A stretch of 64,000 nt of DNA from an uncultured Methylomirabilota bacterium (GCA_963705305.1 OY970067.1:4832001-4896000); one strand, 5' to 3'; positions 1 through 64,000 are shown, counted from the first letter of the stretch. A program made the numbers and translations. Notes: a model not told the origin generated them from the letters alone.

Positions 1-130
1 CGCCCGCCCGGGCCTTCTGTCCCTTCTCGCCACGGGTCGAAGTCTGTCCATGGCCGGAGCCGGGTCCGCGACCCACCAGCTTGCGGCGCCGGCGGGACCC
101 CGCCGGCGGCTTCAATTCATGCAGTTTCAT
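1..130 (-). CDS. rplO: 50S ribosomal protein L15, 5' part (runs off window)
   Basis: Manual translation from ATG at 130: [43 protein letters not shown], a typical L15 N-terminus; ATGA overlap with L30 stop. Not in ORF track. Confidence 0.95.
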
Positions 131-327
131 CCCCGTCCATCTCCTGCCGCGGCCTCCACCTCGACGAGGTGGATGACCTTGGACACCATCCCGCGGATGG
201 CGGGCTCATCCGATCGGAGCACACTGGCGTTGATCCGGCGCAACCCCAGCCCCCGCAGCACCTGCCGCTGGCGGGGGGTCGAGCCGATGGGGCTGCGGCG
301 GAGCGTGATCCGCAGCATACCGCTCAT
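127..327 (-). CDS. rpmD: 50S ribosomal protein L30
   Basis: [11 protein letters not shown]...[10 protein letters not shown]...[12 protein letters not shown]; position between S5 and L15. Confidence 0.96.
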
Positions 328-875
328 GCCCGGCCTCCCTCGGTGGCATCGACGGCCGGCACCCCGGTCGCGGCTGCCTCCGTGCCGCGGACCCGCGCGA
401 CATCGCCGACGGATCGCAGGTGTCGGAGCCCCTCCATCGTCGCCTTGACGACGTTATGGGGATTGTCCGATCCGAGGGATTTGGCGAGGATGTCCCGCAC
501 CCCGACCACCTCCAGGACCGCGCGCGCCGCGCCGCCCGCCACCAGTCCGGTACCCGTCGAGGCGGGCTTCAGCAGCACGCGTCCGGCGCCGAACACCCCC
601 AGCACCTCGTGGGGGATCGTGCTGTTGCGGAGCACCACCCGCACCAGGTGCTTCTTGGCCTCCTCGATCCCCTTCCGGATGGCCTCGGGCACCTCGTTGG
701 CCTTCCCCAGGCCCATGCCGACGTGCCCGTCCTGGTCCCCCACCACAACCAGGGCGCTGAAGCTGAACCGCCGCCCGCCCTTGACGACCTTGGCGACCCG
801 GTTGATGTGGACCACCCGCTCCACCAGGCGCAGCCCGTCGGGATTGATACGCTGGACCGTCCGTGGGGCACCCAT
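324..875 (-). CDS. rpsE: 30S ribosomal protein S5
   Basis: [24 protein letters not shown] motif. Confidence 0.98.
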
Positions 876-1243
876 CAGAATTTCAACCCCCTATCTCGGG
901 CCGCGGCCGCCAGGGCGCTGATGCGTCCGTGAAACGGATATCCGCCCCGATCGAACACCACGGTCTGAATCTGCGCCGCCAGAGCCCGTTCCGCCACCAG
1001 GGCCCCCACGGCTTTGGCGGCCTCCGTCTTCTTCATCCGCTCGCCCGATGCGGCCAGCTCCTTGCTGCGCGTGGAGACGGCCAGGAGCGTCCGCCCCCCG
1101 TCGTCATCGATGAGCTGGGCGTAGATGTGTCGGAGGCTTCTGAAGACGCAGAGCCGGGGTCGCTCCGCCGTCCCCCGCACCACCCGACGCACCCGCCGAT
1201 GCCTGCGCGCCCGCGCCTCGCGTTTCTCTTGAACCCGTGTCAC
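875..1243 (-). CDS. rplR: 50S ribosomal protein L18
   Basis: [20 protein letters not shown]...[14 protein letters not shown]...GLKF. Confidence 0.98.
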
Positions 1244-1294
1244 CTGCGCGTCCTCTTCCGATCGGATCCCGACGCACCCGCCGCCGCGGGAGGC

Positions 1295-1834
1295 TTACTT
1301 CGCCCCCGTCTTGCCGGCCTTGCGCCGGATCCGCTCGTCCACGTACTTGACGCCTTTGCCTTTGTACGGCTCCGGCGGCCGGAAGCTCCGGATCTTGGCC
1401 GCCACCGCACCCACCTGCTGCTTGTCGATCCCGCTGATCGTGATCTGCGTCTGGTCTTTGACCTCCACCCGGATCCCCTTGGGAATGGGAAAGAGGATCG
1501 GGTGGGAGAACCCCAGGGACAGGTTCAGGTTCTCCCCCAGCAGGGAGGCCCGGTAGCCGACCCCCACCAGCTCCAGGCGCCGCTCGAAGCCGTGCACCAC
1601 GCCGTGCACCATGTTGAAGATCAGGCTGCGGGTCAGGCCGTGCAGCGCCTTGTGGAACTTCTCATCCGACGGCCGCGCGCACAGAATCCGACCATCCTTG
1701 ACCTGCACCTGCATCTTGGGATGCACCTCCAGGCGCAGACTGCCCTTCGGCCCGTGCACCGCGACGGTGCGGTCGTTCACCTCCACCTTCACGGAACTCG
1801 GAATGGGGATGGGAAGCTTACCGATGCGTGACAT
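1295..1834 (-). CDS. rplF: 50S ribosomal protein L6
   Basis: MSRIGKLPI start at ATG 1834; RPPEPYKGKGVKY. Confidence 0.98.
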   Translation of the reverse strand: MSRIGKLPIPIPSSVKVEVNDRTVAVHGPKGSLRLEVHPKMQVQVKDGRILCARPSDEKFHKALHGLTRSLIFNMVHGVVHGFERRLELVGVGYRASLLGENLNLSLGFSHPILFPIPKGIRVEVKDQTQITISGIDKQQVGAVAAKIRSFRPPEPYKGKGVKYVDERIRRKAGKTGAK

Positions 1835-1915
1835 ACCCTTTGCGCTCCCGAGCGTCAGAACCCCCGACGCGTCCGCCCCGGACGGACGCCCGCTCTGTCG
1901 GGGTTCCGCCACCAG

Positions 1916-2314
1916 CTACCAGACGTAACACAATACCTCGCCGCCCAGCGACCGCTCGCGCGCCGCCTTGCCGGTCATGACCCCCTGCGAGGTGGTCATG
2001 ATCGACACCCCCATGCCGCCGTACACCGTGGAGATCTGGGAGGCCTTGCGGTACACGCGCAACCCCGGGCGGCTGGCTCGCCGGATGCCCTGAATGACCC
2101 GCTCGTTGCCCGGGCCGAACTTGAGGTAGATCCGGAGGATGCCCTGCTTCTTGTCATCCAAGAGCCGGTAGGCCCGGATGAACCCCTCCGCCTTGAGGAC
2201 CTTGGCCAGCTCCACCTTCAGGCGGGAGGCCGGAATATCCACGCGCTCCAGCAGACCTTGGTTGGCATTCCGGACCCGCGTCAACATGTCCGCGATCGGA
2301 TCGGTCATTGACAT
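1916..2314 (-). CDS. rpsH: 30S ribosomal protein S8
   Basis: MSMTDPIADMLTRVRN...GGEVLCYVW. Confidence 0.98.
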   Translation of the reverse strand: MSMTDPIADMLTRVRNANQGLLERVDIPASRLKVELAKVLKAEGFIRAYRLLDDKKQGILRIYLKFGPGNERVIQGIRRASRPGLRVYRKASQISTVYGGMGVSIMTTSQGVMTGKAARERSLGGEVLCYVW

Positions 2315-2369
2315 TCGCCACTCCAGCGCTCGCAAAAAAGGCCCGCCGCTTCCCGGGCCCCGGCCGGGA

Positions 2370-2555
2370 CTACCACGACGCCTTGATGACTCCCGGAATC
2401 TCGCCGCGCAGCGCCAGCGCGCGGAAGCAGACGCGGCACATCTGGAACTTCCGCATGTAGCCGCGGGGCCGCCCGCAGATCCGGCACCGGTGATACCTGC
2501 GGACTCCGAAGCGCGGGGCCCGCTGCTGCTTCTGGATCAGGCACGTCTTGGCCAT
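2370..2555 (-). CDS. rpsN: 30S ribosomal protein S14, short zinc-binding (type Z) form
   Basis: 61 aa, [10 protein letters not shown]...CRVCFR...[11 protein letters not shown]. Confidence 0.97.
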
Positions 2556-2567
2556 GGTCTCTCCCGC

Positions 2568-3221
2568 TCACTTGCGGAATGGGAAGCCGAAGAGGCCCAG
2601 CAGGGCCCGCGCCTCCTCATCCGTCCTGGCCGAGGTCTCCACGCACACATCCATGCCTCGGGTCATGTCCACCTTGTCGTAGCGGATCTCCGGGAAGATG
2701 AGCTGCTCCCGGATCCCCAGGGCGTAGTTGCCGCGGCCGTCGAAGGACTTGCTCGGGACGCCCCGGAAGTCCCGGATGCGGGGCAGGGCCACGGAGAGCA
2801 GACGGTCCAGGAACTCGTACATCCGCTCCCCTCGCAGAGTCACCTTGCACCCGATGGGCATGCCGGCCCGCAGCTTGAATGCCGCCTCCGATTTCTTGGC
2901 GCGCGTGACGACGGGCTTCTGCCCGGTGATCAGCGCCAACTCGCCGACCGCGGCATCGATCACCTTGACGTTGCCGACCGCCTCCCCCAGCCCCATGTTG
3001 ACGACGATCTTGGTGATCTGGGGGACCTGCATGGGATTGGTATAATTGAACTGCTTCATCAGGGCCGGGGCGATCTCCGTCCGGAACCGCTCCCGGAGTC
3101 GCGCCGGGACACGCGGGAGGCTGGGGGCGGCCGCCGCCTCGCCCTTTCCCTTGGCCGCCTTCTCCCCCCGCTCCGCCTTGCCGCCCGCGGCGCGGGTCTT
3201 GCGCTCCGCCTTATCCGCCAT
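2568..3221 (-). CDS. rplE: 50S ribosomal protein L5 with K/A/E-rich N-terminal extension
   Basis: [11 protein letters not shown]...[10 protein letters not shown]...FDGRGNY. Confidence 0.98.
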
Positions 3222-3224
3222 GGC

Positions 3225-3554
3225 TCATTCCATCGTCTCGCCGCACTCGCGGCACACGCGGATCGTGCGCCCGTCCGCCAGCTGGCTCCGCCCCATCCGG
3301 ACCGGACGATCGCACTTGCCGCACACCAACTGCACATTGGATACGTGGAGCGGGTTCTCGCGCTCCAGGATCCCGCCCTGCTGCCCAAGCCGCCCGGGCT
3401 TGGCATGGCGCTTCACGAAGTTGATCTTCTCCACCAGGACTTTGTCCAGCTTGGGCAGGACCTTCAGCACCTTGCCCCGCTTGCCCTTGTCCTTCCCGGC
3501 GATCACTTCGACCAGGTCGTTCTTGTGGACTACCAGCCGATGTCCGACACCCAT
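3225..3554 (-). CDS. rplX: 50S ribosomal protein L24
   Basis: KOW motif VEVIAGKDKGKRGKV; PLHVSNV. Confidence 0.97.
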   Translation of the reverse strand: MGVGHRLVVHKNDLVEVIAGKDKGKRGKVLKVLPKLDKVLVEKINFVKRHAKPGRLGQQGGILERENPLHVSNVQLVCGKCDRPVRMGRSQLADGRTIRVCRECGETME

Positions 3555-3584
3555 GGCGCCACCCCGTGCGCAGCTCCGGAATCC

Positions 3585-3953
3585 CTAGATCACTTCCGGG
3601 GCCAGCGAGATGATCTTCATGAATCGAGCCTCGCGCAGCTCGCGGGCCACCGGTCCGAAGATGCGGGTCCCGACCGGATCGTTGTGTTCGTCGATGAGCA
3701 CCGCGGCGTTTCGGTCGAACTTGATGTAGCTGCCGTCCGGCCTCCGCTTCTCCTTCACCGTCCGGACCACCACCGCCCGGACGACGCTGCCCTTCTTGAC
3801 CGAGCCCTCGGGGACCGCCTCTTTGACGTTGGCGATGATGACGTCCCCCAGCCGGGCATACCGCTTCGCCGACCCCCCCAGAACCTTGATCAGGGAGATG
3901 CGCTTCGCCCCGGAGTTGTCTGCGACATCCAGGATCGTTCGGAGGCCGATCAT
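3585..3953 (-). CDS. rplN: 50S ribosomal protein L14
   Basis: VADNSGAK...[13 protein letters not shown]...SLAPEV. Confidence 0.98.
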
Positions 3954-3995
3954 GGCTCTTCCCCGTTCTCCATCCCCGGCAACCCGCGCGGCCGA

Positions 3996-4256
3996 CTAGA
4001 CCGCCTTGTCCAGCACCTCGACCACGCGCCACCGCTTGTCCTTGGACAGCGGCCGGGTCTCCATCACCCGCACCCTGTCCCCCACCCGGCATGTATTGGC
4101 CTCGTCGTGGGCCTTCACCCGGGTCTTCCGCCTGACCATCCGGGAAAAGCTCTGATGGGAGACCAGACGGGCGATCTCCACGACGACGGTCTTCTGCATC
4201 TTGTCGCTGACCACGATTCCGACTGCGGTCTGGCGCTGGCTGCGCTCCTCCGCCAT
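3996..4256 (-). CDS. rpsQ: 30S ribosomal protein S17
   Basis: [14 protein letters not shown]...[11 protein letters not shown]. Confidence 0.98.
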
Positions 4257-4257
4257 G

Positions 4258-4467
4258 CTAGGCCTCCCTTTGGGTCGCCCGGCTCGCCGCGGCGCGCTGG
4301 GCGGTCCGCGCCCGGGCGATGTCGCGGCGGAGCTCCCGGATCCGCATAGGGTTCTCGACCTGGGAGGAGGCTTGCCGCAGGCGCAGCTTGAACAGCTCCT
4401 CCTGGAGGGCGGCGACCTTCTGGTGCAGCTCCTCTCCCGTCAGATCGACCAGCTCCCTGTACTTCAT
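4258..4467 (-). CDS. rpmC: 50S ribosomal protein L29
   Basis: ELFKLRL...[15 protein letters not shown]; position between L16 and S17. Confidence 0.96.
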
Positions 4468-4889
4468 TGGGCGACCCCCGTGCTCTTCCGCGAGACAAAG
4501 CGCGTCGCGATCGGCAGCTTCATGGCGGCCAGGCGCATCGCCTCTTTGGCATCCGGCTCCGAGATGCCCTCCATCTCGTAGAGAATCCGGCCGGGCTTGA
4601 CTACCGCCACCCAGCCTTCGGGAGCCCCCTTGCCCTTGCCCATGCGGGTCTCCGCCGGCTTGGACGTGATCGGCTTATCCGGAAAGATGCGGATCCACAC
4701 CTTCCCGCCACGCTTGACGTAGCGGGTCATGGCCCGCCGCGCCGCCTCGATCTGCCGGTTGCTGATCCAGGCGGCCTCCATCGCCTTCAGGCCGTATTCG
4801 CCGAACGCCAGCGCGCTTCCCCGCGTGGCGATTCCCGCCCGCCGCCCGCGCTGTTGCTTGCGAAACTTCACCCGCTTTGGAACCATCAT
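4464..4889 (-). CDS. rplP: 50S ribosomal protein L16
   Basis: [13 protein letters not shown]...WIRIFPDKP...RMGKGKG. Confidence 0.98.
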
Positions 4890-4911
4890 GGCGAGATCCT
4901 CTCCCCGCGGC

Positions 4912-5646
4912 CTAGAACCGGGGCGGCGGGGCGCCCGGCCCGCGCCGTCGCCGGGTGCGATCCTGGGGGGTCCGCGTGTCGCGCAGCCGCTCCGGCGGCT
5001 TGCTCTCCACCCCCAGGGTCTCTGGGAGCACTTCGCCGTGGAATACCCAGGCCTTCACCCCGATGGCGCCGTAGGTCGTCTTGGCGGTGGCGAGGCCGAA
5101 GTCGATGTCCGCCCGCAGGGTATGCAGGGGGACGCGGCCCTCGCGGTACCATTCCGAGCGGGCGATCTCGGCCCCCGCCAGCCGTCCGGCGCACGCCACC
5201 TTCACCCCCTGCGCCCCCAGGCGCAGGGCCGACTGGACCGCCTTCTTCATGGCCCGGCGGAAGGCCACCCGCCGCTCCAGCTGCTGGGCGATCTGCTCCG
5301 CCACCAGCTGCGCGTCCGTCTCCGGCTTGCGCACCTCCTCGATGTCCAGCCGGACTTCCTTCTGGGTCATCCGCCCCAGCTCCCCCCGCAGCTTCTCGAC
5401 CTCCGACCCCTTCTTCCCGATGATGATCCCGGGGCGGGCGGTGTGGATGATGATCCGCATCTGATCCGCCTTCCGCTCGATCTCGATGCGCGACACCCCC
5501 GAGTGGAACAGACGCTCTTTGATGTAGCGGCGCAGCCGCAGGTCCTCATGGAGCACCTGAGCGAAGTTCCGGCCCGCGTACCAGCGGGAGCGCCACGTCT
5601 TGACGATGCCCAATCGGAAACCCAGGGGGTGTGTCTTCTGTCCCAC
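4912..5646 (-). CDS. rpsC: 30S ribosomal protein S3
   Basis: GTG start at 5646 after [19 protein letters not shown]...[13 protein letters not shown]. The ORF track fuses it to the frameshifted L22. Confidence 0.97.
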
Positions 5647-5696
5647 GCCCGACCTCCTCGCCCCGCATACCTCGTGCGGCGGCCGCCGACGGCACG

Positions 5697-6045
5697 CTAC
5701 CGCGTGTCCCGCTCCCGCAAGACGATAGTGATGTGGCTGCTGCGCTTCCGGACACGGTACGCGCGCCCCATGGCCCGCGGCTGAATGCGCTTGACCGTCG
5801 GCCCCTCGTCCACGAACGCCTGCGCGACCACCAGCCGGTCGAACGTCCCGCACCCCGTGATTCTGCGTGGCGTTGGCCATGGCGGAGCGCAGCACCTTTT
5901 CCACGATGCGCGCCGCCTGCCGCCGGGTCAGCTGCACCTGCACTAGGGCGCTGTTCACGTCCTTGCCCCGGATCAGATCCGCCACCAGCCGAGCCTTCTG
6001 GGCCGGCACCTGTACGAACCGCGCAACTGCTCTGGCTTCTGCCAT
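5697..6045 (-). CDS. rplV: 50S ribosomal protein L22, +1 frameshift at about 5842 (probable sequence error)
   Basis: [12 protein letters not shown]...SAMANA in one frame; [42 protein letters not shown] in the next; 349 nt = 3n+1. Confidence 0.93.
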
Positions 6046-6117
6046 GTCTGGACCCCGATCGCGACCCCGCCGTCCCGCGGGGATGATCGTCCCGTCAACG
6101 CCCCGGCGTCACTCGCC

Positions 6118-6402
6118 CTACTTGGGGGTCGTCGCCTTGGCGCTGTGGGCGCTGTGCCCACGAAACGTGCGGGTGGGGGAGAACTCGCCCAGCTTGTGGC
6201 CGACCATGTTCTCCGTGATGTACACCGGGATGAACTTCTTCCCGTTGTGGATCGCCAGCGTGTGCCCGATGAATTCCGGCACGATGGTGGAGCGGCGGGA
6301 CCAGGTCTTCAAGACCTTCTTCTCCCGCGCCCGATTCATGGCCTCGATCCGCTGCAACAGTCTGGCCTCGACGTAGGGCCCTTTTCTCAACGATCGCGAC
6401 AC
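6118..6402 (-). CDS. rpsS: 30S ribosomal protein S19
   Basis: RSLRKGPYV...KTWSRRS...[13 protein letters not shown]. Confidence 0.98.
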
Positions 6403-6450
6403 GCTGCCTCCGCACGGCAGGCACAGCCCGGGGGCCGGCGCCTGGAAGAT

Positions 6451-7269
6451 CTACTTGCGTCGCTTGACGATGTACCGGTCGGATGCCTTCCCCTGCTGTC
6501 GGGTCTTCCCCTCCCGCTTCCCCCACGGGCTGCAGGGATGCCGCCCGCCCGAGCTCTTGCCCTCGCCGCCGCCCAGGGGATGGTCATGAGGGTTCATCGC
6601 CACGCCCCGCACCGACGGGCGGATTCCCAGCCAGCGCGAGCGCCCCGCCTTCCCCAGGGAGACATTCTCGTGCTCCAGGTTCCCCACCTGACCCACGGTG
6701 GCCATGCAGGCCAGCCGCACCCGCCGCATCTCGCCCGAGGGCAGCCGCAGCAAGCCGTAGTCCCCCTCTTTGGCCACGAACTGGGCCGTCGCTCCCGCCG
6801 TCCGCACTAGGCGAGCCCCCTGGCCCGGCTGCAGCTCGACATTGTGCACGTTCACCCCCACGGGGATGTTGCGCAACGGCAGCGCGTTGCCCAGCCGCAC
6901 CTCCGCCTCGGGGCCTGACATCACCCGATCCCCGACGGTGAGCCCCAGCGGGGCCAGGATGTAGCGCTTCTCCCCGTCGGCATAGTGCAGCAGGGCGATC
7001 CGCGCGGACCGGTTGGGATCGTACTCGATGGCGGCGACGCGGGCCGGGATCCCCTGCTTGTCCCGCCGGAAGTCGATGAGGCGGTACATGCGCTTGTGGG
7101 CGCCTCCCTGGTGGCGGCAGGTCACGCGCCCCAGGGCGTTCCGCCCCCCGCGCCCGCGCTGCGGGATCAGCAGGGATTTCTCCGGAGTCCGCTTGGTGAC
7201 CTCGCCGAAATCCGAGACGCTCTGAAAACGGCGCCCGGGGGAGGTCGGTCGGTATTTTCGCACAGGCAT
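6451..7269 (-). CDS. rplB: 50S ribosomal protein L2
   Basis: YRPTSPGRR...[13 protein letters not shown]...[17 protein letters not shown]; start could also be 7275. Confidence 0.98.
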
Positions 7270-7300
7270 GGCCATGTCCTCGCGTGCGGCACGCGGCCCG

Positions 7301-7591
7301 TTACACGCCCTCGTACAACTCGATGGACTCCCCGGTCTTGAGGGTGGCAACCGCCTTCTTCCAGTCGGCCCGCCGGCCCTGGAAGCGCCCCAGGCGCTTG
7401 ACCTTCCCCCGCACCCGGAGCGTTCGGACGTCTAGGACGGTCACCTTGAACAGCTGTTCGATCGCCCGCTTAATCTCGACCTTGGTGGCCGTCCGGGCCA
7501 CCTTGAAGACGTACTGATTCCCCTCGTCCTTCAGGCGCGTCCCCTTTTCGGTCAGAAGCGGCCGCAGCACGACCTCATACGGTCCCTTCAT
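7301..7591 (-). CDS. rplW: 50S ribosomal protein L23
   Basis: RPLLTEK...[16 protein letters not shown]...WKKAVATL. Confidence 0.97.
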
Positions 7592-8217
7592 GGCGCCAGC
7601 ACCTCACGCAGCGTGTGCACCCCCTCCGGGGTCAGCACCAGAATGTCGGCCCGGAGGACGTCGTACACGTTGAGGCCCCGAACGGTCAGGACCCGGACCT
7701 CCGGCAGATTGCGCACCGACTTCTCCACCACCTCGTCCCGGGCCGGCAGCACCACCAGGGCCTTGCCGCGAGCCCCGACCCCCCGCAGCAGCCCGAGGAA
7801 GGTCTTGGTGCTGGGCTTTTCCAGGCTGAGCGATTCCAGCAGCCGCACCGCGCCGGCCTGGGCCTTGGCCGTCAGGGCGCCGCACAGCGCCTGTCGCCGG
7901 ATCGTCTTGGAGACCTGAAAGCTGTAGCTTCGCGGATGCGGCCCGAAGATCGTCCCACCGTGGCGCCACAGCCCAGATCGGCTGCTGCCCGAGCGGGCCC
8001 GGCCGGTGCCCTTTTGCTTCCAGGGCTTCTTGCCGCCGCCGGACACGTCGCTCCGCCCCTTGGTGTCCGCCGTCCCCTGGCGCCGATTGGCCAACTGCAT
8101 GCGCACCACCTCGTGCAGCAGGTGCGGCTTCACCGGGGCGGCGAAAATCCCCTCGGGCAAGTCGATCTGATCCACCTTCTCGTTTTTCGCGTTGACCACG
8201 TCCACCGTTGTCGCCAT
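7588..8217 (-). CDS. rplD: 50S ribosomal protein L4
   Basis: RQGTADTKGRSDVSGGGKKPWKQKGTGRAR. Confidence 0.98.
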   Translation of the reverse strand: MATTVDVVNAKNEKVDQIDLPEGIFAAPVKPHLLHEVVRMQLANRRQGTADTKGRSDVSGGGKKPWKQKGTGRARSGSSRSGLWRHGGTIFGPHPRSYSFQVSKTIRRQALCGALTAKAQAGAVRLLESLSLEKPSTKTFLGLLRGVGARGKALVVLPARDEVVEKSVRNLPEVRVLTVRGLNVYDVLRADILVLTPEGVHTLREVLAP

Positions 8218-8232
8218 GGATCTGCCCCGGTC

Positions 8233-8862
8233 TCACTTCCCTTTCTGGATGGTCAGCAGTCCGCCGCTGGGCCCGGGCACGGCCCCCTGCACCAGCAGGA
8301 GGTTCTTCTCCGGGTCGACCGAGACCACCCGGAGGCCGCGTACGGTGCAGCGGTCGGCCCCCATGTGCCCCGGCAGGTGGTGCCCGCGGAAGACGCGGGA
8401 GGGGTACGACGAGGCGCCAATGGAGCCCGGCGCCCGATGGAACATGGCCCCGTGGGTCATGGGGCCGCCGCGGTAGTTCCACCGCTTCACCCCGCCCTGG
8501 AAGCCGCGTCCCTTGGTAACGCCCGTCACCCGCACCCGCTCGCCGGCCGTGAACAGGCTCACGGTCAATACCTGGCCGACCTGGAACTCGCCTTCACCCC
8601 CGCGAAGGCGGATCTCCTGCAGGTGGCGCTGGTAGGGGATCTTGGCCTTGTCGAAATGCCCCTGCAGCGGCCGGGTCACCCGGCTCCGCTTCGGCTCCGT
8701 CTGGAAGCCGACCTGGATGGCCTCGTAGCCGTCCCTCTCCACGGTCTTTCGCTGCACGACCGGACATGGACCGGCCTCGATGACGGTGACCGGCACGGAC
8801 TTGCCGCGCTCGTCGAAGACCTGCGTCATTCCCACCTTGCGACCCACCAGCCCGATTGCCAT
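8233..8862 (-). CDS. rplC: 50S ribosomal protein L3
   Basis: GRKVGMTQVF...KGRGFQGGVKR...RAPGSIG. Confidence 0.98.
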   Translation of the reverse strand: MAIGLVGRKVGMTQVFDERGKSVPVTVIEAGPCPVVQRKTVERDGYEAIQVGFQTEPKRSRVTRPLQGHFDKAKIPYQRHLQEIRLRGGEGEFQVGQVLTVSLFTAGERVRVTGVTKGRGFQGGVKRWNYRGGPMTHGAMFHRAPGSIGASSYPSRVFRGHHLPGHMGADRCTVRGLRVVSVDPEKNLLLVQGAVPGPSGGLLTIQKGK

Positions 8863-8935
8863 CGCTCCACGCGCCCCGCGTCCGGCCTCGGCTGCCGGCC
8901 CCGCCCCCCTGGACGGCGGCCCCCGAGAGCCCGGC

Positions 8936-9244
8936 CTAGAGTTTGATCTCCACGTCCACCCCGGCCGGCAGGTCCAGCCGCATCAGCTGGTCCACCGTCT
9001 GCGGCGTGGGCTGCACGATGTCCATCATCCGCACGTGGGTCCGGATCTCGAACTGCTCCCGGGACTTCTTGTCGACGTGCGGCGAGCGGAGCACCGTGTA
9101 CCGGCTGATCTTCGTGGGCAGGGGAATGGGCCCCGAGATCAACGCCCCGGAGCGTTGCACCGTCCCCACGATGTCCTTGACCGCCTGATCCAGCAGGCGG
9201 TGATCGTACCCTTTGAGCTTGATGCGAATCTTCTGGTTATCCAT
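8936..9244 (-). CDS. rpsJ: 30S ribosomal protein S10
   Basis: [15 protein letters not shown]...[15 protein letters not shown]. Confidence 0.98.
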
Positions 9245-9306
9245 TACGGTACCCGGCACCCAGTCTGTGTGTGGACCCCCGCGGGGGCAGCCATGTTCCC
9301 GACCAC

Positions 9307-10509
<1,203 letters not shown>

Positions 10510-10597
10510 GTACGTGTCCCCCTGCGGGGCCTCCCTCCTGAGGCGCCCTGGCTGCCGTCGTCCGCTCTCCGCCCTGCTGGCCGCGTGCCGCGGGCCG

Positions 10598-12688
10598 CTA
10601 GGCCTCCGCGCGCATGCCGACCTTGGCGATGATCTCCTCGGCGATCTGGGTCGGGACGGGCTGATATCGGGCAAACTGGAACGGCGTATGGCTGCCGCGC
10701 CCCTGGGTCGCCGACCGGAGGTCGGTGGCGTACCCGAACAGCTCGGCCAGCGGCACCTCGGTCCGGACGACCTGCACGGCCGGCCGCGCCTCGATTTCCA
10801 GCACCCGGCCCCGCCGCGAGTTCAGGTCGCCGATCACCTGTCCAACGAACTCCTCCGGGGCGATAACGTCGAAGCGCATGACGGGCTCCAGCAGAATCGC
10901 CTTGGCTCGCCGCGCCCCATCCTTGAAGGCCATGGATCCCGCGATCTTGAAGGCCATCTCCGACGAGTCCACCTCGTGGTAGGAGCCGTCCTCCAGGATC
11001 ACCCGCGCGTCCACCATCGGGTAGCCGGCCAGGACCCCTCCCTCCAGGGCCTCGCGCACGCCCTTCTCCACCGCCGGGATGTACTCTTTGGGGATCGTCC
11101 CGCCCACGATCTTGTTGACGAATTCGAAGCCGCCAGCCGGCAGCGGCTCGATCCGGATCTTCACGTGGCCGTACTGCCCCCGTCCCCCGGTCTGGCGGAT
11201 GAAGCGCCCCTCGGCCGGCACGGAGGCGGTCACCGTCTCGCGATACGCCACCTGGGGCTTCCCCACGTTGGCCTCGACCCGGAACTCCCGCAGGAGGCGA
11301 TCCACGATGATCTCCAGATGCAGCTCCCCCATGCCGGAGATGATGGTCTGGCCGGTCTCCTCGTCCGAGGCGGTGTGGAAGGTCGGGTCCTCGTTGGCCA
11401 GGGCGGCCAGGGCCAAGGACAGCCGCTCCTGTCCCTCTTTGGTCTTGGGCTCAATGGCCACGGAGATCACCGGCTCCGGGAACTCGATGGCCTCCAGGAC
11501 GATGGGGCGGCTCTCCAGGCACAGCGTATCGCCCGTCTTGGCGTTGCGCAGCCCGACCGCCGCCGCGATGTCCCCGGCCCCCACCTGCTTGATCTCCTGC
11601 CGCTTGTTGGCGTGCATGCGCAGGAGCCGTCCCACCCGCTCTTTGGTCCCCCGGGTGGAGTTGTAGACGTAGGAGCCGCCATCCAGAACGCCCGAGTAGG
11701 CCCGGAAAAAGGCCAGCTGTCCGACGTACGGGTCGGCCATGATCTTGAACACCAGCGCCGAGAAGGCCTCGGTCTGGCTGGCCTGGCGGCGCTCCATCGC
11801 CCCGGTCTTGGGATTCTTGCCCTCCACCGGCGGCAGATCCTGGGGGGACGGCAGGTAGGCCACCACTGCATCCAGGAGGGGTTGAACCCCCTTGTTCCTG
11901 AACGAGGAGCCGCACAGGACCGGCACCACCTTGAGCGCCAGGGTCGCCCGGCGCAGGGCCCCCTGGATCTCCTCGGGGGTGAGGGTCTCCCCCTCCAGGT
12001 ACTTGTGCATGAGCTGCTCGTCCTGATCGGCCACCGCCTCCAGCAGTTGCTCGCGCGCCTTCCGGGCGGCGTCGCGCAGGGCGGGAGGGATCTCCTCGTC
12101 GTGGAAGGCGGCCCCCAGGGTCTCTTCCTCCCAGACCACGGCCTTCATCCGGATGACGTCGATGATCCCCTGGAATTTGTCTTCTTTTCCATAGGGCAGC
12201 TGGACGCAGATGGGATTCGCCCCCAGGCGCTCGGTGATCATGGACACCGCCCGGTCGAAATCCGCCCCCGTCCGATCCATCTTGTTGACGAGGGCCAGCC
12301 GGGGCACCCGGTACTTGTCCGCCTGTCGCCACACGGTCTCGGACTGGGGCTCCACACCGGCCACGGCGTCGAAGATGGCAATCGCGCCGTCCAGGACCCG
12401 CAGCGACCGCTCCACCTCCACGGTGAAGTCGACGTGGCCGGGCGTGTCGATGATGTTGATCTGGTGGTCGGCCCAGAAGCAGGTGGTGGCGGCGGAGGTG
12501 ATGGTAATCCCCCGCTCCTTCTCCTGCTCCATCCAATCCATTTCGGTCGAACCCTCGTCCACCTCGCCGATCTTGTGCGTCTTGCCCGTGTAGTACAAGA
12601 TCCGCTCGGTGGTCGTCGTCTTGCCGGCATCAATGTGGGCCATGATGCCGATATTGCGGGTTCGCTCCAATAAAAACGTCTCAGCCAT
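10598..12688 (-). CDS. fusA: Elongation factor G
   Basis: [29 protein letters not shown]. Confidence 0.99.
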
Positions 12689-12718
12689 TGCCGTCCTGCA
12701 GTCCCGGGCCGGGGTCCG

Positions 12719-13189
12719 CTACCACCGGTAGTGGGCAAAGGCCTTGTTGGCCTCCGCCATCTTGTGGGTGTCTTCCCGCTTCTTCACCGAAGAGCCGCGG
12801 TTGTTGGCCGCCTCGATCAGTTCCGCCGCCAACCGCTCCTGCATCGTCTTCTCGGTGCGCTTGCTCGCGAAGCCGATGATCCACCGCAGGGCTAGGGACG
12901 TGCGGCGCTCCGCGCGAACCTCCACCGGCACCTGGTAGGTGGCCCCGCCGACCCGCCGGGACTTCACCTCCAGCACCGGCTTGACGTTGTCCACCGCCTG
13001 CTTGAAGAGCTTCTGCGCGTCCATCTTGGTGCGGTCCTCGATGACCTGCATGCAGCCGTAGAAGATGCGCTCGGCGGTGTTCCGCTTCCCCTTCCTCATC
13101 ATGGAGTTGATGAACTTGGTCACCAGCTTGCTGGCGAACACGGGATCCGGCTGGGCATCCCGCTTCTCAGCAACTTTCCGCCGCGGCAT
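12719..13189 (-). CDS. rpsG: 30S ribosomal protein S7
   Basis: [15 protein letters not shown]...[15 protein letters not shown]. Confidence 0.99.
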
Positions 13190-13296
13190 TCCTCACTCCT
13201 CGCCACTCGGCCCCGCGGGGCATCCGCCCCGGCAGAGAAGAAAATCGGCACTGGAGGGCCGAGGCTTCGTTCCTCCGCACCCCAGTGCCGTTGGGA

Positions 13297-13674
13297 TTAG
13301 CTGCTCTTTGGTCGCTTGGCCCCGTATAGGGATCGGCTCTGACGCCGGTCGGTCACACCGGCCGTGTCCAGGGCGCCCCGGATGATGTGGTAGCGCACAC
13401 CCGGCAGGTCCTTCACGCGTCCGCCGCGGATGAGCACGATGGAGTGCTCCTGCAGATTGTGGCCGACCCCCGGGATGTAGGTGGTCACCTCGATCTGGTT
13501 GGTCAGACGCACGCGGGCGACTTTGCGGAGCGCCGAGTTGGGTTTCTTCGGGGTGGTGGTGTACACCCGGACGCACACCCCGCGCTTCTGCGGGCACGCC
13601 TGCAGGGCAGGGGCCTTTTCCTTCTTGGAGAGCTGCTTCCGCCCTCGGCGGACCAGCTGGGCGATCGTCGGCAT
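13297..13674 (-). CDS. rpsL: 30S ribosomal protein S12
   Basis: [13 protein letters not shown]...[12 protein letters not shown]. Confidence 0.99.
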
Positions 13675-13707
13675 GAGTCCCTTCCGTGTTATGCTGTGAA
13701 CCGCGGA

Positions 13708-13736
13708 AGTCTACGCGGGGGGCTCCCGCTTGTCAA
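13708..13736 (-). promoter_or_regulatory. Sigma70-type promoter of the str operon
   Basis: Minus strand TTGACA-N17-TAGACT, about 35 nt upstream of the rpsL ATG. Confidence 0.75.
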
Positions 13737-13750
13737 GGACATTCTGGCTC

Positions 13751-17860
<4,110 letters not shown>

Positions 17861-17880
17861 GGTGCAGCTCCTTCCTTCGA

Positions 17881-17936
17881 AGCAATCAGCAATCAGCTTT
17901 CAGCGGTCAGCGGCTGATCGCCAACGGCTGACAGCT
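17881..17936. repeat. Palindromic array of 7-nt units in the rpoB-rpoC spacer
   Basis: agcaatc agcaatc agctttc agcggtc agcg / gctgatc gccaacg gctgaca gct. Confidence 0.75.
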
Positions 17937-17942
17937 TCTCGC

Positions 17943-21905
<3,963 letters not shown>

Positions 21906-21920
21906 GCGTTGCTCCCCTCG

Positions 21921-22310
21921 CTACTTCAGTTCGACGGTTGCCCCGACCTCCTCCAGCTTCTTCTTGATCTCATCCGCCTCGGCCTTGGAGACCCCCTCCT
22001 TCACCGGCTTGGGAGCGCCGTCCACGAGATCCTTGGCTTCCTTGAGACCCAGCGCCGTGATGGCCCGGACCTCCTTGATCACCTGGATCTTCTTCTCGCC
22101 GACGCCGGCCAGGACGACGGTGAACTCGGTCTTCTCCTCCGCCGCCGCCCCGCCGCCGCCCGGGCCCGCCGCGGGGGCCGCCGCCACCGCCACCGGGGCC
22201 GCCGCCGACACCCCGTACTTCTCCTCGATCCCCTTGACGAGCTTGTTCAGGTCCAAGACCGTCCAGGAATCAATGGAATCCAGCACATCATCCACCGTCA
22301 CCTTTGCCAT
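21921..22310 (-). CDS. rplL: 50S ribosomal protein L7/L12
   Basis: [10 protein letters not shown]...[23 protein letters not shown]. Confidence 0.98.
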
Positions 22311-22388
22311 TGGAACCTCCTCTGTCCTGCTCGTTCCGAGATCGTCCATCGCCGGCCCGGGCGCACCGGGGACTCGACGGGCCGCCCG

Positions 22389-22919
22389 CTAGGCGGCACC
22401 TGCCTTTTCCTTTTGCTGCCGCACCTGCTCCAGGACCTGTGCCAGCTGCCGGATGTGGGCACCCAGAACCTGCACCAGACCCTGTAGCGGCGCCTGAAAC
22501 ACTCCCGCCATCCGGGCCAGGAGCACCTCCCGCGGGGGCAGGTCTCCCATGGCCCGCACCGCCTCCGGCCCCACCACCTGCCCCTCCACGGCGCCGCCCT
22601 TGATGGGAAAGGTCCCCCGACTCTTGGCCCAGCCCGCCAGCACCTTGGCGGGGGCCACCGGATCCGTCCGGCTCACCGCGATGGCGGTCGGGCCCTCCAG
22701 AAACTGCGCCAGCCCGGCCAAATCGGTTCCCTGGATGGCGATCTTGGCCAGGGTGTTCTTGACCACCCGATACTCCACCGCACTCTTGCGGAGGAGGGTG
22801 CGCAGCTCCGTCATCTCCGCCACGCTCAGGCCCCGGTAATCGGTGAGCACGGCGCCCTGAGCGCCGATGAGCTTCTCGCGCAATTCGGCAACGCTTGCAG
22901 CCTTCTCTTCTCGCCCCAC
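22389..22919 (-). CDS. rplJ: 50S ribosomal protein L10
   Basis: DYRGLSVAEMTELR...VVKNTLAKIA. Confidence 0.97.
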   Translation of the reverse strand: MGREEKAASVAELREKLIGAQGAVLTDYRGLSVAEMTELRTLLRKSAVEYRVVKNTLAKIAIQGTDLAGLAQFLEGPTAIAVSRTDPVAPAKVLAGWAKSRGTFPIKGGAVEGQVVGPEAVRAMGDLPPREVLLARMAGVFQAPLQGLVQVLGAHIRQLAQVLEQVRQQKEKAGAA

Positions 22920-22931
22920 GCCCGTTTCCTC

Positions 22932-23651
22932 CTACACCTTGACCAGCGCCTGAACCGTATTGGCATCCACCGGGATGCCGGGGCCCATGGTCGACGAGAT
23001 GGACACGCCCGTGATATATCGGCCCTTGCTCGCCGCCGGCTTGGCGCGCAACAGCGCCTCCAGGACGGCCAGGGCGTTCTCCAGTAGCTGCTGCGGGGTA
23101 AAGGAGGCTTTGCCGAAGGGCACGTGGATGATTCCCGCCTTCTCCACGCGGAACTCGATCTTGCCCCCTTTGAACTCCCGCACCGCCTTCCCCACGTCGA
23201 AGGTGACGGTCCCGGTCTTGGGGTTAGGCATCAGCCCGCGCGGACCCAGCACCTTGCCCAAGCGCCCCACCAGGCCCATCACATCGGGGGTGGCGATGGC
23301 CCGCTCGAAGTCCAGCCAGCCGCCCTGAATTTTCTCGACCAGGTCCTCCGCTCCCACGTAATCCGCTCCCGCCTCGGCCGCCTCCTTCTCCTTCTCCCCC
23401 TTGGCGAAGACCAGGACCCGGACCTTCTTCCCGGTTCCGTGGGGCAACACCACCGTCCCCCGCACCATCTGGTCGGCATGCTTGGGGTCCACCCCCAGAC
23501 CGACCGCCATGTCCATGGTCTCGTCGAACTTGGCCGTAGCATTGGCCTTCGCCAGGTCGACGGCCTTGGCCAGCTCCACGCCCTCGCTGCTGCCGACGGC
23601 TTTCGCAATCGCGTCCCTGGCCGCGTCGTACCGCTTGCCCGTCTTCGCCAT
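22932..23651 (-). CDS. rplA: 50S ribosomal protein L1
   Basis: AKFDET...[13 protein letters not shown]...[14 protein letters not shown]. Confidence 0.98.
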
Positions 23652-23804
23652 ATCTGGCTCCCTCCTGATCATCCATGCGCCGGCGGCTGAGGTCGGCCGC
23701 CTCGGCGCAATCGAAAATGGAAAACCGACACCGGAAAACCGGACAATTGCCAGCCGACCCCTTGGTCGGTTTTGCATTGTCCGTTGCCAATTTTCAATTG
23801 GCCG

Positions 23805-24242
23805 TTAGCCCGCAACCTCGATGCCGGCGCTGCGCGCCGTTCCCTCGATGATCTTGATCGCCGCCTCCAGGTTGAAGGCGTTCAGATCCTGCAGCTTGGT
23901 CTTGGCGATCTCCTCCACCTGCTTCCGGGTGACCTTCCCCGCCTTGACGCGGTTCGGCTCTTTCGACCCCTGGGCAATGCCTGCCGCCTGCTTCAAGAGC
24001 ACCGCCGCCGGGGGGGTCTTGGTGATGAAGGTGAAGGTCCGGTCCGCATAGATGGTGATCACCACGGGGATGATCAACCCCTCCTGGGCCTGCGTCTGGG
24101 CGTTGAAGGTCTTGCAGAACTCCATGATGTTCACGCCGTGCTGGCCCAGGGCCGGCCCCACGGGCGGCGACGGGTTCGCCTTCCCCGCCGGGACCTGCAG
24201 CTTCACCTGTGCCGTGACTTTCTTGGTGATGCGCTTGGTCAT
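23805..24242 (-). CDS. rplK: 50S ribosomal protein L11
   Basis: [31 protein letters not shown]. Confidence 0.99.
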
Positions 24243-24286
24243 GCGACCTCCTCACGTCCGCCCGCAGGATGCCCGGGCATGCCAGG

Positions 24287-24934
24287 CTAGACGCGCTCGA
24301 CCTGCAGGAACTCCAGATCCACAGGGGTCGGCCGCCCGAAGATGCTCACCATGACCTTCAGGCGCCCCTTGTCCGGCTTGACTTCCTCCACCACACCGGT
24401 GAAGTTGGAGAACGGTCCGTCGATGACCCGGATGCTCTCCCCCCGGGAGAACATCACCCGGTGCTTCGGCCGCTCCGCGCCGGTCTCGACCTGCTGGAGA
24501 ATGGCCTGTACCTGCTCCTCCGGGATCGGCGTGGGCCGGACCCCCGGCCCGACGAACCCCGTCACCTTGGGCGTGTTCTTGATCAGGAACCAGAGCTCGT
24601 CCGACATCTCCATCCGGATGAGCACGTACCCCGGGAAGAATTTCTGCGACGCCTCCCGGCGCTTCCCCTTCTTCAACTCCACCACCGTCTCGGTGGGAAT
24701 CATCACCTGCGAGACAGCGGCGCCCAGGCCCGCGGCCGCCACCCGCTGCTCGATGCTCTGCTTCACCTTGTTCTCGAAGCCGGAGTACGTGTGGATCACG
24801 TACCACCGGTGATGCGGCGGCAGGGGCGACGCCGGGCTCTTGGCCGCCTCCGGGGGGCCCGCCTCGCTTGGGTTCGTCGGCTCGTCGAGTGTCTCCCCGG
24901 GCGCCCCGGGCTCGTGCAGCTGATCCTCATCCAT
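24287..24934 (-). CDS. nusG: Transcription termination/antitermination factor NusG, with acidic/Pro-rich N-terminal extension
   Basis: WYVIHTYSGFENKV...FPGYVL...DGPFSNFTG...IFGRPTPV. Confidence 0.97.
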   Translation of the reverse strand: MDEDQLHEPGAPGETLDEPTNPSEAGPPEAAKSPASPLPPHHRWYVIHTYSGFENKVKQSIEQRVAAAGLGAAVSQVMIPTETVVELKKGKRREASQKFFPGYVLIRMEMSDELWFLIKNTPKVTGFVGPGVRPTPIPEEQVQAILQQVETGAERPKHRVMFSRGESIRVIDGPFSNFTGVVEEVKPDKGRLKVMVSIFGRPTPVDLEFLQVERV

Positions 24935-24976
24935 GTTCAATCCGCCTCGCGCGTCCGGCACACCATCCCCGCCGGG

Positions 24977-25192
24977 TTACTTCACAATAATTCCAAGCAC
25001 TTTCTGGAGAATCAGGTCCACAAAGCCCAGGAAGAAGGCCACCACAAAGCTGGCGGCGATGACCACGACGGTGGAGCCCAGAATCTCCTTGCGCCCCGGC
25101 CAGGTGACCTTTCGCATCTCCACCCGGGTCTCCCTCAGGAACTGCACCGTCTTGGCCCACCGTTCCTGCAGCCGATTCACCACGCCCGTCAT
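24977..25192 (-). CDS. secE: Preprotein translocase subunit SecE
   Basis: FLRETRVEMRKVTWP followed by one TM helix. Confidence 0.95.
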   Translation of the reverse strand: MTGVVNRLQERWAKTVQFLRETRVEMRKVTWPGRKEILGSTVVVIAASFVVAFFLGFVDLILQKVLGIIVK

Positions 25193-25244
25193 CCGACTCC
25201 ACCCTTTCCCTGTGCGCCCCCGCCCGAACGCCGCCGCGGCCACA

Positions 25245-25320
25245 TGGCAGGCCTGGAGGGATTCGAACCCCCAACCCGCGGATTTGGAGTCCGCTGCTCT
25301 ACCGTTAGAGCTACAGGCCT
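25245..25320 (-). tRNA. tRNA-Trp (CCA)
   Basis: AGGCCTG acceptor, anticodon arm GCGGA-CTCCAAA-TCCGC, TTCGAAT loop, encoded CCA. Confidence 0.97.
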
Positions 25321-25429
25321 ATCTCGGCCAATCACCGCATTCCAAAGCCCGATGACCAAGCGGAGTCCGCGCCCGACGGGGCGGCAGGGCAGGCCGCCCG
25401 CGCGTCCCCCCTTGGACAGCGGTCATTCG

Positions 25430-25579
25430 CTACTTGGTCTCCCGATGCGGGGTGTGCTTGCGGCACCAGGGGCAATATTTCGAGAGCTCCAACCGCTCGG
25501 TGGTGTTCCGCTTGTTCTTGGTCGTGGAGTAATTGCGCCGCTTGCATTCTCCGCAGGCCAAGCTGATCTGCTCGCGCAT
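25430..25579 (-). CDS. rpmG: 50S ribosomal protein L33 (zinc-ribbon type), 49 aa
   Basis: Manual translation [49 protein letters not shown]; below ORF-track size cut-off. Confidence 0.96.
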
Positions 25580-25667
25580 GCTTGCCTCGCTTCCGGTCAC
25601 CCCACCCGGAGGCCGCCACGCTCGGGTCTCCCCGGCCTGATCGGCGCCCCGCGGGAGGGGACGGGGG

Positions 25668-26870
<1,203 letters not shown>

Positions 26871-26911
26871 GTACGTGTCCCCCTGGGGCGGTGTGGCTGC
26901 CGAGAAGTCGG

Positions 26912-26987
<76 letters not shown>

Positions 26988-27163
26988 AGTTGGTCGCTCG
27001 TCTCAAATCCCGCGCGCCGGACCGTCCCCGAGAGGCGCCTCGACCTCAGCCGGGGGTCGCCCGGGGTGAGGCCCGTCAGCCCGACGCGGATCTTGCCGTC
27101 CCACACCCGGCCGCTGCTGAGACCGCTCTCGGGGAGTTGTGTCGGCAGGCGCGGGATATCGAA

Positions 27164-27240
27164 TGGAGCGGGAAACGGGATTCGAACCCGCGACCCCGAG
27201 CTTGGAAGGCTCGCGCTCTAGCCAGCTGAGCTATTCCCGC
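27164..27240 (-). tRNA. tRNA-Gly (TCC)
   Basis: GCGGGAA acceptor, CGAGC-CTTCCAA-GCTCG, encoded CCA. Confidence 0.97.
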
Positions 27241-27346
27241 CTGCCCCTCGCAAACGGCTCCCCCCCATCCCGGACGCCCGTGGCACCCCGGCCCGCTGAG
27301 CGGGCGGCGCCGCCCGCATCCTGCCTTCAGGGAGTCGTCGGACGCG

Positions 27347-27432
27347 TGGTGGGGAGAGGAGGATTCGAACCTCCGAAGGCATGAGCCAACAGATTTACAG
27401 TCTGCCCCCTTTGGCCGCTTGGGTATCTCCCC
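27347..27432 (-). tRNA. tRNA-Tyr (GTA)
   Basis: GGGGAGA acceptor, GCAGA-CTGTAAA-TCTGT, long variable arm, encoded CCA. Confidence 0.97.
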
Positions 27433-27474
27433 GGGTGAGCCAGCGTGACCATTCCTCTGTGCACGCAGCCAGGG

Positions 27475-27550
27475 TGGAGCTGGCGGAGGGAATCGAACCC
27501 CCGACCGGCTGATTACAAATCAGCTGCTCTACCTGCTGAGCTACGCCAGC
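27475..27550 (-). tRNA. tRNA-Thr (TGT)
   Basis: GCTGGCG acceptor, GCTGA-TTTGTAA-TCAGC, encoded CCA. Confidence 0.97.
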
Positions 27551-27562
27551 AGACAAAATCCT

Positions 27563-27591
27563 AGTTTATAAAATCCTGCCCGGAATGGCAA
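27563..27591 (-). promoter_or_regulatory. Proximal sigma70-type promoter of the tRNA-tuf operon
   Basis: TTGCCA-N17-TAAACT, 12 nt upstream of tRNA-Thr. Confidence 0.65.
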
Positions 27592-27657
27592 ACACAATCG
27601 CACACGGATACCCATGGATATCCCGGCATATCGCGAATTCTCCGGACAAGGATGGGC

Positions 27658-27687
27658 ATTTTACCCAGTTTGTCTCGCTCCTGTCAA
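27658..27687 (-). promoter_or_regulatory. Distal sigma70-type promoter of the tRNA-tuf operon
   Basis: TTGACA-N18-TAAAAT; -35 overlaps the rlmB stop codon. Confidence 0.65.
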
Positions 27688-28475
27688 CCGGAACCTGTTT
27701 TCTGCCCGGTTCGCTGTCGCACCACCTCGAAGAGACACACCGCCGCCGCCGCCGAGGCGTTCAACGAAGCCACGCGCCCTCCCAGCGGAATCCGCACCAG
27801 GAAGTCGCAGCGCGCCCGGGTCAGCGTGCGCAGTCCGCGCCCCTCTGCCCCCACCACCATGGCCAGCGGCACCGTGAGGTCCGTCTCGAAAACACTCTGC
27901 CGTCCCGCCGCGTCCGCGCCCACGACCCAGAGCTCACGCGACTTCAGCCCTTCCAGGAAGGCAGCCAGATTCGTGACGCGGGCCACGCGGAGGTGCTCCG
28001 AGGCCCCTGCCGAGGCCCGCACGACGGCCGGGGTCACCCCCGCCGCCCGGTCACGGGGCAGGATGAGTCCGTGGGCGCCGGCGGCCTCTGCCGTCCGGAT
28101 GATGGCTCCCAGATTCTGTGGATCCTGCACCCCGTCCAGGACCACCAGGAAGCCGGGCTCCGGACCGCGTCGTGCCCGGGCCAGCACGTCATCCGGCTCC
28201 ACGTAGGGAAACGGGCCGACCTCCGCCAGGAGCCCCTGGTGCATCACGCCCCGGGCCAGGCCATCCAGGTCGGCGCGGGATCGTTCCTCCACCGGGACTC
28301 CCCCCCGGCGCGCCAGCTCCCGGACTTCGTCCGGCGTACCGGCGGGCCCCTGGCGGGCCAACAAGAGGCGGCGCACCGCGCGCCGGCCGGCCCGCAGCGT
28401 TTCCAGGACGGCGCGCGGCCCCGCCAAGAGCTCCGGGCCATCCTCCGGCAGACCACGCCGGCTCGGCGGCTTCAC
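27684..28475 (-). CDS. rlmB: 23S rRNA (G2251-2'-O)-methyltransferase, SpoU/TrmH family
   Basis: LDGVQDPQNLGAIIRTAEAAG...VGAEGRG...SLNASAA; follows cysS. Confidence 0.9.
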   Translation of the reverse strand: MKPPSRRGLPEDGPELLAGPRAVLETLRAGRRAVRRLLLARQGPAGTPDEVRELARRGGVPVEERSRADLDGLARGVMHQGLLAEVGPFPYVEPDDVLARARRGPEPGFLVVLDGVQDPQNLGAIIRTAEAAGAHGLILPRDRAAGVTPAVVRASAGASEHLRVARVTNLAAFLEGLKSRELWVVGADAAGRQSVFETDLTVPLAMVVGAEGRGLRTLTRARCDFLVRIPLGGRVASLNASAAAAVCLFEVVRQRTGQKTGSG

Positions 28476-30067
28476 GGCTTGACCAGCGTGACGTTCAGCT
28501 CGGGCAGCTTTCGCTCCGTTGGGAACGCCGAGACCGCGCGGGTCGCCGTCCGGGTGTCATCGATCCGGATGGCGTGCGCCAGAAGCGCCTGCCGGATCTC
28601 GTCGGCTGCGGCCCAGTCGCGCCGGTTGCGGGCCGCCTCCCGGTGCGCCAGCAGCTCCTGGACGACGGAGGTCAGCCGCCGGTCCAGGTCCGCCGCTGCC
28701 GGCCCCCCGACCAGCAGAGCCGCCAGCTCCTCCAAGGCGTCGTGCGCCGGACGCTCCAGCCGGACGCCGCTGAGGGCGGTCAGCGTGGAGCGGCCGCCCG
28801 AAAGGTTCAGGGCCAGCACCGCCGCCAGCCGCCGCAGGATGGTCGCCGTCTCTTGGAGGCGACGCACCATCCCGGGATCGGGGGCTCCGCCCGCCCGCAC
28901 CTCCTGCAGGAGCCGGTTGCCTTCGCGGACCAGGTCGAAGAGGACCCCGGACGCACGGGCGGTGTTGAAATCGTCATCCATGGCGGCCCGGAAGTCCTCC
29001 TCGGCGGGGTGCACCGCCTCGCCCGATCCCCCTGTGGCCTCGCCCTGCGCATGGTCCCGGGCGCGGCCCATCTCGGCCTCCAGCGTGTCCACCGCCCGCA
29101 GGAACTCCAGGAGGCCCGAGACGGCCTTCCCTTTTTCCGCCACGGCCGCCTCGGTGTAATCCAGGGGGCCCCGATAGTTCGTGGAGACGAGCAGCAGCTT
29201 GAGGGCCTCGGGGCTGAAGCGCTGCAGGGCGTCCCGGATCGTCACGAAATTCCCGAGCGACTTCGCCATCTTCTCCCCGTTCACCGTCACGAAGCCGTTG
29301 TGGAGCCAGTAGCGGGCGAACGGTTTCCCGCTGGCCCCCTCCGACTGGGCGATCTCGTTTTCGTGGTGGGGGAAGATCAGGTCCTCGCCCCCGGCGTGGA
29401 TGTCGAACGTCTCGCCCAGGTATTTGGCCGCCATGGCCGAGCACTCGATGTGCCACCCGGGCCGCCCCGCGCCCCACGGGCTGTCCCACGCCGGCTCTCC
29501 CGGGCGCGAGGCCTTCCACAACGCGAAGTCCGTGGGGTCCTGCTTGCGCTCGTCCACCTCGACACGAGCCCCCGCCCGGAGATCGTCCAGGCTGCGGTGG
29601 GACAGCTTTCCGTATCCGGGAAACCGGCGCACCGCATAGTACACGTCGCCGTCCATCACGTAGGCGAGTCCCTGGCCTAGCAGCCGCTGGATGATCTGGA
29701 TCATCTCGGCGATGTGGTCGGTCGCCTTGGGCTCCACATCCGCCCGCCGGAGCCCCAGGGCGTCCATGTCCCGGTAGAATGCCGCGATGTACTCGCGGGC
29801 CACCTCGTCCCACGCCCGGCCGGTCTCGCGGGCGCGCGCGATGATCTTGTCGTCCACGTCGGTGAAGTTCCGGACCAGCGTGACGCGATATCCCGAGAAC
29901 TCCAGGTAGCGGCGGACGACGTCGAATACCAGGGTGGACCGGGCATGGCCGATGTGACAGAGGTCATACACGGTGACCCCGCAGGCGTACATCCGCACCT
30001 GCCCCGGCCGGAGCGGCTCGAACGGCTGCACCGTCCGGGTCAGCGTATTGTAGAATTTGAGCGCCAT
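28472..30067 (-). CDS. cysS: Cysteine--tRNA ligase
   Basis: MYACGVTVYD, HIGH, GRPGWHIECSAM, FPHHENE, KMAKS. Confidence 0.98.
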   Translation of the reverse strand: MALKFYNTLTRTVQPFEPLRPGQVRMYACGVTVYDLCHIGHARSTLVFDVVRRYLEFSGYRVTLVRNFTDVDDKIIARARETGRAWDEVAREYIAAFYRDMDALGLRRADVEPKATDHIAEMIQIIQRLLGQGLAYVMDGDVYYAVRRFPGYGKLSHRSLDDLRAGARVEVDERKQDPTDFALWKASRPGEPAWDSPWGAGRPGWHIECSAMAAKYLGETFDIHAGGEDLIFPHHENEIAQSEGASGKPFARYWLHNGFVTVNGEKMAKSLGNFVTIRDALQRFSPEALKLLLVSTNYRGPLDYTEAAVAEKGKAVSGLLEFLRAVDTLEAEMGRARDHAQGEATGGSGEAVHPAEEDFRAAMDDDFNTARASGVLFDLVREGNRLLQEVRAGGAPDPGMVRRLQETATILRRLAAVLALNLSGGRSTLTALSGVRLERPAHDALEELAALLVGGPAAADLDRRLTSVVQELLAHREAARNRRDWAAADEIRQALLAHAIRIDDTRTATRAVSAFPTERKLPELNVTLVKP

Positions 30068-30145
30068 GCCTACTCCTCGTGGAGATTCATGGTGGGGGAG
30101 TTTCCAGCGTTCGCCTGGGTGTCGCGGGCGGGAGGGCAGGCCGTC

Positions 30146-30700
30146 TCAGCGGCTGCGGCCTGTCGCGGGCGCCCGGCGGCTCGTCGAGGCCGCGCGACGC
30201 CGTCGCAGGGGCAGCACCGACGCGACCGCAATGGCGACGATGCCCTCTCCGGCCCCCAGCGCTCCCATGCCCTTGGCCGTGGTCCCCTTGAGGTTTATCC
30301 GGTCCGGCGGGATCTGGAGCACCGCGGCCAGCGCCTGCCGCATCGCCGGGAAATGGGGGCCCAGGCGGGGGGCCTCCGCCACTACCGTAGCGTCCACGTT
30401 GCCGGGTTGGTATCCCCGGGCGGCGAGGAGCCGCACCACCCGCCCCAGCAGCCGCAGACTGGAGATCCCCATCATCTCCGGCCGTCCCACCCCGAAGTGC
30501 GTCCCGATGTCCCCCGCCCCCGCAGCCCCCAGGAGCGCATCCAGGACGGCGTGGGTCACGGCATCCGCATCCGAGTCCCCCTCCAGACCGCGGTCGAAGG
30601 GGATCGCCACTCCGCCCAGGATCAGCGGCCGCCCCGGCACCAGCCGGTGCATGTCGTAGCCGACCCCCACGCGGAGGGGGAGGCGCGGCGCCGGGCTCAC
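30146..30700 (-). CDS. ispF: 2-C-methyl-D-erythritol 2,4-cyclodiphosphate synthase
   Basis: RVGVGYDMHRL...SDADAVTHAVLDALLGA...GDIGTHF. Confidence 0.95.
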   Translation of the reverse strand: MSPAPRLPLRVGVGYDMHRLVPGRPLILGGVAIPFDRGLEGDSDADAVTHAVLDALLGAAGAGDIGTHFGVGRPEMMGISSLRLLGRVVRLLAARGYQPGNVDATVVAEAPRLGPHFPAMRQALAAVLQIPPDRINLKGTTAKGMGALGAGEGIVAIAVASVLPLRRRRAASTSRRAPATGRSR

Positions 30701-31404
30701 CCTGCCCTCGCCGATCGGGCCGCCCGGCCCCGCAGGATCTCCTCGGCCATGGCGAGATCCTCCGGGGTCGTCACCTTGAGATTATCCCGGGAGCCCGGCA
30801 CCAGCCGGACGGGATGGCCCAGCCGCTCGACCAGCACGCTGTCGTCCGTCCCCCGGAATCCGTCCGTGAGGGCCCGCGCATGGGCCTCCAGCAGGAGAGA
30901 GATCCGGAACGCCTGCGGCGTCTGCGCCGCCCACAGCCGACCGCGGGCCGGCGTCTCCACGATCATGCCATCCGGCCCGGCCACCTTGATCGTATCCGTG
31001 ACCGGGATCGCCGCCACGGCGGCTCCCACCTCGCCGGCCGCGGCCACGGCGGCCCGGACGATCTCGGGCGAGACCAGCGGCCGGGCCCCGTCATGGACCA
31101 GCACGATGTCCGCGGCCGGCGGGACCCGCTGCAGCCCCGCGTACACCGACGCCTGCCGGTCCGCCCCGCCAGGCACCACCGCATCCACGTGCAGGCCGAA
31201 GGGCGCCTGGATCTCGGCACGGCAGCGGTCCTCGTGGCCCGGCGGGACCACCAGGACCAGACTGTGCACCGCCCGGGAGGCCCAGACGGCCCGCAGCGTG
31301 TGAGCCAGGAGCGGCACGCCTGCCAGGGACAGGTACTGCTTCGGCACCGGCCCGGGGAGGCGGGTTCCCCCTCCGGCGGCGGGCACGATCGCCGTTACGT
31401 GCAT
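30697..31404 (-). CDS. ispD: 2-C-methyl-D-erythritol 4-phosphate cytidylyltransferase
   Basis: IVPAAGGGTR, PKQY, VHDGARP, AQTPQAF, NLKVTTPEDL. Confidence 0.96.
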   Translation of the reverse strand: MHVTAIVPAAGGGTRLPGPVPKQYLSLAGVPLLAHTLRAVWASRAVHSLVLVVPPGHEDRCRAEIQAPFGLHVDAVVPGGADRQASVYAGLQRVPPAADIVLVHDGARPLVSPEIVRAAVAAAGEVGAAVAAIPVTDTIKVAGPDGMIVETPARGRLWAAQTPQAFRISLLLEAHARALTDGFRGTDDSVLVERLGHPVRLVPGSRDNLKVTTPEDLAMAEEILRGRAARSARAG

Positions 31405-31519
31405 GCGGCCTCGAAAAGAAAATCCCAACTCCTCACGGCCCACTCCCGATCCATACGGCCCCGCGACCTTCCTGGGGGAATTCGGGGAATGGGGATGGTG
31501 GAATTGGGAAGGTCTGGGG

Positions 31520-32539
31520 TCAGGCTGCCTCGGCCTCTTCTTTCAGGCGCGAGAAGATCATCCGCCCGGCAGTCGTCTGGAGGACCGAGGTCACGCACAC
31601 ATCGATGGTCTGCCCGATGTGGCGCCGCCCGTTGTCGACCACCACCATGGTGCCGTCGTCCAGGTAGGCGATCCCCTGGTTGTACTCCTTCCCCTCTTTG
31701 AGGACGTACACCCGCATGTCCTCGCCGGGCAGCACCACCGGGCGAAGGGCGTTGGTCAACTCGTTGATGTTCAAGACCCCCACGCCGTGCAGCTCCGCCA
31801 CCTTGTTCAGATTGAAGTCGTTGGTCACGATCTTGGCGTTCAGGGCCTTGGCCATGGCCACCAGTTTGTTGTCCACCTCGCGGATCTCGGGGAATTCCAT
31901 GTCGCTGATCTCGACCCGGATATCCACCTTCTTCTGGATCTTCTGCAGGATGTCCAGACCGCGCCGCCCCCGGTTGCGCTTCAGCTGATCGGAGGAGTCG
32001 GCGATGTGCTGCAGCTCCCGCAGGATGAACTGGGGGATGACCAGCGTCCCCTCCAGGAATCCCGTCTCGGTGATGTCCGCAATCCTGCCGTCGATGATCA
32101 CGGAGGTATCCAGCAGCTTGTGGCTCTCGGCGCGCGGCTGCTCTTTGAGCATGCGGACCAGCGCGGCCACATTCCATTCCTGTCCCTTGTCCAGCGCCAC
32201 CGCCGCCCCCAGGAAAGCCCCGCTCAGCAGGCACAGGGTCCGCACCACCAGGCCGACGCTCGCCGGCAGGCCCACCAGGAGATCGACCGCGACCCTTGCG
32301 GCGGTCCATCCCAGCGCCAGCCCGACCACGAGCCCCGCCACAGTCTGCAGGATCGTCTTGCCCGGAACGCGCCGCAGCCGCTGATCCAGGACCACCACCA
32401 GCAGACCAAACAGCCCGCCGGTCAGGACGCCCCCCAGCACCCACCGTTCGCCGCCCTGCAGATTCGTCCCCAGCAGGCCCACCAGGCCGCCCAGGACGAT
32501 GATGAACCCCTGCCACACCCGTCTGGACACGCGAGGCAC
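31520..32539 (-). CDS. Membrane-anchored PIN/TRAM-domain protein (YacL family)
   Basis: N-terminal TM helices; LLDTSVIIDGRI, RGRRGLDIL, TNDFNLNKVA, YLDDGTMVVV. Confidence 0.93.
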   Translation of the reverse strand: MPRVSRRVWQGFIIVLGGLVGLLGTNLQGGERWVLGGVLTGGLFGLLVVVLDQRLRRVPGKTILQTVAGLVVGLALGWTAARVAVDLLVGLPASVGLVVRTLCLLSGAFLGAAVALDKGQEWNVAALVRMLKEQPRAESHKLLDTSVIIDGRIADITETGFLEGTLVIPQFILRELQHIADSSDQLKRNRGRRGLDILQKIQKKVDIRVEISDMEFPEIREVDNKLVAMAKALNAKIVTNDFNLNKVAELHGVGVLNINELTNALRPVVLPGEDMRVYVLKEGKEYNQGIAYLDDGTMVVVDNGRRHIGQTIDVCVTSVLQTTAGRMIFSRLKEEAEAA

Positions 32540-32560
32540 CCCTTCCCGATCCGGGAGGCT

Positions 32561-33043
32561 TCAGGCTTTGGCGATGGTGCGATCCACCATGCTGCGGGCG
32601 TCCCCCTCCTCGATTCCCACGGCGTGAGAGATCTCGCTCACCAGGAGCTGCCGCACCGTTTCCAGCATCTTCTTCTCGCCGAAGGAGAGGTTCCGTTCCT
32701 TCTGGAGGAGCACCAGCTTGCGCAGGACCGTGGCGACCTCGTACAGGGAGCCGGTCTTGATCCGCTCCAGGTTGTCCTTGAAGCGCCGGTTCCAATTCGG
32801 GCAGATGTCCACATCCTTCTTCCGCAGAATCTCCATGACTTTGCGGACTTCCTGCCGCCCGATGAGCTGGCGCAGCCCCACCCGCTCGGCGTTGCCGGTG
32901 GGGACCATGATGGTCATGTCGTTGCCGAGAATCCGGAGGATATAATAGGACTGGCGGCTGCCGGAGACCTCTTTTTGTTCGATGGCTTCGATGCGTCCCA
33001 CGCCGTGCGTCGGGTAGACGACCTTCTGCCCAATCTGGAACAT
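32561..33043 (-). CDS. carD: CarD/CdnL family transcription factor
   Basis: FQIGQKVVYPTHGVG...NWNRRFK...LSFGEKKML. Confidence 0.93.
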   Translation of the reverse strand: MFQIGQKVVYPTHGVGRIEAIEQKEVSGSRQSYYILRILGNDMTIMVPTGNAERVGLRQLIGRQEVRKVMEILRKKDVDICPNWNRRFKDNLERIKTGSLYEVATVLRKLVLLQKERNLSFGEKKMLETVRQLLVSEISHAVGIEEGDARSMVDRTIAKA

Positions 33044-33099
33044 GGTCCTACTCCTTTGCGACGTGCGCACATCTTCGAATTAAATCATACTCCACGAAC

Positions 33100-34491
33100 T
33101 CAGTCAAACCGGATTTTCCCCGCAGCCGAGCACATTTCCGCCAGTTCCCCCACCTGCGACAGGCCCACCACCTCGATGGGGGCCGCGCCGGGCAACCCTT
33201 CCTGGCTCGCCCGGGGAAGGACTGCCCGCGTGAATCCCAGCCGGTGGAGCTCCTGCAGACGCTTGTCGGCCTGGGTGACGCTCCGCACCTCGCCCCCCAG
33301 CCCCACCTCTCCGAAGAACGCCCAGGTCGCCTCCACGGGGATGTTGCGCACGCTGGAGAGCACGGCCGCCACGATGCCGAGGTCGGCTGCCGGCTCTCGG
33401 ACCTCCATGCCCCCGACTACGTTGAGAAAGACATCCGACCCCCCCAGGCCGATCCCCAGGCGCTTCTCCAGAACGGCCAGCAGCATGGCCACCCGCTGGA
33501 AATCCAGGCCATTGACCACGCGGCGCGGCATGGCCGCACCGCTGGGGGTCACCAGGGCCTGCAGCTCGAGCAGGATGGGGCGCATGCCCTCCAGCGTGGC
33601 CACCACGATGCATCCGGTGGCCTGCGCCGGCCGCTCTGCCAGAAAGAGGGCCGAGGGATTCTCCACCGGCACCAGCCCCCCAGGGCCCATCTCGAACACC
33701 CCGATCTCGTCCGTGGGACCGAAGCGATTCTTGGAGGCGCGCAGGATCCGGTGGGGGCGTTGGCGGTCCCCCTCGAAGTTGATGACCGTATCTACGATGT
33801 GCTCCAGCGCCTTGGGACCCGCCAGGCTGCCATCCTTGGTCACGTGGCCGATGAGCCAGACGGCCACCTCCTGCCGCTTGGCCACCTCCAGCAGGCGGCC
33901 CGCCACTTCGCGAACCTGGCTCAAACTCCCCGCCGCCGATTCGAGAGTCTCGCTCCAGGCGGTCTGCACCGAGTCCACGATCAGCGCCGCCGGGCGCAGA
34001 TTCGACACGTGCTGCAGCATGGCCTCGAGGGACGTCTCCGCCGCCAGGTAGAGGGTCGGGGCGTCCGCACGGAGGCGCCGGGCGCGCTCGCTGACCTGGC
34101 CCAGCGATTCTTCGCCGGACACGTAGAGGATGGTCAGGCCTTGGCCGGCCAACGCCCCGGCGGCCTGCAAGAGGAGGGTGGACTTTCCGATCCCGGGGTC
34201 GCCCCCGATCAGCACCATGGCGCCGGGGACGAGGCCGCCCCCCAGGACGCGATCCAGTTCGGTGATGCCGGTGCGCAGGCGGCGCTGCTCGATTCCCGGC
34301 AGCGCCGTCGAGGGCACGGGGGTCCCCCCGGCGGGCGGGCCGGCCCGGCGGCTCCGGGGCGCCGCCGCCCCAGGAGACGGGGCGACCTCAGCGAGGCTCG
34401 CCCAGGCCCCGCAGTCCGGACAGCGGCCCAGCCACCGCGGGGCTTGGTATCCGCACTGTTGGCACTCGTAGTAGTTACGTTTGCCGCTCAC
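33100..34491 (-). CDS. radA: DNA repair protein RadA/Sms
   Basis: CQQCG...GRCPDCGAW zinc finger, GDPGIGKSTLL, KNRFG, GEVGLGGEVR; GTG start at 34491. Confidence 0.97.
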   Translation of the reverse strand: MSGKRNYYECQQCGYQAPRWLGRCPDCGAWASLAEVAPSPGAAAPRSRRAGPPAGGTPVPSTALPGIEQRRLRTGITELDRVLGGGLVPGAMVLIGGDPGIGKSTLLLQAAGALAGQGLTILYVSGEESLGQVSERARRLRADAPTLYLAAETSLEAMLQHVSNLRPAALIVDSVQTAWSETLESAAGSLSQVREVAGRLLEVAKRQEVAVWLIGHVTKDGSLAGPKALEHIVDTVINFEGDRQRPHRILRASKNRFGPTDEIGVFEMGPGGLVPVENPSALFLAERPAQATGCIVVATLEGMRPILLELQALVTPSGAAMPRRVVNGLDFQRVAMLLAVLEKRLGIGLGGSDVFLNVVGGMEVREPAADLGIVAAVLSSVRNIPVEATWAFFGEVGLGGEVRSVTQADKRLQELHRLGFTRAVLPRASQEGLPGAAPIEVVGLSQVGELAEMCSAAGKIRFD

Positions 34492-34517
34492 GCCGGCAGC
34501 CCCCGGCCCCGATCTGC

Positions 34518-34718
34518 CTAGCAAGCTGTTGAAAAAGGGCCATCGGCCGGGTACCCGCCCATTCGGGCGCTCGCTGCGGCGTATTGGAAGTACGCCTTGA
34601 CCCGCCTGTGGCGGGTGCTCGGCCCCGGGTACCCATCCCGCTGGATGGGTGAGGCCGCCTTGCACCTGGACCTTTTTGAGCAGCCTGGGCGAAAACGGGT
34701 ATTTCAGCAGCCTGCTAG
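34518..34718. mobile_element. MITE-like non-autonomous element, copy 1 (CTAG at both ends)
   Basis: Terminal inverted repeats ctagcaagctgttgaaa / tttcagcagcctgctag; 45-nt block 44/45 identical to copy 2. Confidence 0.75.
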
Positions 34719-35854
34719 AAGGCGCCCAGCGCCTGGATCCCGATGCCGATGACGGTCAGCGGCCCCTGCTCCCGCAGCGCGTCGGCGCCTTTCCCCACTT
34801 TCTTGAGGCTGTCCTTGGCCGTGAAATACAGCGAGTCGTCGTTCACCAGCTTGCCCAGGGTGCCCTCGCCGCGGTTCACCTTCTTCATGATGTCGTTGAG
34901 GTTCGCCACGGCCCCCTTCATGTCGTTGTACACGCTGTCGTCGGTGAGGAGCTTCCCGATGGTGCCCTGCCCCTCGTTGATCTTCTTGGACACCGTGCGG
35001 AGGCCGGAGAGCGCGTCGCGCGCCTCGGTCAGCATCCCGCGTGCGTCCCGGTAGAGCGAGTCGTCCTTCACCAGCTTGCCCAGGGTGCCCTGGCCGTTGT
35101 CGATCTCCTTGGCCACGCGGTTGAACGTTCCGGAGGCCGTCCGGAGATCCGCCGTCAGGCCCCGCAGGTCCTTGTACAGCGAGTCGTCGTTCACCAGCTT
35201 GCCCAGGGTGCCCTGCCCCCTCGCCAGCTGGTCGCTGACCTTGTTGAGGTTTCCGGCAATGCCCTTAATCTGGCGGTAGAGGCTGTCATCGGTGACCAGC
35301 TTCCCGAGGGTTCCTTCGCCCTTGTCGATCCGCTTGGCGATCCTGTCCATGGTCTGGAAGGTGCTGGCGATGGGCTCGATGCTCTTGCCCAGGCCCTCAT
35401 TGACCTGCTTGACCAGGGTCTGGACATCGCCCGCCGCATCGTTGAGGCGGGCCAGCAGGACGTTGAGGTCCGGCGGCTCGCTGCTCACCAGGGTGCTGCC
35501 GGACGCGGCCAGCGGGGCCGCCGGGGAACCGAAGGTGAGATCCAGGAAATTGGTCCCCAGCAGGCTGGTCAGCTTGATGGTGGCCACGGAGTCGGTCTTC
35601 ACCGGCGTACCCTCCTTCACGCCGAAATCCACCTCGACCCGTGCGCCCACCACCCGGATGTCGCGGACGGTACCCACATCCACACCCGCCAGCTTCACGG
35701 GATCACCCACCTTGAGACCGGGAATGGACTTGAAGGATGTCTTGTATTCCACCGTTCGGGCGAACAGCGCCTGCTTCCCGACCAGCTCGAACATCACGAT
35801 GAGGATCAGGAAGGCCACCACCAGGAACAATCCGACCTTGACCTCCCGTGTCAT
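34715..35854 (-). CDS. mlaD: MCE/MlaD-family protein with five C-terminal helical repeats
   Basis: EVKVGLF TM anchor; MCE motif GLKVGDPVKLAGVDVGTV; 5x G(E/Q)GT(L/I)GKL(V/L)xDDS(L/V)Y. Confidence 0.9.
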   Translation of the reverse strand: MTREVKVGLFLVVAFLILIVMFELVGKQALFARTVEYKTSFKSIPGLKVGDPVKLAGVDVGTVRDIRVVGARVEVDFGVKEGTPVKTDSVATIKLTSLLGTNFLDLTFGSPAAPLAASGSTLVSSEPPDLNVLLARLNDAAGDVQTLVKQVNEGLGKSIEPIASTFQTMDRIAKRIDKGEGTLGKLVTDDSLYRQIKGIAGNLNKVSDQLARGQGTLGKLVNDDSLYKDLRGLTADLRTASGTFNRVAKEIDNGQGTLGKLVKDDSLYRDARGMLTEARDALSGLRTVSKKINEGQGTIGKLLTDDSVYNDMKGAVANLNDIMKKVNRGEGTLGKLVNDDSLYFTAKDSLKKVGKGADALREQGPLTVIGIGIQALGAF

Positions 35855-36675
35855 GGCTGCACGCCTCCTTCCGAGACTTTCATCTGGGTGGTGATGAACG
35901 CCCGGACCACCGGGTTCTGGGTGGCCCGGATGCTCGTCGGGGTTCCGGTCTCGATAAGCCTCCCTTCGTGGATCATCCCCAGGCGGTCGGCCACGTGGAA
36001 CCCGAGGTTCAGGTCGTGGGTGACCACCAGGGCGGTGATCCGAAGCCGCTTCAGGCCGGCAATCACGTGGCCGATCTGCTCCGTCAGCACCGGATCCAGG
36101 CCCGCCGTCGGCTCGTCGTAGAGGATCAGCTGCGGGTCCATGGCCAGCGCGCGGGCAATGGCCACGCGCTTCTTCATCCCCCCCGACAGCTCCGAAGGCA
36201 TGGCGCCATCCCAGCCGGCCAAACCGACCAGCTCCAGCTTCTCGTTCACGATTCGGACGATCTCGGCCCGGCCGCAGATGCGATGCTCCTTCAGCCAGAG
36301 CCCCACGTTCTCCCCCACCGTGAGGGAGTTGAAGAGGGCCGAGGACTGGAAGATCATGGCCAGGCGCAACCGGCGGCTCCCGTCGCCCATCTGCAGGTCC
36401 GTCCCGTCGATGAGGATGCGGCCGGAGTCGGGCGCCAGCAACCCGGTGATGTGCTTGAGCAGGACCGATTTCCCGCAGCCGGAGGGGCCGAAGATGACGA
36501 ACGTCTCCCCCGCCGCGACGCTGAGCTCCAGGTCACGCAAGACGTGGTGGCCTCCGAAGGACTTGTTCAGGCGGCGGACCTCGACGCTGACGCCGGGGGC
36601 CATCGCCTCCCGAGCCGGCGGGCCGGCGGGCAGCGGATCGCGGGACGGCGGATGTGGCGAAGATGGGAGCGTCAT
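35851..36675 (-). CDS. mlaF: MlaF-family ABC transporter ATPase
   Basis: GPSGCGKS, LSGGMKKRVAIARA, LYDEPTAGLDP; start could be 36603. Confidence 0.92.
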   Translation of the reverse strand: MTLPSSPHPPSRDPLPAGPPAREAMAPGVSVEVRRLNKSFGGHHVLRDLELSVAAGETFVIFGPSGCGKSVLLKHITGLLAPDSGRILIDGTDLQMGDGSRRLRLAMIFQSSALFNSLTVGENVGLWLKEHRICGRAEIVRIVNEKLELVGLAGWDGAMPSELSGGMKKRVAIARALAMDPQLILYDEPTAGLDPVLTEQIGHVIAGLKRLRITALVVTHDLNLGFHVADRLGMIHEGRLIETGTPTSIRATQNPVVRAFITTQMKVSEGGVQP

Positions 36676-36679
36676 GGCA

Positions 36680-37444
36680 TCACATCAAGATCCGGGTGAT
36701 GACGTAGTCGAGAAAGAAGATGAGCACGAAGGACATGACCACGGCCCGGGTCACCGCCCGACCGATCTCTTCGGGGCCCCCGGCGGTCTTGAGACCGACG
36801 TAGCAGCAGGTGGTGACCACCGCCACGGCGAAGACCACCGATTTGATGACGCTGTTCATGACGTCGCTGAATTGTACCACATCCTGGAAGTTGATGCGGA
36901 ACGCCCGCACGCTCACCCCGATGCTGGGGTTGACCGACGACACGATGGCCCCTCCGATGAGGCCGATCAGGTCCACGTACATACAGAGCGCGGGGACGGC
37001 CAGGAGACTGGCCAGCACCCGCGGCATGACCAGGTAGCGCACCGGGTTGATGTCCAGGGTCTTGAGGGCGTCGATCTCCTCGTAGACGCTCATGGCGCCG
37101 ATCTCGGCCGCTATGGCGGAGCCCACCCGGCCGGTCACCAGGATCGCGGTCATGACCGGCCCCAGCTCCTTGACCAGGCTGAGCCCGACGATGCCCCCGA
37201 TCGTCCCCTCCAGGCCGAACTGGTGCAGCCGGGAGCCCGTCTGCAGGGCCAGGACCCCGCCGATGAACAGCCCCGTCAAGGAGGCGATGGGCAGCGTGGC
37301 ATTGCCGACTTCCAGCATGTGGCTGACAATCTTGTCCACATTCCTGGGGGCGGCCTTGATCCAATACAGGGACTGCAGGAGCAGAATCACCCCTTCCCCC
37401 AGTCCCTGGAGGAAGCCCTGGACGCGCGTTGTGATGGTCTTCAC
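36680..37444 (-). CDS. mlaE: MlaE-family ABC permease
   Basis: KELGPVMTAILVTGRVGSAIAAEIGAM...EEIDAL...YLVMPR. Confidence 0.94.
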   Translation of the reverse strand: MKTITTRVQGFLQGLGEGVILLLQSLYWIKAAPRNVDKIVSHMLEVGNATLPIASLTGLFIGGVLALQTGSRLHQFGLEGTIGGIVGLSLVKELGPVMTAILVTGRVGSAIAAEIGAMSVYEEIDALKTLDINPVRYLVMPRVLASLLAVPALCMYVDLIGLIGGAIVSSVNPSIGVSVRAFRINFQDVVQFSDVMNSVIKSVVFAVAVVTTCCYVGLKTAGGPEEIGRAVTRAVVMSFVLIFFLDYVITRILM

Positions 37445-39009
37445 CGGGTCCCTCCTTGCGGGTCAAGGGCGGCCAGCGGCTGGGAAACCGCAGTCCATTT
37501 CAGCACGACCTCCCCCCCCAGGCGGATAGACCGGACACCCTGTCGGACCTCGTAGGAGAAGAGCCCTCCCAGGAGTGAAAACCGGGCCTCCTCCCCCCGC
37601 TCCCGATAGGCCAGGAGGGGTCCCAGCACCTCGATGGACCGCCCCTGGGCGCTCTCCTCATGGCGCACCAGGTCCCAGAGGAAGGAGCGGGTGGCGTCTC
37701 CTTCGGGATTGCGCCGGAAGGAATACAGGGACCAGAGCGGGGAATAGTTCTGCTGGACCCATTCGTTTTCCGGCAGGAAGGCCTCCAGCAGGGCCAGCGT
37801 GTTGAAGGTCACCGCCCCCTCTCGGTCCCGCTCGTAGTGAAACACAGGCCAGGCATCCACGCGCCGCATGGAGCCGTCCCGTCCCGTCTGCCGGGTGTCG
37901 GAGTACAGGTACCAGAGGATCCGGTCCCGCACCGTCCGGCTGCCCGGGATCTCCTCCCGGCTGCGCATGTACAGGGGAAACAGCACCATGAGGTCGGTGG
38001 TCTGCATCTCCCGCAGGAAGAATTCGTGGCGCAGGGTCCGGTGCTCCAGGGAGTAGAACGGCAGGACGCGGTCGACGCTGCGTCCCTCCCCCCGGGCGAA
38101 CCGGATCAGCGGCCAGGGCAGGTCCCACTGCGCGTACTGCTGCTCCCGGTCGATCGTGTGGGTGAACAGCGGCCAGAGGACGGTGGCGCTCTCCCGCGCC
38201 TTGGAGCGCTGCGACACGTAGAAGGGCAGCACCGAAAGGGTCTCCTCCGGATCCTCCCCGTCCAGCCCGGTCCGCTGGTGAAGATAGAGGGGCCACAGGA
38301 CGAACCGCTTCTCGAAGACCCCCTCCCGGACGTCCTGTCCGTAGAGCGGAACGATCCGGAAGCCCGAGCGGCCCGGGCCGCGGGTAAGGGAGATGAGCGG
38401 CCAGGGGAAGTAGCGGGTCTCCGCTCCTCCTTTGACAAAGCGGGCGTACAGCGGGAACATGACGAACTCCGCCTCGTCCTGGCCGAGACGGTCCAGCGCC
38501 CGCCCCCCGAAGGGGAGAATCGCCCGGTAGCGCTCCCCACTGCCGGTGGTCCCGCTCAGGTAGAACGGGAAAAAGTCCGCGCGGTGCTCCCGATCCGACG
38601 GCAGGGATCCCTCCGAGCGGGCGTTGATCAGCTCCAGGAACTGGAACTGCCAGTCCCGTTCCGTCCGACTGTACGTCATGAGCGGATAGAGGACCTGCCA
38701 CTCCAGTCGCTCTGCGCGCTTGTCCTCGCGTCGGTGGAAGAGCGGCCGGATGGCCACGTCCTCGACGTTCCCGTCGGGGGAGCGGTCGGCCTCGATGAGC
38801 GGACCGAGGCTCCCCGAGGTGTGCATCCGGTCCACCGGATCCTCGCGATCATCATAGACAGGCCACAGGTTGATCGCGGCCGGCGCCGGTTCCTGGGCCT
38901 GCCCGCGTGCCTGGACCGGCGGCCAGAGGGGGAGCCCGAGAAGAATCAGGAGCGTCCCCGGGAGGACCAGTCGCCGCGCTCTGTACCGCCGCCGAGTCAA
39001 GGTTGCCAC
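37441..39009 (-). CDS. Exported hypothetical protein with about 20 (L/F)(W/F)P(L/F)(Y/F)-type repeats
   Basis: 522 aa ORF, basic plus hydrophobic signal peptide, 4-nt overlap with mlaE. Confidence 0.85.
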   Translation of the reverse strand: MATLTRRRYRARRLVLPGTLLILLGLPLWPPVQARGQAQEPAPAAINLWPVYDDREDPVDRMHTSGSLGPLIEADRSPDGNVEDVAIRPLFHRREDKRAERLEWQVLYPLMTYSRTERDWQFQFLELINARSEGSLPSDREHRADFFPFYLSGTTGSGERYRAILPFGGRALDRLGQDEAEFVMFPLYARFVKGGAETRYFPWPLISLTRGPGRSGFRIVPLYGQDVREGVFEKRFVLWPLYLHQRTGLDGEDPEETLSVLPFYVSQRSKARESATVLWPLFTHTIDREQQYAQWDLPWPLIRFARGEGRSVDRVLPFYSLEHRTLRHEFFLREMQTTDLMVLFPLYMRSREEIPGSRTVRDRILWYLYSDTRQTGRDGSMRRVDAWPVFHYERDREGAVTFNTLALLEAFLPENEWVQQNYSPLWSLYSFRRNPEGDATRSFLWDLVRHEESAQGRSIEVLGPLLAYRERGEEARFSLLGGLFSYEVRQGVRSIRLGGEVVLKWTAVSQPLAALDPQGGTR

Positions 39010-39029
39010 GTGTCTCCTGGACGCCAGCG

Positions 39030-39210
39030 CTAACAGGCTGCTGAAAGAGGCCCATCTGCGGACACCCAGCCTACGGCCGGGTACCCGCGCGCTCGCGTGG
39101 CGCTGCGACGTACGAGCGAAGTACGTCTCGCACCTCGCATCGCGCGCCGCCTTGCATCTGGACCTTTTTGAGCAGCCTGGGCGAAAACGGATATGTCGGC
39201 ATCCTGCTAA
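39030..39210. mobile_element. MITE-like non-autonomous element, copy 2 (CTAA at both ends)
   Basis: ctaa-caggctgctgaaa ... tgtcggcatcctg-ctaa; shares core and 45-nt block with copy 1. Confidence 0.72.
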
Positions 39211-40592
39211 TACTCCCGCTGCCGCTCCTGGTCCTCGAACCGCGTGTATTCCCGCAGGAAGGTCAGGTACACTGTCCCCGTCGGCCCGTTCCGCTGCTTG
39301 CCGATGATCACCTCGGTGGTGTTGTCCTCCGGCTCTTCCGGATCCTCCTCTTTGCGCGCCCGGTAGAGCGCCGGCCGGTACAGGAAGGTGACGACGTCGG
39401 CGTCCTGCTCGATGGCCCCCGACTCCCGAAGATCCGAGAGCTGGGGCCGGGGGGGCTGGCGCGACTCCACCGCGCGCGAGAGCTGGGACAGGGCCACCAC
39501 CGGGACGTTCAGCTCCTTGGCCATGGCCTTGAGGGAGCGGGAGATCTCCGAGATCTCCTGCTGCCGGCTCTCCACCCGCCCCCGCCCCGTGATGAGCTGC
39601 AGGTAATCGATGATCACCAGCCCCAGGCCCTGCTCCCCCTTCAGCCGGCGCGCCTTGGCTCGCATCTCCAGGAGCGAGATCCCGGCGGTGTCGTCGATGA
39701 AGATGGGGGCCTCGGACAGGCGGCCCGCGCCCGTCGTCAGTCTGGGCCAGTCGGCGTCCGACAGGTACCCGGTGCGGAGCTTGTGGGAGTCCACCTTGGC
39801 CACCGAGCAGAGCATGCGCTGCACCAGCTGCTCCTTGGACATCTCCAGGCTGAAGATGGCCACGGGAATCTGCTCCTGCATGGCCGCGTGCTCGGCGATA
39901 TTGAGGCAGAAGCTCGTCTTGCCCATGGAGGGGCGGCCCGCCACCACGACCAATTCCGCTGCCTGCAGTCCGGCCGTCATCTCGTCGAACTTGGCAAACC
40001 CGGTGGGCACGCCGGTGACGTGACTCTTGCGATCGTATAGCTTCTCGATCAGCTGGAAGGTGCCCTTGAGAATGCCCTTCACCGGGACGAACGAGCGGCT
40101 GACCTTGTCCTGGGAGATTTCGAAGATCTGCTGCTCGGCCCAGTCCAGGAGGTCGTCCACCTCGTCGGTGTCGGCGTAGGCTCGGCCGACGACCCCGGTC
40201 GCTTTCTGGATCAGGGCGTACAGGAGCGCTTTGTCTTTGACGATCCGTGCGTGGTAGCCGACGTTGGCGGCGGTGGGAACGGCATCCACCAGGGAGGCCA
40301 GGTAGGCGGCTCCCCCCACCTCCTCGAACCGCTTCTGGCGCATGAGCTCGTTGGCGATGGTCACCAGATCGACCGGCTCACTGCGCTCGAAGAGATCCAG
40401 GCAGGCGCTGAAGATCTTGCGGTGGGCTTCCTTGTAGAAGTCGGCCGGCCGGAGGATCTCCATGGCCTTCAGCAGCGCCGCGTTATCCTGCAGCACCGCA
40501 CCCAGGACGGAGATCTCCGCCTCCAGGTTCTGCGGGGGCACTCTGTCGGACGCTACCGCCGCATCAGGCATGGGGATGCGCATTCGGTCCAA
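39207..40592 (-). CDS. dnaB: Replicative DNA helicase
   Basis: VPPQNLEAE, AGRPSMGKT, IDYLQL, LSDLRESGAIEQDAD, KQRNGP; exact start uncertain (40571-40592). Confidence 0.98.
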   Translation of the reverse strand: MDRMRIPMPDAAVASDRVPPQNLEAEISVLGAVLQDNAALLKAMEILRPADFYKEAHRKIFSACLDLFERSEPVDLVTIANELMRQKRFEEVGGAAYLASLVDAVPTAANVGYHARIVKDKALLYALIQKATGVVGRAYADTDEVDDLLDWAEQQIFEISQDKVSRSFVPVKGILKGTFQLIEKLYDRKSHVTGVPTGFAKFDEMTAGLQAAELVVVAGRPSMGKTSFCLNIAEHAAMQEQIPVAIFSLEMSKEQLVQRMLCSVAKVDSHKLRTGYLSDADWPRLTTGAGRLSEAPIFIDDTAGISLLEMRAKARRLKGEQGLGLVIIDYLQLITGRGRVESRQQEISEISRSLKAMAKELNVPVVALSQLSRAVESRQPPRPQLSDLRESGAIEQDADVVTFLYRPALYRARKEEDPEEPEDNTTEVIIGKQRNGPTGTVYLTFLREYTRFEDQERQREY

Positions 40593-40595
40593 CGC

Positions 40596-41138
40596 TCAGC
40601 TTTCGCGTTCCACCGTGACGGCCAGCTCTGCCGTCACGTCAGGGTGGAGGCGCACCGGGACCCGGTGGGCGCCCAGGGTCTTGATGGGCTCGGGGAGCAG
40701 GATCTTCTTCTTGTCCACGCTGACGCCCTGCCCCGCCAGCGCTTCGCTCAGGTCCTGCGCCGTGACCGAGCCGAAGAGCCGCGGGGCCGCTGCGGTCTCC
40801 GCGGGGGCGGCCGCGGCCGGCGCCTCGGGGGTCTCGGGTGGCGGGGCCGTCGCCGGGGTTGGGGCCGGAGCAGCCGCCGCCTCCTCGCCGGCTCGCCGCT
40901 TCAAGGTGATCTGCACCGCCGCCAAGCGTTCCGCCAGCGCCGCCGCTTCCGTCTTGGCGCGATCCTCCCGGTTCTTGGCCTGTGCCGTCAGCTGCGTCAG
41001 CGACCGCAGGCGGCCGGAGGTCGCCAGCACGGCCAGCTGCTTGGGCAGCAGGTAATTTCGCGCGAACCCATCCGCCACCTCGACCTGCTGGCCCGGCTCG
41101 CCCAATCGCTCCACCTTCTGCATCAGGATGACTTTCAT
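40596..41138 (-). CDS. rplI: 50S ribosomal protein L9 with Ala/Pro-rich insertion
   Basis: MKVIL...VADGFARNYLLPK...LFGSVT...IKTLG. Confidence 0.96.
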   Translation of the reverse strand: MKVILMQKVERLGEPGQQVEVADGFARNYLLPKQLAVLATSGRLRSLTQLTAQAKNREDRAKTEAAALAERLAAVQITLKRRAGEEAAAAPAPTPATAPPPETPEAPAAAAPAETAAAPRLFGSVTAQDLSEALAGQGVSVDKKKILLPEPIKTLGAHRVPVRLHPDVTAELAVTVERES

Positions 41139-41239
41139 CAGCCACTCCGTTTTCGGCTCGCGGGTTCCCAGCCTCGGGTGTCCCCCGGGGAGGCCCGCCG
41201 CCTCCGCCTGCGAGACCCCGCGGCGCTGGATTCCTCGCC

Positions 41240-42207
41240 CTAGGTTCGTCCGGACATGTCTTCGGCAGGTTCAACCGCCGAAAGGCAAACCACACATCGA
41301 ACAGCCCCAGCGCCGCCACCAGCAGCGTGAAGAACGGCTGTAGGACCAGCAGGATCACAGACAGCGTGGCCAGAAACCGGGGCAGACGGAATCGATCAAA
41401 GAAAAAGGCGACGATGCTCATACCCTGCAAGAAGTACAGCCCCGCTAGGATGATGAGTCCGTTCAGTCCGACAGCCGCCCAGCCGGGAAGCTCGGTCAGG
41501 AACAAGATCCCCGCCCCGATAAAGACCCACACCAGCAGCTCCGGAAGCTCCCACCGGAACGTGGCGGGGGCCAAGCCCCCCAGCTGTTCCGGCCAGCGGC
41601 GGAGAAGGGCCTGCAGCAGCAGCACATACCCCGCGGCGGTCAGCAGGCTGCCGGTGAAGAAGAGGCCGGGAAAGGCCATCAACAAGAATCCTCGGAGGGC
41701 CGCGGTATAGCTTCCCGCCGGGACCACCCCCTCCGTCGCCCCGCCCAGGCGCCCGCCGAGAGCCTCCATCTCCGCCAGCAGGTCGCTCACCTGCTGCCGG
41801 ATCGCGACCAGCGGGTGCGCCCACTGTCCCGAGCTGAGCAGCAGCACCCCCAGGCCGCCCAGGGTGAGCACGATCGCCACGCCGGTCACCAGGAGCTCCG
41901 GGCGCCGGGCGCGCCGGAGACCTTCGGCCAAGAGCACCGCCGACACGCCGAACTCCAGCAGGAACGCCAGCGCCTGGGGAACGGACAGCGGAACGGCCAG
42001 ACCCACGGCGGCCAGGGCCAGGGCCAGGATCAGGGCCGACAACCCGTGCCGCAGCCGGAGCACCACGAAGGGCACAGGTACCAAGAGCGTCAGGGCCGCC
42101 CCCAGGACAGGAAAGAAGGTCCCGGACACAAACAGCCCCACCCCCAGCAGGGCCACCAGGACGACTTCCGCGCCCCATGCCACCCAACGAGTTCCCGGAC
42201 TCTCCAC
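41240..42207 (-). CDS. YybS/DUF2232-family membrane protein; apparent +2 insertion just before its stop
   Basis: Multi-TM protein with YFLQGMSIV and LGLFDVWF motifs between rpsR and rplI; as assembled it reads through rplI to 40639; removing 2 nt at 41253-41260 ends it at TAG 41240. Confidence 0.82.
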
Positions 42208-42239
42208 CTGCGTCCTCGGCGCTCCGCCGCCCGCAGCGA

Positions 42240-42476
42240 TCAGGCCAGATCGGCCGCGTACGCCAGGAGCGCGATGCTGCGCGCCCGCTTGATCGCCACG
42301 GTCAGCTGACGCTGGTGCCGGGCGCAATTCCCCGAGATCCGCCGCGGGATGATCTTGCCGCGGTCACTCACGAAGCTGCGCAGCCGCTTGATGTCTTTGA
42401 AATCCACCTGCACCACTTTGTCCACGCAAAACTTGCAGACCTTCTGCCGCCGGTACGTTCGCCGCTTCTTCAGCAC
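42240..42476 (-). CDS. rpsR: 30S ribosomal protein S18
   Basis: CKFC...VDFKD...[17 protein letters not shown]. Confidence 0.98.
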
Positions 42477-42693
42477 GCGCTTGTCTCCTCCTGCACCCCG
42501 GGGTGCGGGGCACCATGCCGGGCCCCCGTCCGCCGTTGCCGCGGCGGGCCGAGCCGTTCACAGACTCACCTCAATCCGAAGAACTCTCACCGCCAAGGCG
42601 CCAAGGGACAATTCGAATTCCGAAGCTCGAATTTCGAAATTGAACGGCGTGGCCTTGGCCTCATGGCGGTTCAGCAGCTCTTTCAGACCAGAA

Positions 42694-43107
42694 CTAAAAG
42701 GGAACCTCGTCCTGCTCGGGGGCGTGCGAAGGCTCCGCGTCCTCTTCGGCCGGGGGCCCTCCGGAGCCAGCGCCCTTGCGGGGACCCAGGAACTGCACCC
42801 GCTCCGCCACGACCTCGTGCTTGGAGCGCTTCTGGCCCTCCGGCGTCTCCCAGGACCGCTGCTGCAGGTGACCATCCACCAGGACGCTTCGCCCCTTGGC
42901 CAGATACTCGCCGCACGTCTCCGCCTGCTTCCCCCAGACCACGATGGTGATGAAGCAGGTCTCGTCGCGGCGCTCCCCGCCCTGGGTCGTGTACGACCGA
43001 TTGACCGCCAGGTCGAAGTTGCACACCGGGGCCCCGCTGGGCGTGTACCGAAGCTCCGGGTCGCGGGTCAAATTTCCCATCAGGATGACCTTGTTGAAGC
43101 TGGCCAT
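42694..43107 (-). CDS. ssb: Single-stranded DNA-binding protein
   Basis: NKVILMGNLTRDPELRYTPSG; acidic DEVPF tail. Confidence 0.98.
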   Translation of the reverse strand: MASFNKVILMGNLTRDPELRYTPSGAPVCNFDLAVNRSYTTQGGERRDETCFITIVVWGKQAETCGEYLAKGRSVLVDGHLQQRSWETPEGQKRSKHEVVAERVQFLGPRKGAGSGGPPAEEDAEPSHAPEQDEVPF

Positions 43108-43109
43108 GC

Positions 43110-43460
43110 TCAGGCCTCCTGCGTGACCGGCTCGGGGGCCGGCGCTGCCTTGGGCTTGCCCTTGGGGCGTCGCGGCTCCTCCATCACCACCGTCATGTAT
43201 TTCAGCACCGACTCTGCAATTTTCAAGTGCCGTTCCAGCTCGGCCACGGCCTTCGGGGCCGCCTGCACCCGGAAGTACACATAATGGCCGTCCCGCCGCC
43301 TCTTGATCTCATAGGCCAGCCGCTTCTTGCCCCACTTCTGGATCTCGGCAACCTCGCCGCCTTCCCGGGCCACCACGGCCTTGGCGGCCGTGACGGCGGC
43401 CTCGACGCCGTCGTCCCCCAGGGCGGGATCCAGGATGAAGATCACCTCGTACGATCGCAC
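43110..43460 (-). CDS. rpsF: 30S ribosomal protein S6
   Basis: YEVIFILDP...WGKKRLAYEIK. Confidence 0.97.
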   Translation of the reverse strand: MRSYEVIFILDPALGDDGVEAAVTAAKAVVAREGGEVAEIQKWGKKRLAYEIKRRRDGHYVYFRVQAAPKAVAELERHLKIAESVLKYMTVVMEEPRRPKGKPKAAPAPEPVTQEA

Positions 43461-43500
43461 TCCCCTCACCTCCTCTCCCGGCGCTCTCGCGCCGCCTGTG

Positions 43501-44112
43501 TCAGGCCGATACGCCAGCCTCGGGCGCCGTCCACCCGTTGAACCGATTCATCGCAGCATTCGCACCGTCCCGGATCACCTGTCGCGCCGCTTCCGCGGCC
43601 GCAGCGATGACCCGAGCCGCCAGGGCCCCCTCTGCGTCGAGAAACCCCGCCAGCACGTGCTCCGCCGCCTCTTGGAAGGTGGGAGGACGTCCAATCCCCA
43701 GCCGGATCCGCGGAAAATCCTGCGTCCCCAGCGCCGACTGGATCGAGGCCACGCCGCGATGCCCGCCCGCGCCCGCCCGGGCTGAAATTCGGATGCGACC
43801 CAGGGGCAGGTCGAGATCATCATGGATGACGAGCAGTCGCTCGGGGGGCAAGTCCGCCGCCAGGAGGCACGCGGCCACGGGGCCCCCGCTGAGATTCATG
43901 AAGGCCTGCGGCTTGAGCAGCGCAACCGGGACGGCGGCCAGGGCGGCCAGAGCGATCTCCGCATCCGGTGCGGGCGATCGGAACGTCGCCCCGGCCTCCG
44001 CCGCCAGCCGTTCCACCACTGCGAAGCCTACGTTGTGCCGTGTCCCGGCATAGCGCGGTCCGGGGTTCCCCAGGCCGACCACCAGCCAGCGGGCCGAGCG
44101 AATGGCCTCCAC
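43501..44112 (-). CDS. pth: Peptidyl-tRNA hydrolase
   Basis: VVGLGNPG..YAGTRHNVGF, KPQAFMNLSG, HDDLDL, GGHRG. Confidence 0.97.
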   Translation of the reverse strand: MEAIRSARWLVVGLGNPGPRYAGTRHNVGFAVVERLAAEAGATFRSPAPDAEIALAALAAVPVALLKPQAFMNLSGGPVAACLLAADLPPERLLVIHDDLDLPLGRIRISARAGAGGHRGVASIQSALGTQDFPRIRLGIGRPPTFQEAAEHVLAGFLDAEGALAARVIAAAAEAARQVIRDGANAAMNRFNGWTAPEAGVSA

Positions 44113-44863
44113 CTACTTCGGCTTGGCCTCCGTCTTGGGTTTGGCCTCGGCCTTGGGCTTGGCTTCTGCCTTGGCCTCGGCCTTGGGCTTGGCTTCTGTC
44201 TTGGCCTCGGCCTCGCCCTCGCCTTCCGCCTTCTCCTTCCGGCCGACCACCTCGGGCTCTGTCGGGGCCTCCTCGACCGCCGCCGGGGCCTCCTCTTCCG
44301 CGGCCATGGCGACGACGGACGCCACCACGCGGTCCGCGTCCTCCAGGACCCGCACCCCCTCGCCCAGGCGCAGGTCCCGGACGTGGACGGCGTCGCCCAC
44401 ATCCAGACCCGAGAACGTCCACCAGGATCTTCTCCGGGATGTTGAGCGGCAGGCATTCCACGAACAGCTGGCGCAGCGCATGCTCCAGGATGCCGCCCTT
44501 GTTCTTCACGCCCGTCGACTCCCCCTGAAGGACCAGCGGGACTTCCACCCGGATCTTGCGCTCCATGGAGATCTCGAGGAAATCCGCGTGCAGCGGCCGC
44601 CCCTTGACGGGATCCAGCTGGAGGTCCTTCAGGATCACCATGGAGCTCCGGGGGGCGTCCCCGCCCGCCAGGGAGAGGTTGATCAGGGTGTTCTCCCCGG
44701 AGCTGACGGCCGAGAGCAGATCGCGCGGACTCACCGTCACGGGCATTGGGCCGCCGGGACCCCCGTAAACGATGCCGGGAATGCGCTCAGCGCGCCGCAG
44801 GCGCTTGGCCGCCGCCTTTCCCGCGACGGTTCGGATTTCGCCTTTCAACTCGACTGTTGCCAT
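44113..44863 (-). CDS. rplY: 50S ribosomal protein L25 / general stress protein Ctc, +1 frameshift at about 44414 (probable sequence error)
   Basis: RLRR..RIPGIVYG...LHADF...PLNIPEKILVDV then SGLDVGDAVHVRDL in the next frame; 751 nt = 3n+1. Confidence 0.92.
44141..44212. repeat. 30-nt tandem repeat encoding the EAKPK-rich L25 tail
   Basis: ttggcctcggccttgggcttggcttctg(c/t)c x2 plus a partial third copy. Confidence 0.85.
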
Positions 44864-44947
44864 ACTCGCCTCCGCCTACCCACCAGTGAAACCAGGTGAA
44901 AGAGGTTCTCCGGGCGCCACACGCCGGCCGGCGCTCCCTGCGACGCC

Positions 44948-45898
44948 TCACACGAAGAGCGAGCTGACCGAGCTCTCGGTGTGGATGCGCCGAATCGCTT
45001 CGCCGAGGAGGGGCGCCACCGACAACACGGTGACCTTGCGGCTGCGCTGCTCGTCGCGAAGGGGGATCGTGTTGGTCACGACCACCTCCTCGATGGCCGA
45101 GCCCTCGAGCCGCTGGATGGCCTTCCCCGAGAGCACGGGGTGTGTGCAGCTCGCCAGGATTCGCCGGGCCCCGTCCTTCTGCAGCGCCTGCACCGCTTGG
45201 GTGATGGTTCCCGCCGTGTCGATGATATCGTCCAGCAGAATGGCATCCCGGTCCCGGACATCCCCGATGACGTGCATGATCTGGGCCTCGTTGGCCCCCG
45301 TCCGCCGCTTGTCCATGATGGCGAGGGACGTCCCCAGCCGCTTGGCAAAGGCCCGGGCGCGCTCCACGCCGCCGGCATCCGGCGCCACCACCACCAGGTC
45401 CTGCCAGGCCCCCTCCTCCAGTCGCCCCTGAAAGTACTTGAGCAGGACCGGGGCCGCGAACAGGTGATCCACCGGGATGTTGAAGAAACCCTGAATCTGG
45501 CCTGCGTGCAGGTCCACGGTGAGGACCCGGTGGGCGCCGGCGGCCGTAATCAGGTCTGCCACCAGCTTGGCCGTGATGGGCACGCGCGGCTGGACTTTGC
45601 GGTCCTGCCGGGCATACCCGTAATAGGGCATCACGGCCGTGATGCGGCAGGCAGAGGCCCGCTTCAGCGCATCGATGATGATCAGCAGCTCCATGAGGTT
45701 CTGGTTGACCGGCTCGCAGGTAGGTTGGACGACGAAGACGTCCGCGCCGCGGACGTTTTCGTTCACCTGCACGAACACCTCGCCGTCCGAGAACTGCGAG
45801 ACCTCGGTCTCCGCCAGACGCGTCCCCAGATAGGCGGCGATCTCCGCCGAGAGCTCCGGGTGCGCTCTGCCGGCCGTCAGCACCAGATCTCCGGGCAT
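44948..45898 (-). CDS. prs: Ribose-phosphate pyrophosphokinase
   Basis: [37 protein letters not shown]. Confidence 0.98.
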
Positions 45899-45956
45899 GC
45901 CGGACTCCTTTCCATTCTCCTCGTGATCGCCGGCGCCCGCGGCCATGAATCCGCCG

Positions 45957-46835
45957 CTACGCCGCCGCGGCCAGGATCGGGTTCTCCGGGAGCGTGGGCG
46001 CCGCCACCCCGAAATATCCGGCCTCCCGCACACGGCCGGCCAGGGCCTCGGCCGCCGGCCGATCCGCCGTCACCGCGAACAGAGAGGCCCCGCTGCCGGA
46101 CATGCAGACCGGCGAGCCGCCTGCCTTCTCCAGGAGAGTCTTCAGCGCGCGCACCTCACCCCGGTGCGGCAGGACGACCGCCTCAAGACGGTTGAACGCC
46201 CACGCCGGCGGCCAGGAGAGGCGACCTTCGGCGATCAAAGCGAGGATAGTAACCCGTCCCTGCCAGTCTGTCAATTTCGAACTGGCCTCCTGGTACGCCC
46301 AAGCGGTCGAAATCGGCACCCCGGGATTCGCAATCACCAGCCAGTGCGGCGGCCAAGGCGTGAGCGGGGTCAAGACCTCCCCGCGTCCGGTGGCCAAGGC
46401 CAGGCTCGGTCCCAGAAAGAACGGCACGTCGCTCCCCAGTCGGCCCGCCAGCTCGCGCAGTTGGTCCAGCGGCAAACCGAGCTCGAGCAAACGGTTCGCT
46501 CCCGCCAGCACCGCGGCCGCATTGCTCGATCCGCCTCCCAGCCCTCCAGCCACAGGGATGCGTTTCTCCAGGCGGATCTCCAGCCCCTCCCCGTTGCCGG
46601 CCGCTTCCAGCAGGAGCACTGCGGCTTTGTAGGCGAGATTGCCACGCCCCTCCGGAACACCCACCCCCGCGGCAATCAGCCGGACCCCTCGCCGAAGGGG
46701 TGCCAGGGTCACCGTATCGCAGAGGTCCACGAGCTGCATCACCGATTCGATATCGTGGTACCCGTCCGGACGCCGCCCCACGATCTCCAGAAAGAGATTG
46801 ATCTTGGCCGGCGACGGCATCACCAGGCGATCCAC
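45957..46835 (-). CDS. ispE: 4-diphosphocytidyl-2-C-methyl-D-erythritol kinase
   Basis: [43 protein letters not shown]. Confidence 0.97.
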
Positions 46836-46847
46836 CGCACAGGCCTC

Positions 46848-47675
46848 CTACGGCACGCGGCCGGGCGCAGGCCCTTCCGGCAGCGCCCGATCCAGATCCA
46901 CGAAGCGGGTGTCGGTTCCCGCCGGTCTGGCCAGCTCGAACAGGTCCGGCTCGATCGGCGTGTTGATCCGGAGCTGCTCGTAGTGAAGTCGGAATCGTCC
47001 CCCGCTCGCGAGCACCTCCGCGCGAATCTCGAACGGAACACTCGCCCCGTCCAGCTGGCGCCGGTCCTCGAACTGAAAGGAGAGCAGCGGCCCCGACGCG
47101 TCCCCCATTTCTCCCCGCTCCACCCGGATCCCCCCGGGAGCCGTCCATAGCCGCTGCCAGAAGGGGCCGTCCACCGACTCCACACGAACACTGGCCCCAT
47201 CGGGGGTCAGCACCAGCCGGGGATCGTCCGAGGGAAGCGGCAGGGGCGGCAACCCCGCCAGCAGGCGCAGCAGCGGCCCCGGCGGCAGCGGAAGCCGGAC
47301 CAGCCGGGCTAGAGTCTGGCGGGTCGCCCGCCCCGCACCGAACTCGTGGCGCAGCAGGTTGTGCACCCGCAGCTGGTCCCCGTCGAGAACCAGGATCAGG
47401 GCCGCGGTGCCCACCGGGCTCAGCGTCTCCAACCGCGCCCGATCCGGCAGGGCCACTACGACCACCTGACTGGCCGACCCGCCCCCCCCGGGTCCGTCAT
47501 ACCGTACATCCGCCAGGCCGCGCAAGGTGCGCAGCGCCGCCTCGTCCCTGAGCAGCGCGTCCCGGACCGCCCCCACATCCGCCGGCCCCGGCGGCGGCGT
47601 GGGCGGCAGCGTGGCGCAAGCCGCGGCCGCAAGCGCCACGGCCGCCCCCAAAAGCAGGCGGATCGGCCGGTTCAT
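46848..47675 (-). CDS. Lipoprotein, LolA/LolB-fold-like
   Basis: Lipobox LAAAAC; conserved position between TPR gene and ispE. Confidence 0.7.
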   Translation of the reverse strand: MNRPIRLLLGAAVALAAAACATLPPTPPPGPADVGAVRDALLRDEAALRTLRGLADVRYDGPGGGGSASQVVVVALPDRARLETLSPVGTAALILVLDGDQLRVHNLLRHEFGAGRATRQTLARLVRLPLPPGPLLRLLAGLPPLPLPSDDPRLVLTPDGASVRVESVDGPFWQRLWTAPGGIRVERGEMGDASGPLLSFQFEDRRQLDGASVPFEIRAEVLASGGRFRLHYEQLRINTPIEPDLFELARPAGTDTRFVDLDRALPEGPAPGRVP

Positions 47676-49432
47676 TGGGCGTCGTGGGAGGTGTGTTTGC
47701 GGGCGTCGTCGATTTTCTTCCGGAGGGCTGTGTTCGTCCCGTCCAGTTCCAGCGCGCGCTCCCACTCCCGGAGGGCGTCCGCAACCATGCCCTTTCGGAA
47801 GTAGACGTCCCCCAGATGCTCGCGGATCGTCGGATCATCCCGGCGGGAGAATTTGACGGCCCGCAGCAGCTCGGTCAGGGCCTCGTCCAGGCGGCCCAGC
47901 TTGTAGTAGGCCCAGCCCAGGCTGTCGGTGTACGCTCCGTTCTCCGGCTCCAGCTCCAGGGCCTTCTTGACGAGCGTGACCGATTCCTCCAGCTTGATGC
48001 CCTCGTCGGCGAACATGTAGCCGAGATAGTTGTAGGCATCGGCGAATTTCGGGTCCAGGGCCACCGTCTTGCGGAAGGCCACCTCGGCCTGGTCCGGCTG
48101 GTGGTTACGCTCGAAGGCCGCGCCCAGCTGGAACTGATACTGGGCGTTGTTCGGATCCAGGCGCACCGCCTGCTCCAGCTGCTCGACCGCCTTCGGGTAG
48201 TCTTTCTTCTGCACGTAGGTCAGACCCAGCAGGTAGGGGACGTTCCCCTCCTGCGGCCGCAGCTTGGCCGCCTCCGTGAAGACGGCCGTGGCCTGGTCGA
48301 GCTGTCCCAGCTGCCCGTAGATGTACCCCCGGTGCAGGAGGCCGTCGACGTAGCGGGAATCCTGCGGCATCAGCTTTCCCAGGACCTCCAGCGCTTCGTC
48401 GTACCGCTTCATGTCCTCCAGGGTCAGCCCCAGCGCAAAGCGAGCCTCGTCGTTGCTTGGGTCCTTCTGGAGGACGTCGTGGAAGATAGTCAGCGCCCGC
48501 TGGTAGTCTTCCTTCTCCGAATAGATCTGCCCGATGCGGGTCGAGAGCAGCAGGTTGCCGGGGTCCAGTTGCTGCATCTCCTGGTACGCCTTCAGGGCTC
48601 CGTCCAGGTCCCCGCGCAGCAGCTGCACTCGGCCCAGCCGCTCCAGGAACTCCCGGTTCTCGGGATCGGTTTGCAGGGCGCGCTGGTAGACCTGGGCGGC
48701 GTCCTCGTAGCGGTTCTGGCTCTCGTACGCGGTCGCCAGGCCGATCCAGGCCGGATCGAAATCCTGGTTCCGATCCAGGGCTGCCTGGAAGAACGCCCGC
48801 GCCTTCTCGGGCTCTTTCATCTCCAGGTAGATGCGTCCCAGGCTATACTGGGCCAAATGATTGCCGGGCTGGACCTTGGCCAGTCCCTCGAAGGCCTGGA
48901 TGGCCTCCGGGAAGTTGCGCGTCTCGGCGTATAGATTGCCGAGGAAGAGGTATGCCTCGGCCCGCTGGGGGGCCAACCGGATCACCGCCTTGTAGTGCTC
49001 CTCCGCCCCGCGTGCGTTCCGTAGCCCCTGATAGGCGGCCGCCATGACCAGGTGGGCCTGCACGCTGTCGGGGGACAGGGCCAGGATTTCCTCGCCCTCC
49101 TGGATGGCCCCCCGGAAGTCCCCCCTCTTGAGCAGCAGCGACGCCAGGTTGGTGTGCAGGTACGTGGAGGTCGGATCGTATCGCAAGGCGTCCCGCTGCC
49201 ACCGGACGGCGCTATCCAGGTCCCCATCGATCTCGGCCAGGACGCTCCGGGAATAGGCGTAGAACGCCCGCTCATCCCCCGGCCCCGAATCGGTCGCGGC
49301 TGCGGTGGCATCCGTACTCACGGCGACCGACCTGTTTCCTCCCTGCTGCGCGATGACTTCGGTGCAGCCCGGAAGGAGCCCGCCAGCCAGCATGATCACA
49401 ACCGCCCATGCCAGCACTCGTCCCTGTCTCAT
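47672..49432 (-). CDS. Tetratricopeptide-repeat (lipo)protein
   Basis: Many 34-aa TPR units; AYNYLGY...DSLGWAYYK...EHLGDVY C-terminus; LLPGC lipobox-like. Confidence 0.93.
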   Translation of the reverse strand: MRQGRVLAWAVVIMLAGGLLPGCTEVIAQQGGNRSVAVSTDATAAATDSGPGDERAFYAYSRSVLAEIDGDLDSAVRWQRDALRYDPTSTYLHTNLASLLLKRGDFRGAIQEGEEILALSPDSVQAHLVMAAAYQGLRNARGAEEHYKAVIRLAPQRAEAYLFLGNLYAETRNFPEAIQAFEGLAKVQPGNHLAQYSLGRIYLEMKEPEKARAFFQAALDRNQDFDPAWIGLATAYESQNRYEDAAQVYQRALQTDPENREFLERLGRVQLLRGDLDGALKAYQEMQQLDPGNLLLSTRIGQIYSEKEDYQRALTIFHDVLQKDPSNDEARFALGLTLEDMKRYDEALEVLGKLMPQDSRYVDGLLHRGYIYGQLGQLDQATAVFTEAAKLRPQEGNVPYLLGLTYVQKKDYPKAVEQLEQAVRLDPNNAQYQFQLGAAFERNHQPDQAEVAFRKTVALDPKFADAYNYLGYMFADEGIKLEESVTLVKKALELEPENGAYTDSLGWAYYKLGRLDEALTELLRAVKFSRRDDPTIREHLGDVYFRKGMVADALREWERALELDGTNTALRKKIDDARKHTSHDAQ

Positions 49433-49502
49433 GACCCGTCCATCCTCTCTGGATTGCCGTCAGAAGCCAACGGCCGGGGAACCCCCGGCCGTTGATGGGA
49501 TC

Positions 49503-49531
49503 ACTCTAGCAGGCATGGCGCACACCGTCAA
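49503..49531 (-). promoter_or_regulatory. Sigma70-type promoter heading the TPR-ispE-prs operon
   Basis: TTGACG-N17-TAGAGT with extended -10 TG. Confidence 0.6.
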
Positions 49532-49860
49532 TCCGAATATCGAATGGGAGGAGCGAGAGGACGAAGAGTTAGCGGAGGAAGGCCGGCAGAACGCAACACA
49601 CCGATGCACGGAGACGCACGCCCCGCGAATCGGAAACCCGAAGGGGAGAAGAAGGGGCGATGTGACAAGGAATTAAGCAATCCTGACTGACCCTACCGGG
49701 CGGCGCAGGAGGGTCTGACCGTCCAGGAGATCGCCGATCGGCTCCGGGTCCCCTGCAGGATTACGTGACGGTGAGGCGGGCTGGCATTCCGGCCGTCCCG
49801 AGCGACAAACGGAAGGGGGTGCCCTCATGGGTCGGCATCCCCAGTCACGTAGAATCGGGA

Positions 49861-49889
49861 TTGACATGTATAACGATATGCGTTATATT
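49861..49889 (+). promoter_or_regulatory. higBA promoter with overlapping operator palindrome
   Basis: TTGACA-N17-TATATT; inverted repeat TATAACG-N5-CGTTATA at 49869-49887. Confidence 0.8.
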
Positions 49890-49927
49890 TCTCCCATGAT
49901 AGGATAGCCGACCATCGCCGGACAGCC

Positions 49928-50221
49928 GTGATTCACTCCTTCGCCGATCGGGGGACGGAGAACATCTTCAATCGCCTGGACTCGCGCCGGGCCAGGCGCA
50001 CATGCCCCAAGTCGGTGTGGGCGACCGCCCGGCGGAAGCTCGACATGCTGAACGCAGCGGTTTCCCTGACCAGCCTCCGCCTTCCCCCTGGGAACAGGCT
50101 GGAGGTCCTCAAGGGAGACCGGAAGGGGCAGCCCAGCATATGTGTCAATGACCAGTACCGCGTCTGTTTTGTCTGGACGTCCGATGGTCCCGCCGATGTG
50201 GAGATCGTCGATTATCACTGA
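49928..50221 (+). CDS. higB: HigB (RelE/ParE superfamily) toxin
   Basis: MIHSFADRGTE...ARRKLDML...PPGNRLEVLKGDRKGQ.SI.VNDQYRVCFVW...VEIVDYH. Confidence 0.93.
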   Translation: MIHSFADRGTENIFNRLDSRRARRTCPKSVWATARRKLDMLNAAVSLTSLRLPPGNRLEVLKGDRKGQPSICVNDQYRVCFVWTSDGPADVEIVDYH

Positions 50222-50234
50222 GGAGGATCGGAAG

Positions 50235-50562
50235 ATGGTTCGCATTCCTACGGATGGCCCGCCGACGCATCCGGGCACCATGCTGCTTGAGGAGTTCCTG
50301 AAGCCCCTGGGGCTGTCGCAGGTGGAGCTGGCCGAACGGATCGGGGTCTCGTTCCCGCGGGTGAACGAGAATCGTCCATGGAAAGCGCGGCGTGACACCG
50401 GACACGGCGCTTCGGTTGGAGCGGCTGTTCGGGATGGAGGCACAGTTCTGGCTGAATCTTCAACTCGCCTGGGACCTGTACCATGCCGCCCACTCGCCGG
50501 CCGCGCGGAGTATCAGCAAGATCCGGCGACTTCCACAGGTGGCCGCGGCGGGAGCAGATTGA
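50235..50562 (+). pseudogene. higA: HigA antitoxin with +1 frameshift at 50370/50371 (error or real lesion)
   Basis: PTHPGTMLLEEFLKPLGLSQVELAERIGVS..RVNE / IVHGKRGVTPDTALRLERLFG...FWLNLQ; 328 nt = 3n+1. Confidence 0.88.
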
Positions 50563-50785
50563 CCACGCGAGCATTTCCCTGGCCTAGTGGCGCTCCACGC
50601 ATATCCCGCCAGGAACCCAGGTTGGAATACAGGCCGGAGGGTCCTGGTGCATCCGCCGGTACCTCCGGCGCACCGATGCAGAATCTCTCGAGAGGCAGCT
50701 CAGGAGCCGCAGGGGGCAGGTCACCCCGGGACCCCAGTCGTTTGGGAGGTGCGAGAACACCGTCAGGTGGACCGGCTGAGCCCCC

Positions 50786-51205
50786 TTACGTGTCGGCTTC
50801 AAGGCGCTTGCCGAGACTCACAACATCGTCCACTTTAAACCCTATCCGCTGGTAGAACTCGATGACTTCACTGTTCGTGCTGCGCACCTGGAGGTTGATC
50901 TTCGGACAGCCGGCCGCCCGCAGGCGGGCCTCGGCCTCCTCCATCAGACGCTTGCCGATCCCGGCCCGCCGGCGCCCCGGAAGCACCGCCAGGTAGTTGA
51001 TCCAGCCGCGGTGCCCGTCGTACCCTGCCATGACGCTCCCGATGATTTCGCCGTCCAGGCAGGCGACCAGGAACAGGTCCGCCTGCACCCTGAGCTTCCG
51101 CGCGATGTCGCGACGGGGATCGTTCCAGGGAACGACCAGCCCGCAGTCCTTCCACAGGCGGACCACCGCCTCTTCATCGCCCGGGTCGAACGGTCGGATC
51201 TCCAT
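50786..51205 (-). CDS. GNAT acetyltransferase (YpeA-like)
   Basis: GSVMAGYDGHRGWINYLAV...GCPKINLQVR. Confidence 0.92.
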   Translation of the reverse strand: MEIRPFDPGDEEAVVRLWKDCGLVVPWNDPRRDIARKLRVQADLFLVACLDGEIIGSVMAGYDGHRGWINYLAVLPGRRRAGIGKRLMEEAEARLRAAGCPKINLQVRSTNSEVIEFYQRIGFKVDDVVSLGKRLEADT

Positions 51206-51355
51206 GCTCCTCATCTCCAAGCAGGGCGCTAACCCGGATAATTTCCGAAGGGGCCTGCGAGTCTTCGGCATCACATGATCAGCCAGTTCGCCTTCCCGCC
51301 AGAGCCCCTCTTCTGAGGCGGCGCCGGTCCGCCCGGGCCGGGAGCCGGGCGGCTC

Positions 51356-52576
51356 CTACGGTTGCGCCGGTGCCGCCTCCCGCTCGCGAGCCTCCTCCAG
51401 CGCCTGCCACAGTCCCTCCTGCGTCTCCAGGGGCTGCCGCTCCGCCTCGAGCAACTTCTGTTGGGCCTCGAGCACTCCCGCCTCGCTTTTCGTCGTCTCG
51501 ACCCGGAACTTGAACAGCTCGCTCGGAATCGCCACGATCGACTTCGCCAGCTCCACCGGGATGCTCACGAATCCGACCGCCTCGCTCGGCCGGGTGATCT
51601 TCGAGCTCTTCAACATCCCGTTCTCGAACTCGACCATCTGCGTGAACTTCACGAATGCGGGCCGGGCGATGTCGAATGCAAGGACGGGGGCGGCGTTCGG
51701 GAGATAGATCGTCTGGGCGGTCCGAACGCTTTCCGTGGCGTCCGACTCCTCCCTGGTCCGAAAGCTGATGACGTAGGGCAAAGCGGGGCGATAATAAATG
51801 CCGTCCCGCGCCTCGCCTGAGGCGGGCGTCGGGGTGAGCGCGTCGCCCGCCGGGGGGAAAGCGGGCGGCCGGACGTCGACGACAAGATTGCATCCCCGCG
51901 TGTCCAGATCCCGATTGAGGGCTTCGACCGCCCCGGCGTCCGTCGGGTCGAGGATCGCTTCGTATCGGAAGGGTCCCTGCTTGCGGTCCAGGGCCTTCAC
52001 GCCTGTGGGTAATCCGGTCGACGCCTTCATGACTTCCTTGGCCAGCTCGGCGACCTTCACCACTACCTGACCGGCCTTTCCTTCCGAAGTTGTCTCCACC
52101 TTGGCGAGGAGCCCGTTGGCGGCCAGGGTGATCGTCACCTGATCGTCGGCGAAGATATCACCCAGATGGGAGAGCGTGAACAGGTAGCGGGGGTCGGGTT
52201 CCGTCAGCGTCTCCTGCAGGGTCAGCGTGCACGCCCTCCCCGTGGCAATTCCCGCCGTGGTTGTCTTTGACGTCTCCGAGGTGGTTGTGGTCGACTTCCT
52301 GGTAGTCTTCTCCCCCTCGGTGGTTTCGGTCGTTGCGGCTTTGGACTCCCGCTCCCTGGAGATCTTCCGCTCGCCGGCCGCACTCTTCCGCTCGGCGATC
52401 AACCGGACCTTCACCATGGGCAGGAAGTAGTAGGCGGTGGCCGGGGAGGGATCGTTGACGGACGAGGCGGTCGTCAGGTGTCTCGACGCCACCACGCCAC
52501 CGCAGCCGCCGAGCAGTACGGGCCAGGCGAACAGCCAGCCTGCGAGCGCGATGCCGATGCGCGGGAGCCTCCTCAT
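51356..52576 (-). CDS. Hypothetical lipoprotein, two related domains
   Basis: 406 aa, lipobox LLGGC, GGAGGA RBS. Confidence 0.85.
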   Translation of the reverse strand: MRRLPRIGIALAGWLFAWPVLLGGCGGVVASRHLTTASSVNDPSPATAYYFLPMVKVRLIAERKSAAGERKISRERESKAATTETTEGEKTTRKSTTTTSETSKTTTAGIATGRACTLTLQETLTEPDPRYLFTLSHLGDIFADDQVTITLAANGLLAKVETTSEGKAGQVVVKVAELAKEVMKASTGLPTGVKALDRKQGPFRYEAILDPTDAGAVEALNRDLDTRGCNLVVDVRPPAFPPAGDALTPTPASGEARDGIYYRPALPYVISFRTREESDATESVRTAQTIYLPNAAPVLAFDIARPAFVKFTQMVEFENGMLKSSKITRPSEAVGFVSIPVELAKSIVAIPSELFKFRVETTKSEAGVLEAQQKLLEAERQPLETQEGLWQALEEAREREAAPAQP

Positions 52577-52855
52577 TGCGTCCTCCTCCGTCTCACAGGG
52601 CCAGGCCAGACGGTTACGGGTCGGCCCTGCCCGGTTGCGCGGGCGTCTGGGGGATCGGGAGACTCTTGAACCTTCTTGGCCGATACGCGTGTATAGGGCG
52701 GGGGCGTGCCGGGGCTCCGGGGCCCGGGCGGCTCCCGTTCGGTTCGGATGGCACTGCTGGATCCCGGCAGCGGAGCGATCTCGCTGGGCCGGTGGGGGAC
52801 GCTCTGTGCCGGAGGAAATGGGGTGATGAATTCTATCCGGAAGGCGGGAAGGGAA

Positions 52856-53497
52856 TCAAGCCATTTCCTGCCGGTGGCGCCCCCGCGGAGATCCGGGGAC
52901 GGAACGGGCCGGCCGCGCCAGGCCTTCCTGGATGGCCCGCCACAGCTCCGACGCCCCCTCGCCCGTCTCGGCCGAGAAAAAGAGCGGCGCCTCGGGATCC
53001 GAAAGGCTCAACGCCCGCGCCACCGCGGCGCGCGCCGCTTGCCGCCGGCCTTGCGGCACCTTGTCCGCCTTGGTGAGCGCCAGCACCGACGGCAAGGCCG
53101 CGGCGGCCAGGAACTCCTGCAGCTCCCGGTCCTTCTCCGTCGGCTCATGGCGCGCATCCAGGATGTGGATGACCCCGCGAAGTGGCTCTCGTCCGGCCAG
53201 GTACCCCTCCACCAGCGCCCACCAGGCTTCCTGCACACGTCGCGGGACCTTGGCGTACCCGTAGCCCGGCAGGTCCACGAACAGGAATCGGTCGTTGACC
53301 TTGTAGAAGTTGATGGTTTGGGTCCGGCCGGGGGTGGCGCTGGTCCGGGCCAACTTCTGCCGGCCGAGCAGCCGGTTGATCAGCGACGACTTGCCCACGT
53401 TGGACCGGCCGGCAAAGGCGAACTCGGGCCAGGAGCCGCGGGGAAACTGGTCGGCCCGTCCCGCCACCTGAAGAAGATCGGCGCTCTCGACGCGCAT
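52856..53497 (-). CDS. engB: Ribosome biogenesis GTPase EngB (YihA/YsxC)
   Basis: GRSNVGKSSLIN, PGRTQ, DLPGYG, TKADK. Confidence 0.96.
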   Translation of the reverse strand: MRVESADLLQVAGRADQFPRGSWPEFAFAGRSNVGKSSLINRLLGRQKLARTSATPGRTQTINFYKVNDRFLFVDLPGYGYAKVPRRVQEAWWALVEGYLAGREPLRGVIHILDARHEPTEKDRELQEFLAAAALPSVLALTKADKVPQGRRQAARAAVARALSLSDPEAPLFFSAETGEGASELWRAIQEGLARPARSVPGSPRGRHRQEMA

Positions 53498-53548
53498 GCG
53501 AGCTGCCCCCTGGAACGACGGCCCCGGAAGTCCCCGGCGGCTGCGCCG

Positions 53549-53577
53549 AGTATACCATCCCGGCCGGCGACCTCCAA
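53549..53577 (-). promoter_or_regulatory. Extended -10 promoter of engB
   Basis: TTGGAG-N17-TATACT with TGG before -10. Confidence 0.5.
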
Positions 53578-53664
53578 TGCCCGGCGCGCCCGAGACGCTT
53601 GACCCCTGTCGCGGGCCCGTGCTACAAGAGGCCGGCGCCCACGGTCTGCCAATCGGAGGTGGCG

Positions 53665-54054
53665 ATGAGCGGAATCGCAGTGGGATTGCGCGGGACGGCC
53701 CGCCTGCGGGTCGCGCCCCAGCACACGGCTGAAACCCTGGGAAGCGGCGACGTGCCTGTCTTCGGCACCCCCGCACTGGTGGCCCTGATGGAGAGGGCCG
53801 CCGTGAACGCCCTGGCCGGCCGCCTGGCGCCGGACGAGACCAGCGTGGGCACCTGGATCGACCTGGCCCACCTCGCCGCCACCTCCGTCGGCGCCGAGGT
53901 GCGGGCCGAGGCCGAGCTTGTCGCTGTCGAGGGCCGCTCGCTGACCTTCGCCGTGACGGCCTCCGACACGCGGGAGAAGATCGGCGAGGGGCGCCACCGG
54001 CGGGTCGTCGTCACGCGGGACCGGTTCCTGCGAAAGCTCGAGGAGAAGCGCTAG
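53665..54054 (+). CDS. Thioesterase, fluoroacetyl-CoA thioesterase (FlK)-like hotdog fold
   Basis: VFGTPALVALMERAA...SVGT...HLAAT...IGEGRHRR; GGAGG RBS. Confidence 0.9.
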   Translation: MSGIAVGLRGTARLRVAPQHTAETLGSGDVPVFGTPALVALMERAAVNALAGRLAPDETSVGTWIDLAHLAATSVGAEVRAEAELVAVEGRSLTFAVTASDTREKIGEGRHRRVVVTRDRFLRKLEEKR

Positions 54055-55121
54055 CCCGCCACCCGCCCCGCCACGAGATCCCCCACCTCCGACGTGGTGT
54101 GGCCCATCTGGCCGGCGGCCAGGTTCCGCACCTTGTTCGCCGTCACCCATGCGACGGCCTCCTCCACACTCTTGGCGGCGGCCTCCTCACCCAGGGTGTC
54201 CAGCATCATGCCGCCCGCGCAGATGGCCGCCAGCGGGTTGATAACGTTTTTGCCCGCATACTTCGGGGCGGAGCCGCCCATCGGCTCGAACATGCTCACC
54301 CCGCCGGGATTGATGTTGCCCCCGGCGGCGATGCCCAGCCCGCCCTGGGTGATGGCGGCAAGGTCGGTGATGATGTCCCCGAACATGTTCCCGGTGACGA
54401 TCACGTCGAAGGCCTCCGGGTTCTTGATCATCCACATGCAGATGGCGTCCACGTGGTAGTATTCCCGCTTGATGTCCGGGTAATCCCGCTCCCCCATCTC
54501 GTGGAACGCCCGCTCCCACATCTCGTACATGTAGGTGAGCACGTTGGTCTTGCCGCACAGCGCCAGCGTCTTCTTCTTGTTCCGCCGCCGTGTGACCTCG
54601 AAGGCGTAGCGCAGGCAGCGGTCCACCTGGTGGCGGGTGTACATGGCCGTCTGCATGGCCACCTCGTGCGGCGTGCCCTTCATCATCACCCCGCCGGCCC
54701 CGGTGTACACGTCCCCCGTGTTCTCGCGCACCACCACATAGTCGATGTGCTCCGGCCCCTTGTCCTTCAACGGGCACTCCACGCCCGGGAAGAGCTTCAC
54801 CGGCCGCAGGTTGATGTACAGGTCCAGATCGAAGCGCATCTGGAGGAGGATCCCCTTCTCCAGGAGGCCCGGCGTGATCCCCGGCTGGCCGATGGCGCCC
54901 AGCAGGATCGCATCGAAGCCCCGCAGCTCTTGCAGGACGGAGGGCGGCAGGATGTCGCCCGTCCGCAGGTACCGCGCGGCCCCCAGATCGTATTCCGTGA
55001 AGGCCAGCGAGAAGCCGTGTTTGGCCTGCACTGTCTTCAGGACCTTCACCGCCTCCCGGATCACCTCAGGGCCGGTCCCGTCTCCGGGAATCAATGCGAT
55101 CTTGTAGCTCTTCTGGCTCAT
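54051..55121 (-). CDS. leuB: 3-isopropylmalate dehydrogenase
   Basis: [42 protein letters not shown]; substrate within the family is inferred. Confidence 0.85.
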
Positions 55122-55213
55122 GGTCGCACCCTCTACTGATGTCGTGAGTTGGAAAGTCAGGAACGGATTCGGCGGGTCGCCGGGCCGCCCCTCCGGCCGC
55201 CCGAGCGGTCCGC

Positions 55214-55242
55214 ACAGTACCAGTGGAGTCCGGGGCTGTCAA
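55214..55242 (-). promoter_or_regulatory. Sigma70-type promoter of leuB
   Basis: TTGACA-N17-TACTGT with extended -10 TG. Confidence 0.6.
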
Positions 55243-56162
55243 GGCATTCGGCCGGGCCCCAGGTGGCTCACCGGGCCGGCGGCGGCCACGCGGCCCCCTA
55301 CCGGCCGGCCGACCAGCTCCCCGGCCAGCCGGGCGCAACCGATGAGCCTCTCCAGGTCCACGCCCGTCTCCACCCCCATCTCGTGCAGCATGTGGACGAG
55401 GTCCTCGGTGGCCACGTTCCCGGTGGCGCCAGGGGAATAGGGGCAGCCCCCCAGGCCCCCCACCGATGCGTCGAAGACGGTCACGCCCGCCTGGAGGCCG
55501 GCCAGGACGTTGGCGAGCCCGGTCCCGCGCGTGTCGTGGAGATGCAAACCCAGATGGGGCAGCGGGACGCGGTCCGCCACGCGGGAGATCAGATCCCCCA
55601 CCTGCCGCGGGTTGCCCATCCCGCTGGTATCCGAGAGACTGATCTCGTCCGCGCCCATTCCGCGCAGGGCCTCGGCGATCCGCAGGACCGCCGCCGGATC
55701 CACATCCCCCTCAAAGGGGCAGCCGAAGCACATCGAGATCGCGCCCTTCAGCCTGAGGCCGGCCGCTGTGGCGGCCGCGGCCACCTCGGCGGAGGCCTCC
55801 AGCGCCTGGGCGATGCTCTTGTTGATATTCTTGCGGGAGTGCGTCTCGCTGGCCGAGAGGAAGAGAACAACCTCGTCCACCCCGGCGGCCAGCGCCCGCT
55901 CCAGACCCTTCAGGTTCGGAACCAGCGCCGCATAGCTCACCCCGGACCGGCGCGGGACTCCCGCCAACACCTCGCCGGCATCCGCCAGGTTGGGAACCCA
56001 CGTGGGGGAGACGAAAGAGGTGGCCTCCATCCGGCGGATTCCCGCCTCCGCCAGGGCCCCGATCAACCGGATCTTTCCGGCGGTCGGGACCGGTCGCGCC
56101 TCGTTCTGAAGCCCGTCCCGCGGACCTACCTCGCAGATCTCGACACGCGCTGGGAGCCGCAT
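55239..56162 (-). CDS. Hydroxymethylglutaryl-CoA lyase family protein
   Basis: EVGPRDGLQNE, FGCPFEG, HLHDTRG, GGLGGCPY..GATGNVATED. Confidence 0.93.
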   Translation of the reverse strand: MRLPARVEICEVGPRDGLQNEARPVPTAGKIRLIGALAEAGIRRMEATSFVSPTWVPNLADAGEVLAGVPRRSGVSYAALVPNLKGLERALAAGVDEVVLFLSASETHSRKNINKSIAQALEASAEVAAAATAAGLRLKGAISMCFGCPFEGDVDPAAVLRIAEALRGMGADEISLSDTSGMGNPRQVGDLISRVADRVPLPHLGLHLHDTRGTGLANVLAGLQAGVTVFDASVGGLGGCPYSPGATGNVATEDLVHMLHEMGVETGVDLERLIGCARLAGELVGRPVGGRVAAAGPVSHLGPGRMP

Positions 56163-56331
56163 GGCTCGCGCCTCGCTCCTCTTCTCCGAAGACGGCTGCA
56201 GGATACCATTCGAATTTCGAAATCCAAATTTCCCCTGCTCCGGTTCCCCGGTTCTCCGCTTCCGCGCGTCTCCCCCGCTCCCCTTTGCGTGCTCGGCGGC
56301 TTGGCGTGAGGCGGTTTTTTTCGGATCGGGA

Positions 56332-56640
56332 TCAGCCCCACCCCTCATCCCCCGGGAAGAGGCTCAGGTGACGGACTCCCTGCCGTGGCTGGGCCATCCA
56401 GGGTGCCACCGTCTCCCGCCAGCGGAGATAGTGCGGGGTCTGCTGGTGGCGGCCAAAGTCCTCCTTCGTCCGGTAGACCTCATAGAGGAAGAACCGTGCG
56501 GGATCGGCCTCGCACTGCAGGACGTCGAATCGGACGTTGCCGGGCTCCGTCCGGCTCTGCCGGGCGTTTTCCAGCACGGCCTCGATGAAGGACTCCATCT
56601 GTTCGGGAAGAACGTGCACGGTAACGCACACAACGTACAT
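56332..56640 (-). CDS. Antibiotic-biosynthesis-monooxygenase fold protein (LsrG-like)
   Basis: EPGNVRFDVLQ...FFLYEVY...HQQTPHYLRWRETVAPWMAQPR. Confidence 0.88.
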   Translation of the reverse strand: MYVVCVTVHVLPEQMESFIEAVLENARQSRTEPGNVRFDVLQCEADPARFFLYEVYRTKEDFGRHQQTPHYLRWRETVAPWMAQPRQGVRHLSLFPGDEGWG

Positions 56641-56720
56641 GGATGCGTCCTCCAGACCTTGCAGCCTCCTTCGATTCGTACCGGCTGCGGCCCCGTCCGG
56701 ACCCGGCGTGCCGGGCCGGA

Positions 56721-57551
56721 TCAGCGCATTGTCTCGAGCCGCACGCCGTCCATGTCGTCAAAGGTCTGGTTCTCGCCCCCCATGGCCCAGCAGAAGGTGT
56801 ATCGCCCCGTGCCCGCGGCGCAGTGGATGGACCAGGCGGGCGAGATCACCGCCTGCCGGTCCGCCACCACGAGGTGGCGCGTCTCCTGGGGGCGGCCCAT
56901 GAAGTGGAACACGTGGGCGCCCGGCGCCAGGTCGAAGTAGAGATACACCTCCGAGCGGCGCGTGTGGGTGTGGGGCGGCATAGTGTTCCAGGCGCTCCCC
57001 TCGTCCAGCTCGGTGAAGCCCATCACCAGCTGGCAGCTCTTGATGCCGTCGGGATGGATGTACTTGCGGATCGTGCGCTGGTTGCATTCGGCCTGCGTCC
57101 CCAGGCGGACCGCCGCCGCCTCCGCCCGGCGGGCGCCGGCGGTCGGGTAGCTCGCGTGGGCGGGGTAGCTCACCAGATAGAACTGCGCCGGCTGGCGGGC
57201 GTCCTCGCTGGCGAAGGTCACGTCGCGGCTGCCGCGGCCGACGTAGAGCGCGTCCCGGTTCCCCAGGACGAAGCGCTGGCCGTCCACCTGGACCGCACCC
57301 GCTCCCCCGACGTTCAGGATGCCCAGCTCGCGCCGCTGGCAGAAGAACTCCGCCCGCAGCTCGTCGGAGGCGGACAGGCCGAGCGGGCGCTCCAGGGGAG
57401 TGGCCGATCCCACGATCACCCGCTCCACATCGGCATACAAGAGCGTCAGCTGGCCCGGCGGGAACAGGGATGTGACCAGGAAGTTCTCCCGCAACTCGGC
57501 GGCGGTCATCGTGGCGTAGCGTGTCGGATCCGGAAGGAATCTGGTTTCCAT
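56721..57551 (-). CDS. kduI: 5-dehydro-4-deoxy-D-glucuronate isomerase
   Basis: RRELGILNVGG, SCQLVMG, WNTMPPHTHTRRSEVYLYF, WAMGGENQ. Confidence 0.95.
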   Translation of the reverse strand: METRFLPDPTRYATMTAAELRENFLVTSLFPPGQLTLLYADVERVIVGSATPLERPLGLSASDELRAEFFCQRRELGILNVGGAGAVQVDGQRFVLGNRDALYVGRGSRDVTFASEDARQPAQFYLVSYPAHASYPTAGARRAEAAAVRLGTQAECNQRTIRKYIHPDGIKSCQLVMGFTELDEGSAWNTMPPHTHTRRSEVYLYFDLAPGAHVFHFMGRPQETRHLVVADRQAVISPAWSIHCAAGTGRYTFCWAMGGENQTFDDMDGVRLETMR

Positions 57552-57676
57552 GGGCGTCTCCCTCGTTGGAGTTCGTGTAAGTGCCGTGGCCCCGGTCTGG
57601 GTGTCCGTCCGGCAGGCCGCCGGGCCGGGCCGCCTCTGCGGGGAGGGCCCCCCTGCCCTCTCGCACGATCGTCGCT

Positions 57677-58105
57677 TCATGGCTCCGCCGGAAACTTCCC
57701 GCCGGAGGTCCGGGGAACGGTGGGGGTCCAGGGCCCTGCGACCCGACGGGCCTCGCCATCGCCGGGCCACGGCGGCACGGTGATCCCCACGGCCGACAGC
57801 GGCTCGGGGCCGAAAGCGCGGAACTGAAAATGGGTGCCGACCGGAATGGTGATGCAGACTCCGGGCTCGACGGCGGTCAGGGCCTCTTGCGCCTCGAGCT
57901 TTCGCCACAGCTCGCCTCGGCCGCGCAGGAAGAACCAGATCTCCTCGACGGTCCGGTGAGCCACCGCAGTCGAGGTCTCTCCCGGAGCAAGCTCGAAGTG
58001 CGCCATGCTTCCACCCGGCAGCGCCAGCAGGAGGCGAACGGCGGACCCATCCGGAGCCGTCGCGTCGGACGCCACGGGCAGACGCTTGGTCTCGAATCCC
58101 GGCAT
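57677..58105 (-). CDS. Cupin-domain protein
   Basis: AHRTVEEIWFFLRGRG...IPVGTHFQFR...PPWPG. Confidence 0.9.
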   Translation of the reverse strand: MPGFETKRLPVASDATAPDGSAVRLLLALPGGSMAHFELAPGETSTAVAHRTVEEIWFFLRGRGELWRKLEAQEALTAVEPGVCITIPVGTHFQFRAFGPEPLSAVGITVPPWPGDGEARRVAGPWTPTVPRTSGGKFPAEP

Positions 58106-58177
58106 ACGCTGTTCCTCACAACCCTGGCAGGGCAGAACCCGGCGCGGGCGTCCCGCCCCTCCGCCGCGCCACCACGG

Positions 58178-58207
58178 ATGCTATGCCCGAGTCGAAGGTC
58201 GTGTCAA
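58178..58207 (-). promoter_or_regulatory. Sigma70-type promoter of the cupin-kduI cluster
   Basis: TTGACA-N18-TAGCAT. Confidence 0.5.
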
Positions 58208-58271
58208 GCCGCGCCGGTCAGCCGCCGGGGTCGTGACGCCGCTTGACACTAGGGTCTGAAAGGACGAGAGG

Positions 58272-58625
58272 TTAGGCGCGGTTGTCAGCCGGAGTTGCGC
58301 CTGGGTTGCGTCGAGGCTCTATCAGGATCGCTTGGAGCGCATCCGCGGCCGCCCGGGTCGCCGCGGGGGTCAGATGGCTGTAGATGTCGACCGTGATCGC
58401 AACGCTGCTGTGTCCGAGCTGTCGGGAGACCACGAGGAGCGGCACGCCCCGCTGGAGGGCCAGGCTGGCGTAGGCGTGCCGGAGGTCGTGGAGCCGGACG
58501 AGGCGCGGAATGCCGGCAGCCGTGAGGCAGCGGCGGAAGGCCGCCCGGATCAAGTCCAGCCACGATCGCAGGTCCGCCACCGTGGCCAGGAAGCGGGTCA
58601 GCTCCGGCTCGGTAAGCCACTCTGG
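58272..58625 (-). pseudogene. Tyrosine recombinase/integrase remnant (C-terminal, internally deleted)
   Basis: [12 protein letters not shown]...[15 protein letters not shown] catalytic motifs; N-terminal domains and first catalytic Arg box absent. Confidence 0.85.
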
Positions 58626-58690
58626 CCTGCCCCCAGCGAGCGGTGGCAGAACCGGCGGGTGCCATCCATGCGCCCGCAGTTATCGCTCCC

Positions 58691-58977
58691 TCAAGAAACG
58701 GCTGGCGGCTCCGGCGGTCCCTGTAGACCTGATTCACCCTTGGCTTCCGGCGGCCCCGGAGGGCCCGCCTCGCCCCTCTCGCCTCGGCGTCCCGGTGGCC
58801 CCTGCGCTCCCGCGGGTCCCGGTGGGCCGGGCGCACCTTTCGCCCCCCTGGGGCCGGCCGGCCCCGGCGCGCGGCTTTCTTGAGCTTCTTCCCCTCGCCG
58901 CTCGCGGCCGCGGTCGGCTGCGCTTGAACTGATGAGGTCTTCCCTTTGGCAGCTTTTCCTGCGGGTTTCCTAGCCAT
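58691..58977 (-). pseudogene. Small basic protein with collagen-like Gly-X-Y domain, one base missing near 58871
   Basis: [21 protein letters not shown]...KKLKKA then in another frame [39 protein letters not shown]...; 287 nt = 3n+2. Confidence 0.7.
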
Positions 58978-59039
58978 GGCGACACCTCCCATCCAGCGTG
59001 TAGGGCGGAGAGAACCGAGGACCCTGCCCGGCCCCGCGT

Positions 59040-59402
59040 TCAACAGGTGACGTGGAACAGGCCGATGGCGGCTCCCGTCGCCGCATTCCAGGCGGCGCTG
59101 GCGCGCGGGGTCGGGTAAAGCTCCACGGCGCAGTCCTTCTGCCGGAAGTACTCGGCCGCCTCCTCAGAGAGCGTGAGGGCGCCGCGGTGGCCGGTCCCCA
59201 CGATCAGCCGTCTTGCCCCCCGCTCGAAGACGGCTCGGGCCTCGTCCAGGGACATCGTGTGCGACGTGCCGTACACCGCCTTCGACAACTTCTTCTTCCG
59301 TTTCGTCACCGCCCCGTCCAGGTGGATGACAATGTCGTGCTCGTACTCCGCTCCCGCGATCGTAATGCTGCCGAACCGGGTGGCGTCGATGCGCGGATGC
59401 AC
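59040..59402 (-). CDS. Mth938-like domain protein
   Basis: FGSITIAG.EYEHDIVI...KRKKKLSK..YGTSH...VGTG..G...FHVTC; GTG start with GGAGG RBS. Confidence 0.85.
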   Translation of the reverse strand: MHPRIDATRFGSITIAGAEYEHDIVIHLDGAVTKRKKKLSKAVYGTSHTMSLDEARAVFERGARRLIVGTGHRGALTLSEEAAEYFRQKDCAVELYPTPRASAAWNAATGAAIGLFHVTC

Positions 59403-60024
59403 GGCCTGTCCTCCCGCCACGATCCGCCCGCGGACCGCTGCTAGTGGACAGAAATAGGATGGATGAGCCCGCAGGCTCAGGATGGTCTTGGAGGGAGCAA
59501 AATCAAGAGCCAGGGCCAACTGGGCCCGTCGTGTGCCAGGGGAATCGGCGAGCGCCCCTCTGGAGGGTCGGCAGAGGGAACGCGGGCCTGCAATGTAAAC
59601 TTTTTACGCCTGCCGCAGTGCTTCTGTCAAGTCTCCTGGTCACGTCCGTGATCGGCTCAGGATGCCCCGTTTCCTCTCGTGGGGCTGCATCGAGCCGGGA
59701 ATGTTTCACGATCTCTCACAGGTGCCTGGGGGGCCGCGCCTTGGAGGCAATCGATACTCAATGCCGGGGTGCTGCCCGGATTCCGCAGGAAAAAACAGGC
59801 AGTCTGGAGCTGGCCCATGATGTGCTCGATGGGGATCTCTTCAGGAATCACCTCAGAAACTCGCAACACTTTGTGGCAGGTTTCCAGGAGATAACGGCCG
59901 TCGCCGCGGCCGACTCGCACCACTTCGGCCCTTCTGTTGCGAGTCTCGGATGCCGGCTGCCCCCTCAATCCAGCGGCTGACCGCCGTCAAGGAGTCGAGG
60001 GGGGGTCTTCCCAGGTCCTCCCAC

Positions 60025-60702
60025 TCAGTTTGCCATCAACCTTTCAATGCACCCGGGGGTGCCAATCGCGGGGTTGTTGACCCGCCGGCTCACCGGGTAC
60101 GCCTCCATCTGTTCGGCAGGACATAGGCGGAGGAGGGGCTGTAAGCGTTCGGCCCCTTGCACAGAAGGATCGAGCCACACATCGTAGTCCGCCGACGACA
60201 GGATCACCGGCATGCGGAGATGCAGGGGCTCCATGAGCGCGTTCGCCACGGTAGTAATGATGGTGCAGGAGTCGATGGGCTGGCCATCCTGGGGATTCCA
60301 GCGTTCCCGCAGGCCCACAAAGGCGAAGGGCCGGCTATCGCGCCGGTGGATGTAGAAGGGCTGCTTGCGGCGCTCCTGCCGCTGCCATTCGTAGAAGCCG
60401 TCCGCGAGGATGAGGCACCGCCTCCCCCTGAAGGTGCGGCGGAAGGCCGGCTTCGTCGCCACTGTCTCCGCCCGGGCGTTGATCAGGCGGGTGCCGACGC
60501 CGGGTTCCTCCGCCCATGGCGGGATGAGACCCCAGAGGAGGAGACGAGCCTGCCGGTCGGGAGCGTCAGGCATGTTCACAACGGCGAGGACTTCTTGTGT
60601 GGGAGCAATGTTGTAGCGGGGCGTCCAGACGAGAAAGCTGGCCAAATTAAACTGCCGGACGAGGGTCGTGGCAGATGCGCTGAGGGTGAAGCGACCACAC
60701 AT
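60025..60702 (-). CDS. SOS response-associated peptidase (SRAP; YedK/HMCES family)
   Basis: N-terminal MCGRF, RYNIAPTQ, INARAET, RCLILADGFYEW, H.RMPVIL. Confidence 0.95.
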   Translation of the reverse strand: MCGRFTLSASATTLVRQFNLASFLVWTPRYNIAPTQEVLAVVNMPDAPDRQARLLLWGLIPPWAEEPGVGTRLINARAETVATKPAFRRTFRGRRCLILADGFYEWQRQERRKQPFYIHRRDSRPFAFVGLRERWNPQDGQPIDSCTIITTVANALMEPLHLRMPVILSSADYDVWLDPSVQGAERLQPLLRLCPAEQMEAYPVSRRVNNPAIGTPGCIERLMAN

Positions 60703-60932
60703 AGCGTGATTACGCCAACCCGCGAGGGACCATTCACTACAGAGAGTCTACTCCACCTTCGATACCTTTCACCACTCGCTGTCTCCTCTTCCACCTCACC
60801 TCGTACGAACAGCCCGCATCTTCGTTGAAAGAGGCCGGCCCGTGAAAGGGGTCGGGAAAACTGGGCGGCGTTACCATAGCATCGACGATATTGGATGGGT
60901 GGCGGGTAATCCATCTTCCTCGTCCCCCGTAG

Positions 60933-61697
60933 CTATGGCTTTGGCGCATATGGTTCGAAGACGCTTTGCAATTCCCGAATTATCTCCTCGATTTTCAGAT
61001 CGATGCTCATGATTTGAAACCGCTGGGGGAAAATGAGCTGGAACACCTTTAGCGTGCCGATGGCCACTTCAACAGCCATCTTTACGGTTGCGACGATGGC
61101 AAACGCTTCAGGATGCAGAATCCCGACCTTATAGGTAAGCGGCTGCTCGGCCCTCCGCATGGAGATGAAGAGCCCCATCTGGTTTGGGTGGGCACCAAAG
61201 TCAATGGTTCTCTCGTATAGCTGGCCCATCACCTTCGCGCCAGCGGAATCGAGCGACCTATGGGTGGCCCGGACATTCGCAACCGTGAACTCCTTCTTAC
61301 AGCTTTTTTTCGCTGCCTCGTCCTCATTTCGCCGCAACCACACTTTGCTCCGCTCAGGAGGTCGTGGGTCCTTCGCAATATGCAACGCATACCATCCCTG
61401 CTCGATTGCAACCCGAAGTACCACGGAGGCTTCAGAGAGCTGGCCACTCATCGAGAGCCGAACTGCTGCGAGAAACGAGGACCAAGCTCGTATCATAAGG
61501 AAGCGGGGAACAACTAGTTCCTCGCGGTTGTCCTTCTCCATCGCGGCCTGAACAAACTGAAAGACCGCGTGGACCCGTTTAAGGAGAGCGTACATCGATG
61601 AGAAGTTGATTGAAGAGGCCCGATTATTGAATTCGGCATCTCTAAAAAACGACGATAGGGGATCGTCATCCCAGGCTGGTAATTGCATTTGCACCAT
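60933..61697 (-). CDS. Hypothetical all-alpha protein (possibly HEPN-related)
   Basis: 254 aa ORF, lower GC; LRVAIE and LYERTIDFGAHPN motifs. Confidence 0.75.
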   Translation of the reverse strand: MVQMQLPAWDDDPLSSFFRDAEFNNRASSINFSSMYALLKRVHAVFQFVQAAMEKDNREELVVPRFLMIRAWSSFLAAVRLSMSGQLSEASVVLRVAIEQGWYALHIAKDPRPPERSKVWLRRNEDEAAKKSCKKEFTVANVRATHRSLDSAGAKVMGQLYERTIDFGAHPNQMGLFISMRRAEQPLTYKVGILHPEAFAIVATVKMAVEVAIGTLKVFQLIFPQRFQIMSIDLKIEEIIRELQSVFEPYAPKP

Positions 61698-61934
61698 CTC
61701 TTCGCTCCCTCAGGTCGCTCAATCCCCTTTTCGATATTCCTCCTGCTTCCGGCCCCATCCCTTCACCGCCTCAGCCTTCTCTGCGAGGACGGCGAGGCCC
61801 TTCAGTTCTCCGGAACAGGCAGTGGCACTCGGTCCATGACGAGCTGGGCCGCCCAGCGCCCTACGATCTCTTGGAGGCAACGGCCACCTGCAGCGGCTCG
61901 CCAGGGGGGCCAACGACGAGTAATCTCTTCAGCG

Positions 61935-62483
61935 TCATTCCACAGGGTCTCCGAACGACATCCCTAGGATCTCAAGACCCTCATCCTCTCGGCCCGCCGC
62001 ATTCGAGACGAGGGGGATGAAAGCGGACAAGTCTTCGTACGCCATCTCCACAAAGTCCCGGTCAGCGTACCGGTGTCTTTCCCTCGGGGGGAACATAACA
62101 TCCTGCTCACTACTGTTTGTCTCAAAGTCGAAGGCGTCATACTTGGCGTGGGCCAAAGCATTCCGACGAGAAACGCACCTGAACAAGGTCACGAACGGTC
62201 TACTCTCCGGTTGCACAGCAATGCCTAGCCGCTCGCATAGAAACAGAGCCTTCCTGCGGGTGGGAGACCTCTCGACCCGGTCTCTCCAATCCGAGCATAC
62301 CTCCTCGCCGATGTGATTGAGGAAAGCCTCAAACGCGAACGCGATGAAGAACAAGGCGGCCAGACGGTTGAAGTACTCTTCGCGGGGGCTGGCCTCCTTC
62401 CGCGCAAGGAATCGCCTCGCTCCGGCCCGGAATTCGGCGTACTGACGGTACTCGCCGTAGATCCGTCTACGCCCCTTACTCAT
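61935..62483 (-). CDS. Hypothetical protein with HEPN-like RxxxxH motif
   Basis: AFAFEAFLN helix and RNALAH; start taken at MSKGRR. Confidence 0.7.
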   Translation of the reverse strand: MSKGRRRIYGEYRQYAEFRAGARRFLARKEASPREEYFNRLAALFFIAFAFEAFLNHIGEEVCSDWRDRVERSPTRRKALFLCERLGIAVQPESRPFVTLFRCVSRRNALAHAKYDAFDFETNSSEQDVMFPPRERHRYADRDFVEMAYEDLSAFIPLVSNAAGREDEGLEILGMSFGDPVE

Positions 62484-62530
62484 CGATACCCCCGCCTCCC
62501 CACCCCCCCAATGGGGCGCCATGCCTCGTC

Positions 62531-62653
62531 TCAATTCCTCGGCCACAACTCCGAGGCCACCACTCCCTCCGACGCTTCCGCATCGAGCCTGTACAGGAGG
62601 TCGATGCCGATCAGGGTCTCCAGCTCACGGACGCTCACCGTATTGGCTGCGAG
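62531..62653 (-). pseudogene. Possible C-terminal remnant of a DNA/RNA non-specific endonuclease
   Basis: LAANTVSVRELETLIGIDLLYRLDAEASEGVVASELWPRN*, bounded upstream by TAG. Confidence 0.45.
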
Positions 62654-62802
62654 CTAGTCACACACGGCTAAACGGGCTCCCTGATCTCGGCCGAGCGCGC
62701 CGCTCTTGCCTCACTGTTGCAGGCCTTTCAACACCACCGCAGCCGCATCGGGGTCATGGCTCAGCGACCTCGGTGACACCATCGACTCGCGGAGCCGAAC
62801 GG

Positions 62803-63372
62803 TCACGGAGCCCTCGGGAACTCCTTTATGGCGGCCCCTGTCGGCAGATGCTCATAGCCGACGAACACCGGCGTCACCGTACAGTCCGGTTTCGCCTTTT
62901 CCACCCCTGCTGCTTTTAGAGGCCCGGCAGCACTCGCAGCCGCGCTTGCGAGATTCTGCAGTGTCTTCCCCTGCTCGGGTGTCGAGACCGTGTTAATTGC
63001 AGTCAGAATGCCATCGCTCGATAACGTTGCCCCGAACGTGTAGGCCTCCAAGAGGCCGTGCTCGTAGTGCAGACGATATGGATGTTGATCGTCCGGGACC
63101 GAGACAACCTTCCGAGTCTCGACCGGATTGCATTCGCCGGAAGGCACGGTCGGCGACCCCGGCTTGGTCGGATCCGCCGGCACATTGATTTGGATCAATT
63201 GATCGACCTCAACCAGGGGGATTGCGCGGTAAACGATTATCCCGACGGTATCCCTCTTGTCTTGATAATTCTTGGCTATCTCGGCGGGGTCGAGGGGGGA
63301 CATGATGACACTGCCGCTGCAAGCTGCCGCCATGAGCCCAAGCAAGACAGGCAAAGCTATCCTTCGTATCAT
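62803..63372 (-). CDS. Hypothetical lipoprotein
   Basis: 189 aa, lipobox MAAAC; resembles the domains of 51356..52576. Confidence 0.8.
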   Translation of the reverse strand: MIRRIALPVLLGLMAAACSGSVIMSPLDPAEIAKNYQDKRDTVGIIVYRAIPLVEVDQLIQINVPADPTKPGSPTVPSGECNPVETRKVVSVPDDQHPYRLHYEHGLLEAYTFGATLSSDGILTAINTVSTPEQGKTLQNLASAAASAAGPLKAAGVEKAKPDCTVTPVFVGYEHLPTGAAIKEFPRAP

Positions 63373-64000
63373 AGCCGTTCCCCCTTTCTGATTGCCGAAA
63401 CCACGTGTGACCCACTCGATTCCCTGCGCCCACTGCGGTGCAAGACTGCAGAGAACTATCTCACCTCCATTTCATCCATTGTTGTGACTTTCATCCAGGA
63501 GATTCCGCCGTCCGTTCGCGACACCTGCCTGCGATTTGGGGACACAGCGATCCGCTCCCGTGGTCCTCACGGCGTGTGGTTCCCACTCGTGCTGTGCATC
63601 CGCCTGGCTCGTCCCCGTACCAGCGCGAGGCGCTTCAGATCGGTCAGCTCCGGGTTCGTCACGTCCTCCCGCAGGCAGCGGCAATGGTAGCGTGGGCGGG
63701 ATCCGAGCAGGAGCCGCTCCGCGTGAGACACGTTGACCATCCTCTCTGTGTTACCGTCGCGCAGCATCTCAGCTCTCTCGGTTACCTCGACTCACATGAG
63801 CAGCCCTTGGCACGGGAAGATGGCAGCGGTGGTGGGGTCAGCTCTCCGACAGTAAATTCACCCGGTAAATCTTCACAGGTTCTTCTCTTCCTCGTATCTT
63901 CGCCTCTCCGAGCGATTCCAGCTTCACTGGCACGGTCAGATTCTTCTTTGTAGATTCAGAAATGATGATGCCGCCTCCCAATCGCTTGGTGAGCCCTTCA

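Follow-up and report, generated by a model that had tools for sequence, protein, structure and literature searches.

Four core genes in the window, the 64,000-nucleotide stretch of an uncultured Methylomirabilota genome analysed here, carry a lesion at the palindrome GACGTC: the ribosomal protein genes rplV and rplY, the DUF2232 gene yybS and the first of two tuf genes (Table 1). A preliminary description had reported these four sites; their coordinates and sequences are correct and all four are lesions. Its further proposal, that restoring GACGTC repairs the genes, is borne out by the Pfam matches of the gene halves, the position of the yybS stop and comparison with the second tuf gene.

Table 1. 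Positions of the GACGTC lesions, their reference sites and the candidate restriction-modification cassette.
Feature	Position	Strand	Description
rplV (L22) lesion	5841..5847	minus	GACGTTC, i.e. GACGTC plus one T; +1 frameshift
tuf copy 1	9478..9483	minus	AACGTC for GACGTC; Asp to Asn in the FRTTDVTG block
fusA	10865..10870	minus	In-frame GAC GTT; perhaps a further, silent error (C>T) of this type
tuf copy 2	25839..25844	minus	Homologous site with intact GACGTC; internal reference
End of yybS (DUF2232)	41253..41260	minus	GACATGTC, AT inserted in the middle of GACGTC; natural stop lost
rplY (L25/TL5) lesion	44413..44419	minus	GACGTTC, i.e. GACGTC plus one T; +1 frameshift
Candidate cassette (outside the window)	genome 76705-78776		202-aa PD-ExK endonuclease and convergent DPPY methyltransferase, the latter at genome 77295-78776 on the minus strand

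Lesions in the core genes of the window

Both ribosomal protein genes are single-copy in the genome, and in each the two halves match adjoining parts of one Pfam profile. The rplV sequence before the site matches positions 1-59 of Ribosomal_L22 and that after it, in the next frame, positions 63-104, while the halves of rplY match positions 1-47 and 48-82 of Ribosomal_TL5_C; the extra T in rplV is equally an extra A on the opposite strand. As assembled, yybS is an ORF of 562 aa that reads on through rplI, compared with 303-334 aa for its database homologues (query coverage of at least about 97%). In nine of nine relatives from the same genus the stop lies five to six codons past an LP[KRN] motif, and the window gene reaches this stop only when AT is deleted from GACATGTC. 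No second example of this AT insertion was found genome-wide, and GACATGTC was rejected as a recurrent two-nucleotide insertion, most of its 49 sites being in-frame Asp-Met codons or ATG starts. Over 1202 aligned bases the two tuf genes (9307-10509 and 25669-26870) agree at 1201, with AACGTC versus GACGTC as their sole difference.

At this position (9483), all 65 overlying metagenome contigs carry a C, which restores GAC. Read-level data were available as Logan contigs, those of run X1 having a coverage of ~4-6x in pieces of 300-400 nt, with contigs of this length showing 0 differences to the window. The X1 contig at the tuf site has a single difference to the window, and all X1 contigs there read C; since this contig lies wholly within the stretch common to both tuf copies, it may derive from the second copy. 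For rplV, no indel is listed for X1 at the lesion, a site that X1 contigs may not bridge.

A GC3-phase scan of the window, performed blind to motif, returned four junctions between frames of the same strand that lack a stop. Of these, three coincide with the indel sites of Table 1, and the fourth, at ~58.6 kb, is a degenerate fragment of an integrase. GACGTC is intact at 26 sites in the window, in agreement with the earlier remark that many other copies are undamaged.

Recurrence of the lesions across the genome

Gain in ORF length after removal of one base (15.6% at the motif compared with ~12% in controls) proved too noisy at 66% G+C, and a GC3-phase test was therefore used, with frame-switch scans that were blind to motif and run at strict and then looser thresholds. 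GAACGTC, the reverse complement of GACGTTC, ranked first among 7-mers close to same-strand frame switches (64 observed compared with 26.6 expected, p=6e-10), which places the lesions of the window far beyond chance, and likewise ranked first at +1 shifts (22/399 compared with 1%). At the looser thresholds, a +1 shift was found at 60 of 636 assessable GACGTTC sites (9.4%) against a background of 2.7% (p=1e-16), the enrichment of frameshifts at GACGTC that the preliminary description had proposed as a check. All 21 single-substitution variants of GACGTTC were shifted at 1.3-7.4% of sites, none significantly over background, and the other one-base insertion variants tested were at background level; looser motifs (GRCGYC and others) were rejected. 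Intact GACGTC occurs at 1594 sites genome-wide.

For 49 of the 60 shifted sites, both halves were searched against Pfam, and 27 were found to break one known protein. In 19 cases a single domain is split with abutting profile coordinates, including SSB, sigma-70 region 4, PEP carboxylase, PdxA, URO-D, the MetH pterin domain, the KAS C domain and L22, while in eight, consecutive domains are parted (LexA, GlmS, SOD, BirA, CopA, ADH, Xaa-Pro peptidase and Der). The remaining sites were partial (6), resembled gene boundaries (2) or were uninformative (14). Shifted sites are divided 27/33 between the two strands of the DNA; with respect to the coding strand, the split is 35/25. This orientation bears on the idea of GACGTTC as a programmed +1 signal for recoding, acting through ribosomal frameshifting or transcriptional slippage, which is attractive in so far as many genes regain their frame when one base of a fixed heptamer is skipped. 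However, the heptamer lies on the non-coding strand at 25 of the 60 shifted sites, 552 of the 636 assessable sites show no shift at all, GACGTC also gives rise to substitutions and to differences between non-coding repeat copies, and the lesion occurs in unrelated phyla that carry the cassette described below; we regard the chance that recoding is at work as negligible.

Substitutions were examined in near-identical repeats, where 16 of 105 distinct difference contexts set GACGTC against AACGTC or GAACGTC. All substitutions observed at the motif are of one type, GACGTC>AACGTC (equivalently GACGTT), and wherever a position differs from two or more other copies the odd copy has the non-GACGTC form (8/8). 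In coding sequence, the GAC-GTT codon pair is in excess genome-wide (14.5% compared with 8.5% after other NNC codons), though true avoidance of the palindrome could explain part of this excess. Avoidance itself was discarded as a signal, GACGTC having an observed/expected ratio of 0.76 and ranking 11 of 64, which is not distinctive.

C>T change at methylated cytosines is an established mutational hotspot, and repeat copies, like the two tuf genes, could in principle differ truly. The lesions might on these grounds be real hotspot mutations, arising by deamination of methylcytosine (GACGTC>GACGTT) or as repair scars of self-restriction, and the affected genes true pseudogenes or alleles. Against this, at least 27 genes are frameshifted at one 7-mer, including rplV and rplY, both single-copy, together with ssb, lexA, glmS, a sigma-70 family gene and thiC-like genes, and a genome so broken is unlikely to be viable. 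Deamination, moreover, is incapable of adding a base, no C5-cytosine methyltransferase (PF00145) was found in the genome, and the tuf variant is carried by none of the X1 contigs, which are possibly derived from the second copy. We therefore consider real mutation highly improbable. The lesions exist, recur at the exact motif and are errors of the consensus as opposed to biology, because single-copy essential genes and both strands are affected. The earlier reading of them as read-out errors is thereby strongly supported: two edits recur genome-wide at the exact hexamer, many housekeeping genes are broken in both orientations, and the odd repeat copy is always the one that departs from GACGTC.

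Methylation as the likely source of error and a candidate cassette

Taken together, the four lesions are very probably systematic long-read consensus errors of the nanopore type at GACGTC, with methylation as their likeliest cause. A long-read origin is suggested by the -1 shifts in this genome, which increase with homopolymer length, a known trait of long-read errors. Such homopolymer indels also break genes, whereas the GACGTC lesions fall outside homopolymers, gain a base and are bound to one palindrome. Two forms of error predominate: duplication of the A/T beside the outer G/C, yielding GAACGTC (GACGTTC) and a +1 frameshift, and G>A at the first position, yielding AACGTC (GACGTT). Only a minority of sites is affected, roughly ~4% by insertion and perhaps ~13% by substitution. 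We suggest that GACGTC is methylated, probably to G(m6A)CGTC as by M.AatII (PMC3287169), and that the methyl group disturbs the pore signal such that the base caller misreads the G-A step.

That modifications bound to a motif leave errors in assemblies is already known. Errors induced by modification under R10.4.1 are described as mainly C2T/G2A and strand-specific (PMC11610603), G2A is given as the class raised most strongly in methylation-motif units (bioRxiv 10.64898/2026.01.14.699587), and some occurrences of a motif are reported to be affected and not all (PMC12392509). The substitution at GACGTC agrees with this R10.4.1 signature. As in the available accounts of nanopore modification errors (Liu et al. 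2024, PMC11610603; Chiou et al. 2023, PMC10687267; PMC12392509), the errors keep to a short motif and touch a subset of its sites, with G>A / C>T changes that dominate, persist into the consensus, and produce false SNPs and broken genes. Unlike in those accounts, as far as their available text goes, the one-base duplication with its frameshift is here as conspicuous as the substitution, and GACGTC is not among the motifs that this text names for such errors; the inference here is also drawn from an assembly alone, without reads. With the AatII system (Clark et al. 2012, PMC3287169), the lesions have in common, on the part of that account available, the target hexamer GACGTC and a methylated A that adjoins the misread G and is itself the base apparently duplicated. 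A C>T change at the outer C would be as compatible with cytosine methylation as G>A is with m6A.

A bias of the base caller or polisher toward this sequence context, independent of DNA modification, would account for errors that affect only ~5-17% of sites and depend on the flanks: the substituted form in repeats is in most cases followed by G, and the inserted form favours G before it and G, C or T after it. Three observations make such a bias improbable. Type II methyltransferases typically act on exact 6-bp palindromes of this sort; the literature, in the portions available to us, attributes such motif-bound G2A/C2T errors to methylation, given their disappearance once the DNA is amplified; and a genome of equal G+C with long-read-like errors is without a significant GACGTTC excess.

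The last of these, G005, belongs to the same genus as the window genome and was compared, along with two unrelated genomes that carry the cassette (G021 and G022), in samples of 0.4-1.2 Mb; its first 400 kb held too few sites to decide and the sample was enlarged to 1.2 Mb. In G021, +1 shifts occur at 4 of 26 GACGTTC sites compared with 5.7% (p=0.059, not significant alone), with two clear and one partial Pfam-supported breaks, and in G022 at 4 of 25 compared with 3.4% (p=0.0095), where ThiC is split at profile position 216|217. In G005, in which neither cassette gene was found, the count within 1.2 Mb is 8/177 compared with 3.1% (p=0.19). Pooling G021 and G022 (8/51) gives a difference from G005 with Fisher p=0.011 on small counts, and the window genome (60/636) differs from G005 with Fisher p=0.045. 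G005 has 66% G+C, equal to the window genome, and -1 shifts at G6 runs in 19 of 274 cases compared with 2.9%, errors that are long-read-like. The lesion thus occurs in three of three long-read genomes with the cassette, the window genome included, and is not significant in the one without it, with other methyltransferases co-occurring; G021, for example, also holds three homologues (45-51% identity) of a second, SPPY-type methyltransferase encoded in the window genome (L003). Across 21 genomes of the genus, GACGTC density bears no clean relation to cassette presence, with 472 sites/Mb in the cassette-bearing G004 and the lowest value of the 21, 282/Mb, in the window genome.

The best candidate for the modifying enzyme is encoded by a two-gene type II restriction-modification cassette that lies in an island of low GC3 elsewhere in the genome (Table 1). 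Its methyltransferase is one of four genes with PF01555, matches N6_N4_Mtase, contains a DPPY motif and reaches 351 bits against a PADLOC type II methyltransferase model. It resembles M.AatII in its presumed target and in class, as an N6_N4-type amino-methyltransferase. In contrast to the AatII system, it has an additional winged-helix-like N-terminal part, and its partner, the 202-aa protein, has no Pfam, NCBIfam or PADLOC family. Homologues of the methyltransferase bear generic names only. Among species-representative genomes of many phyla we found 356 related cassette loci, and the methyltransferase is convergent with and adjacent to the 202-aa gene in 78 of 80 related loci, again from many phyla.

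In the 202-aa protein, D93, E113 and K115 of the PD...ExK motif are invariant among 41 sequences. The nine best structural matches of its predicted model (pLDDT 86) are all restriction endonucleases, led by NaeI (Z 8.8, rmsd 3.9 over 145 residues); Foldseek against the PDB gave nothing at E<=0.001, the weak rows being nearly all restriction enzymes. The genome, at 98.9% completeness, yielded no PF00145, PF02086 or DndC. Beside the L003 methyltransferase, a 457-aa ORF was rejected as an antisense shadow by its codon-position G+C, and the 619-aa gene downstream has no Pfam family.

The preliminary description had further held that GACGTC is modified in this organism by a system whose genes lie outside the window. 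The support is only indirect: the match to the published error signature, the position of the A methylated by M.AatII beside the affected G, the candidate cassette and the occurrence of the lesion in cassette-bearing genomes but not significantly in the congener G005. The search for a methyltransferase that it had called for did return a candidate type II cassette, to which GACGTC specificity may be assigned by inference. That the widespread cassette is a GACGTC-specific, AatII/ZraI-like restriction-modification system is quite possible, somewhat short of probable.

Consequences for annotation and for reading methylation from assemblies

The apparent pseudogenes of rplV, rplY and yybS and the Asn of EF-Tu should be taken for neither decay nor recoding nor adaptation. 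Genes frameshifted at the one heptamer number at least 27, and ~40-80 by excess over background, with false G>A changes at perhaps a couple of hundred sites. Such errors skew gene calls, counts of pseudogenes, quality scores based on marker genes and comparisons that rely on SNPs. As the scar is also present in the public long-read metagenome genomes G021 and G022, the problem is one of the data set and extends beyond this assembly; motif-aware polishing can remove it.

Even without raw signal, the scar brings to light what is probably a methylation motif and directs attention to the system that writes it. Its value is twofold: cleaner annotation, and a target site for a system that had been uncharacterised. 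If the cassette is GACGTC-specific, the specificity of such a system would be legible from the error scars of long-read assemblies alone. Public nanopore genomes could then be mined, without raw data, for methylation motifs and the targets of uncharacterised restriction systems.

Lesions in core genes of the window

The four lesion sites, in rplV, rplY, yybS and the first tuf copy, all fall on the palindrome GACGTC and read letter for letter as the preliminary description had stated. In rplV, the 68 codons that run from the ATG up to the lesion match positions 1-59 of the Pfam profile Ribosomal_L22 and the 47 codons beyond it, in the next frame, match 63-104, while in rplY the Pfam profile Ribosomal_TL5_C is divided into 1-47 on one side of GACGTTC and 48-82 on the other. 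The genome, one contig of 5,645,311 bases, holds a single copy of each gene. As assembled, yybS is an open frame of 562 aa that reads through rplI; database homologues with about 97% or more query coverage, whose names are those of NC10/Methylomirabilales bacteria, measure 303-334 aa. A stop lies 5-6 codons past an LP[KRN] motif in 9/9 same-genus relatives whose loci were read, and in the window the relatives' stop (ending KTSGRT) is regained only on removal of AT from GACATGTC.

A distance of 16 kb separates the two tuf copies, which match at 1201 of 1202 aligned bases, implying ongoing gene conversion or very recent duplication; the sole mismatch, AACGTC versus GACGTC, turns Asp into Asn in FRTTDVTG. 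Position 9483 is C in 65/65 overlapping metagenome contigs (4, 23, 22 and 16 from four runs). One metagenome run, X1, contains the same organism, with contigs of 296-416 nt showing 0 differences to the window; all X1 contigs have C at 9483, and the one spanning 9348-9738 shows one difference, but lies within the tract common to both tuf copies and thus lends the tuf error weak support.

The many intact GACGTC sites noted earlier number 26 in the window. A motif-blind scan for same-strand GC3-phase changes without a stop codon returned four junctions. Three are the indel sites already described; the fourth, at about 58.6 kb and the only one away from GACGTC, is a degenerate integrase fragment, a decayed mobile-element remnant.

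Coordinates of features in the window and elsewhere in the genome
Feature	Coordinates	Strand	Remark
rplV lesion, GACGTTC	window 5847-5841	minus	Ribosomal_L22 profile split
tuf copy 1	window 9307-10509		carries AACGTC
tuf copy 2	window 25669-26870		carries GACGTC
Ribosomal protein L9	window 40596-41138	minus	Ala/Pro-rich insert of ~35 residues in linker
L25	window 44113-44300	minus	long Lys/Ala/Glu-rich repeat tail at end
rplY lesion, GACGTTC	window 44419-44413	minus	Ribosomal_TL5_C profile split
Tyrosine integrase C-terminal fragment	window 58272-59043	minus	HDLRHAYA...GHSS; behind basic low-complexity ORF in other frame
202-aa ORF, cassette partner	genome 76705-77313		convergent to DPPY methyltransferase
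DPPY methyltransferase (PF01555)	genome 77295-78776		winged-helix-like N-terminal part
Frameshift in XhoI-pair methyltransferase	genome ~2956100-2956260 (excerpt L002:1340-1500)		between SPPY motif and remaining domain

Recurrence of the same edits across the genome

With 66% G+C in the genome, third codon positions are very rich in G+C, and the reading frame is therefore legible from composition. Among 1176 same-strand phase-change clusters, collected without regard to motif, GAACGTC/GACGTTC was the most enriched 7-mer (64 versus 26.6 expected, p=6e-10), the runners-up being start/stop overlaps and ribosome-binding sites. Scored per site, GACGTTC ranked first among 7-mers for a +1 shift, at 22 of 399 assessable sites versus a 1.0% background, and looser thresholds gave 60 of 636 sites versus 2.7% (p=1e-16). 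Shift rates were 1.3-7.4%, none significantly over background, for intact GACGTC, for the remaining one-base insertion variants examined and for each of the 21 single-substitution variants of GACGTTC, which fixes the target as exactly GACGTC and excludes GRCGYC. The 60 shifted sites are scattered along the chromosome, divided 27/33 between the two DNA strands and 35/25 between the coding and non-coding strands of the affected genes.

Eleven of the 60 sites, probably gene boundaries, were left out of the protein comparison (ten with a half shorter than 30 aa, one with a stop at the junction), and both halves of the remaining 49 were scanned against Pfam. At 19 sites one domain is cut with abutting profile coordinates, for example DctM (1-158|163-329), SSB (1-45|48-104), sigma-70 region 4 (1-30|32-50), PEP carboxylase (1-127|129-432), M32 peptidase (5-223|226-489), PdxA (2-124|127-286) and the KAS C domain (1-53|54-119). 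Eight part successive domains of one well-known protein (LexA, GlmS, Fe/Mn SOD, BirA, CopA-type ATPase, zinc ADH, Xaa-Pro peptidase and Der), six cut a domain on one side only, two resemble true gene boundaries (a resolvase start and nuoD|nuoH), and 14 were uninformative. A 3-hydroxyacyl-CoA dehydrogenase gene (genome ~3890640, excerpts L060/L061) has two GACGTTC breaks with a third, off-motif frame change near AAACGGGCGTC between them.

Substitutions follow the same motif. When the genome was compared with itself (repeats of at least 400 nt and at least 99% identity), 36 of 516 differing positions (16 of 105 distinct contexts) had GACGTC in one copy, the partner reading AACGTC/GACGTT or GAACGTC/GACGTTC and nothing else; where a position differed from at least two other copies, the odd one was non-GACGTC in 8/8 cases. 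The genome also contains a 1.53-kb insertion-sequence-like repeat, with dozens of copies that are nearly identical. Where DNA is confidently coding, the share of GTT in GTC+GTT is 14.5% following GAC (154/1061) versus 8.5% following all other NNC codons (Fisher p=7e-10), and the GACGTT of fusA (10870-10865) is plausibly a silent error, though not demonstrably so. As a word GACGTC is under-represented (observed/expected 0.76, rank 11 of 64 palindromes), and real avoidance may contribute to the GAC-GTT excess. Roughly 4% of true sites would carry an insertion and perhaps about 13% a substitution, rates consistent with the 4-5 lesions and 26 intact sites that the window contains.

As these edits recur genome-wide at GACGTC, on both strands and in single-copy housekeeping genes, the earlier interpretation of the lesions as read-out errors is established to the extent that sequence by itself permits. 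A recoding signal is ruled out, since the heptamer frequently lies on the non-coding strand, and GACGTC also yields substitutions and repeat-copy differences. It is moreover unlikely that a viable cell would carry frameshifts in single-copy rplV and rplY, ssb, lexA, glmS and at least 20 more housekeeping genes together. A second long-read error trait of this genome is a rise of -1 shifts with homopolymer length (G8-12 10/95, A6 10/66, background 3.0%). The 7-mers GCCGGCC (63/2467), CGCGTCT (13/199) and TCGGACC (13/227) are also enriched at -1 shifts and may represent further motif-bound errors.

A candidate modification system and its relatives

The best-supported cause of the lesions is a system modifying GACGTC. 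An exact 6-bp palindrome is a typical target of type II methyltransferases, and both error forms arise at the G-A step, with G called A or A called twice; M.AatII is reported to methylate the adenine of GACGTC (PMC3287169). Viewed as C>T, the same change fits a methylated outer cytosine equally well. In R10.4.1 data, the strand-specific errors caused by bacterial modifications are reported to be mostly C2T and G2A and to disappear in amplified DNA (PMC11610603), G2A is given as the most raised class inside methylation-motif units (bioRxiv 10.64898/2026.01.14.699587), and assemblies are reported to be wrong at only some occurrences of a motif (PMC12392509; see also PMC10687267).

The enzyme had been predicted to lie outside the window, and a candidate was found there. 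The genome (98.9% complete) contains no PF00145, PF02086 or DndC, one PF02384 gene, one weak Eco57I-like match and four PF01555 genes: a type III Mod with its Res subunit, a methyltransferase adjoining an XhoI-family endonuclease, an Mrr_N-fused SPPY methyltransferase and the DPPY methyltransferase. The assembled XhoI-pair methyltransferase gene is frameshifted with no GACGTC-like site at the break, reflecting either another assembly error or real inactivation.

The DPPY methyltransferase and its 202-aa partner form a low-GC3 island (0.64-0.67 versus 0.81-0.91 in neighbours). Species-representative genomes from many phyla contain relatives of the 202-aa ORF, at 356 places in all, and the 80 loci retained show 73-85% identity; a convergent methyltransferase lies directly downstream in 78 of these, the exceptions being a locus that ends 82 bases past the ORF and one with other geometry. 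D93, E113 and K115 of HPDL...EGVEIK are invariant in 41 aligned sequences. Foldseek found no strong match to the AlphaFold model (pLDDT 86), while in an independent structure search all nine matches with Z of at least 5 were restriction endonucleases, led by NaeI (Z 8.8, rmsd 3.9, 145 residues) and followed by SwaI, 3ndh, EcoRV, SfiI, BglI, NhoI, DpnI and NlaIV. By linkage, invariant residues and predicted fold, the cassette is therefore a type II restriction-modification system.

We sampled other long-read-like assemblies for +1 shifts at GACGTTC. Rates were 4/26 over 400 kb in the cassette-bearing gammaproteobacterial genome G021 (background 5.7%, p=0.059), 4/25 over 380 kb in the cassette-bearing betaproteobacterial genome G022 (3.4%, p=0.0095), and 8/177 over 1.2 Mb in G005, a six-contig genome of the window's genus with the same G+C in which neither cassette gene was found (3.1%, p=0.19). 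G005 has long-read-like -1 shifts at G6 runs (19/274 versus 2.9%). Pooled, the cassette samples differ from G005 (8/51 versus 8/177, Fisher p=0.011), on small numbers. In Pfam, two of the G021 breaks are clear, parting a GT4 glycosyltransferase between its two domains and a KpsF-like protein between two CBS domains, and an epimerase is partially broken at profile position 54; at four control 7-mers (424 sites), none of the 4 pairs compared was clearly broken. In G022, ThiC is cut at profile 216|217 exactly at GAACGTC. G021 also has three homologues of the Mrr_N-fused methyltransferase, a type not found in G022. The comparison points to the cassette as a candidate source of the GACGTC scar.

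Two further Pfam-validated breaks in G021 (C3:100001-500000, L160-L179) lie at GACGTTG (Band_7, ABC_trans_aux), and its top 7-mer at +1 shifts is CCAGTGG/CCACTGG (9/37); breaks at these words may be other motif-bound errors. Among 21 same-genus genomes, GACGTC density is lowest in the window genome (282/Mb versus 312-520/Mb), a deficit exceeding the estimated error loss and hinting at real selection against the site. Density within the genus does not follow the cassette, with 472/Mb and 362/Mb in the cassette-bearing G004 and G006.

Modification-bound long-read errors are a phenomenon already described in the literature. This analysis lists the false lesions, cautions users of long-read metagenome genomes, and provides a testable target-site assignment for a widespread, unnamed restriction-modification cassette.
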